Sequence record: LT960552.1
Strand: one strand, 5' to 3'
DNA: 64,000 nucleotides
In this document: piece by piece, positions 1 to 64,000 of the stretch
How positions within the stretch are numbered: the first letter of the stretch is position 1
How the letters are laid out: every line of letters begins with the position of its first letter
Translations under genes and position numbers: made by a program
Notes under the pieces: model-generated
What the model was told of the DNA's origin: nothing
Databases searched by the model: none
Seen by the model: only the letters and a program-made list of their open reading frames with translations

Positions 1-119
1 GAAGAAATGACACTAGATGGAACTCGCTTAAGTGCAGTTCTTGGTGAGCATTATGATGTTCTTAGAAGTGGTAAAAATTATATTGTTGGAATTAATGGGC
101 GATATATCGTATTAAGATA

Positions 120-914
120 ATGAAAATATATAATATGTTAATTGCACTACATGAAAGTACTAAAACACCTTTACATCAATACGGTAATGTTGGTTTAAGT
201 AAGAGATTATATGTAAGAACTTACGAAATCAATAGAATTGGTAAAAATTATGATAACATCAATCGTAGTGATGTTGGTACTGAACTGGTTTTAAAAGCAT
301 ATTTGGCTCGTAAAGTTTATATTAATGAACAATACCTACGAGGTAGGTTTTTAATTGATGAACTATATGAGAAAGAAGTTCAGTTCACTAATGGTTTATG
401 GAGAATATTCTCAGTTGAAGTCTTTGGGGAATTGCTACCTGAACTACCTGTGCCGACAACATACAAAGAATTACAACATATTTTTGATCATAGTGATGTA
501 TATAAAGAGTTCAACTTATATACTACAGTTAAAGAAGCAGTTATTCATAATCAAATAGCAGATTCAGACAAATGCGTCAGTATGCGAGATTTTGATTTAT
601 TTTGCTCATTACCAGGTAGTACTGGTTGGACTTCAATACAACATGGTGCAAGTTTAGTTGATGGTAGAACTGAAGCTCCACAACGATTATTACAAGCATG
701 TATGGGTATGTACCGATATGAGTTTATAGGTTGCCCTGAACCGTATGAAAATTTTTGGAAAGAACGTGCTTCACTAGCAATGAAAAAAGCTATTGCAATT
801 TTAGAAAAATCATATATAATAAAATTTAGAAATGGAACGATGTACGGCATGACGCCAGTACCGGAACGATTTGAGCCAATATCGTCCTTCCATTGGAACA
901 TAAAAAGGACGTGA
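120..914 (+). CDS. hypothetical protein (264 aa)
   Basis: Long ORF followed by a terminator; no recognisable motif. Confidence 0.8.
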   Translation: MKIYNMLIALHESTKTPLHQYGNVGLSKRLYVRTYEINRIGKNYDNINRSDVGTELVLKAYLARKVYINEQYLRGRFLIDELYEKEVQFTNGLWRIFSVEVFGELLPELPVPTTYKELQHIFDHSDVYKEFNLYTTVKEAVIHNQIADSDKCVSMRDFDLFCSLPGSTGWTSIQHGASLVDGRTEAPQRLLQACMGMYRYEFIGCPEPYENFWKERASLAMKKAIAILEKSYIIKFRNGTMYGMTPVPERFEPISSFHWNIKRT

Positions 915-934
915 ATTTATTTTCGTCCTTTTTT
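902..934 (+). terminator. intrinsic terminator
   Basis: AAAAAGGACG...CGTCCTTTTTT inverted repeat with T tract. Confidence 0.7.
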
Positions 935-1004
935 ATTTTCTACTTGACAACTGTGTATTTTAAGCGTAACATGTATCACATGAACACAGCGTATCAAAAA
1001 GTAC

Positions 1005-1033
1005 TTGACAACATGCTGAGTCCAATATATAAT
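1005..1033 (+). promoter_or_regulatory. sigma70-type (early) promoter
   Basis: TTGACA-N17-TATAAT. Confidence 0.85.
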
Positions 1034-1066
1034 ATTTAGAGACAAAACATCCAAAAGGAAAAAACA

Positions 1067-1633
1067 ATGAAAACTGTAACTTTCGTATACACCCAAGGTA
1101 TTTCTTATAAAGCAACCAACGTTAATGAAATTAACTCTGATGGGTACACAGTAGATTATACTCGTCAGGTACAAAACGAATCTGGTACAGTTGTAGGGGG
1201 CGATTTTCGTTCAGTCAGTACTGAAGATTTGTTGTATGCTATTGTAAAAGACCATAGTACTGGTATTGTATCAATCATTCCTGGTATCTATGATAATTTT
1301 GATGTGGTGCCTAAAGGTAATGCAGTAACTCGTCAAGAAAACATCGATCGTGAAGCTGAAGACGTTGCTTATGCTCGTGCACTAAAAGCACCAGAACGTG
1401 CAGCAAAAGAACAAGCTAAATTCGAAGCTCGTCGTTTAGCACGTAAAGCAGCATGGGAAGCTAATAATGGGACTACTGAACCAACAGTACCAGTTGAGCG
1501 TTTTCAAACTGCTATTGATACACGAGTAACTCAAAAAGTTTCTGCACTCAGTTCTGCTGTTGAGCAATTGATTTCGGCTGGTGTGTCTGAATCTGATATC
1601 GAAGTACTTAAATCATTAAATGTATTAAAATAA
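1067..1633 (+). CDS. hypothetical early protein (188 aa)
   Basis: ORF with AAGGA SD downstream of a consensus promoter. Confidence 0.85.
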   Translation: MKTVTFVYTQGISYKATNVNEINSDGYTVDYTRQVQNESGTVVGGDFRSVSTEDLLYAIVKDHSTGIVSIIPGIYDNFDVVPKGNAVTRQENIDREAEDVAYARALKAPERAAKEQAKFEARRLARKAAWEANNGTTEPTVPVERFQTAIDTRVTQKVSALSSAVEQLISAGVSESDIEVLKSLNVLK

Positions 1634-1662
1634 TTTGACATTCAATTAAAAAAGGATATATA

Positions 1663-1863
1663 ATGGAAACCGGAAAATACATCGTAGTATCACGTGATAA
1701 ATCCACTCGTCGCTGTTCAATGTCAGCAACACCAATTGAACATGCAACTGAGGCTTTGGCTAAAGCTGAAGCAGCACGGTTAGCACAAAATAACCAAGAA
1801 AAAGATTTTACTGTGTTGCGTGTTACTGCAACAGCATCCGTTGATAAAGTTACTTGGCGTTAA
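1663..1863 (+). CDS. hypothetical protein (66 aa)
   Basis: AAGGA SD; followed by hairpin 1871-1891. Confidence 0.75.
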   Translation: METGKYIVVSRDKSTRRCSMSATPIEHATEALAKAEAARLAQNNQEKDFTVLRVTATASVDKVTWR

Positions 1864-1924
1864 ATTTCATGGGGAGTTAACATAACTCCCCAATTTTTAA
1901 GTTATATTAGCGAGATTAAAAATC

Positions 1925-3061
1925 ATGAAAGGCAAATATTTTTTCAAAGATGAAAATGGTTTTCCAGTCGAGATTCAAGAATTTGATTATGAATATGTTC
2001 GTAATTCTTTACTAAAGGTATTTGATAAAAATATCGCGAAGAAATATATCTTTAATGTTATCGTTAATCGCAACCATGATTCTCTTGGATTGCCAGTTTT
2101 TGATGTTCGTCCATTGAATTTAAATGATATCTATTATGATAGTACTCGACTTCGTGTACTAGAAATGATGTTAGATGATATATATTTTGGTCGCATTTCA
2201 ATTAAAGAATTACCAGTTCCTAAATTGCAGCATGAATACCAAGAATATTTAGAGGGACGTGCTAAACCAGCTCCAGTTCCTGCAATTCCAGATGTTCCTG
2301 CACCTATTGTTTTTACACGAGTTGAAATTAGTGAAAATGATGAACGTATTATGCAACTAGGAACAGTAGAATCAAATGTTCCAATTGTTCCAATGAAAGT
2401 ACTAGACTGGATTGACAACTTTGAAGTATGTAGTCAAGAAATGACTGTTAATACACAAAAGTTATCAGAAGAACAAATCCGTTTAGTTCAAGTGTTGAAA
2501 ACTAACAGTGATTACATTCATAGTGTATTCTCTAATTTAACTTCAGTACTTGAGGCAATGTTCCCATTAAAGCCATCATTCACACAACGGTTATTTGGAA
2601 CTACTAAAGATATCGAAGTTAAACAGGATGATTTAGGAACTATTTTAAACACACTACGCAGTGCAGTATCAGTTGACCCAAATCGGTTTAGTGGTATAGG
2701 GGAAGTGTTTAAAAATATTCAAAATAGTATTCAAGAAATAAAAAATACGGTTGAACAAGGTGTTATTGGATGTAAGTTTGTAATTCAAACCACTGAAGAT
2801 GCGTATGAATTTGAATTGCGTCAAGAACGTTTGATGAAAATTCGGGCAACTACTGAAATTTCAGAACTGTCACTTGTAAGTATCAATAAAAAGTTTCTAT
2901 CTGATTTAAATAAGTTAAAAGAAGTGCAAGAAGTTGTAGTTCCTTTACTTATTATCAAGTTACAAAATCAAGCAACTAAAAAAGTTGATGATGAAACAGT
3001 TAATATCATTCGTAATTTGGCATATAGTCGTGATTCCGAAAAAAGTTCAGACCAAAAATAA
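1925..3061 (+). CDS. hypothetical helical protein, possible TelA partner (378 aa)
   Basis: Helical C-terminal half with TQRLFG segment loosely resembling TelA-family proteins; adjacent to TelA. Confidence 0.55.
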   Translation: MKGKYFFKDENGFPVEIQEFDYEYVRNSLLKVFDKNIAKKYIFNVIVNRNHDSLGLPVFDVRPLNLNDIYYDSTRLRVLEMMLDDIYFGRISIKELPVPKLQHEYQEYLEGRAKPAPVPAIPDVPAPIVFTRVEISENDERIMQLGTVESNVPIVPMKVLDWIDNFEVCSQEMTVNTQKLSEEQIRLVQVLKTNSDYIHSVFSNLTSVLEAMFPLKPSFTQRLFGTTKDIEVKQDDLGTILNTLRSAVSVDPNRFSGIGEVFKNIQNSIQEIKNTVEQGVIGCKFVIQTTEDAYEFELRQERLMKIRATTEISELSLVSINKKFLSDLNKLKEVQEVVVPLLIIKLQNQATKKVDDETVNIIRNLAYSRDSEKSSDQK

Positions 3062-3088
3062 AATAATGGAAATTATTAAAGATTTTCA

Positions 3089-3117
3089 TTGACAGGTCAT
3101 TAGAGTGATGCTATAAT
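3089..3117 (+). promoter_or_regulatory. sigma70-type promoter
   Basis: TTGACA-N17-TATAAT with TG extension. Confidence 0.85.
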
Positions 3118-3173
3118 CTTTTACATCAAGACGGCACACTCTCCCATTAACTTAGAAATAAAGGAATTACACA

Positions 3174-4310
3174 ATGATTGACGATCATAATAATGGTTTT
3201 GAAGAAGAACGCCAAAAAGCAACTAAGCGTAATCGTAAACCACGTACAACAAAAAAAGCAGAACCAGTAACTATCGATCAAGATGTGTTTGAACAAGAGA
3301 CAAAAAATCTTCCAGTACTACGTGATGCTAAAGGCACACAAATGGAACTGACTGTATCAAATATCCATTCATTGGGTTCAGATGCTGGACAAAATATTGG
3401 TAAATTGTCAGAAGAAATTTTGTCTAAAGTTAAAGTTGCAGATACTGGCGAATTAGGTGAAGGTATTTCTAATATTCTTACCTTAACTCGCAAAGTAGAT
3501 ATTACTCGGTTAGGTCAACAACGTACTGGTATGCTTTCACGTGTTTGGAATATCTTTGGTGATACTAAGCAGAAAGTACTGGATCAGTTCGAAACAAGTA
3601 AAGACCAAATTGAAAAAATTACCAACACATTAGGTTCAGGTATTGACCGTATGCGTGGTGAAGCAACTTGGCTTGAAAATGCGTATGATGCTAATATTGA
3701 ATATTTGCATGAACTAGAAGATATTTTAGATAATGTCGATCTAGTAAAAGATATCGAAGATAAAAAGCTTGCAGTACTAATGGCAAATCCAGATACTGCT
3801 ATGAACGTACTGGATGAACAACGTATCATTACTGATGCATTAGATAAACAAGCTGATAAACTTCGTCGTTTAGTTCAACTAGCAAAATTGACTGCACCTC
3901 AAATTGCATCAATGCGTAAAGTTAACGTAAACACTGTTGAAAAATTTGAATCATTGAATACTGTTGTAATTCCTGCATGGAAAAATAATATGAGCTTAAG
4001 TCTCATTAGTTTGCAACAGAAAAAAGATAATGAATTATCAAATATGATTGACAATGAAACCAACCGTTTGTTAAAGGATAATGCAAAAACCGTGGCACAA
4101 AACATGAAAGATGCAGCAGCCGCAAACCAACGTGGTGTAATTGATTTAGGCACCCTACAATCAATTCAAAACGATATGTTGGCTGGTATTAAAGAAACAA
4201 TTCGTATCGAAGAAACAGGTCGCCAAGAACGTAAGCAAGCCGCTATCCAAATGCAAAAAATGGATAATGATTTGAAAACTGCATTACGTGATATTGCACA
4301 GAAAAAGTAA
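3174..4310 (+). CDS. telA: toxic anion resistance protein, TelA/KlaA family
   Basis: Coiled-coil protein with family-like segments (QIEKITNTL, TAPQIASMRKVN, VIPAWKNNMSLSL). Confidence 0.8.
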   Translation: MIDDHNNGFEEERQKATKRNRKPRTTKKAEPVTIDQDVFEQETKNLPVLRDAKGTQMELTVSNIHSLGSDAGQNIGKLSEEILSKVKVADTGELGEGISNILTLTRKVDITRLGQQRTGMLSRVWNIFGDTKQKVLDQFETSKDQIEKITNTLGSGIDRMRGEATWLENAYDANIEYLHELEDILDNVDLVKDIEDKKLAVLMANPDTAMNVLDEQRIITDALDKQADKLRRLVQLAKLTAPQIASMRKVNVNTVEKFESLNTVVIPAWKNNMSLSLISLQQKKDNELSNMIDNETNRLLKDNAKTVAQNMKDAAAANQRGVIDLGTLQSIQNDMLAGIKETIRIEETGRQERKQAAIQMQKMDNDLKTALRDIAQKK

Positions 4311-4331
4311 TAAAATAAGTACTAAAAATAT

Positions 4332-4357
4332 AAGGTTCCCAAATGGGAACCTTTTTT
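4332..4357 (+). terminator. intrinsic terminator
   Basis: AAGGTTCCC-AAAT-GGGAACCTTTTTT. Confidence 0.85.
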
Positions 4358-4373
4358 CATATGGAGAAAATAA

Positions 4374-4704
4374 AATGGATTCTATTTATACACAAGAACT
4401 TCTAGATAAACTATCTTCAATTTTAGTTGAATCAGATTTTGAAGATGATGAAGATGGTGATAATGATGAGAATATTAAATTTATAAAAGTTGAAGATGGT
4501 GATTGGTTTGATGAGGGTAAATGGTCTTATCGTGATGATACCTTTTTCTTTACTGATTTAAATGTATATGTAAATGTAGGACAATCCAGATCAGGTTCTT
4601 ACTATACAGACTATTATTATGATGATCCAAGTTTTTCATTTGTTGAACCTAAAACACAAACTGTAGTTACTACAATTTATGTACAAATTAAGGTAACACA
4701 ATGA
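4374..4704 (+). CDS. acidic hypothetical phage protein
   Basis: GGAGA SD before MDSIY; contains QSRSGSYYTDYYY motif common in small phage proteins. Confidence 0.7.
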
Positions 4705-5372
4705 AAAGTTATTGTTTAGACATTGAAACACTTGCTACTCCAGAATTATCAGGATATAGTATTGTAATTCCTAACTACGCTATTGTTAAAATTCCAGAAG
4801 TGCTAACTTCAGATTTAGAATGGATGTATGTTCAACTACCAATACAAGATCAACTTGATGTTAGTTTGAAGACTGATGCACCTACTATGAATTTTTGGTT
4901 TAATATTTGTGCACAAGAATTTCCACTTTCTTTATGTGAAATGCAAAAATCATTCACATTAAAGAATCCTAAAATTATTATCAATGGTGAAGAATCTGAT
5001 TCTTTAAATGTACCACTAATGCTTAAAACATTTATTCATGGTTCAGAAAAAATTGATAATAATGTAAAAGTATATGGTAATGGTTGTCATTTTGATTGTT
5101 CAATCTTACAAGATAATCATAGAATTTTATTCGGAGAAGGAAATTTATGGCATTATAGTGCTCCTAACAATATTAGAACTTTACGTTTATTACTAAATGA
5201 ACAACAAGAAGAAGATATGAAAGAAGCCGTGCTTCCAGTACTAGAAAAATTTTGTTCAAGTTTTAATGAACAAGGATATACTTATGATTTATGTTTACAT
5301 AATCCAATTTTTGATGCAGCAAAAGAAGCGTTATTCGCATCGTATGTGCTAAATCTTAAAAAATCCACTTGA
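4701..5372 (+). CDS. DEDDh 3'-5' exonuclease
   Basis: LDIETLAT, YGNGCHFDCSIL, HNPIFDAAKEA motifs. Confidence 0.75.
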   Translation: MKSYCLDIETLATPELSGYSIVIPNYAIVKIPEVLTSDLEWMYVQLPIQDQLDVSLKTDAPTMNFWFNICAQEFPLSLCEMQKSFTLKNPKIIINGEESDSLNVPLMLKTFIHGSEKIDNNVKVYGNGCHFDCSILQDNHRILFGEGNLWHYSAPNNIRTLRLLLNEQQEEDMKEAVLPVLEKFCSSFNEQGYTYDLCLHNPIFDAAKEALFASYVLNLKKST

Positions 5373-5397
5373 CATAAAATACCTAATACTATATAAT
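5369..5397 (+). promoter_or_regulatory. sigma70-type promoter
   Basis: TTGACA-N17-TATAAT. Confidence 0.85.
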
Positions 5398-5401
5398 ATT
5401 C

Positions 5402-6523
5402 ATGTTATCAACTCATCAGGTGAAAATCATGGATTTTGTAATAATTGCATTACCCGCATTATTAACATGTATAGTCATGAAGTTTATTTTTAAACATGAC
5501 ATCACAATGAAAGAATTTTTCATTCATTGTGGTGCTACTATTGCTGTTATTGGAATAATGATGGCTATTACATATGCAAGTATGTATGCATCAATGGCAG
5601 ACAATGAAATTTTAAATGGTAAAGTACTTTCAAAATCAAGGGAAGTAGAAATTTGTACCCAATACAGTTCATGTAAACATTATCATTGGCGTGAAAAATG
5701 CAATTATTACACCGATAGTAAAGGTAAACGTAAAAAATCGTGTGAATCATATAAAGTTTTTGATTATAGTTATGAAGTGGATTGGTATGTCAAAACTACA
5801 GTGGATAGTCATGAAATAGAACGTGTAAACCGTCAAGGTACTTCTATACCACCACGGTGGGAAATCGTAAAAATTGGAGATCCTGCAAGTACTACTCATA
5901 TGTATATAAATTACTTGTTAGGTAATGAAGATTCATTATTTTATCAGGAACAATACAAAAAAGATTTCACTGAAGAATATAAAAAGACTTTACCAGATTA
6001 TCCAAAAATTTATGATTATTATCGTATAAATCATGTTATTAATTTAACAAAAATTGATAGTACTGGTTTTAACGATTATATTAACAATGTTTTACGTGAT
6101 ATGGGTGCATCACAACAAGTGAACCTTGTTATTGTTATGTATCAATACGAAAATAAAAAGTTTGTTGAAGGTATAACAGCAAAATGGCGTGGTGGAAAAA
6201 AGAATGATGTTATCATGTTTTTTGGATTAGATGGTACTGGTATAGTACGTAATTTTAGCAGTACTTCATTTGGTAAAGGTATGAAAAATGAATATTTGCA
6301 TAGTAAATTACGAATGACTGCCCTTACTGAGAATATATCACTTGACTTAGTGCAAAAAACTGTGTATGATGTACAACAGAATTTCAAACGACTTCCAAAT
6401 GCGGAATTTGAATATTTGAAATATAAACTTGAACCTAGTCGTTGGGTTGTGATATTATGTTCACTCTTAGCATTAGGTATCTCAATTGGTATTGGTATGT
6501 ACATGAGGAAGTTAGATTTATGA
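5402..6523 (+). CDS. membrane protein (N- and C-terminal TM helices)
   Basis: Hydrophobic termini, Cys-rich extracytoplasmic segment; start could be the ATG at 5429. Confidence 0.75.
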   Translation: MLSTHQVKIMDFVIIALPALLTCIVMKFIFKHDITMKEFFIHCGATIAVIGIMMAITYASMYASMADNEILNGKVLSKSREVEICTQYSSCKHYHWREKCNYYTDSKGKRKKSCESYKVFDYSYEVDWYVKTTVDSHEIERVNRQGTSIPPRWEIVKIGDPASTTHMYINYLLGNEDSLFYQEQYKKDFTEEYKKTLPDYPKIYDYYRINHVINLTKIDSTGFNDYINNVLRDMGASQQVNLVIVMYQYENKKFVEGITAKWRGGKKNDVIMFFGLDGTGIVRNFSSTSFGKGMKNEYLHSKLRMTALTENISLDLVQKTVYDVQQNFKRLPNAEFEYLKYKLEPSRWVVILCSLLALGISIGIGMYMRKLDL

Positions 6524-7077
6524 AAAACATGACGATGGCTATTTTGTTAGCATTTTTAGTTGTAATTGTAATTGGTGGAATTGGAATTTTTGTTTCATAT
6601 ACTGGAACCTATGATACTGCAAACAATTATGAACATAATATTGAACGTCTTAACAAAGCAAGTGAATCTGAATTAAGTACCTTTACTCTTAAAGTTCAGG
6701 AACAAGCACAAATTCCAGCAATGTACAAAGATGATTTAAAAGATGTATTAAAAGGTTATTTTGAAGGTCGTGGAAAGCAAGATGATACATACGTTCGTTC
6801 ATTTGTAAAGCAAGCAATGCCAGAGTTATCAAGTAAGATGTACGAAAATTTAATGGTAACTATTGATGCTGGACGTGATGCATTTAATAATATCCAGAAA
6901 CAAAAAATTGATGCGTGTTCGGACTACGGTGAATATCGTGGAAAGTTCTGGAACAAAAAGATTTTAGCTGGTGAATTCCCATCAAAGAATATTGATGATA
7001 TGTGTAAAGTTATTAGTGATTCACGTACAAAAACTGCTTTTAAAACTGGCGAACAAGAAGTAATTAAATTACGTTAA
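6520..7077 (+). CDS. membrane-anchored protein coupled to upstream gene
   Basis: ATGA overlap; N-terminal TM helix; terminator 7083-7108. Confidence 0.75.
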   Translation: MKNMTMAILLAFLVVIVIGGIGIFVSYTGTYDTANNYEHNIERLNKASESELSTFTLKVQEQAQIPAMYKDDLKDVLKGYFEGRGKQDDTYVRSFVKQAMPELSSKMYENLMVTIDAGRDAFNNIQKQKIDACSDYGEYRGKFWNKKILAGEFPSKNIDDMCKVISDSRTKTAFKTGEQEVIKLR

Positions 7078-7082
7078 ATCAT

Positions 7083-7108
7083 AAAAAGCTGCCAAGTGGC
7101 AGCTTTTT
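7083..7108 (+). terminator. intrinsic terminator
   Basis: AAAAAGCTGCC-AAGT-GGCAGCTTTTT. Confidence 0.85.
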
Positions 7109-7123
7109 ATATATGGGACAAAT

Positions 7124-8608
7124 ATGATTAAATTAATACCCTTTAATATTTGGTATAATGATTTAGAAGAACTAATTTCTATTATTAACAACTCAAATTT
7201 AGAAGTACTAAAATATGCAAAATCATATAATTTTGATACATTTGCATTTTGTATGCCTGAAAATGAGTTGTTTCAATTTTCTATTCAAAAACCAGCAGAA
7301 CAATTTCAACAGACAGCAATTGGTATAAATGGCATATTGAATGCATCACCATACTTACTTTATTATTCGGTAACAGTATCCTTTACCAAAAACTTTATAG
7401 TTAAGTTAGAAGTAGTTGAGCATTGGAAAAGTCAAATTACTTCATATGAAAAACATACAATACATAGTGTTATATTTGACAAAGAACACATGTTGATAAA
7501 TGGCAACTGGTATAAAGTTGATTCACCAGAACCATTCATATATGATTTAAAAGATGAAGATATAAGTATTCTGGCAATTATTGATATTATGGAGAGGTTT
7601 AATCCACAATGATACATGAACTAATGCATAATAAAGATATAGATTATAATAAATTATTATCAGATACCTCTAAAGTACTTAAATCAATTTATGAGTTAGT
7701 AGACTTTAGTATTTTTAATTATATGACTGATAGTGAAGATTATATTGAAGTTAATAATGCTTTTAAAGTTATTAAAGATAAAAATAACATTATATTTTAT
7801 GGAAAATTAAATGAAGAATGCTTTTTAAGAATATGTTTTATTAATGAAAAACTTCAATTCGTTAAAATCGTTCATAATGCAAATTCCAAATTAATTTTAC
7901 AAATTCACATTGGTGATACAAAATTATTGATTAATGAAAGCTGGTTTGATAGAATGGAGTTCGAATCAAAGGCATTTCAACTGGACACTACTGAATTTTA
8001 TCCGTTCAGTTTACTTGAAATTAATGAATTGTTTAAAATTTTAGGAATTTAATATGTATACAATGGTTATAGTACTTCTCCTATCAGGAGCTAATATGTC
8101 TCCGACAGCAGTTACAATTGAAGGTTATACTTCATATGAAAATTGTAAAAATATTGGCGTTCCTGAAGTGAAAAAACGTTACGCAATGAGTTCAGTTCAA
8201 GTTAAATCGGCTGAATGTTTTTTGGTTAAATGAGGTGTAATTATGTTATGGTATATTCTTGTAATATTAATTTGTATTTCAGTAGATGTTTTAATTTGGT
8301 ACTTGTATCATTTATGGTTTCGTGAAGCTGAAGCTTTTGGATTAAAAGATTCTTTTATTGATGTACTTTTTGATAATCAAAAGAATTTTTGGAAATCAGT
8401 ACTTGTTTCTGTAATTATAGCTACATTAATATGTATTGTTCCATTATTTAAAATGGGTTCATGTTCTCTTAAAGGTTTTATAACAAATGCCAATACACAA
8501 TACTCATGGGTAATGAATGAATGTCAAGCTAAAAACGCCGCAGGGGTATATGTTGACATTGAACGCACACGTGGTATACCTTCAGACGATGTTCATGACG
8601 TACAATAA
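7124..8608 (+). other. four small hypothetical genes (7124-7612, 7609-8052, 8054-8231, 8243-8608)
   Basis: Tightly packed ORFs with SD sites or overlaps; terminator 8613-8635. Confidence 0.7.
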
Positions 8609-8649
8609 ATACAATCCCCCAATTGGGGGATTTTTGCTATGGAAAAGTT

Positions 8650-9135
8650 ATGTTTGAATTTGAAAAACCACCTATGTATAATCCAGATGAAGATGGGATT
8701 ACGCATATAAACATTTATAGTCAAGCTAAGACTGAACTTGGAAGACTACTATCTAACTTTGCATTATCTCCATTTATATATGAACCTTATGGTAAATTTA
8801 ATAGTGCTGAGGGTTTTTGGTATTGGTATCTTACTGGTAAACAACACGATACATTACGTTACTTATCAGGATTTGAAGCTAAAAAAGAAGGACGTAAATA
8901 TAGAAATGACAGGTTAGATGTATTAGGTTTAACCGATGATGATTTAGAAGTAATGATGCAAATGTTAGTACTGAAAGTGGCTTATAACCCACACATTGCG
9001 TCATTATTAAAAGAAAGTACTTTACCTCTCGTTCATTACTATAATTATAGTGGTAGAGTAATAATGTGTACTGAATTTGATTGGTTGTCTTCTGCTTATA
9101 CTGATATTAGAGAAGTACTAAACGAATCGAACTGA
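8650..9135 (+). CDS. NADAR-like hypothetical protein
   Basis: LSNF...FNSAEGFWYW motif resembling NADAR proteins. Confidence 0.45.
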   Translation: MFEFEKPPMYNPDEDGITHINIYSQAKTELGRLLSNFALSPFIYEPYGKFNSAEGFWYWYLTGKQHDTLRYLSGFEAKKEGRKYRNDRLDVLGLTDDDLEVMMQMLVLKVAYNPHIASLLKESTLPLVHYYNYSGRVIMCTEFDWLSSAYTDIREVLNESN

Positions 9136-9183
9136 TTGCTATTTAATCAGAAAAATAAATAGTGTTACCTTATTTTATAAAAC

Positions 9184-10983
9184 ATGGAGTGTTATATAAT
9201 GATTATTAAAGTTATCCAAAAAGTTGTGTCTCTTGAAGATTGTGTTTACGACATTGATGTACTAAACAAAATTCAAAAAGAAATTGGTTCTGAAAATGTA
9301 GTTACTTATTCGGTATCCCCAAAAAATATTGTTTTTTATGTTGAAGATCATGGTAGTCAATTCACGATTGATATGGAAGTTGAAACACAGACATATGTAT
9401 TGCCAGTAATTGCTGGATATGAATTATTTGAAAAATTCCCAAATGTATTCAAGAAGACCAAGATAACAGGTGTTAATTCATTTATTGATAATATTATTGT
9501 AGCTGAACTACACAAAGATGAAAATATTGATATTGACGAATATAAAAATAAAATGCGTAAATTAGTAAATTACTATATTGGAAAGCGTATACCAAATAAA
9601 CAAATTGAATTCGTTAATGGTGGTGTGCAAATTTTTGAACCAAATGGTGACATTGTAATATTACTTGATAAGTATGTTCTAGAGTTCGATCCTGCATCAT
9701 ATGATATTCAGGATGAATCTGAAAGAAACACAACTCTTATTCGTCGTTCAGAAACAATTCGTGATGATTATTTTTATACTTCAGATGAAGAAATTACTCC
9801 TGAAGAAATCAAAAAAATTTTCGATGAGACAAAAGAGTTTCTTGATGAATTGAAAAATAAAGAACAGCAACCTGACGTGAGCAAAATCGCTGGTACTGAT
9901 GCAATTAAAGATTTACTAAATGTGTTCGAATCAATCGAAAATGATTTACCTTATGCAGCAGCAGTTCTATCTTATAATGAATATGAAAAACATGTTCAAG
10001 CAATGAAAGAACTTCTAATTGATGTACGTAGTGCCGATGAAGATACAACTACTATGGCTCAGTCATCAATAAAAAGCTATAATTCTATGAATACAACAGA
10101 TAAACTTAATTCTGCACCTTCTAAAGAAGTTGTTGCATTACGATGGAGTAAGATTCCAGACGGTGCTACTGCTGGTGAGGAATATATTCTTAATGCACCA
10201 GCTACAGAAGCAGAGATTGAAGAATTAACTCAAGAAGAACTTCGTGAATTAACTAAAGTACAACGCAGTAATGAAGTTATTGAAGTTGAAAATGCAGTAA
10301 TTAGTTTTGATGCATTTGATAGTTACGCTTCTAAACATCATGTAATTGGATGGGATTTAGCAACACCAAGTACTTTATCAATTAAGTTTATTGAAGGTAT
10401 TACTCCAGAAAGTACTATTAGGAAATTTCACGATATGATGGATAATCTTGATACTGGTTGGATAAACAGTTATCAAATGAATAAATTAAAATCAGTTGAA
10501 GAAAGTACTAAATTCTTAGCCGATCTCAGAAATATGATTATTGATGAAAAAGATATTGCAGATGAATTTATATCTCGTGTAAACAAGCATAACATATTTG
10601 TACGTGATAGCATTTCTAAAATCCGTGCTTCTTTACTTGATATGGAAAATGATTTTGAACGTTCATTAAAAAATGAAGTTAATTTATCCATTGATTGGGA
10701 TAAACTAACTGCCTATGCAGCTAAAAAAGAACGTACTGAACATCGTGTTAAGGGTGTTCGTATTATTTCTGGCAATGATGGTGTAACATCTAATGTTGTT
10801 CGTGTTAATTCTGAATTCGAAAATGGTGATTTCTTCATTCCAATACATTTACTAACTGATGAAATACGTTCAAAATATGTAATTGAGAGTTATCCACAAT
10901 ACATTGAAGATGTTCCAGATTACGCATTCCATGAAGTACATTTAAATGGTCACTTCATTCTTATTGAAAATACCGAACTATAA
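9184..10983 (+). CDS. acidic hypothetical protein (~595 aa)
   Basis: Long ORF followed by terminator 10990-11019. Confidence 0.8.
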   Translation: MECYIMIIKVIQKVVSLEDCVYDIDVLNKIQKEIGSENVVTYSVSPKNIVFYVEDHGSQFTIDMEVETQTYVLPVIAGYELFEKFPNVFKKTKITGVNSFIDNIIVAELHKDENIDIDEYKNKMRKLVNYYIGKRIPNKQIEFVNGGVQIFEPNGDIVILLDKYVLEFDPASYDIQDESERNTTLIRRSETIRDDYFYTSDEEITPEEIKKIFDETKEFLDELKNKEQQPDVSKIAGTDAIKDLLNVFESIENDLPYAAAVLSYNEYEKHVQAMKELLIDVRSADEDTTTMAQSSIKSYNSMNTTDKLNSAPSKEVVALRWSKIPDGATAGEEYILNAPATEAEIEELTQEELRELTKVQRSNEVIEVENAVISFDAFDSYASKHHVIGWDLATPSTLSIKFIEGITPESTIRKFHDMMDNLDTGWINSYQMNKLKSVEESTKFLADLRNMIIDEKDIADEFISRVNKHNIFVRDSISKIRASLLDMENDFERSLKNEVNLSIDWDKLTAYAAKKERTEHRVKGVRIISGNDGVTSNVVRVNSEFENGDFFIPIHLLTDEIRSKYVIESYPQYIEDVPDYAFHEVHLNGHFILIENTEL

Positions 10984-11031
10984 TACCCAATATACCAGCT
11001 TAATCGCTGGTATTTTTTTAATTAAGATTTT

Positions 11032-11060
11032 TGGAACAGAAAAAAATGATCTGGTATAAT
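11032..11060 (+). promoter_or_regulatory. TG(G/A)AAC-N14-TGGTATAAT promoter
   Basis: Same spacing as nine other copies. Confidence 0.7.
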
Positions 11061-11072
11061 AGAAGTACAGAA

Positions 11073-11478
11073 AATTTTAGATACAACTCTGATTGACAAG
11101 GATTTCCCTTGATGTGATATAAACCTGATCCTATCGAAAAGTAGATGGCAGATGAGTAGTTCAATCAGTACGATGAGCAGATGAAACCCGTTAGAGTACT
11201 AGCAGTCATACAAAGAGACATAAGACTACGAATCACGGCAATGTGGCTCAATAAAGAAGTGAGATAAGCATATCAACACTTCCTCGATAGACATATAAGG
11301 TCACTTACCAATACGCTAAGGGAGCCAGAAATGGCACAGTACTAGTTTGGTCGAATAGATCAGTACTGAGTGGAGCAATGAGAAAACTCCGACCGTTGCA
11401 TATGACTGTGATAGAGAGAAACCGAGCAACCCGCTTTCGTTCTCCATAATTAAGTACAATGAAGTTGTATCTAAAATT
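11073..11478 (+). ncRNA. large structured ncRNA candidate (~406 nt)
   Basis: Perfect 16-bp terminal helix, nested internal helices, own promoter, no ORF. Confidence 0.7.
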
Positions 11479-11748
11479 CAGAGAAATTCACAATTCGACA
11501 GATTCCGACGACTATCATCGTCAGGTATAAAATCCAGTACACATGTGTACTTTTTTTACGTCTTTATTCCCCCTGTGGGGGGATGAAAATACCTCAACAA
11601 ATCTCGTCAGTATAATAGTATTAAACGTATTAAAAAATGAATTGAGTTGTTTCAGTACAAACGAAGTGAAGTACTGAATAACGAAAATTCTTTGACATTC
11701 GAAGAATGGCAAATCTAGTATAAAACAAAAATTAGAAGGTATAATTAT

Positions 11749-12375
11749 ATGGGTACACGTAATTTAATTGCTGCAATAAAAGATGGTCAAGTGAAAGTAG
11801 CACAGTACAGTCAGTGGGATGGTTATTTTGAAGGCCAAGGTGAAGATATTGCTAAATTTATTCGAGTTTCATTAGCAGAAGAAAGTACTTCTCAACAATT
11901 CCGTGATAATATTAATAAATGTGTGTTTGTTGATGATGAATTTATACGAAATGCACATATTGAATCTGGTATAGATCCCGATGCACAATATGTAGCAATG
12001 GGAGATCCCGCACTTAAACTTTATGAAGATAAGTATCCTCAATTTAATCGTAATACTGGTTCGGATATTTTTGATCTTATTTTGAACGGTACTTTTGAAC
12101 TAAGAGATAATTTTTCTTTTGGTAATGATAGTTTGTGGTGTGAATTTGCTTACATTCTAAATCTAGATAACAATACTTTAGAAATCTATACAGGTTTTCA
12201 AACATCCCCTTCTGATGATATTCCAGAAATATATCGTCGTTGGGTAAATGATCCAGATAGTGAATATTATCCAGTAAGACTACATACTATTGTTAGTTTT
12301 AGTGAATTATGGGAAAATGAAAATTATATGAATGAACTTGCTCAATCTGAACGAGATATTGAGGAAAATGAATAA
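11749..12375 (+). CDS. conserved phage hypothetical protein (MGTR...QWDGY type)
   Basis: N-terminal motif shared with 14409-15128. Confidence 0.8.
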   Translation: MGTRNLIAAIKDGQVKVAQYSQWDGYFEGQGEDIAKFIRVSLAEESTSQQFRDNINKCVFVDDEFIRNAHIESGIDPDAQYVAMGDPALKLYEDKYPQFNRNTGSDIFDLILNGTFELRDNFSFGNDSLWCEFAYILNLDNNTLEIYTGFQTSPSDDIPEIYRRWVNDPDSEYYPVRLHTIVSFSELWENENYMNELAQSERDIEENE

Positions 12376-12396
12376 TTAAACATATAGGAAAATAAT

Positions 12397-15300
12397 ATGG
12401 GATTAGATATAACAGCTTACCAAAATATTAAAATTATAGATTCTCCTGATTTGGATGATAATGATGAAATTATTGGGTTATCATATGATGAATATTTTAA
12501 TGTTTATAATTATACATATTTCAAAGAACATTTCAAAGATTTAGAAGTTAATGGCTATTATGAGTTTGAAGATAGTTTTAATTTTAGAGCAGGTTCATAT
12601 GGTGGGTATAATTCATGGAGAAATGAATTAGCATTTATTGTTTGTAAATTGAATAATTTATCTAGTACTTTACCATCAGATACAAAAAATTTATATTCTA
12701 ATATTATATGGAATCTTCCTGAAAATAATAATATACCATTATACAAATTCATAAACTTTTCTGATTGTGAAGGTATAATTGGTACTGAGTATTGTAATAT
12801 TATATATAAAGAATTACTATCTATTGAAACTGAATTTAAATCACATAATTATATGTTTGATGATGCGTATAATCATAATAATAAATTATTTGATAATTGG
12901 TTATTAGCATTTAAAATGGGTTCAGAAAATGGATGTGTTAGTTTTCATTAACAAAAGGAAAAATAAATGCCTAACATGGGTTATTGTATGTTCGAAAATA
13001 CATCGAACGATATGCAAGATATAATTGATGAAATGTATAACGATGATTTTGATCCAGATAAGTTAAGTATAACTGAACGTAGAGCATTTGATTCGTTATG
13101 GGATCAATGTGAAACTATGCATAATAGATTATCTGAAATTGATGATATGTTACAACAACGGTCTGATGAGTATGAAGAATCTCAACAAAAAAAGATGGCA
13201 GAACGCCCATTGGATAGTACTGATGATTTTTCAATACACACATTTACGAGGAAAGATTAATGTTTAATGATGATGAACTTAATGCATTTTATGCAGGTAA
13301 AGAACAAGGTTATAAAGATACTGAATATAAAAATCCACATATGGAATTTATTTCTGGACTTGGTGGTGCTGTTTCCATTGCTGAAGATAAATTACATCAA
13401 CAGTTTAAACGTGGTTATGAATGGGGAAAAGCTCAAAAAACTGAGGAAGATTCGAAATGAATCAAGAACCATATATTAAAACTATCCGTACTATAGAAGA
13501 ATTTCATTATAATCCAGAGTATGGTGATGAACGTATTTGTGAATGTGGACACTCTTATTATCGCCATTTTGATTCATATGAAGAAATGTCACCAATCGGA
13601 TGTAAGTACTGTCAATGTTTTGAATTTGTTGAAATTCAAGATGGAAAGGATACAATTGCTGATGCTGGTGACCAAGGGTATAAAGACGGAAAAGCTGGTT
13701 TGCGATACTTAAACCCGTATGCTCAATATGGTTCAGATGGTCGTTGGCATGAAGAATACAAAACAAAATATAATTATGGTCTTGACACTTATCGAGATTT
13801 AGGAAACACTAATGACTAATAACGAAGCACTAAAATTAGCAGTACAAATGCATAAAACTTTCAATGAAGTTGATTCACCTATTAGTTTAGATTTTGAACT
13901 ATGTGAATATCGTTGGCGTATTGATGGTGATTGTATTTGCTATATTGAAGAAGATGGTACTATTGACGACTTTGAAGGAGGAAACTATTACTCATTAGAA
14001 ATTTGTTATATTTCATATGAAGATGATGAATTTCTTCACGCAAAGGTTGACAATGGTTGTGGAGATCGTTACTATATAGTATTCCTAAAAGAGAATTTAT
14101 TGCCTAATGAAAACGACTGGTGAAGCACTTGCAGAATTGAATGAAATCAGTACAGGTTGGGAATTACTTTATGATGGTAGTCAAGGGATACCAGCCTTTT
14201 ATGTTTTCAGTAATAATTATATTAAAATGACCTATTATTATGATGATCGATACATTGCTGAACATGGTGCAGTTCGTTATAACGATGACCGTTCAATGTC
14301 TGGTGATTTTCAACATACGGCACATGATGCGTATGAAAGTTTAAAAAATGCTATGAATACATATGCTCAAAATATATTAAATCTTGTAATAAAAATGTAA
14401 GGAATTTTATGTCTACACGTTCAAATATTAATGTTAAAGTTGGTGATAAGTACCATTCAGTATATTGTCACTTTGACGGTTATCCAAGTGGTGTGGGTAT
14501 GATGCTTGCACTCCATTATAATACTCAAGAATTAGCAGAACAATTAGTATCTAATGGTGATCTTTCTTCTGTTTATGAATCTTGTGAAAAACCAGAAGGG
14601 CATACATTTAATACTCCAGTTAAAGGTTACTGTGTATATTACGGTCGTGATCGTGGAGAACAAGATACTGAATTCACTGTAGTTGATGAACCAGTTTGGG
14701 AAAATGTTTTTAGTTATGCATGGGATGGTACTAAGTGGACTATCTATGGTTACGAATATGATGAAGACGATAACATGACCGAATGGCATCGTACTCCATT
14801 AGATGAAATACTAGGTTTAGAAGTTGAACAAGTGGATAAAATTCTGGATGATGAAAGTACTAAAGTATTCAAGTATTTCGGTACTAATATGGATGAAGTT
14901 CAAACCATTTATAATGAGTGGGATGTGACGTTTAACACACCAGATGAGAAAATGACAGATTCATATAACGAACGTATTCGTTGGATGGTACGCCATAGAT
15001 TTGCTCCATATCAAGGTGTTGATGAAGATGGTATCTGGCATCATACATATTTCGGAAGAACTTTATTTGAAGCAGTAAGTAAAGCTACTGAATACTTAGC
15101 TCGTGCAAAATACTTAGAAGAAGAATAATATGAGTAATGATATTTTTGAATTTTATCCTATCGATGAACTACATGAACCTACCGATGGTTCTGTAGTCTA
15201 TTTAAATCGATATTGGATTGTTAAAGATAATTGTGTACTTCGTTTTATTAGAACTAAATCTTGGCAATGTAACGCACATGAAATGATTATACAAAATGCC

Positions 15301-15581
15301 ATGAAGGACAATCCAATTTATGAGGGTTGTGAAATTCAATTTTATCAATATCTATATATTCCAAGGTAATGATTATGACTAATGATACGTACCTATTTGA
15401 TAGCCCTTTGGAGTGCATCTATCGGGCTATACGAGGTTTAGACCGCATGGCTGACCAAGGGTTTGACTTGACAGAAAAATCAGCTCTGGATGACTTACAG
15501 GCTAAATTTACTAGCCATTCACGTGATGAATTAAAACATATTTACAACACCTATGGGGTTGTTGATAATTTCGAAATTTAA
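12397..15581 (+). other. block of small hypothetical genes (12397, 12967, 13260, 13457, 13812, 14107, 14409, 15130, 15369)
   Basis: Abutting or overlapping ORFs with AGGA SD sites. Confidence 0.75.
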
Positions 15582-15599
15582 AATAAAGGGTCATACAAT

Positions 15600-16601
15600 A
15601 TGTCACATTTTACAGTACTTGTACATATTCCATTTGAAGAAGTTCAAAATGGTGATATCTCAAAATTACTAGCAGAAAAACTACAACCATTCCATGAATT
15701 TGAATGTACGGGTATTAAAGATCAATATGTTCAAGAATATGATGAAACTGAAGAACAACTTGCATCATATGAAATCGATACTACTGATGTAGTATATAAG
15801 GATGGCGAAATTTTTGGTACACGTTATAGTGAACAGTGTGAAAGTTTTTGGAAACGTAATGGAATTGGTATTTCATCTGAAGATGAATTCATTCTCCCTA
15901 ACGGTTATGAATTACGCGAAAACACCTTATTAAAAGAAGTTTATACCTTTGAAGAATATCTATCTACTTGGCATGGCTATGCTCTTGATGGTAAACATTC
16001 TGATTTTCGTGATGGTCGTTTCTATAATTATAGTAATCCTAATAGAAAATGGGATTGGTGGACAGTAGGTGGTAGATGGAAAGGACATTTTTTAACCAAA
16101 GATGGTAAAAAAGAAGATCTAATTCAATTTAAAGACTGGGATTTAGTTGGTGCAATGGCAACCGCAGTACAAAACCATGTACACTTCTTTGAGAAGTATG
16201 AGGCATCTGGTTTAAACGAACTTGTATATAAATCATGGAATGAATGTGTTGATTTTTTCAATAAAGATTATAATGCAGCACGTGAATATTATCATTCTCA
16301 GGAGATTAAAACCAAAATTCGTGAATTGTTTAATTCACCAGAAGAAGGGCTAAAAGATTACCTATTACATGATGTTGATACATTCTATAACGTATCACGT
16401 GACGAATTTATTAAAGCACGTGTCTTTAATGAGATTCGCACTTTTGCAGTACTAAGTGACGGTCAATGGTTAGAAAATGGTGATATGGGATGGTTTGGTA
16501 TGGTCAATGATAAAAAAGAAAATTGGAATGAAATTTTCATTGACAAAATCAGTGGGTTCGATGATAATGATTTCCTAATCTTAGTGGACTGTCATATCTG
16601 A
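15600..16601 (+). CDS. conserved phage hypothetical protein (333 aa)
   Basis: MSHFTVLV...NPNRKWDWWTVGGRW motif. Confidence 0.8.
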   Translation: MSHFTVLVHIPFEEVQNGDISKLLAEKLQPFHEFECTGIKDQYVQEYDETEEQLASYEIDTTDVVYKDGEIFGTRYSEQCESFWKRNGIGISSEDEFILPNGYELRENTLLKEVYTFEEYLSTWHGYALDGKHSDFRDGRFYNYSNPNRKWDWWTVGGRWKGHFLTKDGKKEDLIQFKDWDLVGAMATAVQNHVHFFEKYEASGLNELVYKSWNECVDFFNKDYNAAREYYHSQEIKTKIRELFNSPEEGLKDYLLHDVDTFYNVSRDEFIKARVFNEIRTFAVLSDGQWLENGDMGWFGMVNDKKENWNEIFIDKISGFDDNDFLILVDCHI

Positions 16602-16610
16602 GGAAATCTA

Positions 16611-17674
16611 ATGAATAAAGGTTTATTTTTTGGTAAATTTGCCCCGTTAACTACGGGGCATGTATCCGCAATTGCTCAAGCTGCATCTAAAGTTGATCAG
16701 TTATATGTAATACTTTGTTGGGATGAAAAATTCCAAAAAACATTAACACCAGATTTACAAAAATACTAACACTGCGAAATCGATTAATGTGGTTAAAAGA
16801 TACCTTTAAACATCTTAATCATGTTAACATTTCTTATGTAGATGAAACTGGTATTCTATCATATCCAGATGGAGCATATAATTTCACTGAACTCGTTCGA
16901 GATGAATTATTCAATAAGTTTAATTGTTGTGAAATTGAAACTGTATTCAGTTCAGAAACTGAATATAATGACTATTTTAAAAACCATTGGCCTGATAGTA
17001 AACATATACTTATTGATCCACCTCGCGAATTTGTAGATATTAGTGCAACTCGTGTAAGGGAAAATCCATATACTCATTGGGATTTTTTGGCTCCGGCAGC
17101 CCACCAGCATTTTGTTAAAAAAGTATGTGTGATTGGCGTTGAAAGTACTGGTAAAAGTACTTTAACAATCAATTTAGCAAATCATTTCAGTACTCAATAT
17201 GTAGAAGAAGTTGGTCGTACTATTTGTGAACATGAATATCATTGTTCAGAAAGTATGATGAATATCGAAGATTACGTGTATGTTGCTATGGAACATAAAG
17301 TTAAAGAGCACAAATACGTAAAAACTGCAAATAAATTACTTTTCAGTGATACTAACAATTTAATTACACTTTTCAGTGCAGAGTGTATGGGTAAAACCAG
17401 TGTAGTACTAAGCCAAATGGCGAATGCTGAAGAATATGATCTTGTAATTATGCTTGACATTGATGTTCCTTGGGTGTATGATCCATTACGTACTAACAAT
17501 ACAAGTGTACTACGAGAATCGACATTTGAACATTTGAAGTTTTTATGTCATGCACATGGGGTCAAATATCATCTTATTAGTGGTGATTTTGATAATCGTT
17601 ATAAAACTGCTGTTAAATTAGTTCAGCAATTGCTGGAAGGTACATTAGATGAATGCACTAATTACGAGTCTTAA
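16611..17674 (+). pseudogene. nadR: NadR-like NMN adenylyltransferase / ribosylnicotinamide kinase, split by a 1-nt frameshift near 16759-16769
   Basis: GKFAPLTTGH (HIGH-like) in the 16611 frame, TAA at 16767; DISATRVR and P-loop GVESTGKST in the 16787 frame; pnuC adjacent. Confidence 0.85.
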
Positions 17675-18452
17675 CCTGTCACCGTCATTAGTATGGGGAT
17701 ATATTTTATTCCTTACTACCGTTTGTGGTTTTTATGTATATCGTATTGCAGGAACAAATATTAAATTATCACAAGTGTTTAGTACTTGCATTACTGATTT
17801 TAAAGGTTGGACTGTAAAAGAATATGCTTGGCTATTCATTGCCCCTGCTATTATATGTGCCACATCAATTATTATGGGCGGTGGCTGGATTGAATTTATT
17901 TGTTCAGTAACTAGTATTATTGGTGCTATCCTTGTAGCTAAGGGTAAAATAAGTTCTTACGTTTGGGGATTTGTAGGAACAGCTTTATATTTGTATATTT
18001 CTTATCAATATAAGCTATACGGTGAAACAATTACTTATGCATTATTGTTCTTGCCTATGCAGGTTTCAGGATATTATTATTGGATTCGTAATAAAAAAGA
18101 AAACAATACTGATGTTATTAAAAAAGTGATGAGTACTAAACAACGTATTTGTTTGTTCTTTGGTACAGCAGTCGCAATTGCATTATATGCAGGTTTCTTA
18201 CGTTACTTGGAAGGTTCAATGCCAGGTCTAGATTCAGCCACTGCAATTCTATCAATTGTAGCTACAACCTTGATGGTAATGCGTTATGCTGAGCAATGGT
18301 TGGTTTGGATTATGGTTAACACTGTGGCTGTTATTATGTGGATTATGGCTGTTATGCATCATCAGGATCAGGGCTTCGCAGTACTTGCAATGTGGAGTAC
18401 ATTCTGGTTAAACTCAGTATATGGCTGGTATCAATGGCGTAAAGGTAACTAA
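17649..18452 (+). CDS. pnuC: nicotinamide riboside transporter PnuC
   Basis: Multi-TM protein, LDSATAILSIVATTLMVMRYAEQWLVWI motif, next to nadR. Confidence 0.9.
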   Translation: MNALITSLNLSPSLVWGYILFLTTVCGFYVYRIAGTNIKLSQVFSTCITDFKGWTVKEYAWLFIAPAIICATSIIMGGGWIEFICSVTSIIGAILVAKGKISSYVWGFVGTALYLYISYQYKLYGETITYALLFLPMQVSGYYYWIRNKKENNTDVIKKVMSTKQRICLFFGTAVAIALYAGFLRYLEGSMPGLDSATAILSIVATTLMVMRYAEQWLVWIMVNTVAVIMWIMAVMHHQDQGFAVLAMWSTFWLNSVYGWYQWRKGN

Positions 18453-18454
18453 TA

Positions 18455-21400
18455 ATGACTCTCGAAATGATTGTTTATATGTATGGTGAAGCATCACTTA
18501 TTTTCAATTATATCAATACTCATAACTTAAATGTTGACAGTGTTAAATTAATATATTCTAATACTTCTAATACTAATACTATGGTTATATATGTTTGGTG
18601 CAATGAAGAACAAAAAGAAGAAATGATTAAACTAAAAAATATAGAGGATACTGTACTATAATGAAACTAATTGAAACATCTGAAATGAAATCGGTACAAT
18701 ACTATGGCTTTACTTTTATAGTTCCGATTTGTATTAAATTTGCGGCAGTTGATGCAGATGGAACATTAATGGGATTCCAAGAAAAACCTATAGTTGAACA
18801 TAGTTTGCAGATTTGGGATAATCCAACATGTAGCGATATGTATGATATGGGTAAAGTGGATCTAGAAGGTCAGTCATGGGAAAGTACTTTACAAGTACTG
18901 AACTAAAATGTATAGTACTGCACAAGTTGTAGTACTTTTTAATTAAGGTAAAATTATGGTATTAAACATATTATTAAAATACTTATATTTTCAACTTACT
19001 AAATTAAAAAATTGTAAAATATTTTATTTTATAGCAATATGTATGCCAATTGGATTATTGTTAAATGCAATATTATGTGATTTTATTTTTAATGCATCAA
19101 TATTGACAAAATCTGTAATAATGATTATATTATTATTAATACAAATAGGTTCAATGTCCTATTATTTTTATCAATCACGTAAGGGATATCTATGAAATAT
19201 TTTCGTGTTAATGAAACTGATGCATCTGGTATTGGTTTAGATTTTTGGGCATATTTTGAATTACAAGATACTGATGATATCGATGAAGCAATTTCATTAT
19301 TTGATGAATTGAATCATTGGGTATACTCATTAGATTGCCGTCGAACTAAAGCGGAAGAGATTACCGAAGCACAGTATAAAACTGGTTTACAGTTCAATAA
19401 TTTGTATAATAATTATCATGGTCTTAATTATCTACGTATTAATTTTAATCTGTATCCAACATATGATATGGCAGTAATGTTTGCAAATAAAGAACATCCA
19501 ACTGGATATGTTCGTATTGGTCATTTGAATTATCATAATGTGTACAAAGTGAATCAAAATGGTGATTTCATGTTTGTATATCATCATTGGATGGATCGTA
19601 TTGGAAAATTAGGTGTATAATAATGATTGAAGTTTATTATAATGATAAAACTGGTCGTGTAATGCCAGATGGTCATGTTATTCAGTACTGTACTGAGCAA
19701 GTGCAAAAAATTGAACATGTTGATGAAGTTGGATCTGAATTTTTGTTGATGGCATATCGTTATGCAATGAAAATTAATAATATCCCACATGATACTATTC
19801 GTTTTCATTTTGATCATGAAGATTATGGACATAATACTGTAATACTTGATGAAGATTATAATATGATCTGTCCAGAAGGTGAACGTTTTATGTATCCTAA
19901 TTTGAATATTAAAATGTTGATGGAATTCTTTTGATGATAACTATAATTTTTGATAAAGACAATGGAATATCAATTCCAGATGGTAAAGTGGTAGAGTTTG
20001 CTAATTCAGTACTTGAAAAAGATGAAAGTACTATTATTATTAGTCAACAGCTTATCCTTGATGCTATTCGTGCTATGATTTTTCAACGTTCATACAATGT
20101 AGATAATATAAAACTTGAAGTACATGATAATGGTGTAATAACTACAGTTAAAATTAATAGTGATTGTAGTTTAGAAAACTGGAAACCATTTCCAGAAATA
20201 CAATCAAAAATGTTATATATTTTATGTGGTGGAAAATGATAAAAAATAAAGAATTTATTATACGGTGTGATTGTCGCGATCATAGAGAACATAGTATTCA
20301 TATAGGCCAGTACAATAGTGGTGATCAATATGATGATGCAAATCTTGGTCAATGTTTAATCAATATGTCATTGGAGATACGTCTTCCTTGGTATAAGCGT
20401 GTATTGGTTGGTTTAAAATATATGTTTGGATATACTAATCATCTTCACTATATTGATACAATTGTAGATGTTGAAGTACTAAAAAATGTAGTTCAAAAGT
20501 TAGATGATAATCGTACTGATGAACAAAAACTAATTTCAGCACAAGATCGCCAAGACACTACTTTTGAGATTTTATGATGGAAGTGTTAAATAATATTTTA
20601 AAACTTGACTATTTTTCAAACTTAGTTTATAGTACTACTGATAATAAAAGTATTTTTCAAGTTAAAATCATATACCCTGATTTTGAAAAATATTTAATAA
20701 TTAATAAAATAACATCAAAGCGTGACAAATATTGCACCTTAATCACGGATAATTTTTCATTAATATATGATGGCATTTCATTTATGTTGATAGATAGTGA
20801 TGGTATTTTATTAGATAAAATTGAACCATCCATATCTGAAGAATGGTTTTTTCAACAATCTGTTGTTAAAAATTTTAGTGCAGTTGAATATGAAGATATA
20901 AAATTGTTAAAAACTGTTCATTCTAAATTATGGGGTGTATAATATGCTAAATCCAATTTTTGAAACAATGCTAGATCCAGATAAAGCATATATGAGATTT
21001 GAACGCTATGATGGTGTGCGTGGAATATTAACCATAAGTACTGAAACGCATGAAGTTCAAATAACAGATAGTTATATAAAATTGGACGAAGTACGTTATA
21101 ACCAAAATTTAGTAAACTCATATCATGGTGTTCCTATATACCGTAATTTAATTGTAATGATAGATTATAACTTATTTTTAGAATCAAATAGCGATGAAGT
21201 ACTAGGAGTATCTAAAGATGATGTTACTATTATTCTTGAATATTATAAGAGGTTAGGATGAGTAGATACAACATACTTTCAAATTTTGATGTTAATGATA
21301 TGAGAAGAACATTTGATGAATTTTATGAATATAAATCTGTAGTTAATGATGAAAAGTATATGTGTTTTTCAAGTACTATTGAGTTATTAGATGATCTTGT

Positions 21401-21698
21401 GGCATCTGTAACTATAACTAAGTACAATGAACATATTCAGTACTTTGGAGTTTGGGATCATAAGTTATCGCATGTAATCTTTGATTCGCAAGATGATGGA
21501 TTTGTTCAGATTTTTGATATTGATAGTATTTTATCTAATGATTGTTTAAAAGAATTTGCATCCATTTACGATATTGAAGATGCCGATTTAGAGCGTTTTA
21601 GATTAACACGTGAAAATATTATTGTACTTTTTAATTTACGTAGTCAAATTCTACAAAAATTGAAAAAAGATGAAACAATACAAAAAATTGTGCTATAA
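18455..21698 (+). other. block of small hypothetical genes (18455, 18661, 18956, 19192, 19623, 19931, 20236, 20574, 20935, 21258)
   Basis: Contiguous, mostly overlapping ORFs. Confidence 0.7.
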
Positions 21699-21699
21699 T
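21671..21699 (+). promoter_or_regulatory. TGAAAC-N14-TGCTATAAT promoter
   Basis: Directly upstream of tRNA-Ser. Confidence 0.75.
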
Positions 21700-21709
21700 A
21701 TACACATAC

Positions 21710-21802
21710 GGTAGATTGGGTGAGTGGTTTAAACCAGCTTCCTGCTAAGAAGTCAGTCGCTCAAAAGGCGGCTCGTGGGTTCAAATCCCACATCTACCTC
21801 CA
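21710..21802 (+). tRNA. tRNA-Ser(GCT)
   Basis: Cloverleaf, loop CTGCTAA, long V arm, CCA encoded. Confidence 0.92.
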
Positions 21803-21823
21803 ATTAATCTTTACTGAGATACA

Positions 21824-22547
21824 ATGAAAATGGCTAAATTTTCAACACTACGTCCTTGGGTTCCACCCGCTAATTTCAAAATTAATTCTTCAGTATTTGA
21901 AGAATGGGTACGTGAAGCATTGGTACAATATTGTATTGAAAACGATAATATGTATGATTATTGTGATGGTGATTTTACCGGAGTCTTTAACTTAGATACA
22001 ACATTATTCATTGATGGCTTTATCGAAGAAGGTGAAACTGAAGATGATGATGTTAACATTGATTTTATTAATATTATAAAAGAACATTTACCAGAAGATT
22101 TTTCTGAAAAACGCATTGGGGTTTATTTCTGCAATGGCTAAAATACAATTAAAAGAAGAATTCATTTTACGAGTGGGTGACACTAAACCCGTAAAATATA
22201 ATCTTGAAAAGGAAGAACATTGTTTTTCTTATTTCGCATGTACATGTGATGATGAAGATAAAAAGTACTGGAAAGATAAAATTAATGATCATATGCCTAA
22301 TTTTGATCCAGAAAAACATGCTGATATTGTAAGCCAGCTTGTAATGGAAATTAATCATTGTTATCATGGTAGTGTAAGTATTGATTCTGATATGTGGTTT
22401 GGAGTATCTACATCATGTCATATTTGGAATAAAGACTTTACTGAATATGAACTTGTTAATATATTCATGCAATGTGATGAAGTCTCAATTGGTTTAATGG
22501 CAATTATTGAAATTCTACGAAAGGTAGTATTAGATGAAGAAAATTAA
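21824..22547 (+). other. two hypothetical genes (21824-22141, 22134-22547)
   Basis: Overlapping ORFs. Confidence 0.7.
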
Positions 22548-23364
22548 ATGGCTGATTCAGGATACATCACGAATGTATTCTGCCATTGAAGACGAAGTAA
22601 CTCCACTAAAAGAATTAGGGTTTGAAGTAATACCATTTGGTATGATACCATTCACAAATACAATGACTGGAATTGATGACTTAGACCCTGATGATTTTTA
22701 TATCATTCGAGGTGGTACTAAAGTTGTCCAATTGTTAGATTCTGGTACTCCTGATAATTTAAGTCCAGAATTGATTTCGACATTACGTAAAGGTATTTCA
22801 TATAATCAAACAATGTTTGATCAAGCACATTATTCAAGTAATGGCCTTTTACCACTACTTAACAGTACTCCAACAATTTTAGATCTATCTAAAGAATCAG
22901 ATTTATATGCATCATTCAGTACTCCAAAGTTTGTTAAACCGAGTTCTGATTTAAAAGCATTTACAGCAGGTATTATGGATGAAGGTGAGGTATTAAAATA
23001 TTTCATTGAAAAACATTATTACCGCACTAACTATGCCGAAGAAACTGCATTAGTGCATGATGTTGTTGAAATTGATGCAGAGTATCGTTTTATATGCTTA
23101 AATGGTGAAGTTATTACCGGTTCAATGTATCGTAAAAATGACCAATTAGTATTAAGTTCAAAAATTCCCAAAATTATTCTTGACACTGCTGATGAATATG
23201 CATTATTATATCATCCAAGTGAAATTTACACAATGGATTTAGCTGAAACACCAAACGGTATTAAAATCGTTGAATATAATTGCTGGAATGGTTCTGGTCT
23301 ATATAAAATGGACACTAAAAAACTTTTCAGTACTATTCATGAATATTACAAAGGTAAACTATGA
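22534..23364 (+). CDS. ATP-grasp domain protein (DUF4343-like)
   Basis: FVKPSSDLKAF, EYRFICLNGEVITGSMY, DLAETPNGIKIVEYN. Confidence 0.8.
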   Translation: MKKIKWLIQDTSRMYSAIEDEVTPLKELGFEVIPFGMIPFTNTMTGIDDLDPDDFYIIRGGTKVVQLLDSGTPDNLSPELISTLRKGISYNQTMFDQAHYSSNGLLPLLNSTPTILDLSKESDLYASFSTPKFVKPSSDLKAFTAGIMDEGEVLKYFIEKHYYRTNYAEETALVHDVVEIDAEYRFICLNGEVITGSMYRKNDQLVLSSKIPKIILDTADEYALLYHPSEIYTMDLAETPNGIKIVEYNCWNGSGLYKMDTKKLFSTIHEYYKGKL

Positions 23365-23882
23365 GTACTTCATGTTATTCGTATGTTGGTCCAATGATTC
23401 TCATTCCTGAAAAGAATGTTGATGTTGAACAACGTTGCTGTATTAATTCAGATTGTTTCAAGAAATGCCACGTAACTGATGCAAACTTTTGCCCACTGTG
23501 TAGTGAACGTGTTGGTATTTCAATAAATTCAGTACCAGTAATCGACCATTATAAATGGTATATGAATTGGCAAGATATTCCAGGAATTGATCGTCATATT
23601 GCAGGTGTTGCTTTATCTGAAAATATGACACCTGATGAATTACATTGTGCGTTTGAAGATTTTTTCACAACAATTGATAATCATATTGTTCATGAAAAAT
23701 ATTGTTATAAAATCGATGATTTTACCGGTGATGATTGTGTACAGTTTACACCAAAATCTCTTTCTGATATGTGTGATGAATATCGTAATGATGATCTGGT
23801 AAAATTGTTTATCAAAGTACTTTCACTTACACTACAAGAAAACGTTGATGTTTTCTGTGGGCATAAACTATATTCACTTTAA
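23361..23882 (+). CDS. hypothetical Cys-rich protein
   Basis: ATGA overlap; CxxC-type motif. Confidence 0.7.
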   Translation: MSTSCYSYVGPMILIPEKNVDVEQRCCINSDCFKKCHVTDANFCPLCSERVGISINSVPVIDHYKWYMNWQDIPGIDRHIAGVALSENMTPDELHCAFEDFFTTIDNHIVHEKYCYKIDDFTGDDCVQFTPKSLSDMCDEYRNDDLVKLFIKVLSLTLQENVDVFCGHKLYSL

Positions 23883-23891
23883 GGGTATATA

Positions 23892-24428
23892 ATGGGTTCT
23901 TTCAATACTACTTGTGCTGTAAGTAATACACCGATCCGTGAAGGTGATAAGGTACGTTTGTTCTTCTTACTTTCTCATAAATTTAGTTACAATTTTGATC
24001 CTTTGTGAAATTCTATTTCTAATGGTTGTCAATGTTATCCACATGATGATTTCACTGTAATTGGTGGAATTTCATTGGAAGCTGAGTATTCTGATTACAA
24101 TACTTATTCATTTGATCGGGAATCTATATACGCTCGTTATATCCGTTATATTATCAAACGTGATTATGCAATGAACGTATCAGAAGAAGGTAAAAAATAT
24201 TCTGAACAATGGCAAGAAATGACTTATGATACATTGGTTATTGGTATAAAAGATTGGTATGAAGAAACTGATGTAGAATACATTGATTTCATGACTTCGC
24301 TGGAAGAATTATTAAAAGATAAAACAGAAGTTGAAATTAAAGTAGACGAGTTTAAAAATCCTGAATATCAATTTATTTCAATGTACATATGGAACAAAAT
24401 GCTACCATTACGTATTTTGAAAAATTAA
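23892..24428 (+). pseudogene. hypothetical gene with in-frame TGA at 24006-24008
   Basis: MGSFNTTCAVS... continues in frame into ORF 24075-24428. Confidence 0.7.
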
Positions 24429-24547
24429 CAAAAAATACTTGACACTGATATTAAAACATTTTATTTTATCAGTGTCAAGTATAAACAATACATTTTAATT
24501 TATAGAAGCACATTTATTTTTTCAACTAAAAGTAACAGGATGATTTA

Positions 24548-25750
24548 ATGTATAATCAAAGTGGTGACATTATCACGATTGCTCGTGAGTTTGGTAATAA
24601 AATCGGTAAAATTCCATCAGGAACTTATACCGTAGAACAAAATCCACAAACTAGTGAATTTTATCTATTAAAATCTAGCCCATTTATTCGACCATCTAAA
24701 GTATACGGTGAAATGTCCACCCGTAACGAAAAAGTAATTAAAACCTTTTTATCTCGTACTGATAAAAATACTGGTGTATTACTAAGTGGTACAAAAGGTG
24801 CAGGTAAAACCCAGCTAGCAAAAGATGTAAGTATTGCATTAGCTGAAATTGGAATTCCAACCATTATTGTCCAAAACTGTTATGTTTGTGGTGGATTCAT
24901 TAATTTCATTAAAGCAATTGAAGATCAAGCATTAATTTTGTTTGACGAATTTGAAAAAGTTTATAATAAAAGCGAATATCAGGAAGCAATTTTGACATTA
25001 CTTGATGGTACTGGATCGTACAATAAATTGTATATCCTAACATCTAATAATCGTAATGTGTCAGAATTCTTACGTAATCGTCCAAGTCGTATTTTCTATC
25101 ATTTTGAATATCGGAAGTTAAGCAAACAAGTTATGTTTGATCTTCTAAATGATAAATTGGTAAACAAAAACTATATTCCACAATTTGATACATTATGGGA
25201 AGTAGCAGAAACAATTAGCTTTGATATGATTCAATGTCTGATTGAAGAATTAAATCGTTACCCAACTCAAACATTCACAGAAACATTCCGTGAATTGAAC
25301 GTAGAAGTTGATGCACGTGATGGGAACGCATTCTTACTATCTGAGTTTACCTTAGATGGAAAACATGTGAAATTTGATGAAGAGTTTTATAATCATTTCA
25401 CTACTTTCTCATTTATGGCTAAGTATGACGATTTCCGTGTATACTTATTAGCAGAGGAAGGTACTTTGCAAAAAGAACTTCTTGCAATCTCAGCTCGTGT
25501 ATATGGTGATGAACCATATAAAGAAGATGATGATGAAGGTGCACTATACACAAATGATGATGAAAATACGGATGAAGTTAAAATTCGTGAAATTCAATAT
25601 TTTATTAATCTTGAATTTAATAAATTAGATACCCAAGTTCGTAGTACTGACATTGTTATTGACCGTGAATTAAATGGTGTTCAACTACATGCTAAGTTTG
25701 TAAAAGCTGAATCACCAGATGTTATCGAAACTATGTTCGATGGTAAATAA
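24548..25750 (+). CDS. AAA+ ATPase
   Basis: Walker A GTKGAGKT, Walker B LILFDEFEK, NRPSRI. Confidence 0.9.
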   Translation: MYNQSGDIITIAREFGNKIGKIPSGTYTVEQNPQTSEFYLLKSSPFIRPSKVYGEMSTRNEKVIKTFLSRTDKNTGVLLSGTKGAGKTQLAKDVSIALAEIGIPTIIVQNCYVCGGFINFIKAIEDQALILFDEFEKVYNKSEYQEAILTLLDGTGSYNKLYILTSNNRNVSEFLRNRPSRIFYHFEYRKLSKQVMFDLLNDKLVNKNYIPQFDTLWEVAETISFDMIQCLIEELNRYPTQTFTETFRELNVEVDARDGNAFLLSEFTLDGKHVKFDEEFYNHFTTFSFMAKYDDFRVYLLAEEGTLQKELLAISARVYGDEPYKEDDDEGALYTNDDENTDEVKIREIQYFINLEFNKLDTQVRSTDIVIDRELNGVQLHAKFVKAESPDVIETMFDGK

Positions 25751-25759
25751 ATAACAATA

Positions 25760-25980
25760 GGGAAAGGAATTGTTAGTACTTATGTACTTCCCCCTTTCCC
25801 GAATTTTATACTAAGGACTTCACCCACTCAACGATGGTGAAATACCGGCTTCCCCTAAGCACATAGAGACTTAATCAGACGGTTTCTCTCTATGATGTGG
25901 CTGAAAGGCTTACGGGGCTTGTTTGCAGTCAAGGTGCAAAAACTGAAGTGGTTATGCTGGTGGACGCACCATAAATAACT
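25760..25980 (+). ncRNA. structured intergenic RNA candidate
   Basis: Several GC-rich inverted repeats, no ORF. Confidence 0.4.
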
Positions 25981-25987
25981 GCGTTAC

Positions 25988-26058
25988 AGGGGCTTAGCAA
26001 AGCGGTTATGCGGGAAATTCCAGATTTCTTGAGGTGGGTTCGATTCCTACAGCCTCTG
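25988..26058 (+). tRNA. tRNA-Trp(CCA)
   Basis: AGGGGCT/AGCCTCT acceptor, loop TTCCAGA; ends G-CAA. Confidence 0.85.
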
Positions 26059-26129
26059 CAAATTAAGTTGACTTTATAGTCAAGTACTGATACAATATCC
26101 CTATCTTAAAAAGTAGGGATTTTTTTTAA

Positions 26130-27111
26130 ATGAAACTCATAACAAATGATGGAAAAAAAGTATATTTCAGTGCATATCATTTAAAAGTACATGCTGATGT
26201 TTGTGAGTACTTAGAAGAAGCAATAAGTACTATTGATACAAATTTTGCACCATTTATTAAGGTAGCTGTCCAATTCGATAAGATTATCGGACAAAGTACA
26301 TGCGTCAACGTTCATATCGGTGATGAATTTAAATATGCTAAACGTATTGGACGTAAATATCCTACTAGGTTTGTATTAAATCGTGAACCAGAACCATGTA
26401 GTACTGTCACTGTTATTATGAAACGTACTCCAAATAATGAGAAGTACGGCTATACTCTATTGACAGCATACATTGGTGAGTTGGCAACCAAAGAAGTGCA
26501 TGATCCAAAACTCACTTATGAGGAAGCTCATGAGGCACATGAGTTTTGGAATTCACATGCATTGATTTGGGATGAATCTATTTTGGAGACTGTATTATGA
26601 AAAAATATGATCCTATGAAAAATGCACAAAAAGTAACAAAACTTACATTAGATGAGTTATTTGGTAAAACTATATCAACCGAATTACTCTTTGATATACA
26701 TAAACGAACCACAGATAACGATTGTAAATATTACGGATATTTGAAAAAATTTATACCAACCGTAATTCAACCAGAACCATTAGGTTATTTCGATTACCTA
26801 GAACTTAATAATGGTGGAACGTTATGAGTACTTTTACATTTACTGAAATACAAATTATTGATATTTGGTTATCAAGTTCAACAAAATGTAGTAAATTGAG
26901 TTCGAATGAAACATTTATTAATTTAAAACAACATCTATACAGTACTGGAAATATTAGGTTAGAAGTTGGTATAGATTATCGTATTATGGGTAATGATTTT
27001 TACACAAAACAAACATCACAAGTACAAGAACAGATACCACAATTGATTGGTATGATTGAACAAATTGTTTCTAATGTTGGGTTTATAAAATGTTCAGTAT
27101 CTTGGAAATAA
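26130..27111 (+). other. three hypothetical genes (26130, 26597, 26824)
   Basis: ATGA-coupled ORFs. Confidence 0.7.
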
Positions 27112-27128
27112 ATTAAAAAGGAATAATT

Positions 27129-27710
27129 ATGTCATATGGTTATTGTCCATATTGTGCAGCTAAAGGTGTTAACTGTGCAAGAAATCCAATTGGACCAACT
27201 ATTTGTGAAAATGGGCATGAATATCCACATGCACTAAGGCAACCTACTCCTACTATTTTATTCAAAAAAGCAGTTAAACCATTACGAATCTATGTTGATA
27301 TGGATGGTGTTATTGCTGATTTCGAAGAACATTTATTAGGTCGTAATCCTAAAGTTATAAAACTATTACCAGGAACATATATCAGTCTTAAACCAATTAT
27401 TGGGGCGATTGAAGCCGTTCGAATGTTAATTGAATCAGGTCATGATGTATATTTGGCAACTAAGATTCCTACACATAATGTACTTGCAGCTACTGAAAAA
27501 TTGCACTGGATAAATCAATATTTTCCAGAAATGATTGCAAAAACAATTATTACACCAGACAAAGGTTGTTTGCGTGGTGATATTCTTATTGATGATAGAA
27601 AACACAAAGCTAATTGTGAAAATTTTGAAGGTACTTTTATTCATTTTGGAACAGAAGAGTTTCCATCATGGGATGTAGTACTTAAATTTATAGAGGAAAT
27701 GTTATGTTAA
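27129..27710 (+). CDS. 5'(3')-deoxyribonucleotidase (HAD) with N-terminal Cys/His segment
   Basis: IYVDMDGVIADF, EKLHWINQYF, GDILIDDR. Confidence 0.85.
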   Translation: MSYGYCPYCAAKGVNCARNPIGPTICENGHEYPHALRQPTPTILFKKAVKPLRIYVDMDGVIADFEEHLLGRNPKVIKLLPGTYISLKPIIGAIEAVRMLIESGHDVYLATKIPTHNVLAATEKLHWINQYFPEMIAKTIITPDKGCLRGDILIDDRKHKANCENFEGTFIHFGTEEFPSWDVVLKFIEEMLC

Positions 27711-28258
27711 CAGAAGTACAAAAAATTATTCAACGTATTGCTGACACTTTAAAAGATAATGAAAATTTTAATATTGAAATCGTAGATGAAGGTGTAGCAA
27801 TTCAAGTATATTCACGTTCAGGTCAATCAACATGTTATCATGGTTATGAATTATATCTAATGGAAGAAGTTGTAAAATCGTTGGGTAGTACATTAGAATA
27901 TAAAATTATTACAGATAATGGTGAAGAAATATTTGTAGTAACTACAGATGCTAATTTCAACTTACAATCATATATTAATAGTACTAATTTAAAATTACGT
28001 TCATTCAGTACTGATACAGTAAACACTGTGTTTATTGGTGAAAAATTAACTGATGATTCTCGTGGTGAATTTAGTATTTTAACTGGTTATACTAATGGAA
28101 CATGGACACGCTGTGATATTACTAAATCAGAATTACTATACGCAGCAGTTAATGATCTTTCCATTGAGCCTAATGAAAGTGGAATTTTCTGGTATCCAGT
28201 ACTTATTAATATGAATGGTGTATTCTTTGATGAACTGTCAGAGGTTGCTAATGGGTGA
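27704..28258 (+). CDS. hypothetical protein
   Basis: ORF overlapping upstream stop. Confidence 0.7.
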   Translation: MLTEVQKIIQRIADTLKDNENFNIEIVDEGVAIQVYSRSGQSTCYHGYELYLMEEVVKSLGSTLEYKIITDNGEEIFVVTTDANFNLQSYINSTNLKLRSFSTDTVNTVFIGEKLTDDSRGEFSILTGYTNGTWTRCDITKSELLYAAVNDLSIEPNESGIFWYPVLINMNGVFFDELSEVANG

Positions 28259-28286
28259 TGAAAATCACTTTTTTAAGTGGAAAATG

Positions 28287-28315
28287 TGAAACGCATAAAA
28301 AAATTATGGTATAAT
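28287..28315 (+). promoter_or_regulatory. TGAAAC-N14-TGGTATAAT promoter
   Basis: Motif match. Confidence 0.75.
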
Positions 28316-28352
28316 ATATACATATAAAGATGAGACAGTGGAGAATCAGAAA

Positions 28353-28931
28353 ATGAAAGTTACATTACGTAAAGCACATCGTTTAGTAAAAGAATTGCAA
28401 TCAAAAGTTTCAGTACGTTTTGAACAAAAAGATGTACACCACTCCGCAACAGAGCATGAAATACGTAATGCAATTTCAGAAACTCAAACTGAAAGTTTTA
28501 AATCTGTTCGCCGTGCATTAGAAATTCAAGAAGTTATTTTTTATATTCGTCAAAGTCTACAAAATGCAAATTCACAGAGTGTGGATGGAAATACGGTCAA
28601 TTCATTATTGAACCAAAAAGTTCTTATTGAAGCACAAATGAAGGTTCTTTCTTCATTTCGTGAACCATCAAAAACAAAAGATGAAGACTCTATTAATCGA
28701 GTACTACGTGAAGTAAAAGATAATCATGTAAGTACTTCAGAGTATCGTGACACGTACACACGTGTTAGCGGGTTATCTTCTGTTATGCATGATAATTTAA
28801 ATAACCTTTATGTCTCATTGAAACAAGAGCAAGAAAAAGTTAGTGATAATTTAGCTTACATTAACAACAAACTTGAAATAGAAATTAATGACAGGTACAA
28901 CGAGTTGTTAAAAGAACTACAAGTACTTTAA
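28353..28931 (+). CDS. coiled-coil hypothetical protein (MKVTLRKAHRL...)
   Basis: GGAGA SD; heptad-rich. Confidence 0.8.
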   Translation: MKVTLRKAHRLVKELQSKVSVRFEQKDVHHSATEHEIRNAISETQTESFKSVRRALEIQEVIFYIRQSLQNANSQSVDGNTVNSLLNQKVLIEAQMKVLSSFREPSKTKDEDSINRVLREVKDNHVSTSEYRDTYTRVSGLSSVMHDNLNNLYVSLKQEQEKVSDNLAYINNKLEIEINDRYNELLKELQVL

Positions 28932-28976
28932 GTATGTCATCCGGTGGATGAGGTACTAAGGGTGTAAAAGCCCTGA

Positions 28977-29183
28977 TGCTGATGAAGCAGCATTGATGAA
29001 TTTCAATGCATACCCTAAGCTGTTAAACGCTTATTGATCAATTACATAGTGTAATTAAACTGAAGAGTTTGCTCCGTTCATTCTAAACAGATATATTCTA
29101 TCTTGCTTGGTTGTGGAAACGGTATATCTCGATTGTTGTATTGCTTTATTGTACATTTGAACTGTTGCTTCGCTTCATCGGCA
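28977..29183 (+). ncRNA. structured 3' element with 8-nt periodic TTG repeats
   Basis: 12-bp closing helix 28977-28988/29172-29183; TTG at 29133, 29141, 29149, 29157, 29165. Confidence 0.5.
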
Positions 29184-29230
29184 CAATCTTTTTGTCTACG
29201 TTTTTATGTTGATTATAAAAATGTAGTACT

Positions 29231-29312
29231 GCTGCCTTCCCATAATTGGTATTGGACCGCACTTGTAATGCGGCGGGGAAACCCATTCTCGGTTCAAGTC
29301 CGAGGGGTAGCA
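29231..29312 (+). tRNA. tRNA-Thr(TGT) with long variable arm
   Basis: Loop CTTGTAA, V arm GGG-GAAA-CCC; ends A-CTA. Confidence 0.8.
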
Positions 29313-29465
29313 CTAATTAGTTATTATATGGCCGAAGTCACACTCAATGACTATAAATTTGAGTGTTTTATAGAGATTATACAGCAGAAGCTGTTTCGAA
29401 GAAATTCTGAGGCAAGTCAGCCAAGAAACAGAATGATGAAATAAAAAGTACTACGGTACTTTTAT

Positions 29466-29584
29466 CGGGAATTGGTGTAATGGCAGCACAACGTTATAAC
29501 ATAAATTCTTGTAGTAGAATTTCACAGCAACCAAAACAATTGCATAGGGAGCCGTGAGATAAGGTTCGATTCCTTGATTCCCGA
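29466..29584 (+). ncRNA. interrupted tRNA-like RNA, ACAGCA family
   Basis: Acceptor, D and T arms with insert AAATTCT/AGAATTT hairpin + ACAGCAA. Confidence 0.75.
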
Positions 29585-29807
29585 CTAAATAATGTTAATG
29601 ATGCTCACACGTAGAAATACGTAGTGGGCTTTTTCTTTTTATGGAGTTTGATAATGAAAATAACAAGATTATATAAAACTGTAGGATATGTTGCAATCAC
29701 ACTATTTAAAAATAATCCACAATATGGCGGTCAGTGTAGTACGTGTGGAAGATATGATAATGATGGTGGTCCATTATGTGGGAATGTCTTTTGTCCAGGA
29801 GGAAACT

Positions 29808-30436
29808 AATGAATCCTAATGATTTTAATAGTTCCGAAAAATATACATGGTGCTATACTATGTCTGATCTTCGTGATATGTATGACTGTTTAAAACTTGT
29901 TGATGAACGTTTTATTACTGAATATGGTTGGGCTTTACCTAATGATATTAAAGTTGGTGATACTTTTATTATTGAGGATCACAATACTGAACACGGAGTA
30001 AAACTTCTGAATAGTTTTACTATTCCATATCAATATATCGCCTGCTTTCACGCTAACATTTAAGGGTAGTTATATGAATTTTATCAGAGAAATGAAGTAC
30101 AACCAAAATAATTCATTATATGATTTTAAAACACATGTGCACAATAATAATTTTGTAAATTTTCGTGTTATTGTTGGTGGACAGGACGCATTTTACGTAA
30201 CGTATAGATTTGACACAGATACAATTGATTATATTTCATTACGTTCATATGAAGGAAGTAAATTCATCAATAATGTTACATCTATTATTGAAAGTAAAGA
30301 AATATATGAAACCGAAAAACTAACTCAACCATTTTTAACATATTTTAGTTACGAAAATATTTGTGAATTTTGTTGTTGGGTTTCCGAGGCAGTTATAAAA
30401 TCGGAGAATGAAAATGCACTTTCTAATAATGGATAA
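29808..30436 (+). other. two hypothetical genes
   Basis: ORFs with SD sites. Confidence 0.7.
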
Positions 30437-31202
30437 GTACTTTAATGAAGAAGGTTTCCGTGTAATGAAAAATTACATGGTACAAAATAATATCTCTCAC
30501 ACTTCGGTAAAACCAGTTCCAGTACTGAATATATTTGTTCCAGAAGGTGTAGAAGATTATTCCGATGCTTCATATGATAAGTACTTTGATAAATCAGTAC
30601 CTACTATGTCATTTGGTAGCTATGCATTAGCTAACCAATTAGTTAAAGAAGGATATACTCCTGGTGGGTATATTAATGAGAACTTTAATATTAAAGTTCA
30701 AATGGAAAATTGGGGATTGAATAACTTCCTTAATGGTACAGCTATATTTGGCACTTTAGAGAATATGACTGCACCAGATTGGAAACGTATCTTCATTCGT
30801 CCAGTACATGATACTAAACAAATGTTAGCTACTGTTATAGAAAAAGAAAACTTTAACTATTCTTTAGAACTATTCCGTTATGGTAAAGAACAAGGATTTG
30901 AAATTATGATTTCTGAGTTCAAAGAAATTAAAGCTGAGTTTCGTTTGTTTATTGTTAAAGGTAAAGTAGTAGCACATTCTTTATATAAATTGAATGGTAC
31001 TGTTTGTATTTCCCCTAATGTACCTGATGAAATTATTACTAAAGCAGAAGAATTAAGTACTATTTGGACTCCTGCTGAAGCATTTGTAATGGATTTTGCA
31101 GAAACTGTTGACGGATTTAAAGTACTTGAAGTTAATAACATAAACTGTGCTGGATTCTATGCATGTGATATTCCTTCAATTGTTGAGGCATTTATAAAAT
31201 GA
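30429..31202 (+). CDS. ATP-grasp domain protein (DUF4343-like), second copy
   Basis: FIRPVHDTK, EFRLFIVKGKVVAHSLY, FVMDFAETVDGFKVLEVNNIN. Confidence 0.8.
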   Translation: MDKYFNEEGFRVMKNYMVQNNISHTSVKPVPVLNIFVPEGVEDYSDASYDKYFDKSVPTMSFGSYALANQLVKEGYTPGGYINENFNIKVQMENWGLNNFLNGTAIFGTLENMTAPDWKRIFIRPVHDTKQMLATVIEKENFNYSLELFRYGKEQGFEIMISEFKEIKAEFRLFIVKGKVVAHSLYKLNGTVCISPNVPDEIITKAEELSTIWTPAEAFVMDFAETVDGFKVLEVNNINCAGFYACDIPSIVEAFIK

Positions 31203-31558
31203 AAAATCATTTGAACGAGTACTTTGAAGGATTAGATAATCTCATATTTTAATTTTATGAAACTATAAATCAAAATATTAGTTCAAAAAAAATAACTATT
31301 AAAATGACTTTTTTATATAATAAGCATATAAATTTTCATTATAATATTGAAAATGACGAATTAGTTATAGAAGATTTTGTTGATAAAATAAAATTAAAAT
31401 ATCCAAATTTCTCAAAACTTTAAGATGAAGCTTATCATTTTCAAAAAATGACAGTATGGCCTCATATTAGTTTTGAATGTACTGAAGTTGAGAAATTTAT
31501 GATTGAAATTGAAAGGATTAAAAATGAAACCGAATTTGCCCCAAGAGCCAAATCCTAA
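31199..31558 (+). pseudogene. degraded member of the EE-x-x-FQ paralog family
   Basis: In-frame TAA at 31250 and 31421; retains DEAYHFQKMT. Confidence 0.6.
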
Positions 31559-33840
31559 TTTAATTGAAAGTATGTGTATGCGTTATGACCATTCTCATGG
31601 TATCCGTTCCCCACGGTTCAATAATAATACTTTTGAAATAGAAACGGAAGAAGAGTTTGAACAAAGACAGGATTCTAACCGTAGAATGATGCGTAAACTA
31701 TATGAAGAAGTTTCGGGGTATGGATTCTATCAATATACAAAGGATGATAGTACTGATGAATGAAGCAGCTAGAAAACAATTGCATGATATAGCAGACAAC
31801 GCATGTTATATATACACTACTATTATCAGAGAAAGAATTAAGTATTCAAAGTTTAGTAATGTTAGTATTCAAATTGACAATGCTATTCAATTTACTAATA
31901 CACCAGATAAATTTGAAATGTGGATTAAATTTGGTAAGCATACTTTTATATACAGTGAAGATAGCGTAATCTATCGATATTGGGATAGAAAAAAATCTGA
32001 CAAATTTATATATGATGTAATTGAATTGCCTAATATTAACAAATTTATTTTTTCTGAAGAATATTATTTTCAGCAAAGTACTTTATTTGATTTCAAGTAT
32101 TTCGAACTAGAAGATTTAAAAGCGTTAGATACAATTCGTAAAAAAGTACAACAACAATGGTCGGATCAACTTTTAAATTGGTAATATTATGATAACACGA
32201 TATGAATTAATTGATGGTGAAATAGTACCTCACGAATTTGGTGAATATGTAAAATTCACTGATTATAAACAAGCTGAAGATGCCAGAAGTAAAGCTGTAT
32301 CAGATGCGGGTTGGGCAGCAGACGCAGCTAGAGAACAAAATGAAATTAATAGATATAAGGATTGGAACTAATGAGTACTAAAGTAATACTTAATGTTTGT
32401 AATTCTGATTTAGAATATTCACATTCTGCATGGGATGGAGCTGAAATTTCAATATATAGAATCAATGAAGTTCTTAAAGAACGTGGTATTGATATTCAAT
32501 TTTATTTAGAAACACATGAAGAAGATGAATATCCTGATAAGTTTTGGAATGAATCAAATCCAGAATATAATCCAACTGGTATTGAGATTGAAGAACATGA
32601 ATAATGAAAATCTAAAAGATGATTTATCAAGTGAATTCAGTGCATATATTGCTGAATTAAGTATAACTGATGATATTAAACATTCTAAAATTTATATATA
32701 TTGGCATTATATGGTAGGCGAATATTGTATTGAAATTAATAATAAATGGTCAGGGTATGTTCCTGAAGAATTTATATTTAAATCAGGGTTTGATAATTAT
32801 ATTCGTTGGTCAAAATATTGGGAAAAATATAGAACAGATGAATGTTTTATGGGACTATATCGTAAATTCGCTCAATCATTTGATAAATTTTTCTTGTTGG
32901 ATCACAGTAATGATAGTGAATTAGATGGTCATATGAATATGTTTTTATATATTATTAATACAAATTCAATTCCAATCGAATATCGAAAAATGATACTAAG
33001 TAGAGTAATTGAAGTATTAACTACACGTATGTATTATAATTATGCAGAAATTGTAAAATCAGCTTTGGAAGAACTTGATGGAATACAAGAAAATATCAGA
33101 AGTAGTAAAAAAGTTTAATGCTAAATTTGATGGATTATTTAAAACAGTTAATCGTGGAGATTATTGTTATTTTAAAATAAATGATTTTTTCACTATAAAA
33201 TGTGGAAATGATATGGTTGTACAATTTAAATATATGCCAAATAGTCAAGATTATTATTATATGAATTATGATTATAATAATGATTCTGTTATGTTCTATA
33301 CAACGAGAAAATATAGTGGTCATTGGAAACATTCAGCACCTGATAATATCGTAATATTTAAGAACTTAACAAGGTTATGTACAGAGGAAGGACATTTTCA
33401 GGAAATGACCAGACAGGACTTGACTGATTTTGAAATTTCTGATATAATTTCTTTATTATTGATGGGTAAGACCATAGTTGATAAAACGAAGGAATATCGA
33501 AATGTCTGAACATGCTTCACCACAATTGATAAATGTTTCTATTAAGCATGGTGACGTTATTGATATTGAACATACTTGTGTTGACCGTCGAGAGCATATT
33601 AGTGTTTTTGTAAGTCATTCTACTATTCATAACGGAAGGGGTGTTGCTATTTTTCATGATAATGATGGAAAAGTTTATCTATGGAAACCTTCAGACAAAT
33701 GTCCTCATGGTATAATTGAACGAGTTGATAGTCCAAATAAAGACTTTTTGGTGAATCCATATGTGAGAATTTACTGTCCTGATGTGGATAAATTTAGACC
33801 AGTGGATTCGTTTTCTGGTTCATATTTAATAACGAAGTAA
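31524..33840 (+). other. block of small hypothetical genes (31524, 31756, 32189, 32371, 32597, 33078, 33502)
   Basis: Contiguous ORFs. Confidence 0.7.
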
Positions 33841-33854
33841 CAGGGGAATTTGAA

Positions 33855-34256
33855 ATGGAAAAGCCAGTACTAAAATATAAATGTTATATTCTATTACGAG
33901 AAGATCTTGAAATGCCACAAGGTAAGTTTGCAGTACAAGTGGGGCATGGAATTGACCAAGCGTGGAGTAAGTATTTGGAATATAAAAATAGTTCAAATAC
34001 TAATGATATAATTGCTGTGTCTAATTTTGAAGATTGGGTATCTGAGGGACGCCGGAAGATTGTATTACGTCTTAAAGATGAAGATCATATGAATAAAATT
34101 AAAGAAAAGATACAATCTAATAGTACTGAACCATATTTTGTTCATGATATTTTTGATTATGGCTTTAATTTCTTTGATGGTTTAACTCAAACGGGTTTAA
34201 TCATTTATCCAACTCAATGTGAAATTTCTGCTGTAAAAAGGTTACGTTGTTGGTAA
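33855..34256 (+). CDS. peptidyl-tRNA hydrolase, Pth2 type
   Basis: ILLREDLEMPQGKFAVQVGHG, WVSEGRRKIVL, DGLTQTGLII. Confidence 0.8.
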   Translation: MEKPVLKYKCYILLREDLEMPQGKFAVQVGHGIDQAWSKYLEYKNSSNTNDIIAVSNFEDWVSEGRRKIVLRLKDEDHMNKIKEKIQSNSTEPYFVHDIFDYGFNFFDGLTQTGLIIYPTQCEISAVKRLRCW

Positions 34257-34261
34257 AAATA

Positions 34262-34290
34262 TGAAACAGAAATAAAATTTGTGGTATAAT
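34262..34290 (+). promoter_or_regulatory. TGAAAC-N14-TGGTATAAT promoter
   Basis: Upstream of tRNA-Leu. Confidence 0.8.
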
Positions 34291-34304
34291 ATAAATATAA
34301 CAAA

Positions 34305-34386
34305 GGGGATATGATGTAACTGGTAGCCATAAGGGTCTTAGAATCCCTCGCCTTCGGGCGTGAGAGTTCGAATCTCTCTATCCCCA
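34305..34386 (+). tRNA. tRNA-Leu(TAG)
   Basis: Loop CTTAGAA, V arm; ends A-CGA. Confidence 0.9.
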
Positions 34387-34587
34387 CGAAAGTAAATTCA
34401 GTACCCCGCTCAATGATGGTCTGAATTGTTCGAGTGCAAAAGCACAGTAGAGTCATACGTGACTCTCGCCCTTTTTGATTCATTTGGTAATTCATTATTT
34501 TGCTTGACAGTATATCATCTTTGTGTGATAATATATGTACAAGCTTTAAAGCTGCTTGATGCAGCTTTTTTTATTTCTGGAGAAAAC

Positions 34588-37346
34588 ATGAAACCCAATG
34601 CAATGAATAATGCAAACCTATATTGGTTTATTTTCTTTTGGATTGCATTCACTGTAGTAAATTTATATATTAATATGTATAAACCACAAGTTTATTATGA
34701 AAAGAAACTTGCTGATGCGGTTAAATTTGAACTAAAGAAAGTTGATCCTGTTCGACAAAATGAGCCAGCATACATTGCGTTATTACAAAAATTACGTATA
34801 AATTGTGTTAGTGCAACCGATAAAGAAAACAATACCTTTTATTCATGTCCAACTGGTGAAAAGGTGAGTATGATTAATTGGACACGTGGTGACAAGAAAG
34901 GCGTAGTTACTCGTGAATATAATAAAGATGACACCTTAATATTAATATACGGACACCCTGATGATGTTTACTAAAATTGAAAATTCTGAAGTACTAATTA
35001 AAACTTCTTTTGGATATAAGGTACTTCCATTGTTTGTACGAAATAGTACTAAACAGGTGTATGCAAAAAATGGTCAATATTATATTGCCATATTAGTATC
35101 CAAAATAACAAGTAATGCTAAAATTAGTTGGCAGGAAATTAATATTCCTGAAAACTTTGAAAAAGGCCATTTGGTCTATAACGAGTAATAATGAAATCAA
35201 TTTATTTAACGAGTACCCATAATAGCCGTACTTTTATGCTTACCAGCTATGACCCAAAGACAATTATTATGTTTGAAAATCCAGTACAAGAGATTGACAT
35301 TCATGGTAATAAACTAGTATACTATACTACAATTCAAATTCGAAAGATGTGAGATTTATATGACTAAAGTTGTTCGTAAGCGTCGAGTACTTGATAATGA
35401 TGAATTTAAATCAAGAGAAATTCATCGCCAGCTATGGCGTCGTCTTTGTGCTGGAGAAAAACAAATTGTCGTAACTGAAACTTATGTTGATCCTGAAAGT
35501 ATATTTGGAACTTATTTTAAAGTGTTCAATCATTTTATTAAAAAGGGACTACTTGAAGTAATAACAATTGATCAGCTAGATCCATCTGAACACGAATTCA
35601 CAGTAATTAAATGAGGTAATTTATGTCTTGGAACAACCGTGTAATTATTAATGAACATACTTATATTGATGGTGAAAAAGAAAGTACTGCAACTATGCAT
35701 GAAGTACATTACACCGCCGATGGCGTAATGTTTAGTGGTGTTCTTTTTCCACAAGGTTCAGGTACTGATAGTACTGAAGCACTTCAAGCATTGAAGTTAG
35801 AACTTCAGATGATGCTTGAAGCGGTAGAATTCGTACTTGATGGTAAAACTTCTATTTTTGACTATGATAATAAAGATACGCATGATGCGGGTGAACATTC
35901 TGAAATTATTCGTAAACGAAATGAAGTTAAAGTACTTGATCGTGATGATGCATATCTTGATGAAAAATATGGCGACGAATAATGAATCTATATCATGAAC
36001 TTGAATTTTTAAAAGATTCACAAGTAAAGTTGATTGAACAAGTGCAGAATTTGCGAAATCGTAGTAATGAATCACTTGAAGAGGGTGCTACATATCGTTT
36101 TGTACTATGTAATGCTAAAATTAGTTTTTTGAATTCAATTATTCATGATATTGAATTTGCCATGTCTGGACATGCACCGGACATTGTGATACAATCTACC
36201 ATAGATGCCGTAATGCATGTTGAAGAAAATTTCAAGCCATTTTTAGGCCAATGTGGTTCTGATTGTGATCCTAAAAAGGAGAATAAATGAATAATAACTT
36301 AAAAGAATTATTAGATGCTGCATTAAAAGACATTAAAAATATGTCTACTGATGACTTCTTTGAAAAAATGTATGGTTACAATCCAGAACAGTTGAAAGCA
36401 TATACTGAAGAAGTATTTTTGGTAGAACTTCAGTACTTGAGAAGTTTCTTTGTGGATGGTGCCTATTCTTTTGAACCAAGTTATGACAATCTTCCAGTAC
36501 CCGAAATTACTAAATTATTTTGGAATTATATTGAACGAAATGCTCGTAGCACCTATGAAGATTCAACTGAACCATTCCCTACATATTATGTAGAATTGCC
36601 TAAGTATGGGATTCGTCTAACACATATACATGGTCAAGGGGTTATTACGGTTGTTGAAGACTTTGATTATTCAGATCCTATGTATATTGTAAAAAATATT
36701 ACTCGATTTAAACGTGAAGCAGCATGGGAACACCAACGTAAAATTGATGAATTGTTGTATGATAAACCTAAGCAATTAGATGAAGTACGATTTAGTACTG
36801 AAATAAATGGTATTGGTATTGTAGATACGGGTATTGTAGAACGTGTGTATACTAAAAAAGGTATAGTACGGTACTTGATTGATTCGGTACATAATGGTAA
36901 AGTACTCGTATTTCATAGTGGTGGAAACAAATACCCTATGGATGCAGTAGAAGTAACTGTACTTCACCCTAATAATTATAATAGGTAATACTATGGAAAT
37001 TGATTTTAATCTTGTTCGTGAATTGACACATGCATTAGAAATGAATGGTCGTCAGTTTATTTTACGTGATTTAAAAATTCAAGAAATGAAAGCTAACGGT
37101 ACATATGATGTTAAACATAATCAGGATTTAATTTATTTTCATATAGTTAGTTCTAATATAAATTCAGTACTTGAACGTATTTTTTGGTACTTCGAACATA
37201 AAAATAAATCTGATATTTTAGAATTATCTTTTAGAAATTTAGTTATAAGTGCATATAATGATTATAAAGAGTTTTCATCTCATTGTGATTTTTTATCAGA
37301 AATGGATCGTAAATATAATTTAAATGCACTTGGCTATTCTCATTAA
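34588..37346 (+). other. block of hypothetical genes (34588, 34961, 35360, 35623, 35982, 36287, 36993)
   Basis: Contiguous ORFs. Confidence 0.7.
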
Positions 37347-37499
37347 GGAATTGTAATGATTACTAATGAATGTATTGAATCCAAAACATTTGATGATAAC
37401 GTTCGTAACACATTAAATGATGAAATGGAATTATTGCGTATAAACACTATTGATGGATTACATGATGCTGTTAATAAATTAAAATAATAAAAGAATACC

Positions 37500-37741
37500 G
37501 CATGTATTAGGATGTTGGCCTAAGAGTAGCCATCATTTAAAGAGTATCGAGAACGATCCGTCTAGTGAAGAAGCCACGAAAGTAACTAGCGTATAAGTTC
37601 AGGGGGAAGATTCTGAAAATAGTACTGATATGTTTCATGGGCCAGTATGGAATTAAGTATTCAATCAGCGGTGGCGTTGATTTTATATAATGTCAGTACT
37701 TACCCTTAGAGATTTTGGTGTAATAACACACTACTACATGC
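37500..37741 (+). ncRNA. 23S rRNA H42-H44 (L11-binding/GTPase centre) mimic with ~170-nt insert
   Basis: AGGATGTTGGCCTAAGAGTAGCCATCATTTAAAGAGT...GGTGTAATAACACACT closed by GCATGTA/TACATGC. Confidence 0.75.
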
Positions 37742-37765
37742 ATTTTAATTAAATGAGGATACCTT

Positions 37766-38822
37766 ATGTTTGAATTTGACAGTGTTCAAGATTTTGTTTG
37801 TAAATCTTTAATAGGAAAAGTACTTGTTAAGGTTGATGATGTTGAACTTTTAGAAACTATAGTTCGTGCTCATCATGATTCTAGTACTAATTCTATTATT
37901 GTAGAATCAGAAACATCACAAATATATATCTATAATAGTTCTTTTGTGATAGTTGATAACTTGGTTGAAGTAGATTGGGGAAACTATAGTTTACAAGTAG
38001 AACCTAAATTTGGTATTTCAAGTTGGTTATCCAAATCTGAAAAAAATGAAGATTATGGAGATGTATTCAGTACTGACGAATTCTTTGAACATGTTGAATC
38101 TGGTATGTTCATCGATTCAGATGGACATGGATATCCAAGTAATGGAACTCATCATATTTTCACCTGTTTGTCAGTACGTGATCTTGCAGCATGTAAATAT
38201 AGTAAAACTGTATCTCACATCATATGGTATAATAAATGACTATAAAAGTAAGTGGAAAAGTAACTGAAGTAAAATCAGTTGAAGTTGATATTAGTATTGT
38301 TGAGTTAGAAAAAGCTTCATCAAATTTGATTCCAGGTCAGCTTTTGATTATATTGAAAAAGAAATTAGTTCAAAAACTTATTGAGAAAGATGGTTCTTTA
38401 GATAATGCTGAACTATCATGGAATGATAATTATTGGGAAATTTTTGATTATTATGATTACCATCATAGAGAAAATAAATTTATAAAACTTCGTGATTTAA
38501 ATGATGAAGAAAAGTACGCATTATCTACATTTAATGATGTATCTGAACTATTCAGAAAATTACAATGACAGTACAAAAATTTGAAAAGTTACCTATCCAG
38601 ATTTATGCCCTTGAATGGACTGGTAATAATATTAATGAGTTAAAAGACTTTGGTAGTCCAAACGAAGTAAAGATCGATAATATGGGTCATTGCAAAGTTG
38701 AAACTTTAGAAGGTTGGTTAACTGCATCGGTTGGTGATATGATCATCAGAGGTGTACAAGGGGAAATTTACCCATGCAAACCGGATGTGTTTGCATTAAC
38801 GTATCGTAAAATTGAGGAATAA
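37766..38822 (+). other. three hypothetical genes (37766, 38236, 38565)
   Basis: Coupled ORFs; last has the common phage motif ETLEG...GDMIIRGVQGEIYPCKPD. Confidence 0.75.
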
Positions 38823-38825
38823 AAA

Positions 38826-39170
38826 ATGTCTCACTAGATTGATAAAACTTGGATATATGTATTTGTCCGTACTGATTTACCAGTAGAACAGATTGTAGTA
38901 CAATCAAATCATGCCGCCTATGAAAGCGGATTAGCATTCGACAATAACAGTAACAGTACTGAGACTAGTTCTCTAATAGTTATTTCGTGTAAGAATAAAC
39001 ATAAGTTACAAAAAGCATATGATGAACTTAAATCTAATGGTATTGAGTTAATTCAATTCCATGAACCAGATTGGAATTATGGTTTAACCGCCTTTGCTAG
39101 TGCTCCAGTAACTGAAGAACAGCGTAGTATCTTCCGTAAGTTTCAACTTTTCCGTGGAGGTGCTAAATGA
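38826..39170 (+). CDS. Pth2-like protein with in-frame TAG at codon 4 (38835-38837)
   Basis: GAGGA SD, ATG; after the TAG: YVFVRTDLPVEQIVVQSNHAA...FHEPDWNYGLTAFAS; missed by the ORF track. Confidence 0.7.
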
Positions 39171-39733
39171 TTTATCCTAACACTTTCGAAGAATTGCTCC
39201 AAGTAATGAATAGTACTGAACAGATGAAAGGTCTTAGTGTTCATGCACATGGGCTTATGGTGGTTGAACAGTACAAAGTACTAATTTCAGAATTAGATTC
39301 TGGATAGGGCGATTCTATATTACTTGAAGTATATAGTAAAATTAAAAATAATATTTTACCTGATGATATTGTATTACGTTACCAAGAGTTTCATGATTGT
39401 GGTAAGCCAATATGTCGTGTAGTTGATGATGAAGGTAAGGTGCATTTTCCTGAACATGCAACTATAAGTGCAAATGTTTGGGACAGGTTATATCCTGATG
39501 AAAAAATCATTCAAGAGTTAATTCGAAAAGATATGACATTTCATCTTGCAAAAGCTGATGAGTTTGATATAATATGGAATGATCCATTAGCACCTACTCT
39601 ATATGTTACTGCATGGGCTGAAATTTTAGCGAATTGTACAATGTTTGGTGGGCAGGATAGTACTTCTTTTAAAATTAAAAAGAAAAAGTTAATCCAAGCA
39701 GGTAAAAAGTTCTTAAACTCTTTACCTATATAA
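39167..39733 (+). CDS. HD-domain protein with in-frame TAG at codon 47 (39305-39307)
   Basis: ATGA overlap; VHAHG...FHDCGKP...HFPEHA; in frame with ORF 39440. Confidence 0.7.
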
Positions 39734-39775
39734 ACTATCGGCGGCTTTTGTCGCCAGTTTTAAAAGGTCTTCATT

Positions 39776-40759
39776 ATGGAAAACACAATTATTGTTGATA
39801 TTTTTAAAGGTGCGACCCAAGAAACTGTTTTTGTTTGTAATATAAAAAACCAGTACTTTTCACCTGAACAAACGTATAATATTCATGAACATGAATATAT
39901 TAAACGGTATGATTCCCATTTATATCGTAAAATCGGTGAAAAAAATTGCCGTGAAAGTTTAAATGAAACTATGGTTGGTTATTTTGTTAGTTTAGCTAAC
40001 ATTTTAACCCAAACATATAATTTAGGTAAACTTGATAGTGTGATCTTCAACTCAAGTGGCTATGGTGATTGTACTGGTAATACCTTCATTTTAAGTACTA
40101 ACGAATTTTCACAAAAGGAAGAAGATAAGATGATTATTGATGATAAGGATTTACTCTTTAATATGTATAAAGAAACATTTCCTGATCACGAATTAAATTT
40201 ATAAGGATGTATTATGATTACTACTGAAAATATAACACTTCATGATGATTTAGATGAATCATATGGTTCTCCATATGGATTAGAATATAAAGGATATATT
40301 TTTGTATTCAATTCTATTGAAGACCGTGATTTATGGATTAGCGATTGCAATGATGATGATTTGGATTATATTATTGAAAATGAAAGCGTAGAAACTGAGG
40401 ATTAAACAATGGGTTCGGATGTAAAAGCTTCAATTAATGTAAAACTTGTTAAACAGCCACGTGGCATGAAAGGTGCTAAACCTGATATTGAACAAATTCA
40501 TATCGATTTGTGTTCTATTGTTGAAAACGAAACATTTTCTATTAATAGTAATACTAATCTTGTTGCTGAACCTGAATGTCGTTGGCATAGTATTGATGCA
40601 GATATGAAAAAATTATCAGTACTATATCCTGGAATTTTATTCACGGTTAACGTTAGTATTCCTGATTATGAAGTAAATGAACTGCATTACTTCTATGAAG
40701 GCAAAACTCACGAAGCTGTGATCACATTCTCACCATTCGATGAAGAACTTTTGAAATAA
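39776..40759 (+). other. three hypothetical genes
   Basis: ORFs with SD sites. Confidence 0.7.
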
Positions 40760-40777
40760 ATAAAGTACCACAAAAGA

Positions 40778-40806
40778 TGAAACAGTATATTTTTTTGTGG
40801 TATAAT
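40778..40806 (+). promoter_or_regulatory. TGAAAC-N14-TGGTATAAT promoter
   Basis: Upstream of tRNA-Arg. Confidence 0.8.
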
Positions 40807-40815
40807 ATTAGTATT

Positions 40816-40889
40816 CTCCTGTTAGCTCAATTGGATAGAGCAACAAACTTCTAATTTGTAGGTTACTGGTTCGAATCCAGTATGGGAGA
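40816..40889 (+). tRNA. tRNA-Arg(TCT)
   Basis: Loop CTTCTAA; ends A-CAA. Confidence 0.92.
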
Positions 40890-40939
40890 CAAACAATATA
40901 GCCTAAGCATATGCTTAGGTTTTTTTATTGGTAAAATAT

Positions 40940-42163
40940 ATGAAAGAATTAACATATCCAGAAGAAATTTTTAAAGCACTTGAAGATATACATACAAAGT
41001 TCATTATACCTAATGGTAAAGTTGATAGATTTGTATCTTGGTATGATTTGGACCGTGATTTAACCGATTATGGATTTGAAATATATCCATATAAAAATGA
41101 TGAATCACCAGATCAAATATGTTTGTATGGAAGTATAGGTACTACATATATAACAAATCACACTCTTATTTTTTTTATACATGGTGGCGGAATTCCTCCT
41201 TCATATATTGATGATTATATAAATCTTACCGAAGAACAACATTTTCAACTTGGAACAACTACCTTCCTTGCTGGAGTTTTTGAATTTAATGATTTTAAGA
41301 AAATACACGAATACTTTAAGAAGATTACATAATGGAAAGAATATTAGTTTTTAATTATGAATATGAAACTCATGTTGAATACCCAGGTGGTCCTGGTTGT
41401 CTTGGAAAAATTGAATGGAACGAAATTAGTGAAACGATATTTGAAATATTCGAATTACAAACTGATGGTACATATAGATTAATAACTCAATTTGACCAAA
41501 CAGCATATACATTTGATGAAATATGTAACTATCAATACGATTTATATTTGTTAGTACTAACAAATGAGGCATATCATTTTAATAATATTCATGAAGAAAG
41601 AGTTGATCTGTTTGAAGAATTGTGTAAGAATGAACTTAACACTTTAAACAACCGAATGTGGATTGAGTACTGGATACAGTACCATCATACTAGATGGATA
41701 AATGATTATGAAGAAAAACAAGCCAGAAAAGCCGCTGAAGAAGCCGAAAGCCAATCCATTACCGTGGCTTCAACAATGGTTGAAAACGCCTCAGATGCCT
41801 GTCAGTGAGCTTCCTGAAGTTAATAAAAATAAAGGGGTTGACAATGAATCCAAACAGTAGTATAGTACATAAATCAACAAGACTTAGTGATGAAACAAAA
41901 TCTCGGCTGAAAGAAATGTTAAATCCATTAAGTAATGTGGTATTTGTCAACTTCAATAGGAAGTGATTATGTCTCATTTTACAAATATTGTTAAATTAGA
42001 TGTTCAGAATGGTTATTGGTACGATGTTTATATGGAAGCAATTAATATTGCTAAAATGCTTGACAAGAACGTTGAATTCTTGTTTAATGGTGTTCAAATT
42101 ACATTGAATAAAAATTCAAGTCCTGAATGTTTCGTTAAACAGTATGGAAAAGCGGTAATTTGA
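40940..42163 (+). other. three hypothetical genes (40940, 41332, 41969)
   Basis: ORFs; TTGACA promoter near 41838. Confidence 0.65.
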
Positions 42164-42194
42164 ATTCCAACTGTTTGAAAGTACTAAAAAAACT

Positions 42195-42223
42195 TGAAAC
42201 AGTTTCTGAAAGTGTGGTATAAT
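42195..42223 (+). promoter_or_regulatory. TGAAAC-N14-TGGTATAAT promoter
   Basis: Upstream of the CUA tRNA. Confidence 0.8.
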
Positions 42224-42240
42224 ATACGTATTGAAAGAAT

Positions 42241-42316
42241 GCCTTTGTAGCTCAGTGGTTAGAGCGGGAATCTCTAAAATTCTTTGTCGTCGGTTCGAGT
42301 CCGACCATCGGCACCA
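42241..42316 (+). tRNA. amber suppressor tRNA (anticodon CTA)
   Basis: 76 nt; stem GGAAT/ATTCT, loop CTCTAAA; canonical D and T arms; CCA encoded; two acceptor mismatches. Confidence 0.8.
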
Positions 42317-42353
42317 AAATATAAGTGAGCTTTAGTGGTTCATTGGAAACAAT

Positions 42354-42440
42354 GCGGGTATGAGGATGGCGTACCTCAAACAGACAAAATACGTTCTGTT
42401 GCTGAAAGATGCTAAGATGGTTCAATTCCATCTACCCGCC
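42354..42440 (+). ncRNA. tRNA-like RNA with 12-nt anticodon-arm loop
   Basis: GCGGGTA/TACCCGC, GAGG/CCTC, AACAG/CTGTT, T arm; framed by CTTTAGTG/CACTAAAG. Confidence 0.55.
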
Positions 42441-42784
42441 GCACTAAAGGTAGCATCGAAAGATGAGAAAATAACACGAGGCGTCGGAATACGCCTACAC
42501 TTATAATCGTACAATGGGGCATATAGCCGATAACACCCTTTGGCTTCCAACGCGGTGTAGGGTGCGGAATATCCCCGCCATGCCAACTTTAATGTTGCGT
42601 AAGCTAATGCGTCGTAATGGGAGTTAAGATGAAACCTGATTATATTGAATGTTTAGCAAGTGGTGCTGGACATAATTATCAAAAGCAGTCTATACCATCA
42701 GAGTATATCTGTGGTACTGAAGGTTTAGAACCAACTAAAGTAGTACAATGTCAGTACTGCGGTGAAGAAAAGAAATAATTAAAC

Positions 42785-42862
42785 GGCCCTTTACACACTC
42801 GCGTGAATGTGCTCTCCTCATAAGAGATGATAAGCTGGGTTAGACTCCCAGAAGGGCCACCA
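42785..42862 (+). tRNA. tRNA with CAT anticodon (Ile2-like or Met), atypical D and T loops
   Basis: GGCCCTT/AAGGGCC acceptor like E. coli ileX, loop CTCATAA, CCA encoded. Confidence 0.7.
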
Positions 42863-42880
42863 TATTTTAAATGTATTTAA

Positions 42881-43282
42881 ATGAAAATTGAATTAGAATA
42901 TCCATATAATCAAGATTGGAAAAGTGGATACCTTGTGGTAAATCCAGAAGGAAGAAAAACCGTAATACTATTCAATAGTGATAAAAATAGATCTTCAACT
43001 GCATATGCAAGATATTTGCTTGCAGTAAAAGAAGGTCGATATTTAACTGAAAATGAACAAGCGGATCACAAAGATACCGATAAAACAAATGATTCTATTG
43101 ATAATCTTCAAATTCTAAGTATTGAAGAACACAAAGAAAAAACTATTTTTGAATTTTCTGGTAAAACATATATTGACTTTATATGTGAAACATGTAATAA
43201 TCCTTTTAAGCGTGAAATTAGGCAAGTAAAGACCTATACAAAATATTGTAGTAGAGAATGCTCATACAAACGAACCAAATAA
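42881..43282 (+). mobile_element. HNH homing endonuclease
   Basis: ADHKDTDKTNDSIDNLQIL; C-terminal CxxC...C motif. Confidence 0.85.
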
Positions 43283-43297
43283 TCGGAGTACTGAAAC

Positions 43298-44388
43298 ATG
43301 AACCAGAACTACATGATGCCGTATCAAGGCAAAACCATCGCTGAAGAATCAATCGAATTGGCACAAACTTTCGTTGATCACTTCAAAGATAAGTTTGATT
43401 TCACTCCGCACATCAATGCGATTGCTGAAGATATTGAAAACTACGTGTTCAGCGGCAATTGGGATCATACCATTGAAGTTGAAGTTGACGGTGTTCCGTG
43501 GATTCGTGTTATTCAAGAAGATGAATACGACCAGCATATGGACGAAGACGACGAAGAAACACCATCTAATGATGATGTTGATTATGTCGGCGGCTATTAC
43601 GTCATGCTGGTGAATTAAGATACACGCTACTTGATCGTAGCTAGGGGAATTGTTATCCTCGAATGTAGCCAGTTAATCGCGGTAAAATAAACTCTAATGT
43701 AAGAGTACTTACATCTTGACGTGGCAAGAATGGGATGGGGCTGGAGAGGAAACTCTGTGAAGGTCACGACCCCCAACCATTAACTATTAATTGAGGTTAT
43801 ATGAATTACTTAAAACATAAGTTACATTTAATATTATTTTCAATATTAGTACTATCAGTATTGGGTATTATTACCAATTCTATTGCAGAAGGTATAGATC
43901 GTATAATTTCTCAAGAAATGGTAGATAATACTTATAAAATTAACAGGTGATAAAATGACACTTGAAGAAATACAAAAAAAGCTTGACAATTCTTTTCAAA
44001 ATGGTTATTATATTCGTCGCCCTCACTTTAATGCGGTTGATAATAATTTCGGAAATGTCAATGCTAAAATTGAATGTTATATTTCTCGTACAGGAAATGT
44101 GTATGACATCCGTTATGAAAATAACAAGATTACATCAGTTGTTAGTACGGTTTTCACATTAATTGAAAAACAAACTGATGATTGGGAGATTGTAATATGA
44201 TATTAACCCTAATTTTTTTGTGGAGTCTATTAAACGGTATTTCATGTTGGACTATGGCTATTATGGCTATATTAACATCAGAATATCAAATATTTTGCAA
44301 TAAGGCTGGGAATGGATTTTTATATACACTAATATGTATTGATTCATATCTACGAATTTTTTCTAATACCCATACAGGACTGTGGTAA
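43298..44388 (+). other. small hypothetical genes (43298, 43801, 43955, 44197) and structured spacer 43620-43780
   Basis: ORFs; hairpin-rich gap. Confidence 0.6.
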
Positions 44389-44822
44389 TGAAAACATTAA
44401 CTACTTCAGATTTTAAAATTCAAGAACTTTCTAAAATGTGTATAGATTCACATCTATTTCATTCATATACATGGACAATGTTTCAATGTTTCAATGATGT
44501 AATTGATGATGATGAAATAGCAAAAAATTCTGAAATAATCATTTTACAAGATGATTTTGGAAAAAATATTGGTGCTATATTTCATAACGATGAAAATCAT
44601 TATTTTGGTACTAATATTCAAGTATTTGTGTTAGAATCAAAACGTGGTAATGGTTATGGAAAATTTTTGTACAAAGAAATGAATAAATTTCTTATTAAAC
44701 AAAAATTTGATGGGACATTGTATGCAGGATCAGGGATCGTTGGATCAATGGATTTTTGGGATAAAATGTCAAAATTACATGAAAGTACTGAATGCTTAGA
44801 ACTACATGCTGAGTACTTTTAA
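44382..44822 (+). CDS. GNAT-family acetyltransferase
   Basis: IQVFVLESKRGNGYGKFLY acetyl-CoA motif; FWDKM. Confidence 0.75.
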   Translation: MVMKTLTTSDFKIQELSKMCIDSHLFHSYTWTMFQCFNDVIDDDEIAKNSEIIILQDDFGKNIGAIFHNDENHYFGTNIQVFVLESKRGNGYGKFLYKEMNKFLIKQKFDGTLYAGSGIVGSMDFWDKMSKLHESTECLELHAEYF

Positions 44823-44833
44823 TATATAATATT

Positions 44834-44918
44834 GCGTTTGTGGTGAAATTGGTAACCACAGGGGACTTAAAATCCCCCGCCCGTATAGGGCTTGTCGGTT
44901 CGAGTCCGACCAGACGCA
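44834..44918 (+). tRNA. tRNA-Leu(TAA)
   Basis: Loop CTTAAAA, V arm; ends A-CAA. Confidence 0.92.
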
Positions 44919-45050
44919 CAAAAATTTTCAAGGCGATATGAGCTATCCACATAATATAATTAATGTATATGGTACTGAATAACCGTATTAAAAACTGCAT
45001 AGTAATAATATTAAAGTTACGTATTATCGAAATGATGAAAAGGAACAATT

Positions 45051-47632
45051 ATGAAAAAGATCTTTGTAGTACCAAATGGTGAAAGTAATTTTGGTGTTAG
45101 TATGGTAGCACTTACCGAAGATGGTGATTGTATCGCTGGTCATCTAAGTAGTAATACTACATGGGGCCGCCATGACATGGGCATTGGTTCTGATTGGAAG
45201 CACGATCTTTATGATAAAGAATATGGTGCTGGTGAATGGGAACTGTTGTATGCTGATGATATCGTTATGAATTCACCTGAATTTTTACTCGCAGTTCAGC
45301 GTAATCATGAAAAAGCAGAACTCGCAGAAACTGAAGATGAAGAAACTGAGTAAGTGTTCTGTTAACGGAATCTAATCTTTTATGTAATCAATAAATTATA
45401 AAGGTAAAATATGAAAATTATCGAAGATGCAGTACTTGCAAAAATGAACCTACAGCGTTTGAAAACTCATCGTACTTCAGTACTGGCTAGCATCAACAAA
45501 GAGTTTTTTGATTATACTAAAGATGACGACCAAATTCGTTTTCCGGTAAATCATGATACTCAAGAATATTTCGATGCAATTGAGTATCGTAATAAGGTTA
45601 ATAAACATTACAATGCTGCTCGTACAGCAGTTAAGGTGAAATAATGTGGATTATATGTGATTCATTTGATAAAATACCAGTAGGTACTTGGCTTGGAACT
45701 GCATTAGAAACAGATCAAGATAACAATAAAGTACTGGTAAAGATTGAAGTGATCACAGCATCTACATTTACTTTATGTGTTGTCGATGGTGCTAACGCAT
45801 CTGACCGTGATTACTTGAAGCTTCTTGCATATTGCGAACCTCCTAAATTATTCGGAGAATAATATGATTGGTAGTACTGTAATATTTGAATATCATGAAA
45901 TGTGTTATCCTTACCATATTGCATGTTTTCATACCCATAAACAACTGACCAATGAAGAACTTGAAGCAGAGATGTGTAAAGTACTTGGTTGGGATGAAAT
46001 GGATGATTGGCACCGCCATTCTTTAACTTTTATTGATCATAACCGTCTACGGGGATTATCAATTTTGGGTGAAGAAATTGATCCTGATGTTCATCGTGTG
46101 TTGAAACGATTCTTTCCTGAATCGTTAAAAGGTATAGCTGATGATGAATCATTCGGTAATTTTAGTTATCAGTACTATGATGCTAAAGCTAATGAAGTAG
46201 TTTGGATGAATTTGTATCAAGATGAACTAACTGAACGTTTACGTGAATTACAAAAAGCATCTGCTGCTGCATTTCAAGAACGCCGTGCACGTGAAAAAGA
46301 GGATATGAGAAATGTCAATAAAAGTTGATCCAGAAACACAAAAAGCTGTAGATCCTGAGAGTATTGGTAAAGATTCATGGAAACGCTTTTTGTTAGCAGT
46401 ACTTATAGTTTCTGCTGCAATCATCACTTATAAGATTTTGTAAAAAGTACTTGACATATAGAAAATTTTATAGTACTATATGTCGAGTTGAATTAATTCA
46501 TAGGTATTTTGATGAAAATTTTATTTTGTTGGTTAATTGGTGCAATGTCTGTTATTTTAGGTATGATGTTTACGGCTTGGAGAACGGCAACATTGCCACA
46601 AGGTAATTTGTATTTTTTATCTCCAGATGACCGGTTGTTAGTTAGTTTATGGACTGGTGGATTGTACTGTATGTGGTTTATAATTGTATCATTTTGTTTA
46701 TGGTTAGTTTTTAAAGGTATTGATTATGCATATGAATAAAGTTCTTAATACTTGGATCGAAAATGTAAAAACTTATCCACCATCTGAAATCTTTTTTGAA
46801 AAGTACGGAAAAGATGCCAAAGCAGAAGAACGATTAAAAGTAATTTGCGAAGAGATGTATCGCTTTGTATTTCCAGAAGGAAAACCTAATTTATTGAGTA
46901 ATCTTGGTTCTTCATATCGTGATTTTGAAGTTGCTTATATCATGGGTTTTGATGGTATGAAGCCTGAATATATTACCAAAGTTAAAGACCAATTTTTGAT
47001 TGATGTTAAAGAAACAATCAAAGCGATGGATGATATGTGTAAAAAGGATCAAATCTTACAGCAATATTATACGCAATGGAAACTGAAATTTTCAGATATT
47101 AATTCAATTGTTTATGATATGACTAAGGACTATGTATGAAAATTTTCACCTTAGAGATGTCATATTATGGTTGCGTAGTGGTAATAGATGAAACAATTGA
47201 ATCAGCATGGATTCGTATTAAAAATGAACATCCAGTTGCTGTAAATTATAAAATATCTGATGTTAAAGAAAATGATATTGGAATTGATTTTATTTTCTCA
47301 AATTTTGGAGATTTATAATGAAAAAGTTTAATTATACAACTAAAAATATTTTAGTATCACCGATAATTGAATTAGTTGATCGTGCGATAGATTATGATTA
47401 TAATAATATCAGTTATTGGAATGAAGTTCGTGAAAGAATTGTCGATAATATACTAGAGGGTGTTTCATTAATTTGGGTGGAATATTTAACATTTGTATTG
47501 ACAATTGAAATATTAGATCCAGAATTAAATTATTCAGATAAACTTGATAAAGCTATTGACGATTTAGCTGGATACTGTTATGATTACGAATGTAATATTC
47601 GTATCGGTGGTGAAATAGTAAAGAGTGATTAA
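45051..47632 (+). other. block of small hypothetical genes (45051, 45411, 45644, 45864, 46312, 46512, 46732, 47136, 47318)
   Basis: Contiguous ORFs. Confidence 0.7.
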
Positions 47633-47638
47633 AAATAC

Positions 47639-47752
47639 GCAGTGATCGTCTAGAGGCTTAGGACACGAAAAGCGATTCTTGATTAAGAATCTTACGGCAT
47701 CCACAACTTTCATTCAACGAACGTAACGCAGGTTCGAATCCTGCTCACTGCA
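47639..47752 (+). ncRNA. interrupted tRNA-Glu-like RNA, ACAGCA family
   Basis: Glu-type D arm and TAAC V loop; insert GATTCTT/AAGAATC + ACGGCA; CTTTCAT loop. Confidence 0.8.
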
Positions 47753-47773
47753 CAAAAATTAAAAAGGTATTAT

Positions 47774-48452
47774 ATGAAACTTGAATATACTCCAGTACCA
47801 CATAAAATCGGTCCATTATTTGAAATTACGGTTGCACATGAACATGGTGATAGTGATAAATTAAACTACCATACATTGAAACTTGAAACTGCATCTGAAG
47901 ATGAATTATTGACAGTACTAAAATATATAAATGAAACTTCAGACCAGATTAACGAAAAACGCTGGTATGATAAAAAACTTCCATTGAATTTTAGTTATGA
48001 CCATGATGTTCAATACGCTGAGGGTAAAACCTTGTATTTTGCATTACAACCAGATTCTATCTATAGTGAACCATATGCGGCGATTTCAATAAAAGAAGTT
48101 CGTTTTATTGATGCAAATGGTGTTGAATCAATAGTTCAAGGTTGGTAATATGAAAAGTATTTTGATTTTTGAATATGCAGCAACTGGTGAAGGTTGTCGT
48201 ACTGTAATTCGTTTTCATAATCAAAGCCGTATTACAGATGAAGCAGCGATTGAAACATTAAAAACAGAATTTGATCCGTATTTTCATGTAGGTTTTGAAT
48301 TACATGATATCAGTACTGTAAAAGATAATGAATCAGTTATGCGAACTTTGAAAGAACATGTACCAATTTTATACAATTATGTTATGTTGCCGCCTGATAG
48401 TTATCATCCGGTAATTCATGTAAAATATGAAGGTTATGTAAACTATTCATAA
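47774..48452 (+). other. two hypothetical genes (47774-48148, 48150-48452)
   Basis: First shares an FTP/YTP...EHGD N-terminus with 50489-51094. Confidence 0.7.
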
Positions 48453-48461
48453 AAGTAATTT

Positions 48462-48587
48462 GTGGGGTTAGCTCAGTTTGGTAGAGCAGCGAAAGAAACC
48501 AAAATGGAATCTTGAAAAGGATTCTAACAGCATTATATCTTCTACTGTAAATTCGCGGGTCGGTGTGTTCAAATCCACCACCCCACA
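48462..48587 (+). ncRNA. interrupted tRNA-like RNA with GTA loop, ACAGCA family
   Basis: GCGAA...insert...CTGTAAA-TTCGC. Confidence 0.8.
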
Positions 48588-48742
48588 CAAAATTGGTAAA
48601 AAAGCTCTGCGGTGGGACATTATATTCATCCACATGTTATTAGTTATTTTAAACAATCTGGTGAATATTTCAATGAATTGGATAAAACCGAACCAAGTAA
48701 ATCAGATGTTAGTGGTGAACCAACAATAACTGGAAAATAAAA

Positions 48743-49105
48743 ATGAAAGTATATATTGATGACATTCGCGATCCAAAAAAGTACTTGACACCAGAACAGG
48801 CCGATGGTATTGTATGGATTAAAGAAGCATGGAATGCACGTAACTTTTTAGTTGAACATGAATCCGTGATTGAAGTACTTCATCTTGATAATTACCTTGA
48901 TGATGAATTCATTACCGGAACAGATATATTCTTTATGGTTGCAGGTGAAACCATATGGGGTGATCGGTCAGAATGGGCTAATCTTAAAACAATTTATTTG
49001 CATTCATCAGATACTGATGTAATTGAAAAGTTGATGAAATATAAAGATGAGCTTCAAACAGCAGGGGTTGAATTAATTGACAACCACCAAGAAAGGAACT
49101 ACTAA
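48743..49105 (+). CDS. cyclic-phosphate-processing receiver-domain protein
   Basis: KVYIDDIRDP, LHLDNYL, IYLHSSD. Confidence 0.7.
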   Translation: MKVYIDDIRDPKKYLTPEQADGIVWIKEAWNARNFLVEHESVIEVLHLDNYLDDEFITGTDIFFMVAGETIWGDRSEWANLKTIYLHSSDTDVIEKLMKYKDELQTAGVELIDNHQERNY

Positions 49106-49465
49106 ATGAAAGTTTACGTAGATGATATTCGTAATCCAGCTAACCATCTCAGTACTGAACAGGCTGAAGGTATTATTTGGATTAAAGAGTGGTGGGAAGC
49201 ACGTAACTTCATTTTGAAGAATGGATTAGATATTGAAGTATTGCACTTTGATAATTTTTTAGGTGATCCAAATCGTCGAACTGGTGGTGATATTCTAAGT
49301 TCAGTAATGTATCGTTTAAAACGTGGTAAATTTCCTAATTTGAAACAAATTTATTTACATAGTTCAGATAAAGAAGTAATTGATAAATTATATGATTCAT
49401 TTATTGAACATTGTAATGAATATGGAATTGAGTTAATAAAAAATTCACGTCCAAATCGTAGTTAA
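49106..49465 (+). CDS. cyclic-phosphate-processing receiver-domain protein, tandem paralog
   Basis: KVYVDDIRNP, LHFDNFLGD, IYLHSSD. Confidence 0.7.
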   Translation: MKVYVDDIRNPANHLSTEQAEGIIWIKEWWEARNFILKNGLDIEVLHFDNFLGDPNRRTGGDILSSVMYRLKRGKFPNLKQIYLHSSDKEVIDKLYDSFIEHCNEYGIELIKNSRPNRS

Positions 49466-49471
49466 ACAAAT

Positions 49472-49592
49472 GGCGAGTTAGCTCAGTGGTAGAGCACGTA
49501 GAAACCAAGGATTCTAGTACTAGATTCCCGCAGCAACAATAACTCATACTATGATAAAGTCGTGGTCGGGGGTTCAAATCCCTCACTCGCCG
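49472..49592 (+). ncRNA. interrupted tRNA-like RNA with CAT loop, ACAGCA family
   Basis: Insert GGATTCT-AGTACT-AGATTCC + GCAGCAA; CTCATAC. Confidence 0.8.
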
Positions 49593-49657
49593 CAAATAAA
49601 TATCATTTTTCGAACCAACTGTGATAAATAAAAATAAATCATAGAGGGTTCGAAAAA

Positions 49658-50290
49658 ATGAAACAATGTTTAAATTGTAATAATGAAATTGATGATAAGA
49701 AAAAGTTTTGCAATAGTTCGTGTGCTGCAAAGTACAATAATTCTCACAGGATATTATCGGAAGAAACAAAATCTAAAATTTCTAAATCTTTAAAAGGTCG
49801 AGAAGTTAAATTTATTGAAACTGAAAATGTTAAGTCTGGAAGACTTCGAGCGGGTGCTAAACGGAGAGAGGCAGCATTGGAACAATTGATGAAACGTGAT
49901 TTTAATGATTTAAGTTTGGTAAGAAAAAAGAAACGTGTTAGAATAGAGCAAGAAAATAAATGTTTCAGGTGTGGATTGAATGAATGGATGAATGAACCAT
50001 TAATATTAGAAGTTGATCATATAGATGGTGATAATACTAATAATATAAGAGAAAATTTACGTGCATTATGTCCAAATTGTCACTCACAAACTGACACATG
50101 GAGAGGTACGAATTCACGAAAAGTAAAAATTTCTGATGATGATTTAGTATCTATATTAAAAGAATCTAAATCCATACGAGATGCAATTTTAAAGGCTGGT
50201 ATGTCAATTACCAGTCATAGTTATAAAAGAATAAACTTATTAATTGAGAAATATCATATTAATTTTTTACTAAGGGTAAAGGAGGTATAA
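49658..50290 (+). mobile_element. HNH homing endonuclease with NUMOD3-like repeat
   Basis: LSEETKSKISKS; CFRCG; LEVDHIDGDNTNNIRENLRALCPNCH. Confidence 0.9.
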
Positions 50291-50292
50291 TT

Positions 50293-51660
50293 ATGTTCCT
50301 TGATGAAATTAAACACGTTCCGTTTCCTAGTTATAAATCATTAGAAAAGGCACGTACTGAATCATCTAAATCAATTAATCCAACAACATATGATCGTTAT
50401 AAAAAATATCATTATCCAGTAGGTACTGAATTTCGTTTAGCAAAAGCTATTGATTCTTTAATTGTTAAAATTAAAAAGGTAATTAAATATGTCAGTTAAA
50501 TTTACTCCAGTAGTAACGTCGTTAACAAATACACTTGTTGTTGAATTAGAATACGAACATGGTGATGCAGATGCAACTACATATGACTATGCATCAATCT
50601 CAGTACTTCCTGAACAGAAACAAACTATTGGGGGATTGCTTTCAATTATTGAGCATGGTTTAGAATGCCAGAATGCCGAACGATATGATGACACTATTGA
50701 TCCATTTTTTGTTGATGAAACAGTAACCTATGACAATGACCAAGGTATTCCATTAGTTGGAGTTGAAATTCGTTTTGGTTTTGATTATAATGCTCCGAAA
50801 GAGAAAGGAACTGTAATTGAAGTTGATAATGACCAGCAATATATTATTGTTCGTTCAGCAACGGGTGAAGTACACCAATTAGAATTTGATGAACTTGAAG
50901 ATTGTATTACTTCATCGATTGGTATTATGGTAATGGATGGTAGTGAAATCAGCTTTACATATAATGGTATTAGTGTTAACATTGGTAGTGTTGGTGATTG
51001 CACAGTTGACCAGCAATATAATGCATCAGGTGGTATTAACGCAGTTTATTACTATGATGAAAATGGTATTAAATACATTGTAACTGATTATTAAAATTTG
51101 CGGGAACGCTTGACAAACTGCCAAACACCCCGTTAACATAGGGGGTTGTTTATGAAGTACTTTTATGAAGTATTAATTGTATTAGTAATTTTGGTTGGTC
51201 TTATTGCTTTCTGGTTAAAAAGTTTATTAATTTCAATACTAGGAATATTAATATTCTTAGTTGGATGTTTAATTGAATACGTTGTTAATAGGATAAAAAC
51301 ATGAAACATTTTCTTGAAGTATTATTTGTTGCTATTGCAGTAGTTGCTATGATGTTAGGTTATACAGTAATTTCAATTTGGTCAGCAATGTTTGCTATTA
51401 TCTTTTGGGCTGCTCCTAATTCATCAGTTAAAAAAACTCCCGAAGATTATCTTAATGAATCTCGTAAATTAAACGTATCAGGAGCAGAGGTTGAGTTTGA
51501 ATTTTTATCGGATAAAGGTAAAACTTTTACAGTTAAATTAGAACCTCATTTGTATATTAATGATGATATGCTTATGGATAGTTTGGTAGAATATATCGTT
51601 AAACACACTGGAATTCAAACCAGTTCTGAACGTTTAAATATCATTTCTATAAAAAAATAA
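50293..51660 (+). other. hypothetical genes (50293, 50489, 51152, 51301)
   Basis: ORFs; terminator 51667-51690. Confidence 0.7.
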
Positions 51661-51694
51661 TTATTAAAAACCCTTTTTTAAGGGTTTTTTAATT

Positions 51695-51780
51695 GGGGAT
51701 ATGGTGTAATGGTAGACGCAGGGGATTCAAAATCCCCCGCCCTTAGTGGCGTGTCAGTTCGAGTCTGACTATCCCCACCA
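51695..51780 (+). tRNA. tRNA-Leu(CAA)
   Basis: Loop TTCAAAA, V arm, CCA encoded. Confidence 0.92.
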
Positions 51781-51808
51781 AATATTTTAATTAAACTCAT
51801 TTTTGTAC

Positions 51809-51837
51809 TTGACATAAATCAAGAAATGTCTTACAAT
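51809..51837 (+). promoter_or_regulatory. sigma70-type promoter
   Basis: TTGACA-N17-TACAAT. Confidence 0.75.
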
Positions 51838-51900
51838 GTGTATATGTTCAGTAATGAACTAAACCGTTGTTAAACTATAAATTACCTTTTGGGTGAAAAA

Positions 51901-53514
51901 ATGAAAAAAACTTTATTAGCGTTATCTATTGTAGTAGCATCAATGACTGCATTTAACGCAACCGCAGCAGTCTCTTTAAAATCATCAGGCGACCAATTTG
52001 GTCCGGCTATGTCTGATTTACTGAATTCAAATGAAAACGGTAACTGGAATCAGCAACGATTCATGAACACGTTCAATAATCGCTTTAATGGTACTGAAGC
52101 AGAAGCATTAGCATTGTTTAATGCTGTAAAAGGTGGTAATGTTCCAACATCACTTGATAGCTTTAATAGTACTTTACCATCTTCAGGTGGCACTGTCACT
52201 AAAGGTGATAAGGGCGACAAAGGTGACAAAGGCGAAAATGGTGCAGATGGTGCAGATGGTGCAGATGGTGCAGATGGTACAAAAGTATCATTAACTCCAG
52301 ATGGTACTATTACATTGGATGATGGTAAAGGTGGAACCGTTCAACAAGATTTGGCTACACAAGCTGAATTAAATCAAGAACGTTATAAACTTGAACAAAA
52401 AGATAAAGAACACGATGTTACTCTTACTGATCATGAAACTCGTTTAGATACAGTCGAAAATATGACGAATGGTTTAAATGTCGTTGTAGGGACTAATAAA
52501 CAAGATATCGAAGAATTAAAAGACGGTAAAGCAGACAAAAAAGATCTGGATAAAGAAGTTGCAGATCGTGATGCTGGTGATAAAGTACTAGATTCTAAAA
52601 TTGATAATGTAGTATCAAATCAATCAAGTACTGATGCTGCACAAAATGCCGCCATTGATAGTAAAGTAGATAAAACTACACAAGCAGCGAAAGATTCAGC
52701 TCAAGATACTGCTATTGGTAATAAAGTTGACAAAAGTCAATATAATACTGATAAAGTAATTCAGGGTATTCATGATGCTGCACAAGACAATGCAATTATC
52801 GGACTGGCAGTAACAAAAGCAGACAAAAAAGATCTGGATAAAGAAGTAGCTGACCGTAAAACCGCAGATAATAAATTGCAATCAAATATTGACAATGAAG
52901 CAAATGTGCGTAATAATGCAGATGTTGCATTGAAAAACAATATTGATAAAAATAAAGCTGACCAACTTGGTGTTGATACTGCACAAAATGCCGTTATTGA
53001 TACTAAAGCAAGTAAGCAAGATTTAAACACTGAAGTTGATGAACGTAAAGTAGCTGATAAAAAGTTGCAGAAAAACATTGACAATGAAGCAAATGTACGT
53101 AATAATGCAGACCAAGTTCTTAGTTCTCGCATTGATACAAATAGTACTACTTTAGTACAACACGACCAACGTATTACAAGTAACACACAACGTGTTGGTG
53201 TAGTTGAAAATCGTGTAACTAATTTAGAACAAAGTACTAATCGTCGGTTTACAGAATTAAAAAGTACTGTAGATGATAACCGTAAAGTTGCAAGTGCTGG
53301 TATTGCTGGTGCAGGTGCAATGGCAAATATTCCACAAGTATCGCAAAATAGTACTTTCTCTGTCGGTGCTGGTATTGGTGGTTATGATAGTGAGCAAGCA
53401 GTTGCTGTAGGATTCTCTGCTCGTATTAACAACAACATTGTAACTAAGGTTGCTGTAAGTACAAATACACAATCCGAGTTGTTATGGGGTGCTGGTGTAG
53501 GCGTAGAATGGTAA
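51901..53514 (+). CDS. YadA-type trimeric autotransporter with collagen-like and coiled-coil repeats
   Basis: Signal peptide; GXY repeats; C-terminal ASAGIAGAGAMANIP...VGAGIGGYDSEQAVAVG...GVGVEW anchor. Confidence 0.85.
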   Translation: MKKTLLALSIVVASMTAFNATAAVSLKSSGDQFGPAMSDLLNSNENGNWNQQRFMNTFNNRFNGTEAEALALFNAVKGGNVPTSLDSFNSTLPSSGGTVTKGDKGDKGDKGENGADGADGADGADGTKVSLTPDGTITLDDGKGGTVQQDLATQAELNQERYKLEQKDKEHDVTLTDHETRLDTVENMTNGLNVVVGTNKQDIEELKDGKADKKDLDKEVADRDAGDKVLDSKIDNVVSNQSSTDAAQNAAIDSKVDKTTQAAKDSAQDTAIGNKVDKSQYNTDKVIQGIHDAAQDNAIIGLAVTKADKKDLDKEVADRKTADNKLQSNIDNEANVRNNADVALKNNIDKNKADQLGVDTAQNAVIDTKASKQDLNTEVDERKVADKKLQKNIDNEANVRNNADQVLSSRIDTNSTTLVQHDQRITSNTQRVGVVENRVTNLEQSTNRRFTELKSTVDDNRKVASAGIAGAGAMANIPQVSQNSTFSVGAGIGGYDSEQAVAVGFSARINNNIVTKVAVSTNTQSELLWGAGVGVEW

Positions 53515-53579
53515 TTGGTTGAATACGTTAGGGGTACACTGTACCCCTAAAATTTTAAGTTAGATAGCAGGAGAATTCA

Positions 53580-54089
53580 ATGTATACAGAAGAATATTGT
53601 GAAAACAATTTGATAAACATTGGAAAAGGTGCTTCCCGAACAGTTTTTGCAATAAATCTTGATTATGTAGTTAAAGTTGCACATAATAAATTTGGTATAG
53701 ACCAAAATATTCAAGAGATAAAATTGTTTCAAAAATATGGAAAGATATTACCTCTTTGTAAAATAGATCTTTACCATAGTAATGAAAACTATATAATAAT
53801 GGAACGTATTAATACTTTTAATGTAGAGTATAATGCATTTGATATCACCCAAATAGATATGATATCACATTTGGTTTGTGTTGAACAAATTGATAATGAT
53901 TATATTAGCACATTACCTCCAGTACTGGCAGAATTTGCAAATAATTTACTCAGTAATGAATTAAGTAATGACGAAATTAGAAATGTATTGTATGATGTTG
54001 TACATTATAATGTTGGTATAAAAGATGGTAAGATATTAATTCTTGATTATGGATTTACTGAAGAATTAGATTCTGAATATTGGGAATAA
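53580..54089 (+). CDS. minimal protein-kinase-like protein
   Basis: IGKGASRTVF, VVKVA, IIMER, DVVHYNVG, ILILDYG. Confidence 0.7.
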   Translation: MYTEEYCENNLINIGKGASRTVFAINLDYVVKVAHNKFGIDQNIQEIKLFQKYGKILPLCKIDLYHSNENYIIMERINTFNVEYNAFDITQIDMISHLVCVEQIDNDYISTLPPVLAEFANNLLSNELSNDEIRNVLYDVVHYNVGIKDGKILILDYGFTEELDSEYWE

Positions 54090-54097
54090 AAAATAGC

Positions 54098-54126
54098 TTG
54101 ACATGATGATTTGAATTTGATATAAT
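54098..54126 (+). promoter_or_regulatory. sigma70-type promoter
   Basis: TTGACA-N17-TATAAT. Confidence 0.85.
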
Positions 54127-54211
54127 GTATATCACATCGACGGATGATAAACGTAACTCTGGTACTTATGATTAAGTACTTTTTTGAAAATAAAATATAA
54201 GGGCTTTATAA

Positions 54212-55216
54212 ATGGCTAAGAACACAATTACTGATATTGGCGAAGTTGAACGTACTGTGAATTATATCAAGTTCCAGATCTCTCAAGCTGACGAGCAGCT
54301 TGCACCATTCGCTAACAGCGATAAGCCAAAGATTTGCTATGCACATCTGTTGGAGTGGAAAAAGCAGTTGCAATCTGAACTGTATGAAATCCGTCAGGCT
54401 CAGCAGAAAGCACGTCATAACAATCCACACAAGTAATAAGCCATGCCGCCAGCATTGTTGGCGGCGTCTTTTAAGTGATAACAAGAGTATATTATAATGA
54501 AAAGTGCAACAGCGTTAAAAAATATGAATCAGCGTATTCAAACATTACGTTCTCAACTGGATTTAGCTTGGTCAGATTGGAGTAAGTTAAATAGTATTGA
54601 GACTAAAACCAAAGATGAATCAAAAGATCTATCTAAAATTTCAGGTTTTATTAGTAAATTAAATTATGAAATTCGCGGTTTGGAATTGTCTTTTAATGAA
54701 TTGAAAAAACAAGTCATTGATGAAATCATTTTGTCTTAATAAAAAATGGGGTTAGTTATGGGTGTGATAGTTATTTACTGTATATTAGGTTCCCTTGGTT
54801 TATTCACATTGTATATGTTTGTAGTAACATCTGCAATGGGGACAGAACGACTTAAAACTTCTCAGTACTTTATGTCTTCATTGAGTTATTGTGAAGAAGC
54901 AACAACTAAAATTAATTTGTTGATTGATAAGTATGAAGCAGGGCTTATTAAAGCAAAATTAAAAAATAATGTAATTGAATTTACTGAAATGGAAAAAAAT
55001 ATTCCAGCAGGTGAAATCTGGATAGCAAATAAATATTTTTCATATGGTCAGTTACATCGTTATGGTGCGAATGGAAATATCTCTTGGCAATGTAATAAAC
55101 CAAGTTTAAAAACTTTTAAACGAATTATTAAACTTGAAAAACAGCTAAACGTTGCTCATCAAGAACCAGTACCGAAAAGTGCAAAATCAACAGATGAGCC
55201 TGTAATTTTGGACTAA
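54212..55216 (+). other. three hypothetical genes (54212, 54497, 54746)
   Basis: ORFs. Confidence 0.7.
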
Positions 55217-55320
55217 GGGCGTAATTGCCCTATTTTAATTAAGAGATTTAAAATATACATTTGAGAACTTCATGGTATGGGAAAAGTAGTGAATTTCTTT
55301 CAAATGTTATCGTAAATATT

Positions 55321-55349
55321 TGAAACAACTAAAAAAATTGTGGTATAAT
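55321..55349 (+). promoter_or_regulatory. TGAAAC-N14-TGGTATAAT promoter
   Basis: Upstream of a permuted RNA. Confidence 0.8.
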
Positions 55350-55366
55350 ATAGTACATAAGGCAAC

Positions 55367-55482
55367 GGAATCTTACAGCAAAAATACTAATTTTGATGAA
55401 AACGAAACGACGAGGTTCGAATCCTCACCCACGAATTGCCTTATTATTAGTGGGAGCATGGTGCTGGATAAACAAAGATTCC
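55367..55482 (+). ncRNA. circularly permuted tRNA-like (YrlA-like) RNA, ACAGCA family
   Basis: GGAATCT/AGATTCC; T arm precedes CCCAC/GTGGG helix and D-like arm. Confidence 0.75.
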
Positions 55483-55503
55483 AAAATTTAAGTTAGAAAA
55501 ATA

Positions 55504-55532
55504 TGAAACAAATCAAAAATTTGTGGTATAAT
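55504..55532 (+). promoter_or_regulatory. TGAAAC-N14-TGGTATAAT promoter
   Basis: Motif match. Confidence 0.8.
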
Positions 55533-55539
55533 ATAAGAA

Positions 55540-55652
55540 GTAAAGCGGGATGGTGATTGATGAAAGCTGTTATTTGATTCTAGACAATCATAATAAGCGA
55601 GTAATAGAACAGGGTTCTTAATATCACATGGGTTCAAATCCCTGTCGCTGCA
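55540..55652 (+). ncRNA. degenerate tRNA-like RNA
   Basis: T loop GGTTCAAATCC and bulged acceptor; no anticodon arm. Confidence 0.4.
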
Positions 55653-55665
55653 CAAAAGCAACAAA

Positions 55666-55784
55666 TGAAATCTTACAGCAAACACAACATTTTTTCCTTG
55701 CATAGAAAAACGGTGGGGTTCGATTCCCCAACATCCAAGTTGCTTTTTAGGATGTGTCTGGACGACCGTATGACACAGATTTCA
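55666..55784 (+). ncRNA. circularly permuted tRNA-like RNA, ACAGCA family
   Basis: TGAAATCT/AGATTTCA; CGGT/ACCG; T arm; ACATCC/GGATGT. Confidence 0.75.
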
Positions 55785-55789
55785 GTACT

Positions 55790-55864
55790 GTTCCGTTAGA
55801 CAAATTGGTATAGTCACCACACTTTCAATGTGGATTTCTGAGGGTTCAAGTCCCTCACGGAACG
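55790..55864 (+). tRNA. tRNA-Glu(TTC)
   Basis: Loop CTTTCAA; ends G-CTA. Confidence 0.88.
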
Positions 55865-55868
55865 CTAA

Positions 55869-55983
55869 AGGATTCGTACAGCAACAATAAACTCTTAAAA
55901 TTCAATTGGTGAAAACAACCTTGCAGTTCGATTCTGCTTCCACAATGCGTGGATCTGGTGGTGGATAGAAAAAACCGAATCCT
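55869..55983 (+). ncRNA. circularly permuted tRNA-like RNA, ACAGCA family
   Basis: AGGATTCG/CGAATCCT; GCAG-TTCGATT-CTGC; TCCAC/GTGGA. Confidence 0.7.
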
Positions 55984-56021
55984 GATTTTAATTAAGAAGT
56001 ACTAAAGAATTTGATACACAC

Positions 56022-56174
56022 GGATTTATACAGCAAACATAATCCTAAAATAAAACATACGATAATGTTATTAACTCGGAATTCGTTCCTTTCGTTAGTA
56101 CTTGGCAACTTGGGTACTTAAATAAGTTGTATCACCTCATGTGTATCGGATTAGTGGTGATTATAAATAAATCC
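56022..56174 (+). ncRNA. ACAGCA-family RNA with divergent interior
   Basis: GGATTTA-T-ACAGCAA...TAAATCC. Confidence 0.6.
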
Positions 56175-56210
56175 AGTAAATCAAAAGTACCTTTATCGGT
56201 ACTTTTTTAT

Positions 56211-56303
56211 GGAAGATTGGCAGAGTTTGGTTTATTGCACAGGTCTTGAGTACCTGCGGGGGTTAATAGCCCTCCGTGAGTTCGAATCTCACATCTTCCT
56301 CCA
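56211..56303 (+). tRNA. tRNA-Ser(TGA)
   Basis: Loop CTTGAGT, long V arm, CCA encoded. Confidence 0.85.
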
Positions 56304-56321
56304 AATTTTATGTAGTACAAT

Positions 56322-56397
56322 GGGGTACGTAGCTCAGTCTGGTAGAGCAGCCATGCGAAAACGGTGTGTCGGTGGTTCGAATCCACTCGCTCCCCAC
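56322..56397 (+). tRNA. degenerate tRNA-Phe(GAA)-like
   Basis: Canonical D and T arms; mismatched acceptor; anticodon arm one nt short. Confidence 0.5.
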
Positions 56398-56400
56398 TAA

Positions 56401-56457
56401 GGAATCTAGCAGCAACCATAACCCAATCAAACTTTTAATTTGACAATTATGGATTCC
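56401..56457 (+). ncRNA. minimal ACAGCA-family RNA displaying a Lys(TTT) anticodon stem-loop
   Basis: GGAATCT/GGATTCC; TCAAA-CTTTTAA-TTTGA. Confidence 0.7.
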
Positions 56458-56480
56458 AGTTATTTTAAGTTGAGAATAGC

Positions 56481-56885
56481 ATGACGGATAACGAAAAACT
56501 TGAAAATATATTAATTGAAGCATTGACAATAATTAATACTTCAACATATAATTTTGAATCGTCCAAAGACGATTCAAAATCTAGATTTGTCTTATGCGGT
56601 AAAAGAGCACAACTTAAGTTGTACTTTTCTGCCAAATATGGTGAATTAAGTATAGAATTTATTCATCACTTGATTGGAGATACCCTATCATTTCAGATTA
56701 ATTATTATGATGATTCGGACGAAGATGATGATTACCATAATTTATATGGTGAAATACGTATTCCAAGAACTGAAGAACAATACTTTCAGTACTACACAAT
56801 TCAAGATCATGTTTTCTCTTTAGAGTTTTATAAATTATTAGAAAACATAATGAACGAATTATTGGTAAAGTGGCAGAGCGGCTGA
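56481..56885 (+). CDS. hypothetical protein, EE-x-x-FQ family
   Basis: TEEQYFQYYT; 3' end overlaps tRNA-Ser. Confidence 0.7.
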   Translation: MTDNEKLENILIEALTIINTSTYNFESSKDDSKSRFVLCGKRAQLKLYFSAKYGELSIEFIHHLIGDTLSFQINYYDDSDEDDDYHNLYGEIRIPRTEEQYFQYYTIQDHVFSLEFYKLLENIMNELLVKWQSG

Positions 56886-56954
56886 ATGCAACCGCTTGGA
56901 AAGCGGTCAGGTTAGGTGATACTAGCCTCGTAGGTTCAAATCCTATCTTTACCG
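56864..56954 (+). tRNA. tRNA-Ser(GGA)
   Basis: Loop TTGGAAA, long V arm; ends G-CAA. Confidence 0.92.
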
Positions 56955-57004
56955 CAAAAGTAATAACCTCCTTATTAAAGAATACATACCCATAGGAGAA
57001 TATT

Positions 57005-57361
57005 ATGTACGAGAAAGATGATGGTCCATTAACAGATGAACAATTGTGTATTATTCGTGAAATGAATAGTCATTTAGAACAATCTAATTTAAGTATAGAC
57101 TTGGATTGGTTAAATAGTGAAAAACAAGGAAATGCAATGTATTACGACTACTATTACAAAATTGATGGTGAACTTCGTCGTCATACCAGTAATCAAGAGT
57201 TAACTGATGCGGAAATCAATAATATTTTTGGTGCAAGCAAACATGTGGTAATGCTTACTCCAATTGTTTTTGAACGTGAGATTAGTACGGAAGATAAGTC
57301 TGGTAATAAAATTAAAAGTACTGAAAAAGTACACGTAGGATTTTTAGGTTACGTGGAATAA
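57005..57361 (+). CDS. hypothetical protein
   Basis: GGAG SD; terminator 57373-57393. Confidence 0.7.
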   Translation: MYEKDDGPLTDEQLCIIREMNSHLEQSNLSIDLDWLNSEKQGNAMYYDYYYKIDGELRRHTSNQELTDAEINNIFGASKHVVMLTPIVFEREISTEDKSGNKIKSTEKVHVGFLGYVE

Positions 57362-57406
57362 TATAATTTATTGGATTCGAAAGAATCCTTTTTAAGTGAG
57401 ATGATT

Positions 57407-57631
57407 ATGGATAATCAACATAAAAAGATTAAAGGGTATCGTGACCTTTCTCAAAAAGAAATCGATGCAATGAATGAAATTAAACAACTAGCAGCTACTG
57501 TTGAAGAGTTAATTGAAAAACTTGAAGGAACTGACTCTATTGATAAACGCTGGCTTGCTATTGCAAAAACAGATTTACAAAAAGGGTTCATGTCAGCAGT
57601 GCGAAGCGTGGCTAAACCAGATTCCTTTTGA
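57407..57631 (+). CDS. acb2: anti-CBASS cyclic-oligonucleotide sponge Acb2
   Basis: [20 protein letters not shown]...[27 protein letters not shown] closely matches Acb2/T4 Vs.4 family as recalled. Confidence 0.88.
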
Positions 57632-57639
57632 GGAAAATA

Positions 57640-58020
57640 ATGCATACAATTGATAACCATGCTGATATAATTGATGATGTTATAACTGAAATACTTGAAA
57701 TTTATACGTGTAAAGTTGAAGTTTATAATTATGGTAATTTGTTTTCACAGCACGGCTATAGTACTAAACATAATATAAATTATCATATAAATGCAAAGTA
57801 CTATAATAATAATTCAAAAAATGGTAGACGAGCTAATAGTCTTGTGATAGAATTTAAATTCACTAACAGAGTTCCTAAAGGACTAAAAGATTATTATAGA
57901 TTATCAATACCTGAAATACAAAGTATTACAGAAGAACGACATTTTCAATTAATGTTAGTTACTGATGATATGTACTTGGATTATGAAGTTATAAATAAAT
58001 TACGTACACATATTATGTAA
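57640..58020 (+). CDS. hypothetical protein, EE-x-x-FQ family
   Basis: TEERHFQL. Confidence 0.7.
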   Translation: MHTIDNHADIIDDVITEILEIYTCKVEVYNYGNLFSQHGYSTKHNINYHINAKYYNNNSKNGRRANSLVIEFKFTNRVPKGLKDYYRLSIPEIQSITEERHFQLMLVTDDMYLDYEVINKLRTHIM

Positions 58021-58029
58021 AAAAGTTTT

Positions 58030-58083
58030 TAGAATCTAACAGCAATCAAAACTCATTGGATATATGAAAAAAAATAGATTCTA
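58030..58083 (+). ncRNA. minimal ACAGCA-family RNA (GAT-centred loop)
   Basis: TAGAATCT/AGATTCTA; TCAT-TGGATAT-ATGA. Confidence 0.65.
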
Positions 58084-58088
58084 GTATT

Positions 58089-58160
58089 TGGGAATTATCT
58101 CAGCGGTAGAGAGCACAACTGATAATTGTGAGGTCACTGGTTCAAATCCAGTATTCCCAA
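58089..58160 (+). tRNA. tRNA-Ile(GAT)
   Basis: Loop CTGATAA; ends A-CTA. Confidence 0.88.
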
Positions 58161-58259
58161 CTAAGTAGTTCAGTACTGAAATATGTACAGTGAAATTATT
58201 CAACACTATAGGTAGAACTTTGAATGAATCAGTAAGCCTATAAGTAACTATATTAAATT

Positions 58260-58390
58260 TGGAATTCAACAGCAATCTTCACTTACTAAAAACAGCTACC
58301 TCACGGTTTGTAGGTTCGAGTCCTACCTTGTACTTTCGAGTACATGTGGTGAAATCGGTAAACACGGCTGTCCAAAAGAAATGAATTCCA
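58260..58390 (+). ncRNA. circularly permuted tRNA-Leu-like RNA, ACAGCA family
   Basis: TGGAATTCA/TGAATTCCA; T arm, TGTACT-TTCG-AGTACA, Leu-type D arm. Confidence 0.85.
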
Positions 58391-58443
58391 GTATTAATTA
58401 AGACATAAATATTCTTATACATTATTTTTGTAGGAATATAGAT

Positions 58444-59043
58444 ATGGAAATGAAAAAGTTGATGGAAGAGATATCTTCCATAATGGAAGGACAATTACCA
58501 GGATATTATTATCACGGTAGCTCTAGACCAATATCAAATTTCAGTGATGAGTTTGTGGGTAGAGGTAATGATGAATATGGTCCAGGTATATATTTTAGTT
58601 CTGCACCAAATACTTCAATAGGTTATGCAAAAGATGGTGGTTCTAATGGAATGGTATATCAATGCGAACTGAATTTAAGAAAAGAACTATCTAAAAAAAC
58701 TAAAATTAATAAAGCAGTACTATTTAAATTAATACAAAATACACCTGATGAAGATGCTTATACTAACTGGAATGAAAATAAAAATGTTGCTTATAGAACA
58801 GCATTACAGGGTTACATCGATGAAGGAAATATGTACGATGCATTAATGGGTGTTTGGTACGATTGGTATCGGGAGTATCCTGTTCAATTCGTAAGATCAT
58901 TAGTACAATTAGGATATGACGGATACATATATACTTTTGGAAGCGGTGAACGTTTTATAATAGTATATAATCCAGCAAGTATTAAAGTTATAAACACTTT
59001 CAATCCAGAAGAAGCTAAGCAGAAACTACTTGGAAGTGATTAA
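58444..59043 (+). CDS. putative ADP-ribosyltransferase-fold protein
   Basis: YYHGS...YGPGIYFSSAPNTSIGYA motif. Confidence 0.5.
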   Translation: MEMKKLMEEISSIMEGQLPGYYYHGSSRPISNFSDEFVGRGNDEYGPGIYFSSAPNTSIGYAKDGGSNGMVYQCELNLRKELSKKTKINKAVLFKLIQNTPDEDAYTNWNENKNVAYRTALQGYIDEGNMYDALMGVWYDWYREYPVQFVRSLVQLGYDGYIYTFGSGERFIIVYNPASIKVINTFNPEEAKQKLLGSD

Positions 59044-59049
59044 AAAATT

Positions 59050-59169
59050 TGGAATTCAACAGCAAATCATTCAAAACACGTAGCATGTCGTAGGTTCAAG
59101 TCCTACCAGTACTTAATTGTACTGTAGCTCAGTCGGGAGAGCAGCCACCTTAAAAAGAAATGAATTCCA
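59050..59169 (+). ncRNA. circularly permuted tRNA-like RNA, ACAGCA family
   Basis: TGGAATTCA/TGAATTCCA; T arm, CAGTAC/GTACTG, D arm TAGCTCAGTCGGGAGAGC. Confidence 0.85.
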
Positions 59170-59326
59170 GTATTAATTACAAAGAGAACCAATAATGTAC
59201 ACTAATATTTTTGATATATTAAAAGATTTAACAGTGTTTGGAAAAGTAACATATCCAGTAAAATAAAATAATTAGGTTATTTCGAAGTTCTAAAACAACG
59301 AAACATTTACTAACGTAAAAAGAATT

Positions 59327-59385
59327 TGGAATCTATCAGCAACCATAACCCAATCAAACATTTAATTTGACAATTATGGATTCCA
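59327..59385 (+). ncRNA. minimal ACAGCA-family RNA, near-copy of 56401-56457
   Basis: TCAAA-CATTTAA-TTTGA. Confidence 0.7.
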
Positions 59386-59407
59386 GCCTATTTTTTGGAG
59401 TACAAAA

Positions 59408-59674
59408 ATGTATTATGCTCGGTTAGAACATCCTGATAATGGATATGAAATTGAAAGAATACATCTTAAAACCTTAGATTGTGAAAAGTACTATCCAGTA
59501 TATTCAATTAATATTGGAAGTTGGAGTACCAGTGTATATCTTAGAGATGATGAGTATGAATATAATAGTGTAAACTTTGAGTTCTACATCAAAAATGGAG
59601 ATGAATATATTCTCGAAGATATTTTCTCAGACCCTGATTTAAATCCGTACTTGATAGAAGACGATGAAGAATAA
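59408..59674 (+). CDS. hypothetical protein
   Basis: GGAG SD. Confidence 0.7.
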   Translation: MYYARLEHPDNGYEIERIHLKTLDCEKYYPVYSINIGSWSTSVYLRDDEYEYNSVNFEFYIKNGDEYILEDIFSDPDLNPYLIEDDEE

Positions 59675-59688
59675 ATATCACAAATAAA

Positions 59689-59717
59689 TGAAACGATTAA
59701 AAAATTTGTGGTATAAT
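59689..59717 (+). promoter_or_regulatory. TGAAAC-N14-TGGTATAAT promoter
   Basis: Upstream of tRNA-Asn. Confidence 0.8.
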
Positions 59718-59740
59718 ATAAGTAAGAAAAACAACAAGAT

Positions 59741-59813
59741 GGTTACGTAGCTCAGTGGTTAGAGCGTTCGCCTGTTAAGCGAGTGGTCGCTGGTTCAAAT
59801 CCAGCCGTGATCG
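59741..59813 (+). tRNA. tRNA-Asn(GTT)
   Basis: Loop CTGTTAA; ends G-CAA. Confidence 0.92.
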
Positions 59814-59861
59814 CAAATTGATGTTTGGTATGGTTTAAAAATATAATAACCAAACATTATA

Positions 59862-59904
59862 AAGAATCTTTCAGCATTAACACGGTGAAAATATATAGAT
59901 TCTT
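59862..59904 (+). ncRNA. minimal ACAGCA-family RNA
   Basis: AAGAATCT-T-TCAGCA...AGATTCTT. Confidence 0.55.
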
Positions 59905-59908
59905 GATT

Positions 59909-59985
59909 AGGAGATTAGCATAGATGGCCTAATGCACCGGTCTTTGAAATCGGTATCGGTGGTTCGAATCCACCATCTCCTGCCA
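59909..59985 (+). tRNA. tRNA-Gln(TTG)
   Basis: Loop CTTTGAA, CCA encoded. Confidence 0.9.
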
Positions 59986-60004
59986 ATTTAAGTAGAATAA
60001 TAGT

Positions 60005-60427
60005 ATGAAGTTATGTAAGAGATGTAATCAGAATAAGCCATTAGAAGCTTTTTCAAAAAATAAATCCAAAAAAGACGGATTACAAGTGAGTTGTAAGGAA
60101 TGTTTTAAAACAATAAACAACAATTCATATAAAAATGAATCTGGTGAACGTCGAAGAAAAGTTGGCGAGACTCGTGATAGAATTAAAGCTATTAATAGAT
60201 CGATTATATCAGAACATCGATCAGTAAATCCATGTCACTTTTGTGGAGAAACCGAACATTGTTGTTTAGACTTTCATCACTTAGACCCTACTGTCAAAGA
60301 TAAAGAAATATCTGTGTTGGTACATTATAGTACTGCTAGATTGGTAAAGGAAATAGCTAAATGTATAGTTATTTGCTCAAATTGTCACCGGAAACACCAT
60401 GCTGGTATTGAAGGTTACGAATTATAA
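60005..60427 (+). mobile_element. HNH-type endonuclease
   Basis: CKRC...CKEC; CHFCGE...LDFHHLDP...CIVICSNCHRKHH. Confidence 0.85.
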
Positions 60428-60568
60428 AGTTTTCATTTCCTTGGTGAAAACAAGCTGGCATGATTCCCCCTGCTTGTAAAATTATCGAACGGGAACCGCG
60501 TAGCACCGGTACAGGTCAGATTGTAAAGATCAAGTATGTACAGTACTGAGAGCGGCAGTACAAAAAAT

Positions 60569-60650
60569 GCGGGATTAGCTCAGTGGTAGAGCACTTGCCT
60601 TCCAAGCAAGAGGCGAATAGGTTCCATCGGTTCGAATCCGATATTCCGCT
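60569..60650 (+). tRNA. tRNA-Gly(TCC) with expanded variable region
   Basis: Loop CTTCCAA; 15-nt V region; ends T-CAA. Confidence 0.82.
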
Positions 60651-60769
60651 CAAATTAAACAAACAATAAGGTAAATCCTATGATGCTATAGAAAAACAGT
60701 ACTGGTCCTCCTGATAACTTTAATTCAGAACAAAACACTAAATTAAATATTATCCAAAAGGAACATACT

Positions 60770-61096
60770 ATGTTAAACAAAGAAAAATATATTACTGTAA
60801 AAAATACTTGGAAATTAGAAAAAGAGCATAACATTTTCGACCATGTGGTTTATAATGTTATTCGTGGCCTACCATCAGATAATGGGTTTGCACCAATTAC
60901 TGATAAAGGAAAACTTCAAGCAAATAATAACGACCCGTATAATATGTACAACTATGCAGTTCTTGAATTGCATTATGAGTTGAATGAAAAACGATACAAT
61001 TATGAAAAAACAGTACAACATTATTCTAAACTATTTGGCATTGAATTTACACCTGAACTTATCGAAGTAGTACTTACTTTGATTAAAGTTAAATAA
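60770..61096 (+). CDS. hypothetical protein
   Basis: AAGGA SD. Confidence 0.75.
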   Translation: MLNKEKYITVKNTWKLEKEHNIFDHVVYNVIRGLPSDNGFAPITDKGKLQANNNDPYNMYNYAVLELHYELNEKRYNYEKTVQHYSKLFGIEFTPELIEVVLTLIKVK

Positions 61097-61104
61097 CAGA
61101 ATTA

Positions 61105-61168
61105 AAGAATCCAACAGCACCCATAAATGAAATCAACTGTTAATTGAAAAATTCAAAAATGGATTCTT
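61105..61168 (+). ncRNA. minimal ACAGCA-family RNA displaying an Asn(GTT) anticodon stem-loop
   Basis: AAGAATCC/GGATTCTT; TCAA-CTGTTAA-TTGA. Confidence 0.7.
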
Positions 61169-61276
61169 GTTTTTATTTGGAAGTCTCATGAAAGATAATT
61201 TTTATGAAGATTTAAGATTTAGATATATTGAAGTACATGAATTTGACGTTATAGCACTGAACGTGCTATAATAGCT

Positions 61277-61350
61277 GGAGCCGTAGTTCAGTTGGTTAGA
61301 ACGCTTGCCTGTCACGCAAGAGGCCGTGGGTTCAAGTCCCATCGGTTCCG
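61277..61350 (+). tRNA. tRNA-Asp(GTC)
   Basis: Loop CTGTCAC; ends G-CAA; TTGACG-N17-TATAAT promoter upstream. Confidence 0.93.
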
Positions 61351-61367
61351 CAAAAATAAGGAAAATT

Positions 61368-61631
61368 ATGAACAAGAAAGCAAAAACACGTATTTTTAAT
61401 ACTGTTATAGAAACGTCACCAGACCATTGTAAATACAATTTTTGGTATCATAATATGCTTAGAAAAACAATTTTACTTATGTCTAAGGGTAAGTATCGTA
61501 AAACTGAAAAAGAAATTATACAAATACTTACTCGAAATCATGGTAAAAAACGATATAATCCTACACCAGAAGAACATGATGAAATGGTTCGTTTAGAACA
61601 AAGTGTTGGTCTAATGTGTGGTGTTAAATAA
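61368..61631 (+). CDS. basic hypothetical protein
   Basis: AAGGA SD before MNKKAK. Confidence 0.65.
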   Translation: MNKKAKTRIFNTVIETSPDHCKYNFWYHNMLRKTILLMSKGKYRKTEKEIIQILTRNHGKKRYNPTPEEHDEMVRLEQSVGLMCGVK

Positions 61632-61651
61632 ATTGGTAATAAAGAGTGTAA

Positions 61652-61985
61652 GGGTTAGTACTTAGTATCATATTCCCCCTCTACCTTCTTCCCCCATTAT
61701 TTGGGTTCTAGTCGTAGACACAATGTAGTACTTTATTACCCGCGAATTAATATTTTATTGTGGGGTGGTAAGAGTAAGATACCGATTCAAACAAGGGTCA
61801 GAAAGATCCACTTAACCCGTTTTGAAACAATAAAATATCCCGAAAGGGTGACGATGTGAATAGTGCATATCCTTGTAGTATGGGACAGTACTACATTTTT
61901 ATAAATAAATTGGAATAGAGCATGAGACTGCCCTCACTATTCGACGCTTTAAGTAGCTTTCTAGAGAGTACTTTCGGGTACTCAC
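61652..61985 (+). ncRNA. structured intergenic RNA candidate(s)
   Basis: Rod-like pairing 61652-61818 plus downstream hairpins. Confidence 0.4.
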
Positions 61986-62003
61986 CCAAATAAAATAAAA
62001 CAT

Positions 62004-62076
62004 GTTCTTATAGCTCAATTGGATAGAGTTGCCGCCTACGAAGCGGTCGATATAGGTTCAAATCCTTTTAGGAACA
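62004..62076 (+). tRNA. tRNA-Arg(ACG)
   Basis: Loop CTACGAA; ends A-CAA. Confidence 0.88.
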
Positions 62077-62096
62077 CAAAATTAAGGTAATTAAAG

Positions 62097-63443
62097 ATGA
62101 AATCACTAGTAGCTATGGTAAAAGACAAAAAAGTCTATTTTAGCCATTATCAAAACAATGAACTATGGTACAGTACTGAATGCGGATTTATGTTTCCGGT
62201 TCCGGTATCTGATACTGGTAATGCAGAATTTAAAAATGAAGATAAAGCTACGTTCTTTATGCGTTGGATTCGGAAACATCTTGAAATGATTGCTGATGAA
62301 AGTCAATCACAATCAGTTAATGGATGATTTGAAAATTATACATGATGTATTAAATGTGTACTACACCACTGGTGAAGATGCTCTACATTATGGCAACGTA
62401 TATTATGAGTACTGGATGCGACAATGCACCTTTATGGGAACTGGCTTTAACTTTACGGATGAATACATTCAGTTTGGTGAAACACGTTCCGATATAGATA
62501 AAGTACTTGATGAAGAATCACATTTTCAATTAAGTACTGTGTATAATTTCTACGACCTAACGTTCGAAGATATTACAGCACTTAAAGAAATCTATATATT
62601 CAAACGCGGGGAACCTACACCATAGGTTCCCTTTTTTATATCTGGAGTTTATGAATGGAAGATATTAATTCGACTATAGTAAAAAATACAAAGATAGTTA
62701 GAACATTTGAACAAATATCTTTTGACGATATTAAAACATACTTACCACATCTTAATGTAGTTAGTGGTACTAAAGAGTCAATGACAGGAAGTACAAAATT
62801 GTTTAGTATTTTCTTTTCAGATAGTGAATCTGTATTAGTCTCACGTGATGTTATCATGTATATATTTGATAAAACTTTTGTTAAATTTAATACTAATATT
62901 ACTGAAGAACAAATGTTCCAAGATAGTACAAGAGTTAATTATGGTAATCTTGCACCAGAAACTTTACCGTACTTGAGAGAGTTAATACAACTACTTGACC
63001 ATTTATGGAAATAAATTATGAATGTATTTGAAACGTGTTTTTTATATGCAAGTAAGGGTGATTCAAATAAAACTATTAGAAGTACAAATGACGATAAAAT
63101 TCTTTTCTCTTATAAAATACTAACTGAGTTTGATTCTGTAATAGAGCAAAATGTATGTATATTCATGATTGTAGTATATGTTGAAGATGATACTTTTATT
63201 TTTTCATTTGGTATATCTGAAGACTATCCTGATATTGGTATTTCAATTATGAAAGTACAAGGTAATATATCATTGCATTCCAGTGATGTATGCAACGTAG
63301 AAGATTTGGAAGCACGTTTATTCCAAATAGAAACTATTGTAGATGTACATGATTTAGATACTACGATGATAGATAAAATGTATAAGCTTCGTGAAATATA
63401 TTTGAAGAAAAAAGATGAAACGGTGCTGAATAATCTGGTATAA
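62097..63443 (+). other. four hypothetical genes (62097, 62320, 62655, 63018)
   Basis: Three carry the EE-x-x-FQ motif; terminator 62609-62637. Confidence 0.7.
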
Positions 63444-63444
63444 T
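63416..63444 (+). promoter_or_regulatory. TGAAAC-N14-TGGTATAAT promoter
   Basis: Upstream of tRNA-Pro/Pro/Val. Confidence 0.8.
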
Positions 63445-63456
63445 ATCAGTACCTTA

Positions 63457-63530
63457 CAGGGTGTAGGCAAATTGGTTTGTCACCTGCTTTGGGAGTAGGA
63501 TTAATGCTGGTTCGAGTCCAGTCACCCTGA
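63457..63530 (+). tRNA. tRNA-Pro(TGG)
   Basis: Loop TTTGGGA; ends A-CAA. Confidence 0.88.
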
Positions 63531-63539
63531 CAAATATTA

Positions 63540-63614
63540 CGGAGTGTGGGCTAATTGGCTAAGCCGCCTGTTTTGGGAACAGGAAAATTGTAGGTTCGAG
63601 TCCTACCATTCCGA
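63540..63614 (+). tRNA. tRNA-Pro(TGG), second copy
   Basis: Loop TTTGGGA; ends A-CAA. Confidence 0.9.
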
Positions 63615-63620
63615 CAAATT

Positions 63621-63694
63621 GCTTGTTTAACTCAGTTGGTTAGAGTGCCATCTTTACACGGTGGAAGTCATTAGTTCAAATCTAATAACAAGCA
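63621..63694 (+). tRNA. tRNA-Val(TAC)
   Basis: Loop TTTACAC; ends A-CAA. Confidence 0.92.
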
Positions 63695-63750
63695 CAAACT
63701 GAACTATTAAACTAAATATATTAAATTATAATAGTTTAGGAGTTCAGAAA

Positions 63751-64000
63751 ATGGAATGTTTAAATTGCGGTCATGAAACAAAAAATGTTAAGTTTTGTAG
63801 CAGATCATGTTCAGTGACGTTTAGTAATAAAAATAGAAAATTAAGTCAAGAAACCAAATCCAAAATATCTAAGAAGATGCAAAACAAAGTAAATCCTGAA
63901 GACATTAAACAATGTCATACTGATGGGCTTACTGTTCCAGAAATAGTTGATAAATTGGGTTGTACTAAAACAACAGTGTATAAATGGTTAGAATTTTATG
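63751..64000 (+). mobile_element. probable homing endonuclease, N-terminal part (cut by window edge)
   Basis: MECLNCG...KFCSRSC...LSQETKSKISK, like the N-terminus of 49658-50290; HTH-like segment follows. Confidence 0.65.

Follow-up and report, generated by a model that had tools for sequence, protein, structure and literature searches.

Short palindromes are normally lost by phages under restriction pressure, and Yersinia phage fHe-Yen9-03, a RaK2-like jumbo phage, has been purged of nearly every GC-containing six-letter palindrome other than AGTACT, and of the 64 palindromes that six letters allow, 22 are wholly missing from its genome; why, then, is AGTACT so frequent in the same DNA? We address this question in the window, a stretch of 64,000 nucleotides corresponding to positions 248001-312000 of the genome, as well as in the complete genome and in other phages.

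Size and distribution of the AGTACT excess

The window contains 174 copies of AGTACT (2.7 per kb), dispersed over its entire length, compared to 13.3 ± 3.3 (maximum, 21) in 100 dinucleotide-preserving shuffles, and the word is the number 1 hexamer of the window by order-1 z-score. Markov models predict 21 (order 0), 14 (order 1), 29 (order 2), and 65 (order 3) copies, and the excess is absorbed only by an order-4 model, which already holds the enriched 5-mers AGTAC and GTACT. The enrichment is a property of the full palindrome, since 174 of the 410 GTAC cores in the window have A..T flanks. In the whole genome there are 1,012 copies against 87 expected under the order-1 model (11.7-fold), so that the over-representation described in the earlier note from 15 copies, every one of which lies exactly where it was placed, holds throughout the phage. 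Our literature search recovered no description of this excess.

The sites occur roughly once per 350 bp along the genome; counts per 10-kb bin range from 11 to 65 with no bin empty, and spacing is near Poisson (coefficient of variation, 0.94), ruling out a repeat family or local cluster as the source. This near-random spacing offers no rule that would hint at a structural role. Host DNA has about 20-fold fewer copies than phage DNA. The excess is graded, falling from 11.7-fold for the full word to 1.5- to 2.8-fold for outer-base variants and about 1-fold for inner-base variants, a gradient that resembles a binding-energy landscape. Immediately 5' of the word (position -1), G is depleted (0.36-fold) and C is favored (1.8-fold). 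Individual features of the window are listed in Table 1. They include the promoter and noncoding RNA hairpin contexts in which the word had been said to occur (the boxes at 1000-1005 and 49516, respectively).

Table 1. AGTACT features in the 64,000-nucleotide window (window coordinates)
Feature	Position	Strand	Details
AGTACT placement classes	1..64000		64 AGT-ACT codon pairs, 53 xxA-GTA-CTx, 21 xAG-TAC-Txx, 36 intergenic or at gene edges
AGTACT box directly adjoining annotated -35 signal (1005-1010)	1000..1005	+	Single-box form of the early-promoter layout
Four-box cluster	18883..18936		Spacing 11, 20, and 17 bp; end of g365 and upstream of g366
Six AGTACT copies of the earlier note	34990..35936		At 34990, 35045, 35386, 35683, 35770, and 35931
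AGTACT at hairpin apex (extended palindrome)	49516..49521	+	In insert of tRNA-like gene

Coding constraints and selection on the word

A codon-aware null, named beforehand in the earlier note as the test under which the enrichment might vanish, left it standing: synonymous-codon shuffling within each gene yielded 34.2 ± 5.4 copies (maximum, 47) in the coding DNA of the window, where 138 are observed, and 203 ± 12 copies genome-wide, where 880 are observed (z = 56). Together with codon-permutation shuffles, this rules out a codon or dipeptide artifact. The suggested check of the reading-frame distribution gave a similar picture, with an excess in each of the three frames as well as in intergenic DNA, where the density of the word is higher than in coding DNA both in the window (3.4 versus 2.6 per kb) and genome-wide (4.2 versus 2.7 per kb). 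The proteins themselves bear its imprint; the dipeptide Ser-Thr occurs 759 times against 499 expected (Thr-Ser, 498), and Val-Leu is also inflated by the AGTACT excess. A 12-fold excess of one palindrome, at a cost in protein sequence and in a genome that has lost so many others, implies that the DNA word itself serves a strong purpose, hitherto undescribed.

Comparison with Serratia phage BF shows that 66% of AGTACT sites are kept in place, more than for any of 458 control hexamers (40 ± 8%). Silent third positions inside the word are better conserved than those of identical codons outside it (GTA, 0.90 versus 0.63; ACT, 0.82 versus 0.65; TAC, 0.78 versus 0.54), and per-base identity to BF at intergenic copies is 0.93 against a background of 0.87. 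Because the excess survives the codon nulls and silent positions are conserved, these alignments indicate that selection acts on the DNA word itself and that AGTACT is kept by purifying selection. With 1,000 sites, selection per site must be weak.

Early promoters and the genome terminus

Pairs of AGTACT boxes 20 to 21 bp apart bracket early promoters, one box adjoining the -35 and the other the -10 element. All such promoters lie in the early region; we identified 11 in fHe-Yen9-03 (from 12 forward-strand matches, one of which, at 324 kb, is doubtful), with a further 11 in BF and 16 in RaK2. As in operators, these palindromic boxes hold fixed places relative to the -35 and -10 elements and are conserved between genera. 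A protein seated on such a pair, two helical turns apart, would overlap RNA polymerase and could thereby switch these strong sigma-70 early promoters.

A second fixed placement is an array of 3 to 6 boxes that ends 11 to 21 bp before the left physical end, where the long direct terminal repeat starts. The array is seen in three genera (CBB, BF/fHe-Yen9-03, and fEgEco12), RaK2 has one at the homologous point, and in fHe-Yen9-03 and RaK2 the boxes are in 10/20-bp phase. The position of the end follows from the CBB record, which holds both terminal-repeat copies, from the BF record, which begins at the homologous point, and from the experimentally confirmed termini of fEgEco12 (PMC13070987). Repeated boxes thus adjoin a physical genome end, as in lambda cosB and SPP1 pac, where phased protein-binding repeats lie beside the terminase cut; as there, the boxes end a fixed short distance from the end-forming point. 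The lambda and SPP1 repeats occur at the packaging site alone, whereas AGTACT is also dispersed about 1,000-fold and built into promoters, and terminase binding is hypothetical here. The array may mark the complex responsible for forming the genome end or bring about its assembly. Only two clusters of at least four boxes exist in the genome, one being that of the window, of whose four boxes BF keeps only two. The small ORF (197221-197721) that lies upstream of the gene for the large terminase has been retained as well by a Vibrio relative that is not enriched in AGTACT.

Given selection on the word, its incorporation into early promoters, and the array beside the chromosome end, we infer both that a protein most likely reads AGTACT and what its binding would do. 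We lean toward the reading that AGTACT is kept by selection as the putative target of a sequence-specific DNA-binding protein that acts as a dimer. The suggestion in the earlier note of a DNA-organizing or packaging protein fits the purifying selection, the paired early-promoter boxes, and the array beside the terminus; its companion suggestion of a methyltransferase or repair system gains no support from these analyses, in which no neighbor word is drained, no ScaI-type nuclease was found, and no methyltransferase family was detected in all AGTACT-rich genomes.

A serious alternative is molecular drive, in which biased mismatch repair, gene conversion, or polymerase bias turns near-cognate words into AGTACT and the sites are functionless; such a drive has reportedly been proposed for HIP1 and for very-short-patch repair. 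Drive would maintain a thousand weakly selected sites more easily, it agrees with the nearly random spacing, and equilibrium word frequencies do not separate it from selection. Nevertheless, we consider it quite unlikely. No neighbor class is drained (transition neighbors stand at 1.1- to 2.8-fold), nor is any one-off neighbor word, as a very-short-patch-like drive from a particular neighbor might cause, which speaks against the repair idea in particular. Moreover, boxes hold their promoter and terminus places even though the intervening sequence has diverged among the genera, and the word is paid for in amino acid changes. A mutational enzyme shared by all AGTACT-rich genomes would also be hard to name, because the lytic jumbo phages carry the genes for a T4-type replisome of their own (CBB paper), while the small Mangrovibacter prophages described below are assumed to depend on host replication.

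AGTACT in other phages and a possible host reader

All enterobacterial RaK2-like genera tested have the excess, with 853 to 1,356 copies in every relative, while Vibrio, Pseudomonas, and rhizobial relatives are without it; unenriched relatives include Vibrio phage 2.275.O (81 copies), PA5oct (15), Phosso (15), Atu_ph07 (25), and RsoM2USA (62). The Vibrio relative has a capsid protein as similar as that of RaK2, yet its AGTACT count is unenriched. The word is slightly under-represented in T4, T5, T7, lambda, FelixO1, and rV5. An independent and unrelated case of AGTACT excess is a family of Mangrovibacter prophages, with 90 copies in 34 kb compared to 8 in 55 kb of host flank. The flank logos of these prophages and the RaK2-like phages are alike, with C favored and G disfavored at -1 and T favored at -3 or -4.

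Either the phage or its enterobacterial host could encode the reader. Profile and BLAST searches with 215 core genes detected no DNA-binding protein common to the jumbo clade and the Mangrovibacter prophages, the only shared elements being a lysozyme, a tail-fiber chaperone domain, and an NPPF methyltransferase. Phyletic profiling against the Vibrio relative yielded 91 genes with the clade pattern; the 40 that were scanned against Pfam or PHROG gave enzymes or nothing, with no DNA-binding domain. The best-conserved small candidate, an 84-amino-acid protein at window positions 35360-35611 with 83% identity to its RaK2 homolog, gave an AlphaFold model of moderate confidence (pLDDT, 71), no Foldseek match, and subthreshold matches only in an Atlas search; with no fold match, nothing marks it out as the reader. 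No homolog of a TetR-type reader (PF00440) was found in fHe-Yen9-03, RaK2, BF, or either provirus, and the sole weak match, an HNH homing endonuclease, lacks conservation in relatives. A search for a ScaI-like nuclease (PF09569) found none in the phage, RaK2, either provirus, or the host, although it was also silent in all 14 control genomes, so that this negative carries little weight.

That the reader is instead an Enterobacterales host protein, exploited or titrated by phages, would allow two unrelated families to have converged via the same cellular factor. The same word and flank logo in both families, with no common candidate DNA-binding gene, are consistent with this, as is the host range; apart from two phages isolated on Xanthomonas (XbC2 and XaC1), enriched phages are reported on Enterobacterales hosts, and the Vibrio relative is unenriched. 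RB43, RB49, and Dickeya phage JA29 have 0 copies of AGTACT each but 70 to 81 copies of the reversed word, indicating that the word matters in these cells. We still regard a host reader as unlikely, given that the Mangrovibacter host flanks hold AGTACT at roughly the expected low rate, that the word goes unused in most enterobacterial phages, and that the one available candidate, SlmA, does not fit the phage flanks.

SlmA is, to our knowledge, the only enterobacterial protein with AGTACT in its site. The SlmA-binding sequence of Escherichia coli nucleoid occlusion (GTGAGTACTCAC) and the phage word share an AGTACT center and a host order; the SlmA site is read by a dimeric helix-turn-helix protein, while a dimeric reader of the phage sites is our proposal. 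The phage sites lack a GT..AC preference (outer GT..AC in only 3 of 1,012) and disfavor G next to the word, whereas SlmA requires G1, T2, and a purine at position 3 (PMC3020112). SlmA was rejected as the reader on these grounds.

Methylation of the word

The earlier note had also raised the idea of a phage methyltransferase. If AGTACT or its GTAC core were the target of a phage adenine methyltransferase, the methylated word would be the real mark. Two methyltransferases and some methylation have been reported for RaK2 (PMC3622015), and a Dam-family (PF05869) methyltransferase (fHe-Yen9-03 positions 28864-29403) occurs in all RaK2-like genera sampled but not in the unenriched Vibrio relative; a search of viral contigs for distant homologs of this enzyme recovered RaK2-like contigs only. 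This enzyme, conserved across the jumbo clade, may be an AGTACT writer there, but it is absent from the AGTACT-rich Mangrovibacter prophage. Conversely, the NPPF-type enzyme (73953-74696) is common to the prophage family but missing from most RaK2-like phages, and it has homologs in RB43, RB49, and JA29, none of which has any AGTACT; we rejected it as the writer. Blanket protection of GTAC in fHe-Yen9-03 and BF is hard to reconcile with the continued purging of GGTACC and CGTACG from these two phages; RaK2 keeps 49 copies of GGTACC. Methylation alone also supplies no reason for the multiplication of sites, and overall we consider a methylated mark very unlikely.

Comparison with known systems and implications

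The earlier comparison with HIP1 (GCGATCGC) of cyanobacteria holds for the statistics. Both are short palindromes of unknown function, with an order-of-magnitude, genome-wide excess in coding and noncoding DNA that is independent of frame and, for AGTACT, of codon usage. Beyond the statistics the likeness ends, as HIP1 is an 8-mer of cellular genomes that holds the target of a known methyltransferase, whereas AGTACT is a 6-mer of palindrome-purging phages that has fixed promoter and terminus places and no methyltransferase common to all its carriers. Chi, KOPS, and uptake sequences are likewise dense, dispersed words kept by selection or drive, and they are read by a DNA-processing machine; they are asymmetric and orientation biased, while AGTACT is palindromic, orientation free, and viral. 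In phage phi29, a single protein, p6, coats the whole genome, represses an early promoter, and acts at the genome ends, a combination that resembles the role we propose for the AGTACT reader, although p6 reads bendability rather than a defined word, and we found no p6 homolog here.

If AGTACT is indeed bound by a dimeric protein, the approximately 1,000 dispersed copies would load or concentrate this reader on phage DNA rather than host DNA. A tentative and rather doubtful extension is that the word is a sequence-encoded "self" label, through which one reader, perhaps a host factor that two unrelated phage families adopted separately, tells phage from host DNA and couples early-promoter switching, genome-end definition for packaging, and genome coating or protection. 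Such a label would be a modification-free counterpart of self-marking by hydroxymethylcytosine in T4 and would explain the total erasure of AGTACT in other enterobacterial phages. The contrast with these zero-copy phages suggests an unrecognized axis of phage-host or phage-phage conflict in the Enterobacterales. It may be this reader that controls the shut-off of early genes, the formation of ends, or self-recognition across a clade of 350-kb phages, and the promoter and terminus placements provide concrete handles for finding it. AGTACT also predicts a weakness of these phages to ScaI-type restriction, and the word provides a simple metagenomic signature of RaK2-like phages and the Mangrovibacter prophage family.

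AGTACT excess in the fHe-Yen9-03 genome

The AGTACT excess in fHe-Yen9-03, a RaK2-like jumbo myovirus of the genus Eneladusvirus (352,596 bp), is real and old, acts on the DNA itself, and has been selected. The window begins at position 248001 of the phage record (LT960552.1), its first 20 kb align there at 100% identity, and the rebuilt genome includes all of it at offset 248,000. The earlier note had reported over-representation of this palindrome, and every position it named proved exact. The window holds 174 copies versus 13.3 ± 3.3 in dinucleotide shuffles (maximum, 21), and the whole genome holds 1,012 versus 87 expected (11.7-fold), with 11 to 65 copies per 10-kb bin and no bin empty; dispersed sites have near-random spacing (coefficient of variation, 0.94). 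AGTACT was the top hexamer outlier in the window under order-0 to order-3 models, and the excess was absorbed by the order-4 model only, since AGTACT itself generates the 5-mers AGTAC and GTACT. It is the full palindrome that carries the excess, with A..T flanks on 174 of the 410 GTAC cores in the window. A description of this excess was looked for in the literature, and none was found in what we searched.

Palindromes have been purged from this genome: of the 64 palindromic hexamers, 22 do not occur even once, the palindrome ranked next after AGTACT reaches 2.6-fold, and GCGC is absent (0 versus 145 expected in the genome and 0 versus 39 in the window). GCGC is likewise missing from RaK2, Serratia phage BF, and a Mangrovibacter prophage described below, while Vibrio phage 2.275.O, a related jumbo phage, shows no palindrome avoidance at all.

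A simple gene call gave 523 ORFs (91% coding) and placed 457 AGTACT copies in frame as AGT-ACT, 314 as xxA-GTA-CTx, 108 as xAG-TAC-Txx, and 133 in intergenic or edge positions, with a higher density in intergenic (4.2 per kb) than in coding DNA (2.7 per kb). By the earlier note, loss of the enrichment under codon- or dipeptide-aware null models would have refuted it, but the enrichment survives them: 880 coding copies were observed versus 203 ± 12 after within-gene synonymous codon shuffling and 121 ± 10 after codon permutation, and 138 versus 34.2 ± 5.4 after synonymous shuffling in the window. AGTACT shapes even the protein sequences. The Ser-Thr dipeptide occurs 759 times versus 499 expected (498 for the reverse order, Thr-Ser) and Val-Leu 731 times versus 564, and codon usage predicts 117 AGT-ACT codon pairs, versus 457 present.

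Conservation and sequence context

In a 288-kb alignment of fHe-Yen9-03 with BF (83% identity), AGTACT was kept base for base at 66% of sites, versus 40 ± 8% for 458 frequent control hexamers, none of which ranked above it. Silent third positions inside the word were better conserved than those of identical codons outside it (GTA, 0.90 versus 0.63; ACT, 0.82 versus 0.65; TAC, 0.78 versus 0.54; preceding NNA, 0.90 versus 0.72), and intergenic copies had a per-base identity of 0.93 versus a background of 0.87. Molecular drive is a less probable source of the AGTACT excess. No drain of one-off neighbor words was seen; outer-base variants are present at 1.5- to 2.8-fold and inner-base variants at about 1-fold, a pattern that looks like a graded affinity landscape. 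The adjoining base is also constrained (C, 1.8-fold; G, 0.36-fold), and fHe-Yen9-03 has 2 copies of the flanked form GAGTACTC versus 88 of CAGTACTG.

Placement at promoters and the genome end

Pairs of AGTACT show a spacing peak at 20 to 21 bp that resolves into a fixed early-promoter layout, in which one AGTACT, preceded by an A-tract, is fused to a TTGACA/TTGCAT-type -35 and a second AGTACT lies ∼14 bp on, 1 to 2 bases ahead of TATAAT. We found 11 of these two-box promoters in fHe-Yen9-03 (at 2.2 to 13.8 kb), 11 in BF, and 16 in RaK2, and they sit just inside the terminal repeat. The early promoters of CBB have been described as RpoD-like with an UP-like element, with no mention of AGTACT boxes (PMC5259590). 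The early region of fHe-Yen9-03 also encodes an 80-amino-acid protein with a ParE-like toxin domain match (E = 9e-12), which is kept in BF and RaK2. In a tRNA-like gene of the window, the insert includes a hairpin (fold z = -2.7) based on a longer palindrome that encloses AGTACT.

The only strongly phased AGTACT cluster in fHe-Yen9-03 is a five-box array, with a sixth box 41 bp beyond it, and comparable arrays occur in other RaK2-like phages (see the table). After the array comes a short, conserved, C-rich segment with CTA as its last bases, and 11 to 21 bp separate the array end from the point where the long direct terminal repeat begins, the physical left genome end. The CBB record includes both copies of its 22,456-bp terminal repeat; the BF record has the array at its end and starts at the homologous base. 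A box array therefore adjoins the point of left-end formation in three genera, and in RaK2 this array is found at the homologous point. Together, the fixed promoter and genome-end positions, the palindromic form, the graded neighbors, and the flank rule point to AGTACT as the site of a putative dimeric sequence-specific binder, either phage or host encoded.

Coordinates of AGTACT arrays and of the genes and sites discussed in the text
Feature	Record	Position	Description
Box array	fHe-Yen9-03	351854-351929 (locus to 351943)	Five boxes, spacing 10, 20, 20, 20 bp
Box array	RaK2	224707-224815	Same 10/20/20 spacing, just upstream of early region
Box array	CBB	355780-355923	Four boxes, ending 17 bp ahead of first base of terminal repeat
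Box array	fEgEco12	353640-353740	Adjoins start of long direct terminal repeat
AGTACT box	Window	1000	Adjoins annotated -35
tRNA-like gene	Window	49472-49590	∼50-nt insert in anticodon region
ParE-like protein	fHe-Yen9-03	8448-8690	
Dam-family (PF05869) methyltransferase	fHe-Yen9-03	28864-29403	
NPPF adenine methyltransferase	fHe-Yen9-03	73953-74696	247 aa
Basic protein	Window	35360-35614	84 aa, RaK2-like phages only
HNH-type homing endonuclease	Window	63751-64000 (gene to 64422, genome terms)	Helix-turn-helix motif
AGTACT-rich island	Mangrovibacter contig	∼51000-85000	34 kb

Distribution among phages and prophages

The enrichment recurs across RaK2-like phages (AGTACT counts: GAP32, 1,011; BF, 1,072; CBB, 1,235; XbC2, 1,105; Hallingskeid, 1,313; RaK2, 937; 121Q, 903; SE_PL, 853; XaC1, 1,356). 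Relatives without it are Vibrio phage 2.275.O (81), whose capsid is as similar as that of RaK2, PA5oct (15), Phosso (15), Atu_ph07 (25), and RsoM2USA (62). Classic coliphages are all mildly depleted (T4, 29; T5, 23; T7, 4; lambda, 5; FelixO1, 20; rV5, 16). At the other end of the range from the jumbo clade are the enterobacterial phages RB43 (HE858210.2), RB49 (AY343333.1), and Dickeya phage JA29 (NC_048053.1), which have no AGTACT in 164 to 253 kb and 70 to 81 copies of the reversed word.

Scanning IMG/VR for the pattern yielded two small syntenic proviruses (29.5 and 31.8 kb; ∼45% amino acid identity). They lack GCGC and contain 85 and 103 AGTACT copies, where 9 and 11 are expected. A prophage related to them lies in Mangrovibacter plantisponsor as a 34-kb island with very sharp compositional borders (32 to 40% GC in a 52% GC chromosome), containing 90 AGTACT copies and no GCGC, versus 8 AGTACT copies and 5 to 6 GCGC per kb in 55 kb of host flank. 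The AGTACT flank logo of this prophage family matches that of the jumbo phages. Profile and BLAST comparisons of 215 jumbo core genes with the prophages found only a lysozyme, a tail-fiber chaperone domain, and one methyltransferase in common.

Candidate readers and writers

A methyl mark at AGTACT is a less probable explanation of the excess, and two methyltransferases were considered as its writer. The NPPF adenine methyltransferase is the one held in common with the prophages; its counterpart, with ∼50% identity, is encoded at an edge of the unrelated AGTACT-rich Mangrovibacter-type prophage. Among RaK2-like phages, it occurs only in fHe-Yen9-03/04 and GAP32, and elsewhere it is found widely among RB43-, RB49-, and KP15-like phages; homologs are present in RB43, RB49, and JA29, which have zero AGTACT, and it was therefore rejected as the writer. 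The Dam-family methyltransferase is present in all RaK2-like genera sampled and missing from the Vibrio relative, and it was absent from the AGTACT-rich prophage. Its nearest non-jumbo homologs are in Geobacillus, Clostridium, and Lactococcus 936 phages.

Regarding proteins that might bind the word, searches for an encoded ScaI-type nuclease or TetR-type protein found none. The SlmA site has AGTACT at its center, and SlmA needs a purine at position 3 in addition to G1 and T2 (PMC3020112); SlmA was rejected as a reader since the phage sites lack these bases. Neither BF nor RaK2 nor the Vibrio relative has the HNH-type homing endonuclease, which is therefore probably a mobile insertion. Ninety-one genes are common to fHe-Yen9-03, RaK2, and BF but not the Vibrio relative, and no DNA-binding domain was found in the 40 of these that were scanned. 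For the small basic protein encoded in the window, no informative fold was obtained; its fHe-Yen9-03 and RaK2 versions share 83% identity, a conservation equal to that of the capsid protein.

Follow-up and report, generated by a model that had tools for sequence, protein, structure and literature searches.

A family of large structured RNAs, probably a new class, in Rak2-like jumbo phages and in small integrative islands of Enterobacterales

The locus and its promoter

The DNA analysed here, referred to below as the window, is a stretch of 64,000 nucleotides of record LT960552.1 and belongs to Yersinia phage fHe-Yen9-03 (Eneladusvirus), a Rak2-like jumbo phage of 352 kb. A gap of 766 nt between its genes g349 and g350 carries no annotated gene and is filled by an RNA unit which, in the version found at this locus (paralog class IV), extends from position 11032 to about 11680 (Table 1). 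The coding sequence of g349 ends at 10983 and is followed by an intrinsic terminator, which therefore sets the 5' limit of an independent unit, and the promoter of g350 lies 3' of the last conserved piece. As the initial annotation had stated, the region lacks an ORF: none of at least 60 aa overlaps it, the only ones present being minus-strand ORFs of 47-48 aa. The same annotation called the region purine-rich, which is correct in direction (57% purines vs 54% in the window), but the excess is only marginal. The G+C content is 39.7%, compared with 31.7% in the window, and the predicted fold is more stable than that of shuffled controls (MFE z-score -3.26).

The promoter reported just upstream is indeed there, being of the sigma-70 type with an extended -10 element (TTGGAA/TGGAAC at 11031-37 and TGGTATAAT at 11052-60) and a predicted transcription start at about 11066-11068. 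It is also annotated in the fHe-Yen9-03 record, and it is kept in all the paralogs and in the island copies described below. This promoter belongs to a class, TGRRAC-N17-(TG)nTATAAT, with 10 sites in the window vs 0.16 expected, all of them on the + strand (the others at 21671, 28287, 34262, 40778, 42195, 55321, 55504, 59689, and 63416). Several sites of the class are located 35-50 nt 5' of tRNA genes, and the class looks like the stable-RNA promoter of the phage. In phages CBB and GAP32, a 'divergent RpoD-like' promoter with the motif TGAAACG has been described and linked to DNA-synthesis genes (PMC5259590); the class in the window matches this promoter.

Contigs from four RNA libraries (three studies), which derive from relatives with 80-97% identity and may have originated from DNA, map to 11006-11716. 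Many of them are short and confined to the unit, and they report its presence only, without strand, ends or level. They are compatible with transcription of the unit.

A conserved, pseudoknot-rich fold

In order to define the fold, 73 non-redundant members of the family (<97% identical) were aligned and scanned for covarying column pairs. The initial annotation had proposed a large structured non-coding RNA and had named the lack of conserved pairing in relatives as what would speak against it. Such pairing is conserved: the 66 pairs of the 13 helices are canonical in 93.7% of 4,701 cells vs 73.5% in column shuffles (maximum 74.4% in 200 shuffles), with 952 double-change cells and a compensatory double change in 59 of the pairs. 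Pairing falls to 16-63% when the partner strand is slid by one or two columns. The strongest helices are long-range ones, such as the pseudoknots PK1 (99.0% paired, 184 double-change cells) and PK2 (98.9%, 108 cells), each of which occurs in 16 distinct complementary variants. RNAalifold, run on 30 members, independently recovers P7, PK2, P10, and P12, and 22 of its 29 pairs show compensatory changes. These compensatory changes maintain the pairing in five paralogs per genome, in several genera, and in host islands. Moreover, G-U pairs far outnumber A-C combinations, with 138 vs 8 in the eight best helices and 65 vs 0 in the apical part of P7, which is 99.5% paired, so the functional product is the RNA of the + strand.

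The folded core of about 435 nt (11067-11499) contains at least 13 helices, including the long-range PK1 and PK2 and the crossing P9/P10, and about 90 invariant junction nucleotides, for example GAAAAnGUAG, AGAUGAG, ACCCGUUAG, CACGGCAAUGCGGC, GAUAGACAUAUAAGG, UAAGGGAG, CGACCGUUGC, and AACCCGC. P2 has the invariant loop GAAAAGUA, which is followed by the invariant AGAUGAG, and the junction GAUAGACAUA is placed between the hairpins P5 and P6 (within 11256..11324). Several nested helices of the initial annotation belong to this fold, namely CTGATTGA/TCAATCAG, GAAGTG/CACTTC, and GGAG/CTCC, which correspond to P1, P5, and P8, respectively, all with covariation support; from the pair GTCG/CGAC, GTCG lies within the covarying strand of PK1 (11350-56 with 11493-99). 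A further helix, CAGTCATA/TATGACTG, is present in this sequence, but it falls in a variable insert, is paired in only 57% of the family cells, and is not conserved.

Table 1. Positions of the features of the unit, of its flanks, and of three host islands (window positions unless another sequence is named)
Feature	Position	Strand	Remarks
Intrinsic terminator of g349	10992..11023	+	8-bp stem (10992-11013), then T run
Promoter	11032..11060	+	TGGAAC (-35-like), 17-nt spacer, extended -10 TGGTATAAT
P0, 5' arm	11073..11088	+	perfect complement of 11463-78; class IV only
P1	11089-96 with 11161-68	+	64 double-change cells in 7/8 pairs
P1a, variable hairpin	11097-11111	+	enclosed by P1
P2, hairpin	11131-35 with 11144-48	+	enclosed by P1; 49 double-change cells in 5/5 pairs
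P3	11174-78 with 11246-50	+	100% paired in 356 cells; 62 double-change cells
P4	11188-91 with 11235-38	+	100% paired in 288 cells
Variable insert within P3/P4	11193-11233	+	conserved flanking motifs ACCCGUUAG and CACGGCAAUGYGGC
P5, hairpin	11256-61 with 11277-82	+	170 double-change cells
P6, hairpin	11296-99 with 11304-07	+	92% paired
Invariant UAAGGGAG	11317-24	+	3' of P6
P7, long hairpin	11337..11368	+	13 pairs, most with compensatory changes
PK1, 5' strand	11350-56	+	P7 loop GUCGAAU; pairs with AUUCGAC 11493-99
P8	11372-75 with 11387-90	+	
P9	11395-99 with 11426-30	+	100% paired, 35 double-change cells; crosses P10 and PK2
PK2, 5' strand	11407-11	+	pairs with UCACA 11488-92
P10	11414-18 with 11434-38	+	100% paired, 80 double-change cells
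P12	11440-44 with 11481-85	+	RNAalifold
Module in P12 loop	11450..11478	+	conserved motif GUACAAUGAAG, then P0 3' arm 11463-78
3' strands of P12, PK2, and PK1	11481..11499	+	P12 11481-85, PK2 11488-92, PK1 11493-99
Hairpin presenting direct-repeat site 1	11507..11524	+	short, poorly conserved; site 1 UCGUCAG, 11518-24
Terminator-like palindrome	11537..11557	+	weak, then U7; <3 G-C pairs, hence not called in the terminator scan
Conserved trailer	11563..11610	+	hairpin UUUAUUCCCCC/GGGGGGAUGAA (11563-87) with invariant G run, then CAACAAAUC, site 2
Direct-repeat site 2	11604-10	+	UCGUCAG
Distal hairpin	11651..11678	+	variable stem, conserved loop (ACGAAGUGA-like); last conserved piece of the unit
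Promoter of g350	11692-11721	+	3' of the last conserved piece of the unit
Island, Enterobacter chinensis	L159 6500-17120		between nadC and ppdD
Island, Serratia fonticola	L158		adjoins rof and tilS
Island, E. coli LR-29-1	L161 9959-20303		adjoins ffs

The arms of P0 are exactly complementary (16 of 16 positions, with 374 nt between them), as first noted. No other perfect long-range inverted repeat in the window is as long, and we estimate that about 0.01-0.04 such pairs would be expected by chance. However, P0 does not close the RNA, as had been proposed: it is kept in class IV orthologs and absent from paralog classes I, III, and V, with a family-wide pairing of 61%. The module to which its 3' arm belongs, where the arm is preceded by the motif GUACAAUnAAG, is a local hairpin before P7 in these three classes. 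P0 is thus a peripheral module specific to class IV. The 3' limit formerly set at 11478 has to be moved as well, since conserved pseudoknot strands continue at 11481-11499, and it is with this segment that the folded core really ends. The window holds one other perfect 16-nt inverted repeat, and none besides, which is a hairpin at 24435-24482 (ATACTTGACACTGATA, a 16-nt loop, and the complement).

The 3' part of the unit

Beyond the core, the unit carries a terminator-like hairpin with a U run, which is probably the 3' end of this copy and would give an RNA of about 490 nt. Classes II, III, and IV and most of the island copies have a hairpin and a U run at this position, and classes I and V lack them. 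Conservation extends about 150 nt beyond the hairpin, through a trailer with an invariant G6 run, in a genome with 32% G+C, that becomes A+T-rich after it, and up to the distal hairpin, which is 47% paired in an alignment too noisy for counts. The 5' neighbour of the terminator-like palindrome, a hairpin GACGA/UCGUC (P11), was considered as a further helix and not counted, being only 60% paired and without compensation.

Two copies of UCGUCAG, one in this last hairpin and one at the end of the trailer, constitute direct-repeat sites 1 and 2 and thereby bracket the trailer. In 70 of 70 members, their 5-nt cores are identical to each other. Seven variants, from three lineages, are among these, so that mutated cores (CUUCA, UGUCA, and CGACA) stay matched, which represents a covariation of identity. 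One of these variants belongs to a single paralog, the sister copies being unchanged. A search inside the unit found no complementary partner for the duplicated CGUCA sites.

Five ancient paralogs in Rak2-like phages

The region in the window is one of five diverged paralogs of the ORF-less unit. In the sister genome fHe-Yen9-04, the five copies lie at about 24.6, 93.3, 174.3, 260.4, and 334.7 kb, all on the + strand, and the one at 260.4 kb corresponds to that of the window. Five copies are also present in each of GAP32, CBB, BF, 7t3, XaC1, and Hallingskeid, and four and three were recovered in 121Q and RaK2, respectively. Altogether, the unit is found in all 72 records of Rak2-like phages, at about 280 places, and the hosts of these phages comprise Escherichia, Klebsiella, Salmonella, Erwinia, Yersinia, Serratia, Cronobacter, Pectobacterium, and 'Xanthomonas'. 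A scan of IMG/VR for the conserved motifs retrieved 54 stretches, each of them from a contig of 350-380 kb or from a fragment of such a phage, and about 20 uncultivated viral contigs of 350-380 kb carry the unit. The UViG L084 looked like an island in the tree, but it is an ordinary phage fragment with the context of class III.

In the tree, the copies from Eneladusvirus and Mimasvirus fall into five classes of orthologs, which makes the paralogs older than those genera. The copies of XaC1 and of RaK2 cluster instead by genome, each paralog having another one of the same genome as its closest relative, which suggests gene conversion or re-expansion of the copies in these two phages. Each copy lies in a separate unannotated gap, 650-790 bp in size, and the neighbouring genes are unrelated between copies. 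The class III copy lies on the + strand and is flanked by minus-strand genes, so the unit is not simply a leader.

In fHe-Yen9-04 and eight further phages, the copies are evenly spaced, syntenic, and co-oriented. As an example, the gaps between the copies of Hallingskeid measure 66.5, 77.1, 79.4, 65.3, and 77.9 kb. By our own post-hoc estimate, five points placed at random would show a minimum gap this large with a probability of about 1e-4 to 5e-3, a value that varies with the genome, and these genomes are syntenic and hence not independent cases.

Copies in host islands

A scan of one genome per prokaryote species for the conserved motifs resulted in 24 matches, eight of which are full-length homologs (nhmmer E 1e-97 to 1e-110). 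These come from Serratia fonticola (a complete chromosome), Serratia sp. 2723, Silvania, Enterobacter chinensis, Buttiauxella, two Enterobacteriaceae assemblies, and one misbinned 2.8-kb contig. The host copies are all located in small integrative islands of Enterobacterales, and their occurrence is rare: two of 5,426 complete E. coli genomes have the unit, in an unannotated gap; among 401 sampled Enterobacterales genomes, it is present only in the query genome and in none of the 400 others; and no plasmid of PLSDB has it. The five host genomes that were searched whole contain one copy each. The island copies have retained the promoter, the trailer, and the complete fold, in which the pseudoknots show compensation. 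In the tree, they fall at three or more places inside the phage copies, which implies repeated movement between phages and islands.

Besides large recombinases of the serine or tyrosine type, the islands (three of which are given in Table 1) encode a cI/Cro-like switch and cargo of the defence type, including DarT with a DarG-like protein, a UvrD-like helicase, DUF4238, HNH, and DUF4326/DUF488 proteins. They may be satellites of Rak2-like phages or defence islands against them. About six of nine islands have the unit directed into their cro-like and membrane-protein genes and encode a conserved protein with three transmembrane segments (3-TM) downstream of the RNA and co-directionally with it. 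This arrangement is found in E. chinensis, Buttiauxella, Silvania, RIT714, and E. coli LR-29-1, where the unit lies upstream of, and is co-directional with, the genes of a cro-like repressor and the 3-TM protein, and is antisense to that of a cI-like repressor. In the two Serratia islands, on the other hand, the unit adjoins two ParB/RepB-like genes and converges on them. The conserved island protein has 286 aa and three N-terminal membrane helices; it belongs to no Pfam or PHROG family, has no informative neighbour in the ESM Atlas, and has no homolog detectable by tblastn in the phage. It is not a replication initiator.

Comparison with known large RNAs

When the whole window was searched with cmscan for all 4,227 Rfam families, nothing reached the gathering thresholds, RNase P RNA and group I and II introns included, and ARAGORN found no tmRNA in 10000-13000, in agreement with the absence of tmRNA and RNase P signatures noted from the sequence at the outset. 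With relaxed filters on 10950-11760 (811 nt), only four chance matches appeared at E<=10, none of them to ROOL, GOLLD, or OLE, which leaves the suggested kinship to ROOL and GOLLD without a match. It is accordingly very improbable that the RNA is a diverged member of ROOL, GOLLD, OLE, RNase P, tmRNA, or group I or II introns. Its size, ornate fold, and phage context do resemble those of ROOL and GOLLD, and its motifs AGAUGA and AACCCGC presumably resemble the conserved regions IV and V of RNase P; against this stand the lack of any Rfam match at gathering thresholds and of a tmRNA prediction, the five copies, and the absence of flanking exons, the unit sitting between a terminated gene and a separately promoted one. 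No description of the element was found in the literature on these phages and on large phage RNAs. Thus, the RNA probably represents a new class of large structured RNA outside the catalogued families, which was the better of the two options initially put forward.

The closest parallels are still ROOL (RF03087) and GOLLD (RF01998), which are likewise large, ORF-less, structured RNAs of phages and prophages, encoded by stand-alone genes that are often found among tRNA genes; multimers have been seen for both. However, no covariance model of these families, nor that of OLE (RF01071), matches the new one. Whereas the hosts of ROOL and GOLLD are Lactobacillales and rumen or lake bacteria, the new family is found in jumbo phages of Enterobacterales, its core measures about 450 nt vs about 580 and 800 nt in ROOL and GOLLD, respectively, and it differs from both in having five diverged and evenly spaced copies per genome and a pseudoknot-rich architecture. 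Several diverged paralogs per genome, each with its own promoter, are also known from Qrr1-5, but these are Hfq-dependent base-pairing RNAs of about 100 nt, whereas the new RNA is large and predicted to be compactly folded.

ORF-less RNAs of the + strand are also made by the Pseudomonas jumbo phage PA5oct, which is related to the Rak2-like group. RNA-seq detected its ncRNA001-004, with 236-619 nt, and two of them account for 1-5% of the phage reads each (PMC7318152). A search with the family profile (nhmmer) discarded ncRNA002 as a homolog, finding no similarity.

Possible roles of the RNA

That the unit constitutes a genuine family of structured-RNA genes, we regard as practically certain. 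The selected product is the RNA itself, because of the compensatory changes and the excess of G-U on the + strand. A DNA-level repeat or MITE-like element with 16-bp terminal inverted repeats, whose RNA would have no role, could be read from the perfect 16-bp inverted termini 374 bp apart and from the multicopy state. This reading was rejected, and we give it hardly any credence: the inverted arms exist only in class IV and are missing in most paralogs, the copies hold syntenic and ancient positions across genera, each of them has a promoter, and only a single-stranded product of the + strand explains the compensated pairing with G-U far above A-C.

Regarding function, the reading we favour, tentatively and at slightly less than an even chance, is that of a stand-alone RNA particle acting in trans. 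The RNA would end at the weak terminator (about 11557) or be trimmed near the duplicated UCGUCAG sites, and the resulting compact particle would act in trans on a conserved partner, as a scaffold, a decoy, or possibly a ribozyme. It would be produced together with the phage tRNAs from the same class of promoters, as part of an unusually rich RNA toolkit of the phage; the five copies would serve dosage, and the few copies in islands would be captures, exploiting that partner or counteracting it. Such a particle is supported by the complex fold, the promoter of the tRNA type, the terminator found after the core in most copies, and the independence from neighbouring genes. However, a trans-acting gene needs neither even spacing nor co-orientation, and the conservation of the trailer past the terminator-like hairpin, as well as the lack of a terminator in classes I and V, also argue against it. 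The spacing, the common orientation, the trailer beyond the terminator, and the orientation in the islands support instead a role bound to the locus, a leader or antiterminator and an origin primer taken together, which is a serious possibility without being the expected outcome. In a broader form, which we find conceivable but somewhat doubtful, the copies would be chromosome-scale cis elements of the 350-kb genome, with a large, folded nascent RNA acting at its own locus (as origin primer or landing pad, or as antitermination station), and the unit would have been captured by host islands at least three times to sense, ride on, or sabotage the phage.

Two mechanisms can be distinguished for a locus-bound role. 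In a cis-acting leader or processive-antitermination station, the folded nascent RNA would remain with its own RNA polymerase, modify it, and permit read-through of the internal terminator and transcription far downstream, so that five co-oriented stations, about 70 kb apart, would cover the 350-kb chromosome, and the islands would use the unit as an infection-responsive switch. We consider this unlikely, though not far-fetched. It would account for the evenly spaced, syntenic, and co-oriented copies, for a terminator-like hairpin placed inside the unit with conservation beyond it and dispensed with in classes I and V, and for the islands where the unit points into cro-like and membrane-protein genes, above all the five in which it precedes the cro-like repressor and the 3-TM protein and opposes the cI-like repressor; the promoter, moreover, is of a phage-specific class (PMC5259590). 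The known examples, put of phage HK022 and EAR, are also structured RNAs just 3' of a promoter, with a terminator after them, and they act on their own transcription complex, as the new RNA could. However, these RNA antiterminators have 65-120 nt and two or three stems, as against 13 helices with several pseudoknots in the about 450 nt of the new RNA. Two minus-strand genes lie ahead of the class III copy, the gene after the copy of the window has its own promoter, the unit converges on ParB-like genes in the two Serratia islands, and the same class of promoters drives tRNA genes, that is, stable RNAs.

Rather improbable, in our view, is the second mechanism, a primer RNA for a replication origin, where the structured transcript would give rise to an R-loop or a primer close to the G run and the A+T-rich trailer and the replisome of the phage would amplify the islands on infection. 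The models would be T4 oriF/oriG, which use middle promoters, and ColE1 RNA II, which share with the unit a phage- or plasmid-specific promoter whose transcript measures a few hundred nt and is not translated; both the fold and a G run are important for making the ColE1 primer, and T4 has several origins per genome. ColE1 RNA II is about 555 nt long, and in the unit about 545 nt separate the start from site 2. The even spacing of the five copies, with the post-hoc probability estimated above, the invariant G6 run, the A+T-rich trailer, the two identical iteron-like sites, and the ParB/RepB-like neighbours in the Serratia islands would suit an origin, and so would the location of all copies on the strand with 94% of the genes (PMC5259590) and the tie of the promoter class to DNA-synthesis genes in CBB (PMC5259590). 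Against it, a primer does not need a conserved tertiary fold, and the conservation of tertiary structure is far greater in the new RNA than in T4 oriF/oriG or ColE1 RNA II; no antisense regulator was seen, either. GC and AT skew along the whole sister genome fHe-Yen9-04 show no feature at the five loci, the GC skew following gene orientation without a change at any copy, and the unit is on no PLSDB plasmid. The paralog that changes both repeat sites while its sister copies do not is a poor fit to a shared initiator protein.

Bacteria and phages have few large RNAs with complex and conserved tertiary folds, and the majority of those known belong to the ribozymes or to the core machines of the cell. 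The orphan large RNAs OLE, GOLLD, ROOL, and raiA have attracted strong interest from structural biologists, and the family described here would join them as a well-supported new class. Its natural variation is already enough for a reliable model of the secondary structure, pseudoknots included, and tractable hosts are at hand in the phages of E. coli, Klebsiella, Salmonella, and Yersinia, such as 121Q, PBECO4, phAPEC6, and RaK2. The five ancient, evenly spaced paralogs and the repeated capture by defence-type islands provide testable clues to function.

Annotation and neighbours of the unit

Several phage records list small 'hypothetical protein' CDS that run across the RNA unit, in many cases on the opposite strand. 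Examples are fHe-Yen9-04 (LT960551.1 / NC_042116.1, 260265-261075) and the records of 7t3, Hallingskeid, the SD-series, and others. These CDS are probably spurious gene calls, and the annotation is corrected here in this sense.

Close relatives differ in the gene that directly follows the class IV RNA. This slot is occupied by an ADP-ribosylglycohydrolase gene in Serratia phage BF (L014 2102-3031) and by the gene of an unrelated 208-aa protein in fHe-Yen9-03 (window 11749-12375), and it seems to accommodate variable cargo behind the class IV unit.

Follow-up and report, generated by a model that had tools for sequence, protein, structure and literature searches.

Circularly permuted and intron-containing tRNA genes are found in the red alga Cyanidioschyzon and in some archaea. 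YrlA-type Y RNAs of bacteria and phages (RF02553), whose partner is Ro60/Rsr, mimic tRNA internally, with a T arm first, then a closed acceptor and last a D arm (Chen et al., 2014; PMC4201824). Class I RNAs (RF01414), in which a short stem of variable sequence joins the 5' and 3' ends (Kjellin et al., 2021; PMC7919456), had been thought exclusive to Dictyostelium amoebae. Here we describe RNAs from the Yersinia jumbo phage fHe-Yen9-03 that share features with each of these.

An RNA family within the phage tRNA cluster

The window, a stretch of 64,000 nt from record LT960552.1, holds 15 copies of the family, all on the + strand and within the tRNA cluster (Table 1). The pattern RAWTYNNNCAGCA occurs 17 times in the window against 1.5 expected; the two extra matches (47051, 53403 on the minus strand) lie inside coding sequence without a partner strand. 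When the motif must be accompanied by a perfect partner helix of 7 bp or more, the window yields 14 matches, whereas 100 dinucleotide shuffles yield 0.97 on average and 3 at most; this strict test skips copies 47639 (CGGCA) and 49472 (one U-U helix mismatch). In a set of 68 distinct copies drawn from six genomes, the paired share of helix cells is 93.6% against 75.8% after shuffling; the paired share is inflated, because the copy finder itself required pairing. Seven of the nine helix pairs show double changes in these copies, and the helix covariation score is 0.499 against 0.186, reached by none of 500 shuffles. CAGCA starts 2-3 nt past the helix, its C, G, C and A being invariant; the strand opposite is A-rich and usually ends in AAU, and the 3' tail of phage copies is YWGU, with the G present in 70 of 71. 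No Rfam family reaches threshold on these RNAs.

All 15 copies listed in the initial annotation were recovered, as were the compensatory changes and the A-rich opposite strand, and the motif sits at a fixed distance from the helix. The helix spans 7-11 bp, against 7-9 bp in that annotation. The three topologies it distinguished are also upheld: the module sits in the anticodon arm of normally ordered tRNA bodies (type i), closes circularly permuted ones (type ii, of which copies 58260 and 59050 are called intron-containing tRNAs by ARAGORN when un-permuted in silico), or frames a distal hairpin (type iii, with which we group a minimal form). This hairpin had been described as a lone anticodon stem-loop, but is better called variable, since the loop changes from one orthologue to another (CUUUUAA, CUUUUAC, CCUAACC, CAUUUAA). 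The term 'tRNA-derived', since five or six of the 15 copies have no tRNA part, is unfit for the whole family.

Table 1. Copies of the RNA family, with their positions in the window
Copy	Position	Strand	Form	Structure	Annotation, scores and context
29466	29466..29584	+	type i	normally ordered tRNA-like body; hairpin AAATTCT/AGAATTT (29503-29522) and CACAGCAA in place of anticodon loop	GenBank tRNA-Pseudo-ATA; orthologues in BF (L002 11144) and CBB (L003 6549-6669)
47639	47639..47752	+	type i	hairpin GATTCTT/AAGAATC (47674-47691), motif variant UUACGGCA	GenBank tRNA-Pseudo-AAA; Rfam tRNA 38.6 bits; CGGCA variant kept in BF and CBB
48462	48462..48587	+	type i	hairpin TGGAATCTT-GAAA-AGGATTCTA, ACAGCA	GenBank tRNA-Pseudo-GAA
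49472	49472..49592	+	type i	hairpin GGATTCTAG/CTAGATTCC with one U-U mismatch, CGCAGCAACAAUAA	GenBank tRNA-Undet; Rfam tRNA 48.3 bits; directly downstream of two cREC genes
55367	55367..55482	+	type ii	stem GGAATCTT/AAGATTCC, ACAGCAA, T arm, closed acceptor, mini D arm; leader AUAAGGCAA pairs with acceptor-closing linker, compensatory change in this helix	own extended -10 promoter (55320-55349); 84-88% identity in other genera
55666	55666..55784	+	type ii	stem TGAAATCT/AGATTTCA, UACAGCAA, extra hairpin, T arm, closed acceptor; leader AAAAGCAAC pairs with linker	window's best match to Dicty_Class_I_RNA (RF01414, 19 bits) and to amoeba-only model (19.9 bits)
55869	55869..55983	+	type ii	stem AGGATTCG/CGAATCCT, UACAGCAACAAUAAA, T arm, 5-nt-closed acceptor	starts 3 nt past tRNA-Glu
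56022	56022..56174	+	closing helix as type ii	stem GGATTTAT/ATAAATCC, ACAGCAA, 130-nt structured insert, not tRNA-like	orthologues in BF, CBB, GAP32, XbC2, Munch and IMG/VR contigs
56401	56401..56457	+	type iii, 57 nt	stem, AGCAGCAA, then hairpin UCAAA-CUUUUAA-UUUGA	begins 5 nt past tRNA-like 56323-56395
58030	58029..58084	+	type iii, 56 nt	UUAGAAUCUA-ACAGCAAUCAAAAC...AAAAU-AGAUUCUAG	ends 4 nt ahead of tRNA-Ile; full-length match to amoeba-only model (15.0 bits, model positions 1-58)
58260	58259..58391	+	type ii	circularly permuted long-variable-arm tRNA body; retained anticodon stem GCUGU/ACAGC	anticodon stem covaries with GCUAU/AUAGC in CBB
59050	59049..59170	+	type ii	circularly permuted tRNA body; canonical D and T arms, closed acceptor	YrlA 36.2 bits, model positions 24-84
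59327	59326..59386	+	type iii, 61 nt	has AUCAGCAA	paralogue of 56401
59862	59862..59904	+	minimal, 43 nt	stem AAGAATCT/AGATTCTT, 27-nt loop beginning UUCAGCA	ends 4 nt ahead of tRNA-Gln; orthologues in CBB (33533), GAP32 (4241) and XbC2 (6213)
61105	61105..61168	+	type iii, 64 nt	hairpin UCAA-CUGUUAA-UUGA	segment UCAACUGUUAA also present in dictyostelid Class I RNAs

Recurrence in other phages and a DUF2828 protein with the Ro60 fold

The family recurs in several jumbo-phage genera and in six further phage groups (Listeria, Enterococcus, Campylobacter, Bacillus, Mycobacterium and Felix-O1-like phages), with 2-16 copies per genome or region examined. Stems are wholly different by lineage (GGAAUC, GAGAGC, GGAAGC, GACCGU, AGAACC, AUGGUACU, UGGACACA, UAGACAC), and CAGCAA and the 3' G are constant despite this divergence. 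Copies are 84-98% identical between genera; the proteomes of the same genera have only about a third of their proteins in common (PMC5259590).

In a survey of only about eight lineages, hand-picked from 711 records, six phage lineages besides that of fHe-Yen9-03 (Listeria A511, Enterococcus vB_EfaM_A2, Campylobacter F367, Bacillus PK-3, Mycobacterium MsGreen and Felixounavirus UAB_Phi87) have a DUF2828 gene adjoining the RNA copies, with gene and copies on one strand. No clear RNA copy was found within 1.5 kb of the DUF2828 gene of Vibrio phage 6E35-1b, and all 54 of the 54 Listeria phage records with the RNA cluster fall in the DUF2828-holding group. The structure of DUF2828 is predicted with confidence (pLDDT 89, pTM 0.88), and the 12 best PDB matches of the model are all Ro60/Rsr/TROVE proteins, aligned over the full length with E values of 3e-9 to 5e-6; the protein has no match to Pfam TROVE. 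Its orthologue in fHe-Yen9-03, g179 (92% identity), lies outside the window, and its distance to the closest RNA copy is about 146 kb. An RNA ligase gene is found two genes upstream of it, an order seen in BF. Further genes of the phage are those for Rnl1, Pnkp, RlaP and a CCA-adding enzyme, and two predicted cyclic-phosphate-processing cREC genes lie between type i copies, repair genes being found both in the window and elsewhere.

A possible Y-RNA-type ribonucleoprotein and its alternatives

We consider it fairly probable that these RNAs belong to a Y-RNA-type ribonucleoprotein, in which stem and CAGCAA would serve as the handle for a protein, and the insert, which varies and in many cases resembles tRNA, as payload; they are probably the RNA partner of the phage Ro60-like protein. 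Such RNAs would be small, stable and non-coding, transcribed together with the phage tRNA cluster, and their ends would probably be released by the maturation enzymes of adjacent tRNAs, after which the closing stem may shield them. The putative handle, comprising the 7-11 bp stem, the single-stranded CAGCAA 2-3 nt on, the A-rich opposite strand and the YWGU tail, is most likely bound by g179. Its payload would be nothing, a hairpin, another structured domain, or a normal or permuted tRNA-like body; those that are tRNA-like may recruit damaged tRNA, or enzymes that recognise tRNA, both to the Ro-like protein and to the repair set of Rnl1, Pnkp, RlaP, cREC and a second RNA ligase, by analogy with the Y RNA that tethers Ro60 to PNPase. 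The family itself, with its structure, conservation and gene neighbourhood, and the Ro60 fold of DUF2828 are what the analysis shows; the binding of RNA to protein, the processing route and a role in repair or counter-defence are what we infer. Points against this reading are the distance of g179 from the RNA copies, the lack of a clear nearby copy in Vibrio phage 6E35-1b, the small hand-picked survey, the missing Pfam TROVE match of DUF2828 and the absence from the putative handle of the Ro-binding motif that known Y RNAs have. The core idea of the initial annotation, a Y-RNA-like module that shows tRNA-like parts and possibly tethers a Ro60 or repair complex, is thus partly supported: the Ro60-fold DUF2828 and the repair genes give it strong indirect support, but the likely partner is a DUF2828 paralogue of Ro60 and not a Pfam TROVE protein.

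An alternative, that these are plain YrlA RNAs with a TROVE-type Rsr as their binding protein, is already weakened and appears highly improbable. Their tRNA-like domain shares the topology of YrlA, with E values of 2e-7 to 2e-5 for type ii copies against its tRNA-like domain. The layout is also that of YrlA, whose protein-binding site lies on a stem formed by the ends, where the phage RNAs have their candidate handle; as in YrlA systems there is a link to RNA-repair genes and, in many phages, a Ro-type protein gene alongside on the same strand. However, scores against the YrlA model, although significant, reach only 36-45 bits, below the gathering score of 69, and the Rsr motif GNCGAAN0-1G (PMC4201824) is missing, with the CAGCAA handle in its place, so that the module differs from the stem by which YrlA binds Rsr, with which the initial annotation had compared it. 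Unlike YrlA, moreover, most phage copies have no tRNA-like domain, normally ordered tRNA versions are present, and copies number up to 16 per genome against one to three; the associated protein is DUF2828, which has the Ro60 fold but no match to Pfam TROVE, and no Pfam TROVE was found in window ORFs of at least 60 aa or among the BF proteins tested. We find it hard to credit, too, that the copies are real tRNA genes with a new kind of intron (type i) or in permuted order (type ii), matured by the RNA ligases that the phage possesses. tRNA finders do call type i copies intron-containing tRNAs, as they do the two un-permuted ones, and the 3' half precedes the 5' half, with a linker of variable length (4 to about 150 nt) and with the outer ends joined by a helix, as in permuted tRNA genes. 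Yet in contrast to such genes no bulge-helix-bulge is seen, the anticodon loop cannot be reconstituted (the flanks yield no canonical 7-nt loop), and the helix module is also found without any tRNA, free-standing in five copies. Several copies and orthologues have degenerate acceptor and D arms, one orthologue that has lost the module retains no anticodon arm, and a complete set of canonical tRNAs is already present in the phage group.

A role as decoys that work without a Ro-like protein, their tRNA-like bodies or hairpins soaking up anticodon nucleases or other tRNA-directed defence, is unlikely but has some appeal, given a neighbourhood that holds the counter-defence genes Acb2/Tad1-like sponge, ART-PolyVal and cREC. 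Since the phage carries the Rnl1/Pnkp tRNA-repair pair, it evidently comes under pressure from attacks on tRNA; two hairpin loops, moreover, match the Lys and Asn anticodon loops of E. coli. Against this, hairpin loops vary between orthologues, the conserved part is the stem with CAGCAA and not anything tRNA-like, tRNA features are absent altogether from several copies, and types i and ii miss precisely the anticodon arm. Alternatively, the terminal stems could be cis-acting signals for processing or stability, which punctuate polycistronic tRNA and mRNA transcripts and guard their ends without any function in trans. Copies do lie 3-5 nt from tRNAs or ahead of small ORFs, and no terminators were found between them, but we regard this as quite unlikely: a bare stem needs no invariant CAGCAA and 3' G across phages of Actinobacteria, Firmicutes and Proteobacteria, the linkage to DUF2828 is left unexplained, and one copy has its own promoter.

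Resemblance to dictyostelid Class I RNAs

The phage RNAs look very like Class I RNAs, a resemblance that may stem from common descent, transfer or convergence. A covariance model built from 46 amoeba RNAs only gave 40 matches, of which 35 were phage copies. Both groups are multi-copy and clustered, and have the short end-joining stem of variable sequence with compensatory changes, beside whose 5' strand lies an 11-nt motif (CCUUACAGCAA in amoebae, UCU(A/U)ACAGCAA in phages); its amoeba-conserved positions U3, C6, C9, A10 and A11 are also conserved in phages. The continuation AUYAAAC is frequent in both, the 3' strand comes after an A-rich stretch, the 3' end reads CUGU in Class I RNAs and YWGU in phages, and short copies measure 42-65 and 43-69 nt, respectively. 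Some Class I members have T-arm-like inserts (asu_can_20, ppa_can_99) and others have UCAACUGUUAA. The hosts nevertheless differ, as do the promoters (sigma-70-type in the phage, DUSE in amoebae), and the phage RNAs score 19-23 bits against RF01414, below its gathering score of 41.5. Phage stems are AU-rich and longer, and no hairpin-closed (type i) or long tRNA-body forms have been described for amoebae. The known partner of Class I RNAs is the RRM protein Rnp1A, no Ro-like partner having been reported for amoebae. The Class I RNAs, which were absent from the initial annotation, are the closest sequence relatives of the phage RNAs.

The repeated stem and CAGCAA module in the tRNA cluster

Yersinia phage fHe-Yen9-03 (LT960552.1; 352,596 bp) is a Rak2-like jumbo myovirus of the genus Eneladusvirus, and the window, which matches the record with 100% identity and whose positions are those of the record minus 248,000, spans most of its tRNA cluster (20 tRNAs by ARAGORN, 22 by Rfam, all on the + strand). 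The initial annotation had claimed fifteen RNA copies, each with a helix that varies by compensatory changes and a nearby CAGCA, in three topologies. All fifteen were found as described and each topology is present among them. RAWTYNNNCAGCA occurs 17 times in the window against 1.5 expected, and the two matches outside the RNA copies both lie within coding sequence; when a perfect partner helix of 7 bp or more is required beside the motif, there are 14 occurrences, compared with 0.97 (maximum 3) in dinucleotide shuffles.

The helix was analysed across 68 distinct copies from six genomes, normalised to a single register. Its 9 bp are 93.6% paired versus 75.8% after shuffling, a percentage inflated by a copy finder that demanded pairing; double changes are not inflated in this way, and two-sided changes occur at seven of the nine pairs. 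The covariation score is 0.499 versus 0.186, a level reached in none of 500 shuffles, and it collapses when the partners are slid against each other. CAGCA stands at a constant spacing 3' of the helix, with its C, G, C and final A invariant, and the phage consensus over the same 68 copies is UCU(A/U)ACAGCAA in fixed register (C6, G8, C9 and A10 invariant, A7 at least 90%). An A-rich strand precedes the 3' arm. Just beyond this arm stands Y-W-G-U; of 71 open copies, 70 carry the G and 50 the U.

What the module encloses differs from copy to copy (see table). In type i the anticodon loop of the tRNA body is replaced by an A-rich strand, a hairpin, CAGCA and a spacer. Type ii copies run in the order 5' arm with CAGCAA, T arm, acceptor 3' strand, linker, acceptor 5' strand, D arm and 3' arm, the linker ranging from 4 nt to about 150 nt among orthologues. 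Type iii and minimal copies measure 43-64 nt and have a terminal stem of 7-11 bp. Because tRNA-like, permuted and tRNA-free versions coexist, the common denominator is the stem and CAGCAA module and not the tRNA; the initial description of the family as tRNA-derived does not hold for every copy. In 55367, which retains 84-98% identity across genera, and in 55666, the 5' leader pairs over 9 bp with the linker that closes the acceptor. This helix shows a compensatory A-U to G-C change in the Xanthomonas phage XbC2 and the Erwinia phage Kaldavass, and the pairing may form a pseudoknot stacking on the closing stem.

Two further tRNA-like RNAs lie close by. One, at 55540-55660, is unannotated and degenerate, with T arm GGGTTCAAATCCC, weak acceptor pairing and no CAGCA motif. 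The other, at 56323-56395, is annotated as tRNA-Ser (Rfam tRNA, 36 bits) and has no proper anticodon arm; its counterpart in Pectobacterium phage CBB, 119 nt long, belongs to type i, and the Yersinia phage has therefore apparently lost the module from this site. A terminator-like hairpin at 57373-57388, GGATTCGAAAGAATCC followed by a T run, has the helix sequence of the family's closing stem without CAGCA. In many copies and genomes GUAUUAAUUAA lies 3' of the 3' arm, where it could serve as a site of processing or as part of a phage promoter.

Coordinates of the RNA copies, associated genes and side observations (window positions unless another phage is named; copies by start position)
Feature	Position	Description
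Type i copies	29466, 47639, 48462, 49472	ordinary-order tRNA bodies; GenBank tRNA-Pseudo or Undet
Type ii copies	55367, 55666, 55869, 58260, 59050	circularly permuted tRNA bodies
Copy 56022	56022	same stem and CAGCAA frame; 130-nt insert domain, not tRNA-like
Type iii copies	56401, 58030, 59327, 61105	small hairpin only
Minimal copy	59862	43 nt; loop only
Leader:linker helix, 55367	55357-55366/55432-55441	9 bp
Leader:linker helix, 55666	55654-55662/55743-55751	9 bp
Degenerate tRNA-like RNA	55540-55660 (+)	immediately 3' of promoter 55503-55532, 5' of copy 55666
tRNA-like gene	56323-56395 (+)	CBB counterpart at L003 32662-32780
Terminator-like hairpin	57373-57388 (+)
GUAUUAAUUAA element, examples	58391-58403, 59170-59182
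Amber suppressor tRNA	42241-42316 (+)	anticodon CUA
cREC_REC genes	48743-49102, 49106-49462 (+)	between type i copies 48462 and 49472
Acb2/Tad1 hairpin-domain ORF	57407-57631 (+)	74 aa, E 8e-20
ART-PolyVal ADP-ribosyltransferase	58444-59043 (+)	199 aa, E 1.6e-11; between type ii 58260 and 59050
R2K-clade ATP-grasp (two)	22534-23364, 30408-31202
TelA-like	3174-4310
Rv2179c-like 3'-5' exoribonuclease	4701-5369
YadA-anchor/collagen-repeat adhesin	51889-53514
Listeria A511		RNA trio ending 35 nt before gp57 (DUF2828 homologue; 31% identity, E 3e-79)
Enterococcus vB_EfaM_A2	1461-1551 (with T arm), 1798-1861	DUF2828 start 1986
Campylobacter F367	1808-1871, 1880-1958	DUF2828 start 1980
Bacillus PK-3	54-108, 780-888, 1335-1388	among tRNAs; DUF2828 start 1474
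Mycobacterium MsGreen	2948-2998, 3009-3136 (permuted tRNA-like body), 3150-3204	DUF2828 end 2904
Felixounavirus UAB_Phi87	3714-3780, 3881-3934	DUF2828 end 3374
Vibrio 6E35-1b element	L149 1464-1591	37 nt before DUF2828 start codon
F367_017	L146 1846-1983	tiny ORF overlying copies
Phi87_09	L144 3785-3961	tiny ORF overlying copies
MsGreen gp55	L147 3149-3241	tiny ORF overlying copies

Several other identities were considered for these RNAs. One is that of functional permuted or intron-bearing tRNA genes: when 58260 and 59050 are rotated in silico ARAGORN calls intron-containing tRNAs, but the flanks of these copies and their orthologues can form no 7-nt loop with U33 and a purine at 37, and there is no conservation of the anticodons that ARAGORN is forced to assign (aaa, taa). 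Because rnaD contains CACAGCAGAAAC, the stable RNAs rnaC and rnaD of T4 were compared, and their stem and register do not match the copies. Some copies read AAC-AGC-AAC-AAU-AAA, in the manner of an Hfq (ARN)n site; every 'N' there is an invariant C, however, a stricter requirement than ARN imposes. The permuted topologies also led us to consider small self-cleaving ribozymes; no Rfam ribozyme matched the copies at E<=10 and no known catalytic core was recognised.

Pairing of CAGCA with a UGCUG within the RNA is possible in single copies only, and the GCUGU of 58260, a candidate partner, covaries with a different one. DNA-level readings, as GANTC methylation sites or MITE-like terminal repeats, account neither for the bias to one strand nor for compensatory changes that fall beyond the GAWUC core, nor for the unrelated stems of copies in other phages. 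For an RNase III site, a CRISPR-repeat mimic (Racr) and a ToxI mimic, no resemblance to the family was seen.

Relatives in other phages and linkage to DUF2828

The presence of the motif in related phages was checked, and it was found across several genera: Serratia phage BF, Erwinia SNUABM phages, CBB, Cronobacter phage GAP32, XbC2 and Kaldavass carry the family, as do Salmonella phage Munch with its relatives and several IMG/VR contigs. In the related phages each scanned genome region holds 13-19 copies, without exception on the coding strand and within the tRNA cluster; copy 55367 keeps its high identity across genera although CBB has only 33-38% of its proteins in common with Rak2-like relatives, including GAP32 (PMC5259590). 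A first pattern scan of IMG/VR with a 15-mer returned mostly chance matches. A BLAST search with the type iii consensus gave an unexpected match in Listeria phage A511, where three tandem copies have the unrelated stems GGAAUC, GAGAGC and GGAAGC and in common UAACAGCAAUUACUA and a ...CUGU end. These tandem copies are kept in 54 of 54 Pecentumvirus records, and the copies of Listeria, Felix-O1-like and Campylobacter phages have an exact CUG(U) end. Three annotated tiny ORFs overlie copies (F367_017, Phi87_09 and MsGreen gp55) and are probably spurious gene calls.

In the six lineages listed in the table from A511 to UAB_Phi87, the copies and a DUF2828 gene share a strand. Among the phages examined, a clear copy beside DUF2828 is missing only in a Vibrio phage, 6E35-1b. 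In that phage an element UUAGACAUU-AUA-CAGCAAAC, with its partner strand within the DUF2828 coding sequence, precedes the start codon; the element may be a handle copy that serves autoregulation, or a chance occurrence.

The BF protein BF_0180 (508 aa, DUF2828 plus DUF7788) is encoded two genes downstream of the second RNA ligase of that genome, and g179 of fHe-Yen9-03 is its orthologue (92% identity). Sequence comparison of BF_0180 with the PDB found nothing, and fold comparison alone was informative. The DUF2828 protein model (pLDDT 89, pTM 0.88) has as its twelve best PDB matches only Ro60, Rsr and TROVE structures, aligned over the full length (E 3e-9 to 5e-6, TM 0.41 to 0.59), which shows, at the level of the predicted structure, a Ro60 fold with a helical-repeat ring and a vWA domain. 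DUF2828 occurs in 711 phage records and also in plants, and some depositors have named it 'RNA-binding protein' or 'Ro-like RNA binding protein'; no functional study of it was found in the literature searched. Of the genes that the initial annotation suggested looking for elsewhere in the genome, a Ro60-fold protein (g179) and, in BF, RNA ligases were located. Pfam TROVE gave no match in window ORFs of at least 60 aa or in the tested BF proteins.

Comparison with YrlA and dictyostelid Class I RNAs

Bacterial YrlA (RF02553) resembles part of the family. Its tRNA-like domain order of T arm, closed acceptor and D arm within an end-stem frame is also that of the five type ii copies, and is not found in the other ten window copies. 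No copy reaches the YrlA gathering threshold of 69 bits; 59083-59145 scores 36.2 bits over model positions 24-84, and tRNA-like copies of MsGreen and Enterococcus phage A2 match at full length with 39.3 bits (E 9e-6) and 45.1 bits (E 2e-7). Indeed, no Rfam family reached its threshold on any copy tested. All copies lack the YrlA sequence GNCGAAN0-1G, which lies close to the 5' end and is presumed to contact Rsr (PMC4201824); they have (N)2-3 CAGCAA there instead. YrlA has a Ro60/TROVE gene as same-strand neighbour. In fHe-Yen9-03 about 146 kb separate the copies from g179, the gene with the Ro60 fold, and in the six other lineages the same-strand neighbour is DUF2828, not Pfam TROVE. The arrangement of RNA and DUF2828 gene mirrors that of Y RNAs and rsr (PMC4201824).

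A second likeness is to the dictyostelid Class I RNAs (RF01414), which have been reported as unique to Dictyostelia and are bound by the RRM protein Rnp1A (PMC7919456). These RNAs are 42-65 nt long, with a 6-bp stem joining the ends, a conserved CUGU 3' end, and an 11-nt motif CCUUACAGCAA adjoining the 5' strand in which U3, C6, C9, A10 and A11 are nearly invariant; the remainder is variable (PMC7919456). The short phage copies match in length (43-69 nt) and terminal stem, in the motif, UCU(A/U)ACAGCAA(UYAAAAC) in fixed register, and in the end, where YWGU with an A-rich 3' side corresponds to a CUGU that pairs through its C with the first base of the 5' stem strand. Copies of types i and ii differ from the short Class I form in topology or length. 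Among the amoeba sequences, taken from the supplement of PMC7919456, ...CUUAACAGCAAUCAAA... of asu_can_86 resembles copy 58030, UCAACUGUUAA of asu_can_2, ppa_can_13 and dla_can_88 resembles copy 61105, and the T-arm-like GGUUCGAUCC inserts of asu_can_20 and ppa_can_99 resemble type ii copies. The DUSE promoter found about 60 nt upstream of Class I RNAs is absent, phage copies being cotranscribed with tRNAs or preceded by a sigma-70-type extended -10, and no RRM family, the type of the Class I partner Rnp1A/CIBP, is among the Pfam matches of window ORFs.

No copy reaches the RF01414 gathering threshold of 41.5 bits (best in the window 19 bits, for 55666; A511, 23.1 and 19.6), and three type iii copies gave no match at E<=10; on the A511 copies Dicty_Class_I_RNA is the sole family among sub-threshold Rfam matches. 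A covariance model built from 46 amoeba RNAs only, representing all dictyostelid groups, R1, was searched against 268 kb of phage DNA at E<=10. Of its 40 matches, 35 fell on RNA copies, which make up 1.4% of the search space, with single E-values from 0.0035 to 10; a control of 157 kb of BF and fHe-Yen9-03 outside the cluster gave four weak matches, and the T4 locus gave a single weak, unrelated match to this amoeba-only model. Conversely, a sequence HMM made from 36 phage copies recovered 22 of the 46 amoeba RNAs, with no match among 1,840 shuffled decoys. Single scores are weak, but the collective signal is not, and the likeness to a class believed to be confined to amoebae is unexpected and well supported.

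The relation may be one of homology, transfer or convergence. A tentative proposal, to which we give somewhat less than even weight, is that phage and Class I RNAs form one family of Y-RNA-type partners of Ro60-fold DUF2828 proteins. If so, Class I RNAs would no longer be unique to social amoebae, and there would be candidates for both their protein partner and their role, the latter in surveillance or repair of RNA. An RNA-protein pair of phages or bacteria might have given rise to the amoeba family, or vice versa, and the tRNA-fused and permuted forms would show that tRNA bodies either stood at the origin of the family or are recruited into it time and again. The mechanism of Class I RNAs would also become approachable in a phage-bacterium system.

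A putative Y-RNA-type system and its gene neighbourhood

The family is concluded to be of the Y-RNA type, its stem and CAGCAA handle most likely binding the Ro60-fold DUF2828 protein. The variable insert, often a tRNA mimic, could offer a second binding surface. Since the copies abut tRNAs, they would probably be released by RNase P and tRNA 3'-end enzymes, after which the closing stem could protect the ends. The Y-RNA/Ro60 idea of the initial annotation holds in substance but not in its details, since the motif and the protein family differ and some copies do not derive from tRNA; these RNAs represent a novel Y-RNA variant. No earlier description emerged from literature searches on phage permuted tRNA, jumbo-phage tRNA-like RNAs, DUF2828, or Class I RNA in connection with bacteriophage.

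A widespread, multi-copy phage family has been left unannotated or mislabelled as pseudo-tRNAs and tiny ORFs, and DUF2828, a large protein family, gains a testable candidate RNA partner. The Ro60/Y-RNA principle would extend to many virulent phages, whose hosts include Gram-negative, Gram-positive and actinobacterial species, and would be linked to phage tRNA-repair and counter-defence gene sets. The normal, permuted and tRNA-free versions in a single genome constitute a natural experiment on which parts a Y-type RNA needs.

The repair and counter-defence genes around the copies are consistent with a putative role in surveillance or repair of RNA in the infected cell. The two tandem paralogous cREC_REC genes encode a predicted cyclic-phosphate-processing receiver domain and keep their synteny in BF, CBB and GAP32; cREC has been linked to RNA ligases in a review of jumbo phages (PMC7824862). 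Elsewhere the BF genome encodes Rnl1, Pnkp, RlaP, Thg1, TyrRS, a CCA-adding enzyme and a second RNA ligase. The Acb2/Tad1-like ORF, inside the RNA cluster, probably counters CBASS or Thoeris as a sponge for cyclic nucleotides, and the ART-PolyVal gene is kept in GAP32 and CBB under the label 'hypothetical protein'. PTH2 and an NMN transporter are also encoded in the window, and its amber suppressor tRNA is kept in BF and CBB.

Follow-up and report, generated by a model that had tools for sequence, protein, structure and literature searches.

A stand-alone phage RNA resembling the L11/GTPase-associated domain of 23S rRNA, found in tRNA clusters of large phages: a candidate uL11-binding mimic

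The locus and the parts of the element

The window analysed here, a 64-kb stretch (64,000 nt) of sequence record LT960552.1 from Yersinia phage fHe-Yen9-03, contains an unannotated intergenic element at positions 37500–37741 on the plus strand. Window positions 37400–37850 correspond to positions 285400–285850 of the record with 100% identity. The element is housed in a 278-nt gap between two plus-strand genes for hypothetical proteins, g407 (37356–37487) and g408 (37766–38239), and only one copy is present in the window. None of the neighbouring genes in the window matched Pfam, their PHROGs matches were all to families of unknown function, and no ribosomal-protein gene lies near the element. 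A protein-coding reading was rejected: the plus strand carries no ORF of at least 30 amino acids between 37488 and 37765, the 33-amino-acid ORF found on the minus strand (37537–37638) overlaps covarying helices, and the U-G pairs described below favour the plus strand.

A possible sigma-70-type promoter (ATTACA-17-TAAAAT) was found by a consensus scan at 37457–37485 on the plus strand, with 9 of 12 positions matching. The match is weak because such sites were no more frequent in the region than in shuffled sequences. This promoter, if used, would set the transcription start a few bases ahead of the element. In Ralstonia phage RSP15, a perfect TTGACA-17-TATAAT lies approximately 50 nt upstream of its element. 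A scan at the fHe-Yen9-03 element found no canonical terminator; a U-run after the closing stem is kept among the Rak2-like relatives.

An initial annotation, made from the letters of this DNA, had interpreted the element as a mimic of the L11/GTPase-associated domain of 23S rRNA (GAC; H42–H44, E. coli positions 1051–1108) interrupted by a structured insert. Its two quoted core strings, AGGATGTTGGCCTAAGAGTAGCCATCATTTAAAGAGT (37509–37545) and GGTGTAATAACACACT (37717–37732), are where it placed them, as are the pairing of GCATGTA (37500–37506) with TACATGC (37735–37741) and that of AGTACTGATA (37621–37630) with TGTCAGTACT (37691–37700). The core is closed by stem P1, which resembles the top of H42 (approximately 23S 1045–1055); its 5' strand (37500–37510) pairs with its 3' strand (37731–37741), after which the sequence continues with AUUUUAAUU. 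In fHe-Yen9-03, 10 of the 11 P1 pairs are formed, and 10 of 11 vary in both partners across the family. The equivalent of Helix 43 (23S 1057–1081) spans 37512–37536, with the 1067 loop at 37520–37528, and matches E. coli 23S rRNA. It is followed by the junction UUAAAGAGU (37537–37545; 23S 1082–1090), in which A1088 corresponds to 37543, with its partner U1060 at 37515, and G1087 (37542) pairs with C1102 (37729). The equivalent of Helix 44 (23S 1091–1102) is found at 37717–37729, with its GUAAUA loop at 37720–37725 and A1095 at 37722; an extra G (37717) precedes this helix, opposite A1101. The third base of the tertiary triple, 1072, is 37527.

The inserted domain between these blocks (37546–37716) comprises stem Pa, a junction, helices Pb to Pg and a UUU linker (37714–37716). 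The initial annotation had estimated it at about 170 nt, which was refined to 172 nt (37546–37717) when the extra G is included. Pa is a 3-bp stem (37546–37548 with 37711–37713). On the non-bulged side of the junction that follows (37549–37604), GA (37549–37550) precedes Pb (GAAC 37551–37554 with GUUC 37597–37600), which encloses hairpin Pc (37556–37594); A37601 and the 5' strand of Pd (GGG, 37602–37604) come next. The bulged side (37703–37713) consists of the 3' strand of Pd (CCC, 37703–37705), UUA (37706–37708), GA (37709–37710) and the 3' strand of Pa (GAU, 37711–37713). Past the junction, a purine-rich strand beginning with GGGGAAGGAC leads to the distal domain (37621–37700), where stem Pe (37621–37631 with 37690–37700) closes hairpins Pf (37632–37653) and Pg (37657–37688). 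Pf and Pg are separated by UUAA, a motif that recurred at the distal junction in those sequences that were inspected. With pairing constrained to this comparative structure, a fold was feasible at −50.6 kcal/mol.

A family of elements in phage tRNA clusters

The suggestion that other jumbo phages should be searched was borne out. BLAST queries with the fHe-Yen9-03 element and three relatives, together with scans of IMG/VR and metagenomes with 3'-junction patterns, yielded 101 distinct homologues, all in phages or viral and metagenomic contigs, mostly of 100–440 kb. By BLAST, homologous intergenic elements were found in phages of twelve host genera: Yersinia, Serratia, Erwinia, Pectobacterium, Cronobacter, Xanthomonas, Ralstonia, Acinetobacter, Vibrio, Aeromonas, Pseudomonas and Prevotella. 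They include the enterobacterial Rak2-like jumbo phages (Serratia BF, the Erwinia pEa_SNUABM phages and Kaldavass, Pectobacterium CBB and Cronobacter GAP32), Xanthomonas phages XbC2, XaC1 and XacN1, Ralstonia phage RSP15, Acinetobacter phage ME3, Vibrio phage 2.275.O, Aeromonas phage 4_4572, Pseudomonas phages pf16, UNO-G1W1 and Milchi, and the Prevotella Lak megaphages. Many copies were located on human-gut metagenome contigs of approximately 170–190 kb. When 185,579 bacterial and archaeal genomes, one per species, were scanned with the same pattern, a single match was obtained, on a 14-kb contig of a metagenome-assembled genome. The family is essentially confined to phages. A match in Paenibacillus phage Pd_22F was rejected as a member, as this record contains genuine 23S rRNA.

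Two subtypes were distinguished by the start and end of the insert. Type A, to which the fHe-Yen9-03 element belongs, has AAAGAGU followed by nnC-GA, with CCCUUAGAGnnUUUGG on the 3' side; type B, found in pf16, UNO-G1W1, Aeromonas phage 4_4572 and Milchi, has AAAGAGU followed by GGGAC, with UCCCUUUGG on the 3' side. The type B insert differs from that of type A and contains no obvious kink-turn. In phage Milchi, a type A and a type B element stand in tandem.

The elements are almost always located within clusters of phage tRNA genes, on the strand of the tRNAs. Of the 101 elements, 41 have a tRNA gene within 20 nt and 65 have one within 500 nt, several are abutted by tRNAs directly on both sides, and the tRNAs in the element loci are oriented almost uniformly (489 on the same strand as the element, 9 on the opposite strand). 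In the fHe-Yen9-03 window, the element sits within a dispersed cluster of 20–22 tRNA genes, all on the plus strand; only tRNAs reached the threshold when the window was searched with Rfam in gathering mode. This context suggests that the RNA is probably made with or beside the phage tRNAs, within their precursors, and released by tRNA-processing enzymes. No protein is consistently encoded beside the element, and the genes downstream are unrelated between phages. A conserved protein partner immediately upstream was considered and rejected, since no homology links the short ORFs that precede the element in unrelated phages. One element adjoins a gene for a 2'-5' RNA ligase, and HNH endonuclease genes lie near two copies. 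Neither the wide phage family in tRNA clusters nor the kink-turn-like start of the insert had been part of the initial annotation.

Likeness to 23S rRNA and selection on the fold

The 5' block of the fHe-Yen9-03 element matched the annotated 23S gene in all 5426 of 5426 complete E. coli genomes over 36–38 nt with 87–89% identity. In a BLAST comparison with one E. coli rrn operon, the sole significant match was to 23S positions 1053–1088 (32 of 36 identical; E = 1.5e-6), and the relatives gave E values of 1e-5 to 1e-11, with the H44 loop (1091–1100) also matched. In the same type of comparison, 16 elements showed no match of their inserts to the operon beyond the GAC; the idea that the insert mimics another part of rRNA, such as the sarcin-ricin loop, was rejected on this ground. 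The purine-rich strand of the insert, GGGGAAGGAC(C)AGUACAG, resembles 23S 1037–1051, a likeness that was significant for one phage only. The element stands alone, as previously claimed: no other rRNA-like sequence flanks it, the flanks being phage ORFs or tRNAs.

Alignment to the LSU rRNA covariance model, which had been proposed as a check, failed in its direct form, because the Rfam LSU model returned no match at E ≤ 10 to the interrupted element (37350–37900). The relationship was recovered in the opposite direction. A covariance model built from 36 phage cores alone (R1) found the genuine 23S GAC as the only match in the E. coli rrn locus (41.7 bits, E = 2e-7) and as the only match in a Paenibacillus 23S fragment (54.7 bits). 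The alignments of R1 to both rRNAs delete exactly the block formed by Pa, the loop, Pa' and UUUG, and the insertion point was therefore placed between positions 1090 and 1091 of a Firmicute-type sequence, AAAGAGU|GCGUAAUAGC. The phage junction AAAGAGU is identical to Firmicute-type rRNA. Furthermore, AGAGU, the UUUG linker and A1101 are common to the family and missing from the rRNA of the Proteobacterial hosts; E. coli has AAAGAAAGCG and U1101. Such shared derived features argue for a single origin followed by spread among phages rather than repeated capture from hosts.

Selection on the fold was assessed with 36 diverse cores, which were aligned without gaps after the inserts had been cut out and were then scored on the GAC secondary structure. 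Paired cells made up 90.8% of the total, against 65.7% in column shuffles, and 19 of the 23 core pairs vary in both partners. Covariation scored 0.633, compared with 0.175 in shuffles (0 of 500 reached the observed value) and ≤ 0.19 with slid partners. Individual pairs illustrate the extent of the change: 1058–1080 occurs as U-A (58), G-C (19), A-U (12) and C-G (8), and 1064–1074 flips from C-G to G-C in some members. The initial annotation had pointed to a swap from C-G to U-A beside the GUAAUA loop as a sign of selection. This swap is real, as the pair 1092–1099 is C-G in 47, U-A in 28 and U-G in 26 of the 101 homologues, and the case for selection now extends well past this one compensatory pair. 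Position 1072 varies in concert with 1092–1099, giving the triples C:C-G (47), U:U-A (27) and U:U-G (26) with one exception in 101. In a set of 46 sequences, U1060/A1088 was kept in 45 and G1087-C1102 in all 46. Crystal-structure papers describe these three sets of positions as tertiary partners in the GAC. The decay of homologues without compensation, which had been named as a pattern that would speak against the mimic, is the opposite of what was found, with compensatory changes pervasive among the homologues.

The variation also identified the plus strand as the RNA, since all 26 U-G pairs at 1092–1099 would read as C-A mismatches on the minus strand. Folding, too, was more favourable for the plus strand than for its complement (−63 versus −50.5 kcal/mol, z = −2.5).

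Within the mimic, conservation is lowest in the loops. Position 1067 is A in 64, G in 35 and U in 2 of the 101 homologues, position 1070 is A in 77 and G in 24, and positions 1068–1070 and 1096/1097 vary. In the H44 loop, A1095 is kept in 98 of 101, and G1093, U1094 and A1098 are kept. Position 1061, which can be U, A or G, is not conserved in natural GACs either (PMC6239185). The GAC fold is present in these RNAs without the full constraints of a working ribosomal site, where the factor-contact bases A1067, A1070 and A1095 are invariant.

The insert is likewise constrained in form rather than in length, which ranges from 93 to 379 nt across the family. Pa occurs in 16 different combinations of 5' and 3' strands, nearly all complementary, and Pe, the distal helix reported earlier, covaries across the family. 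The helices of 94 type-A members were compared by anchored extraction of each helix. Pa and Pb are joined by GA in 77 members and by AA in 17; the two strands of Pb pair throughout in 93, with 26 distinct sequences; and the joiner between Pb and Pd is A in 88. On the opposite side, the CCC that pairs with GGG is present in all 94 and UUAGA in 93. The order of a C-stem (CCC), a 3-nt loop (UUA), G-A, a non-canonical stem (Pa) and an opposite G-A corresponds to the kink-turn consensus, and the third helix on the non-bulged strand would make it a k-junction. We infer that the type-A insert opens with a kink-turn-like k-junction.

Set against the 23S GAC, the phage RNA has both hairpins, U1060/A1088 and G1087-C1102 in common with it. 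It differs in being a separate viral gene of approximately 240 nt rather than part of an rRNA, in having a plain closing stem instead of the long H42 with Kt-42, in carrying an arm of 93–379 nt between 1090 and 1091 and an extra G opposite A1101, and in the variability of A1067 and A1070. The 101 homologues, the covarying core and the tertiary triple uphold the earlier identification of a GAC mimic with a structured insert, and the pattern of substitutions marks the element as a gene for a structured non-coding RNA under selection rather than as a remnant of rRNA.

Possible functions and relation to known RNAs

The reading that we place first is that the element encodes a stable, structured non-coding RNA that acts in trans as a uL11-binding mimic of the GAC. 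Judged from sequence comparison, we give this reading a probability of roughly 45%. The RNA reproduces the 58-nt L11-binding/GTPase-associated fold, that is, the top of H42, H43 and H44 with their tertiary contacts, and adds a fourth arm between 1090 and 1091, which in type A probably starts with the kink-turn-like three-way junction. As a free RNA, it could bind a host protein that recognises the shape of the rRNA domain, most likely the ribosomal protein uL11, and its kink-turn arm may also recruit L10(L12)4. Bound in this way, the target would be diverted during infection from ribosomes or from their assembly, which could plausibly blunt the L11-dependent RelA stringent response or alter the regulation of the stalk proteins.

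The distribution of variable and constant positions shortens the list of targets that the initial annotation had put forward for a decoy or scaffold (L11/L10–L12, translational GTPases, RelA or rRNA-targeting toxins) and is in line with a uL11-binding mimic. A1067 is the main contact of translation factors and thiostrepton in rRNA. L11 binding requires the tertiary fold of the GAC, and A1070 has been described as invariant in rRNA (PMC6239185). In the phage RNAs, the fold is kept, and A1067, A1070 and 1096/1097 are relaxed; this combination speaks for a ligand that recognises the shape of the RNA, such as the C-terminal domain of uL11, and argues against a trap for GTPases or thiostrepton. Other considerations weigh against a uL11 sponge. 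Mature ribosomes already contain L11, which makes the gain from a sponge within one infection cycle hard to see, and the insert leaves the core beside A1088/A1089 of the tertiary core and could sterically block L11. The weak promoter match and the negative terminator scan also count against this reading.

Additional binding of L10 through the kink-turn-like arm is speculative. L10(L12)4 recognises a kink-turn and an unpaired UAA in rRNA and in its own mRNA leader (PMC4538822), and in rRNA this kink-turn is Kt-42 in H42 (PMC1919483). The phage insert offers a kink-turn consensus and the recurring UUAA. However, the phage kink-turn is on another arm than the one in rRNA, this arm branches off the core elsewhere, the geometry of the kink-turn relative to the GAC differs from that in rRNA, P1 lacks the native Kt-42 part, and type B lacks the kink-turn. 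In a broader formulation, which we put forward tentatively, a portable copy of the stalk base, in which an L11-site mimic is linked to a kink-turn arm, might capture uL11 and possibly L10(L12)4, or might intercept a host weapon, and might thereby rewire translation or the stringent response.

The second half of this formulation corresponds to the strongest rival, in which the same RNA gene acts as a decoy soaking up a toxin, from host abortive infection or from a competitor, that cleaves or modifies H43/H44. Phage tRNA clusters are linked to counter-defence against tRNA-targeting nucleases and are thought to replace or shield the tRNAs that host nucleases target. An element that is strictly phage-borne, lies inside such clusters and in one case adjoins a 2'-5' RNA ligase gene would fit this parallel, as would the retention of G1093, U1094, A1095 (98 of 101) and A1098 in the H44 loop. 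An interbacterial ADP-ribosyltransferase toxin reportedly modifies H44 of 23S rRNA, so enzymes acting on this site exist. We nevertheless regard a decoy as unlikely. To our knowledge, no anti-phage system targets the GAC, a decoy would have to compete with very abundant ribosomes, and the loops are the least conserved part of the RNA (1067, 1068–1070 and 1096–1097 vary), which is unexpected if an enzyme is to be fooled at a specific nucleotide.

It is less probable still that the RNA traps EF-G, the EF-Tu ternary complex, IF2, RF3 or RelA, with or without the stalk proteins, or binds the tRNA elbow, and would in this way directly tune translation or the stringent response. The ribosomal GAC contacts translation factors, RelA and the elbow of the A/T-tRNA, and both the near invariance of A1095 and the co-location with tRNA genes could be accommodated by such a trap. 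On the other hand, the factors bind only poorly to a GAC that is separated from the remainder of the 50S subunit, the element includes no mimic of the sarcin-ricin loop and its insert has no rRNA similarity, and G replaces A at 1067 in 35 and at 1070 in 24 of the 101 homologues.

A cis-acting leader, through which free L11 or L10 would control the transcription or translation of the downstream genes, appears improbable to a greater degree. The mimicry of rRNA by mRNA leaders has precedents (PMC4538822, PMC3616713), and the U-run after P1 in the Rak2-like phages could belong to such an arrangement. The genes downstream, in contrast, encode hypothetical proteins or tRNAs and are unrelated between phages, the neighbouring protein genes have no known function, no ribosomal-protein gene is nearby, and the tRNAs within 20 nt of 41 of the 101 elements sometimes stand on both sides.

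Debris of a captured host rRNA in decay, possibly with a degenerate intron or mobile insert near LSU position 1090 (a known LSU intron site), can be set aside as very improbable: the U that closes the 5' flank and the G that closes the insert do recall the boundaries of group I introns, and HNH endonuclease genes lie near two copies, but 101 copies from phages of unrelated hosts share AGAGU, UUUG and A1101, which the rRNA of the Proteobacterial hosts lacks, the covariation is pervasive and includes a tertiary triple, rRNA is missing from the flanks, and the boundaries of the insert are closed by the covarying Pa stem, which is not group-I-like, around inserts as short as 93 nt. A group I intron at L1090 was rejected specifically, because no Intron_gpI match was obtained (E ≤ 10 in the region, E ≤ 0.5 in 10 loci), Pa covaries and some inserts are only 93 nt long. 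Overall, we rank a uL11 sponge or mimic, with or without stalk proteins, first, then a decoy against a toxin or defence directed at the GAC, the trapping of factors or RelA, a cis-acting leader and, lastly, debris.

The family was previously uncatalogued. In Rfam 15, no family, intron or other, covers the element at the gathering threshold over the whole window, at E ≤ 10 over 37350–37900, or at E ≤ 0.5 in 10 related loci, and a full-text literature search retrieved no description of a phage-encoded GAC mimic. None of the RNAs related to it in concept is a free-standing copy of an rRNA domain carried by a virus. The rplJL/L10 leader (Rfam RF00557) is a non-ribosomal RNA that imitates the binding site of a ribosomal protein at the stalk base, as is proposed here for the phage RNA with uL11. 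Ribosomal-protein leaders, however, are cellular and cis-regulatory, stand upstream of their own operon and imitate part of H42 rather than H43/H44, whereas the phage RNA is viral, stands alone among tRNAs and reproduces the L11 part nearly letter for letter; it gave no Rfam match to the L10 leader family.

GOLLD, ROOL and the T4 'species 1/2' RNAs are also ornate phage non-coding RNAs located by tRNA clusters with no assigned function, and an association between GOLLD and tRNA clusters has been described (PMC12990946). The element shares no sequence or model similarity with GOLLD or ROOL according to Rfam, and no T4-like phage was among the BLAST matches. What sets it apart from these RNAs is that its model can be recognised as a ribosomal domain, and this points to a ligand. 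The logic proposed for the uL11 mimic, in which a free RNA titrates a protein by imitating its target, is that of 6S RNA, CsrB-type sponges and the phage pseudo-ToxI, an RNA mimic by which a phage defeats a host system (PMC3475682). The difference from these decoy RNAs is that the imitated target would be a folded rRNA domain.

The tRNA islands of phages have been known for tRNAs, tmRNAs and a few enigmatic large RNAs, and a stand-alone, selected copy of a functional rRNA domain would represent a new class of viral gene. If mimicry or capture is its mode of action, this RNA would be the first known virus-encoded, trans-acting mimic of an rRNA domain. Titration of uL11 or the stalk would then reveal a new way for phages to interfere with translation or the stringent response; a decoy, if that reading proved true, would imply an undiscovered host defence that attacks the ribosomal GTPase centre. 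Because the imitated domain is well characterised and its binders (L11, L10/L12, thiostrepton and GTPases) are known, there is a direct handle on function. In addition, the family supplies approximately 100 natural variants of the GAC fold with an extra arm, which should be useful for RNA structural biology.

Possible kinship of the inserted arm with 23S rRNA, and diverged copies of the element

Among the GAC-like elements, the stand-alone phage RNA genes that copy the GTPase-associated domain of 23S rRNA (H43/H44), many members read GGGGAAGGAC(C)AGUACAG in the purine-rich strand 3' of Pd, the GGG/CCC stem of the insert's kink-turn-like junction (window 37602-37620; ca. 1300-1320 in the phage ME3 locus, L060). 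This strand, a possible homologue, is similar to the 5' strand of helix 42 and its kink-turn (H42/Kt-42; E. coli 23S 1037-1051, GGGAAGGCCCAGACAG), with a score above those of shuffled sequences for phage ME3 only (24 vs. a shuffle maximum of 22).

The copies in Prevotella Lak megaphages (L064/L065, ca. 1195-1640) retained the architecture of the element, its AAAGAGU-UUC-GAGAAG opening and its closing CCCUUAGAGAAUUUG. H43 and H44 had diverged in sequence, H44 being GCCGAGUAAAGGAC, and these copies still scored 31-36 bits with R1, the covariance model built from 36 phage cores.

Surroundings of the element in related phages

In Pseudomonas phage Milchi (L066), one type-A and one type-B element, the two insert subtypes, occurred in tandem (ca. 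877-1180 and 1203-1375), with tRNA-Met and a gene for an HNH endonuclease immediately 3' of them. Directly 5' of the rRNA mimic in Xanthomonas phage XacN1 was a gene annotated as a 2'-5' RNA ligase (L061 406-1056), an RNA-repair-type enzyme. Ralstonia phage RSP15 carried a perfect TTGACA-17-TATAAT promoter approximately 50 nt 5' of its element (L006 ca. 1440-1475) and, shortly 3' of the element, a short segment matching the tmRNA model at its ends (1984-2037; 20.6 bits, E 1e-4). A permuted tmRNA was predicted by ARAGORN at locus L124 (2936-3512), in the same tRNA cluster as the GAC-like element, which lies shortly 3' of it (3788-4037).

Suppressor-type and discordant tRNA calls

The phage tRNA cluster of the window included an amber-suppressor-type tRNA with a CUA anticodon (42241-42316, + strand), designated 'Pyl' by ARAGORN; CUA or UUA suppressor tRNAs were also found close to GAC-like elements in several related contigs (L075, L104, L119 and L130). 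A tRNA-Thr of the window (29231-29313) was called by ARAGORN and was absent from the Rfam list, whereas two long Rfam tRNA matches on the + strand, of 114 nt (47639-47752) and 121 nt (49472-49592), were absent from the ARAGORN output and may each contain an insert or intron.

Follow-up and report, generated by a model that had tools for sequence, protein, structure and literature searches.

We analyzed a 64,000-nt window of the genome of the Yersinia jumbo phage fHe-Yen9-03 (LT960552.1, record 248001-312000), which contains a tRNA gene with anticodon CUA and two coupled genes on the + strand, each interrupted by one in-frame TAG codon. ARAGORN detected the 76-nt tRNA at 42241-42316 (+), and the Rfam tRNA model gave a score of 60.5 bits (gathering score 29), flagging exactly two non-standard acceptor pairs, 4:69 and 5:68 (U4-C69 and U5-U68). 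The tRNA is of class I, with A73 and an encoded CCA, and is preceded by 17 nt by a promoter-like site (TTGAAA-18-TATAAT with an extended -10, 42194-42223 (+), 11 of 12 matches), which is annotated as -35/-10 in the record but is a consensus match only. Although ARAGORN labels this tRNA as a pyrrolysine tRNA, it is a canonical cloverleaf with a G18G19 D-loop, a 5-nt variable loop and a TTCGA T-loop, and does not appear to have the atypical architecture of Pyl-tRNA. Orthologs are present in Yen9-04, BF, six pEa phages, CBB and GAP32, and homologs in Xoo-sp13, XacN1 and Arash. The two acceptor-stem mismatches are conserved in Eneladusvirus and CBB, whereas the GAP32 stem is perfect.

The first interrupted gene is a Pth2-like gene at 38826-39170 (+), with 114 sense positions including the TAG and a TGA stop at 39168-39170. 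A Shine-Dalgarno (SD) sequence, GAGGA (38814-38818 (+)), lies 7 nt before the ATG at 38826, and the in-frame TAG is codon 4 (38835-38837 (+)), followed by A. No ATG, GTG or TTG occurs in frame in the 110 codons after this TAG. The second is an HD-domain gene at 39167-39736 (+), whose ATG overlaps the Pth2 stop as ATGA and whose stop is a TAA at 39734-39736; its in-frame TAG is codon 47 (39305-39307 (+)), followed by G. PHROG 14850 covers both pieces of the HD gene. Thus, the tRNA, the two interrupted genes and their coupling, as proposed in the initial annotation, are confirmed.

Predicted functions of the two proteins

A profile of the Pth2-like family matched the Pth2 structure 2zv3 (E 5e-12), and 43 of 57 family members matched Pfam PTH2 (PF01981; best E 1e-21), although the window protein alone is below the Pfam cut-off (20.8 bits against 23). 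The AlphaFold model (pLDDT 90.9) has the Pth2 alpha/beta fold, with TM scores of 0.70-0.78 to 2zv3, 1q7s, 3erj and 1xty, and R-x-D-L...Q-x-x-H-A and T-A...P motifs are shared with archaeal/eukaryotic Pth2. However, the GK loop carrying the catalytic Lys of archaeal Pth2 (probably Lys18 in Sulfolobus) is absent from the phage family, with Gln/Glu at the aligned position, while R11, D13, Q22, H25, E76 and T84 are conserved instead; the chemistry may therefore differ.

For the HD protein (189 codons), the best matches by sequence profile and by structure were class II CCA-adding enzymes, but the similarity is weak: a PDB profile hit to the class II tRNA nucleotidyltransferase 3wfo (E 1e-3), an NCBIfam TIGR02692 hit far below its cut-off (E 3e-5), and, for the model of a full-length homolog (pLDDT 96.5), a best Foldseek match to 3wfo-3wfs (E 4e-3, TMq 0.55-0.66). 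Atlas neighbors are also CCA enzymes. The HD-x-GKP motif is present, and H27, H75-D76, H87/H91, D116 and H120, corresponding to the H...HD...H...D metal ligands, are invariant or near-invariant in 52 sequences, 10 of which matched Pfam HD. No PolyA_pol match, and hence no nucleotidyltransferase head, was found. The two domains are fused in both orders in other phages. The initial annotation described a translation-rescue operon, which is plausible but not shown; tRNA 3'-end maintenance is the safer name.

Conservation and rarity of in-frame TAG codons

Both TAG codons are invariant in eight phage genomes from independent laboratories, representing two to three genera (Eneladusvirus, Mimasvirus and Kaldavass), while neighboring codons change. 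Synonymous sites are near saturation (dS up to 0.95), and dN/dS is 0.08-0.17 on both sides of the TAGs (0.10-0.17 for the Pth2-like gene; 0.08-0.16 before and 0.14-0.17 after the TAG in the HD gene). An independent wastewater metagenome contig from 2023, at depth 32, also retains both TAGs and the tRNA. The TAG of the HD gene is found at the same position in three more distant loci.

Terminal TAG is rare, as the initial annotation had noted. Of 127 modelled + strand ORFs in the window, 88 end in TAA, 36 in TGA and three in TAG; of these three, one is the N-terminal piece of the HD gene, one lies over tRNA-Ser, and only 62290-62625 is a real gene. Just beyond the window, however, TAG terminates g466, g467 and g476, so it is rare as a stop in this phage but not abolished. 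The initial annotation also cautioned that in-frame TGA/TAA codons in the window leave decay or assembly error as a competing explanation, which was not confirmed: a scan for coding-like frames lacking a start after their 5' stop returned only the TAGs at 38835 and 39305. Two further TAG frames, at 20167 (TTG directly followed by TAG) and 35315 (promoter-like sequence), were rejected. In the 104 kb of this genome examined, the only other stop that would need read-through is a candidate third gate at 60680-61096 (+), in which ATG ATG CTA TAG (TAG at 60689-60691) is followed by 26 codons in frame into gene g457 (own ATG at 60770, PHROG 22448). AAGGT-N-ATG-CTA-TAG is conserved in BF, CBB and GAP32, although in BF the leader is out of frame with g457.

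Early stop codons in divergent phage homologs

Distant homologs in ME3, Arash, pT24, RsoM2USA, Xoo-sp13, RAS14 and XacN1 all open with M-x(-x)-TAG, whatever the domain order. To assess the generality of this arrangement, we examined 62 clusters of IMG/VR homologs, 57 of which have an ATG, 1-8 codons and then a stop (hereafter, the gate) ahead of the Pth2-like and/or HD domain. Of 76 such gates, 73 are TAG, three are TGA and none is TAA, whereas among 2027 control frames of the same loci 21% have TAG as the bounding stop (binomial p 7e-46). The gate rate is 64% against 5% in controls (p 1e-57). The base after TAG is A in 62 of the 73 TAG gates (85%), which, following the work of Bossi and of Miller, is probably the context best suppressed in E. 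coli.

A tRNA(CUA) usually lies within 4 kb: it was found within 10 kb in 35 of 55 TAG-gated clusters, at a median of 1.6 kb. The other 20 show none within 10 kb, but whole genomes were not scanned, and in Xoo-sp13 the tRNA lies 200 kb away. Interestingly, two of the three TGA-gated clusters carry tRNA(UCA) and none carries tRNA(CUA) (Fisher p 0.004), although this covariation rests on three lineages, and one cluster has TAG gates but only a UCA tRNA in the locus. The suppressor tRNAs of the 62 lineages are too diverse to form one family. Ungated homologs in isolate genomes and megaplasmids have no suppressor nearby.

A proposed suppressor-dependent translational gate

Taken together, these results make it most likely that the two genes are under a suppressor-dependent translational gate, and we hold this reading, which rests on comparison rather than on expression, proteomic or charging evidence, with high confidence. 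When charged, tRNA(CUA) would compete with RF1 at the two UAG codons and the full proteins would be made; without it, translation of the first gene would end after a tripeptide and, because the HD start overlaps the Pth2 stop, the second gene would also lose its coupled ribosomes. The stop codon would thus work as a private codon that ties synthesis of putative tRNA 3'-end enzymes to the phage's own suppressor. Partial recoding, as proposed in the initial annotation, fits, since only two to three genes are affected and TAG still terminates a few genes, for which an efficient suppressor has a cost. The acceptor-stem mismatches of the tRNA and the G following the HD TAG are less easily reconciled with this model. 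The inserted amino acid is tentatively Lys, a guess resting on A73 and U35: the nearest paralogs of the tRNA are tRNA-Lys(CUU) of Arash-like phages, and Phe/Lys in this phage, at only about 60% identity, and the residue aligned to codon 47 in ungated homologs (Val in Arash and ME3) lies in a variable linker and is uninformative.

The purpose of the gate is only inferred. A homeostatic or dose control, in which enzymes acting on charged tRNA ends are made only in proportion to charged suppressor, is tentatively ranked first; a feed-forward antidote to the read-through load created by the suppressor, and a timer or checkpoint delaying the enzymes until phage tRNAs work, are only slightly less plausible. 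More speculatively, the cassette may be a self-contained regulatory device of a new type, in which a private codon read by a low-abundance phage tRNA reports the charged state of tRNA 3' ends and sets the level of two enzymes acting on those same ends, forming a closed loop. On this view, orphan suppressor tRNAs of standard-code phages would be regulators rather than decoders, and such cassettes may be the seed from which genome-wide stop-codon reassignment in phages evolved.

Alternative explanations were also considered. It is possible, though doubtful, that the gate is real but the tRNA is mainly a weapon or counter-defense, causing read-through of host UAG stops (which hosts seem to use far more than the phage does) or replacing host tRNAs attacked by defense nucleases, with the two enzymes as an antidote made in step with it. 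In favor of this, the enzymes appear to belong to tRNA-repair and ribosome-rescue families, and Iyer et al. place phage PTH2 in rescue after tRNA cleavage (PMC7824862). On the other hand, the cassette also occurs where the suppressor is the only tRNA in 12-20 kb (four IMG/VR loci and the MAG contigs), no PADLOC family matched, and no host effect was measured here.

It is very unlikely that the phage tRNA is dispensable, with ATG-x-x-TAG acting as a leader mini-ORF and ribosomes re-initiating at the near-cognate codon (ATT/ATA) after the stop, or with host near-cognate tRNAs giving enough read-through. The codon after the stop is Ile (ATH) in 35 of 76 gates and Val in nine, and AUU may serve as a rare bacterial start. 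However, Asn codons follow 19 gates, Thr and others follow more, and BF, CBB and GAP32 have AAT where Yen9-03 has ATT. This reading cannot explain the TAG at codon 47 of the HD gene, and leaves unexplained the near-exclusive use of TAG, the adjacent tRNA(CUA), and the TGA gates with tRNA(UCA).

Reassignment of TAG throughout the genome or in a block, as in crAss-like and Lak phages, is less likely still. A suppressor tRNA with in-frame TAGs is the signature used to call recoded phages (Borges et al., 10.1101/2021.08.26.457843), and terminal TAG is rare in the window, but only two to three ORFs in the 104 kb examined (the other 248 kb were not scanned) contain an in-frame TAG, and TAG terminates several real genes. 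Moreover, the ±10 kb around the cassette in the 62 lineages shows no excess of TAG-interrupted frames (six TAG, eight TAA and nine TGA), and the six TAG frames, one each in six loci, were rejected as antisense or non-coding, without SD sequences. Finally, although annotators of every record split or truncated the genes and in-frame stops are the usual mark of decay, pseudogenes and sequencing or assembly errors are excluded by the conservation of the TAGs, the low dN/dS and the recurrence of the gate in 57 of 62 lineages.

Comparison with known systems

Many large phages that use the standard code carry suppressor tRNAs with no known target, as stated explicitly for XacN1 (PMC5852040), yet XacN1 ORF364 opens with SD-ATG-AAG-TAG. 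The present analysis names a conserved target and gives a simple rule, a stop at codon 3-5 that matches the anticodon of the tRNA; we found no paper describing this arrangement. Gene callers systematically truncate or miss such genes. The gate would offer a natural, compact, orthogonal translational switch, would link suppressor tRNAs to tRNA 3'-end repair and hydrolysis, a current theme in phage-host conflict, and may represent the intermediate stage proposed for the evolution of recoded phage genomes.

With regard to the proteins, the Pth2-like protein has the predicted fold of archaeal/eukaryotic Pth2 but lacks the GK loop, and the HD protein weakly resembles the HD domain and tail of class II CCA-adding enzymes (E. 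coli Cca; the Aquifex A-adding enzyme 3wfo-3wfs) but stands alone at about 185 aa, or is fused to Pth2. In crAss-like, Lak and other gut phages (Ivanova 2014, Borges 2022, Peters 2022), a phage-encoded tRNA(CUA) or tRNA(UCA) reads in-frame stops of phage genes in a host using the standard code, as inferred here, with a proposed role in the timing of translation; however, hundreds of in-frame stops occur there across late and lytic genes and the stop is lost as a terminator, whereas here two to three genes are affected, the stop sits at codon 3-5 as a gate, the targets are always the same two putative tRNA-end enzymes, and TAG still terminates some genes. In the autoregulation of prfB (RF2), an early in-frame UGA serves as a sensor whose decoding outcome sets the yield of a translation factor, as may the early stop here, but prfB escapes by +1 frameshifting and senses release-factor activity, whereas here escape would be by a dedicated suppressor tRNA and a feedback loop is only a hypothesis. 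Laboratory amber mutants with suppressor hosts, and the T4 psu suppressor tRNAs, make expression conditional on an amber suppressor tRNA, as inferred here, and phage tRNA genes can mutate to suppressors; those are mutations selected in the laboratory, whereas the arrangement described here is natural and conserved under purifying selection across about 60 lineages.

Genomic context and structure of the cassette

Yersinia phage fHe-Yen9-03 (LT960552.1, 352,596 bp) is a RaK2-like jumbo phage of Eneladusvirus, and the window corresponds to positions 248001-312000 of this record. The region is AT-rich (about 31% G+C), nearly all of its genes lie on the + strand, and ARAGORN detected 20 tRNA genes in it. 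Two of these, tRNA-Thr(UGU) at 29231-29313 and tRNA-Gly(UCC) at 60569-60651, are each 83 nt long with an extended variable region, which is unusual for these class I isoacceptors.

ARAGORN identified a 76-nt tRNA with anticodon CUA at 42241-42316, for which the Rfam tRNA model gives a score of 60.5 bits (gathering score 29) and marks two non-standard acceptor pairs, U4-C69 and U5-U68. CCA is encoded, and a TTGAAA-18-TATAAT site with an extended -10 ends 17 nt upstream of the tRNA. A homing-endonuclease-like gene (42881-43282) lies 0.6 kb after the suppressor tRNA, and the stretch between them (42320-42620) has no called gene and no Rfam match. The Pth2-like ORF is preceded by GAGGA and a 7-nt spacer, starts with ATG at 38826, continues with TCT CAC TAG (TAG at 38835-38837), and then remains open to the TGA at 39168-39170. 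No ATG, GTG or TTG occurs in frame after the TAG. The HD ORF starts at 39167 and overlaps this stop as ATGA, contains a TAG at 39305-39307 (codon 47), and ends with TAA at 39734-39736. In the deposited record, the Pth2-like gene was not annotated at all and the HD gene was annotated as two fragments.

Conservation of the in-frame TAG codons

The in-frame TAG codons reflect neither gene decay nor sequencing error. We aligned the region from eight phages (Yen9-03, Yen9-04, pEa_SNUABM_12, BF, CBB, GAP32, Kaldavass, and XbC2; two named genera plus an unclassified phage) and found both TAGs to be invariant, although the neighbouring codons change (TCT CAC, ACG CAC, GCA CAA, and GCT CAC before the first TAG, and ATT or AAT after it). 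Nei-Gojobori estimates against BF, CBB, and XbC2 gave dN/dS values of 0.10-0.17 for the Pth2 part, 0.08-0.16 for the HD part before its TAG, and 0.14-0.17 for the part after it, with dS reaching 0.85-0.95. Moreover, a 41-kb contig (depth 32) from a 2023 wastewater metagenome covers 38600-42400 with 14 substitutions and one 6-nt deletion, none of which is located in either TAG or in the tRNA.

We next examined the use of TAG in this genome. A codon-usage model trained on the long ORFs of the window selected 127 + strand ORFs, which end in TAA (88), TGA (36), and TAG (3). Of the three TAG cases, one is the N-terminal piece of the HD gene, one lies over tRNA-Ser, and only 62290-62625 is a real TAG-terminated gene. 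A search for coding-like frames of 60 or more codons that lack a start in their first 30% returned exactly two stops, TAG 38835 and TAG 39305, and no TAA or TGA. A looser scan added one candidate gate (60680-61096): at 60680 the sequence reads ATG ATG CTA TAG, followed by 26 codons (including a conserved S-T-G-P-P stretch) in frame into g457 (PHROG 22448, unknown function), which has its own SD and ATG at 60770. AAGGT-N-ATG-CTA-TAG is conserved in BF, CBB, and GAP32; however, in BF the leader is out of frame with g457 and ends just inside it. The next 40.6 kb of the record hold no further gate, but TAG terminates g466, g467, and g476 there. Thus, judging from the window and this adjoining region, TAG is rare as a stop rather than abolished, and this is not a reassigned code. 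Genes ending in TAG (62290-62625 in the window, and 1100-1270, 1331-1648, and 4555-4770 in the sequence L120) would be extended if the suppressor is efficient; at 62625, the TAG sits inside a terminator-like hairpin, and read-through would add 17 residues.

Distribution of stop-gated homologs

A tblastn search with the C-terminal piece of the HD protein revealed distant homologs (39-45% identity) in other large phages. It is notable that every one examined opens with a start codon, one or two codons, and TAG, whatever the domain order: MT-TAG in ME3, ML-TAG in Arash, MK-TAG in pT24 (a Pth2-HD fusion), ML-TAG in RsoM2USA, MKK-TAG in Xoo-sp13 (an HD-Pth2 fusion), and MK-TAG in RAS14 (an HD-Pth2 fusion). 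ME3 has a tRNA(CUA) 420 bp upstream. Salmonella phage Arash has one 460 bp downstream (2362-2436 of its locus L009), which is annotated as tRNA-Phe but has anticodon CUA according to ARAGORN. Xanthomonas phage Xoo-sp13 has an unannotated one (1497-1572 of its locus L016), and CBB, GAP32, and XacN1 have one each. Other translation genes were also observed next to the cassette, namely a valyl-tRNA synthetase in RAS14 (L014:3180-3333) and a glutamyl-tRNA amidotransferase-like gene in Xoo-sp13 (L013:11-457).

A scan of IMG/VR with an HD alignment resulted in 80 loci, which form 62 clusters at 90% identity or less. Pth2-like and HD domains are neighbours or fused in 76 of the 80 loci. At least one early gate (ATG, 1-8 sense codons, a stop, and then the domain) was found in 57 of the 62 clusters. 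Of a total of 76 gates, 73 are TAG, 3 are TGA, and 0 are TAA; the stop is codon 3, 4, or 5 in 69 of them, and in 43 there is no canonical start after the stop. As a control, we analyzed 2027 other open frames of 100 or more codons in the same loci. Their 5' stop is TAG in 21%, and an ATG lies 1-4 codons upstream in 5.3%, with no TAG bias. The gate rate differs at p 1e-57 and the TAG share at p 7e-46, and the six TAG hits among the control frames look non-coding. In addition, the base after a TAG gate is A in 62 of 73 cases, which is probably the context in which amber suppression is most efficient in E. coli.

Association with suppressor tRNAs

A tRNA(CUA) lies within 10 kb in 35 of 55 TAG-gated clusters, at a median distance of 1.6 kb, and 41 of 42 lie within 3.7 kb. 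Of 500 tRNAs in these loci, 42 are CUA. Interestingly, two of the three TGA-gated clusters carry a tRNA(UCA) (200 bp upstream in the IMG/VR locus L091) and none carries CUA (Fisher p 0.004). Some cassettes (IMG/VR loci L038, L053, L068, L076, L095, and L096) have two tRNA(CUA) genes in tandem, and L038 has both a CUA and a UUA (ochre) suppressor. In genome assemblies, MAG contigs show MT-TAG together with a tRNA(CUA) about 150 nt downstream, whereas homologs in isolates (Sphingomonas, Pseudomonas nitroreducens, and two Pseudomonas megaplasmids) have neither gate nor suppressor. Several cassettes are located where the suppressor is the only tRNA in the locus; therefore, the three parts travel as a unit.

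The tRNA of fHe-Yen9-03 is class I, with G1-C72, A73, and loop CUCUAAA. The two acceptor mismatches are shared by Eneladusvirus and CBB, whereas GAP32 has a perfect stem. No clear paralog was found, the nearest being tRNA-Lys(CUU) of Arash-like phages and Phe/Lys in this phage, at about 60%. Lysine is our best guess for the inserted residue, because A73 and U35 appear to be LysRS determinants. With the gate at residue 3-5 of the protein, the identity of this residue probably matters little.

Predicted functions of the two proteins

The profile of the Pth2-like family matches solved Pth2 proteins (2zv3 at E 5e-12, and also 1q7s Bit1 and 1xty), and 43 of 57 members match Pfam PTH2. The predicted model of the protein encoded in the window (pLDDT 90.9) superposes on Pth2 structures at TM 0.70-0.78. 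However, the GK loop that carries the catalytic Lys of archaeal Pth2 is absent, so the substrate or chemistry may differ. The HD family keeps the His/Asp ligands. Its best matches by three routes, although weak, are all the C-terminal HD/tail part of class II tRNA nucleotidyltransferases: 3wfo in the PDB profile search (E 1e-3), TIGR02692 in NCBIfam (E 3e-5), and 3wfo-3wfs in Foldseek (TMq 0.55-0.66, from a model with pLDDT 96.5). ESM Atlas neighbours agree. Thus, both proteins appear to point at tRNA 3' ends. A complex prediction gave no answer; the fusions in both orders argue that the two proteins work together.

Proposed mechanism and comparison with known systems

Comparative analysis shows that the stop is a conserved feature specific to these genes and that it matches the anticodon of a co-inherited suppressor. 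We infer that charged tRNA(CUA) competes with RF1. If RF1 wins, a tripeptide would be released at almost no cost, and the ATGA-coupled HD gene would lose its ribosomes. If the tRNA wins, both enzymes would be made, and the second gate at codon 47 would then act on the HD gene. As to why these enzymes might be gated, three readings fit the data: dose control or feedback on enzymes that act on charged tRNA ends, an antidote scaled to the read-through load of the suppressor, or a timer.

Full-text literature searches found no description of this gate. Iyer et al. noted PTH2 in jumbo phages but not the gate (PMC7824862). The study of Xanthomonas phage XacN1 reports two CUA suppressors and states that no target genes could be found (PMC5852040). 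Nevertheless, the annotated start of XacN1 ORF364, an HD-Pth2 fusion, is an internal ATG, and AGAGGA-N8-ATG-AAG-TAG lies upstream in frame (L121:500-560, in the XacN1 locus), so this gene is a likely target of the XacN1 suppressors. Recoding by phage suppressor tRNAs is already known from gut phages, and the arrangement found here is a restricted, gene-specific variant of it.
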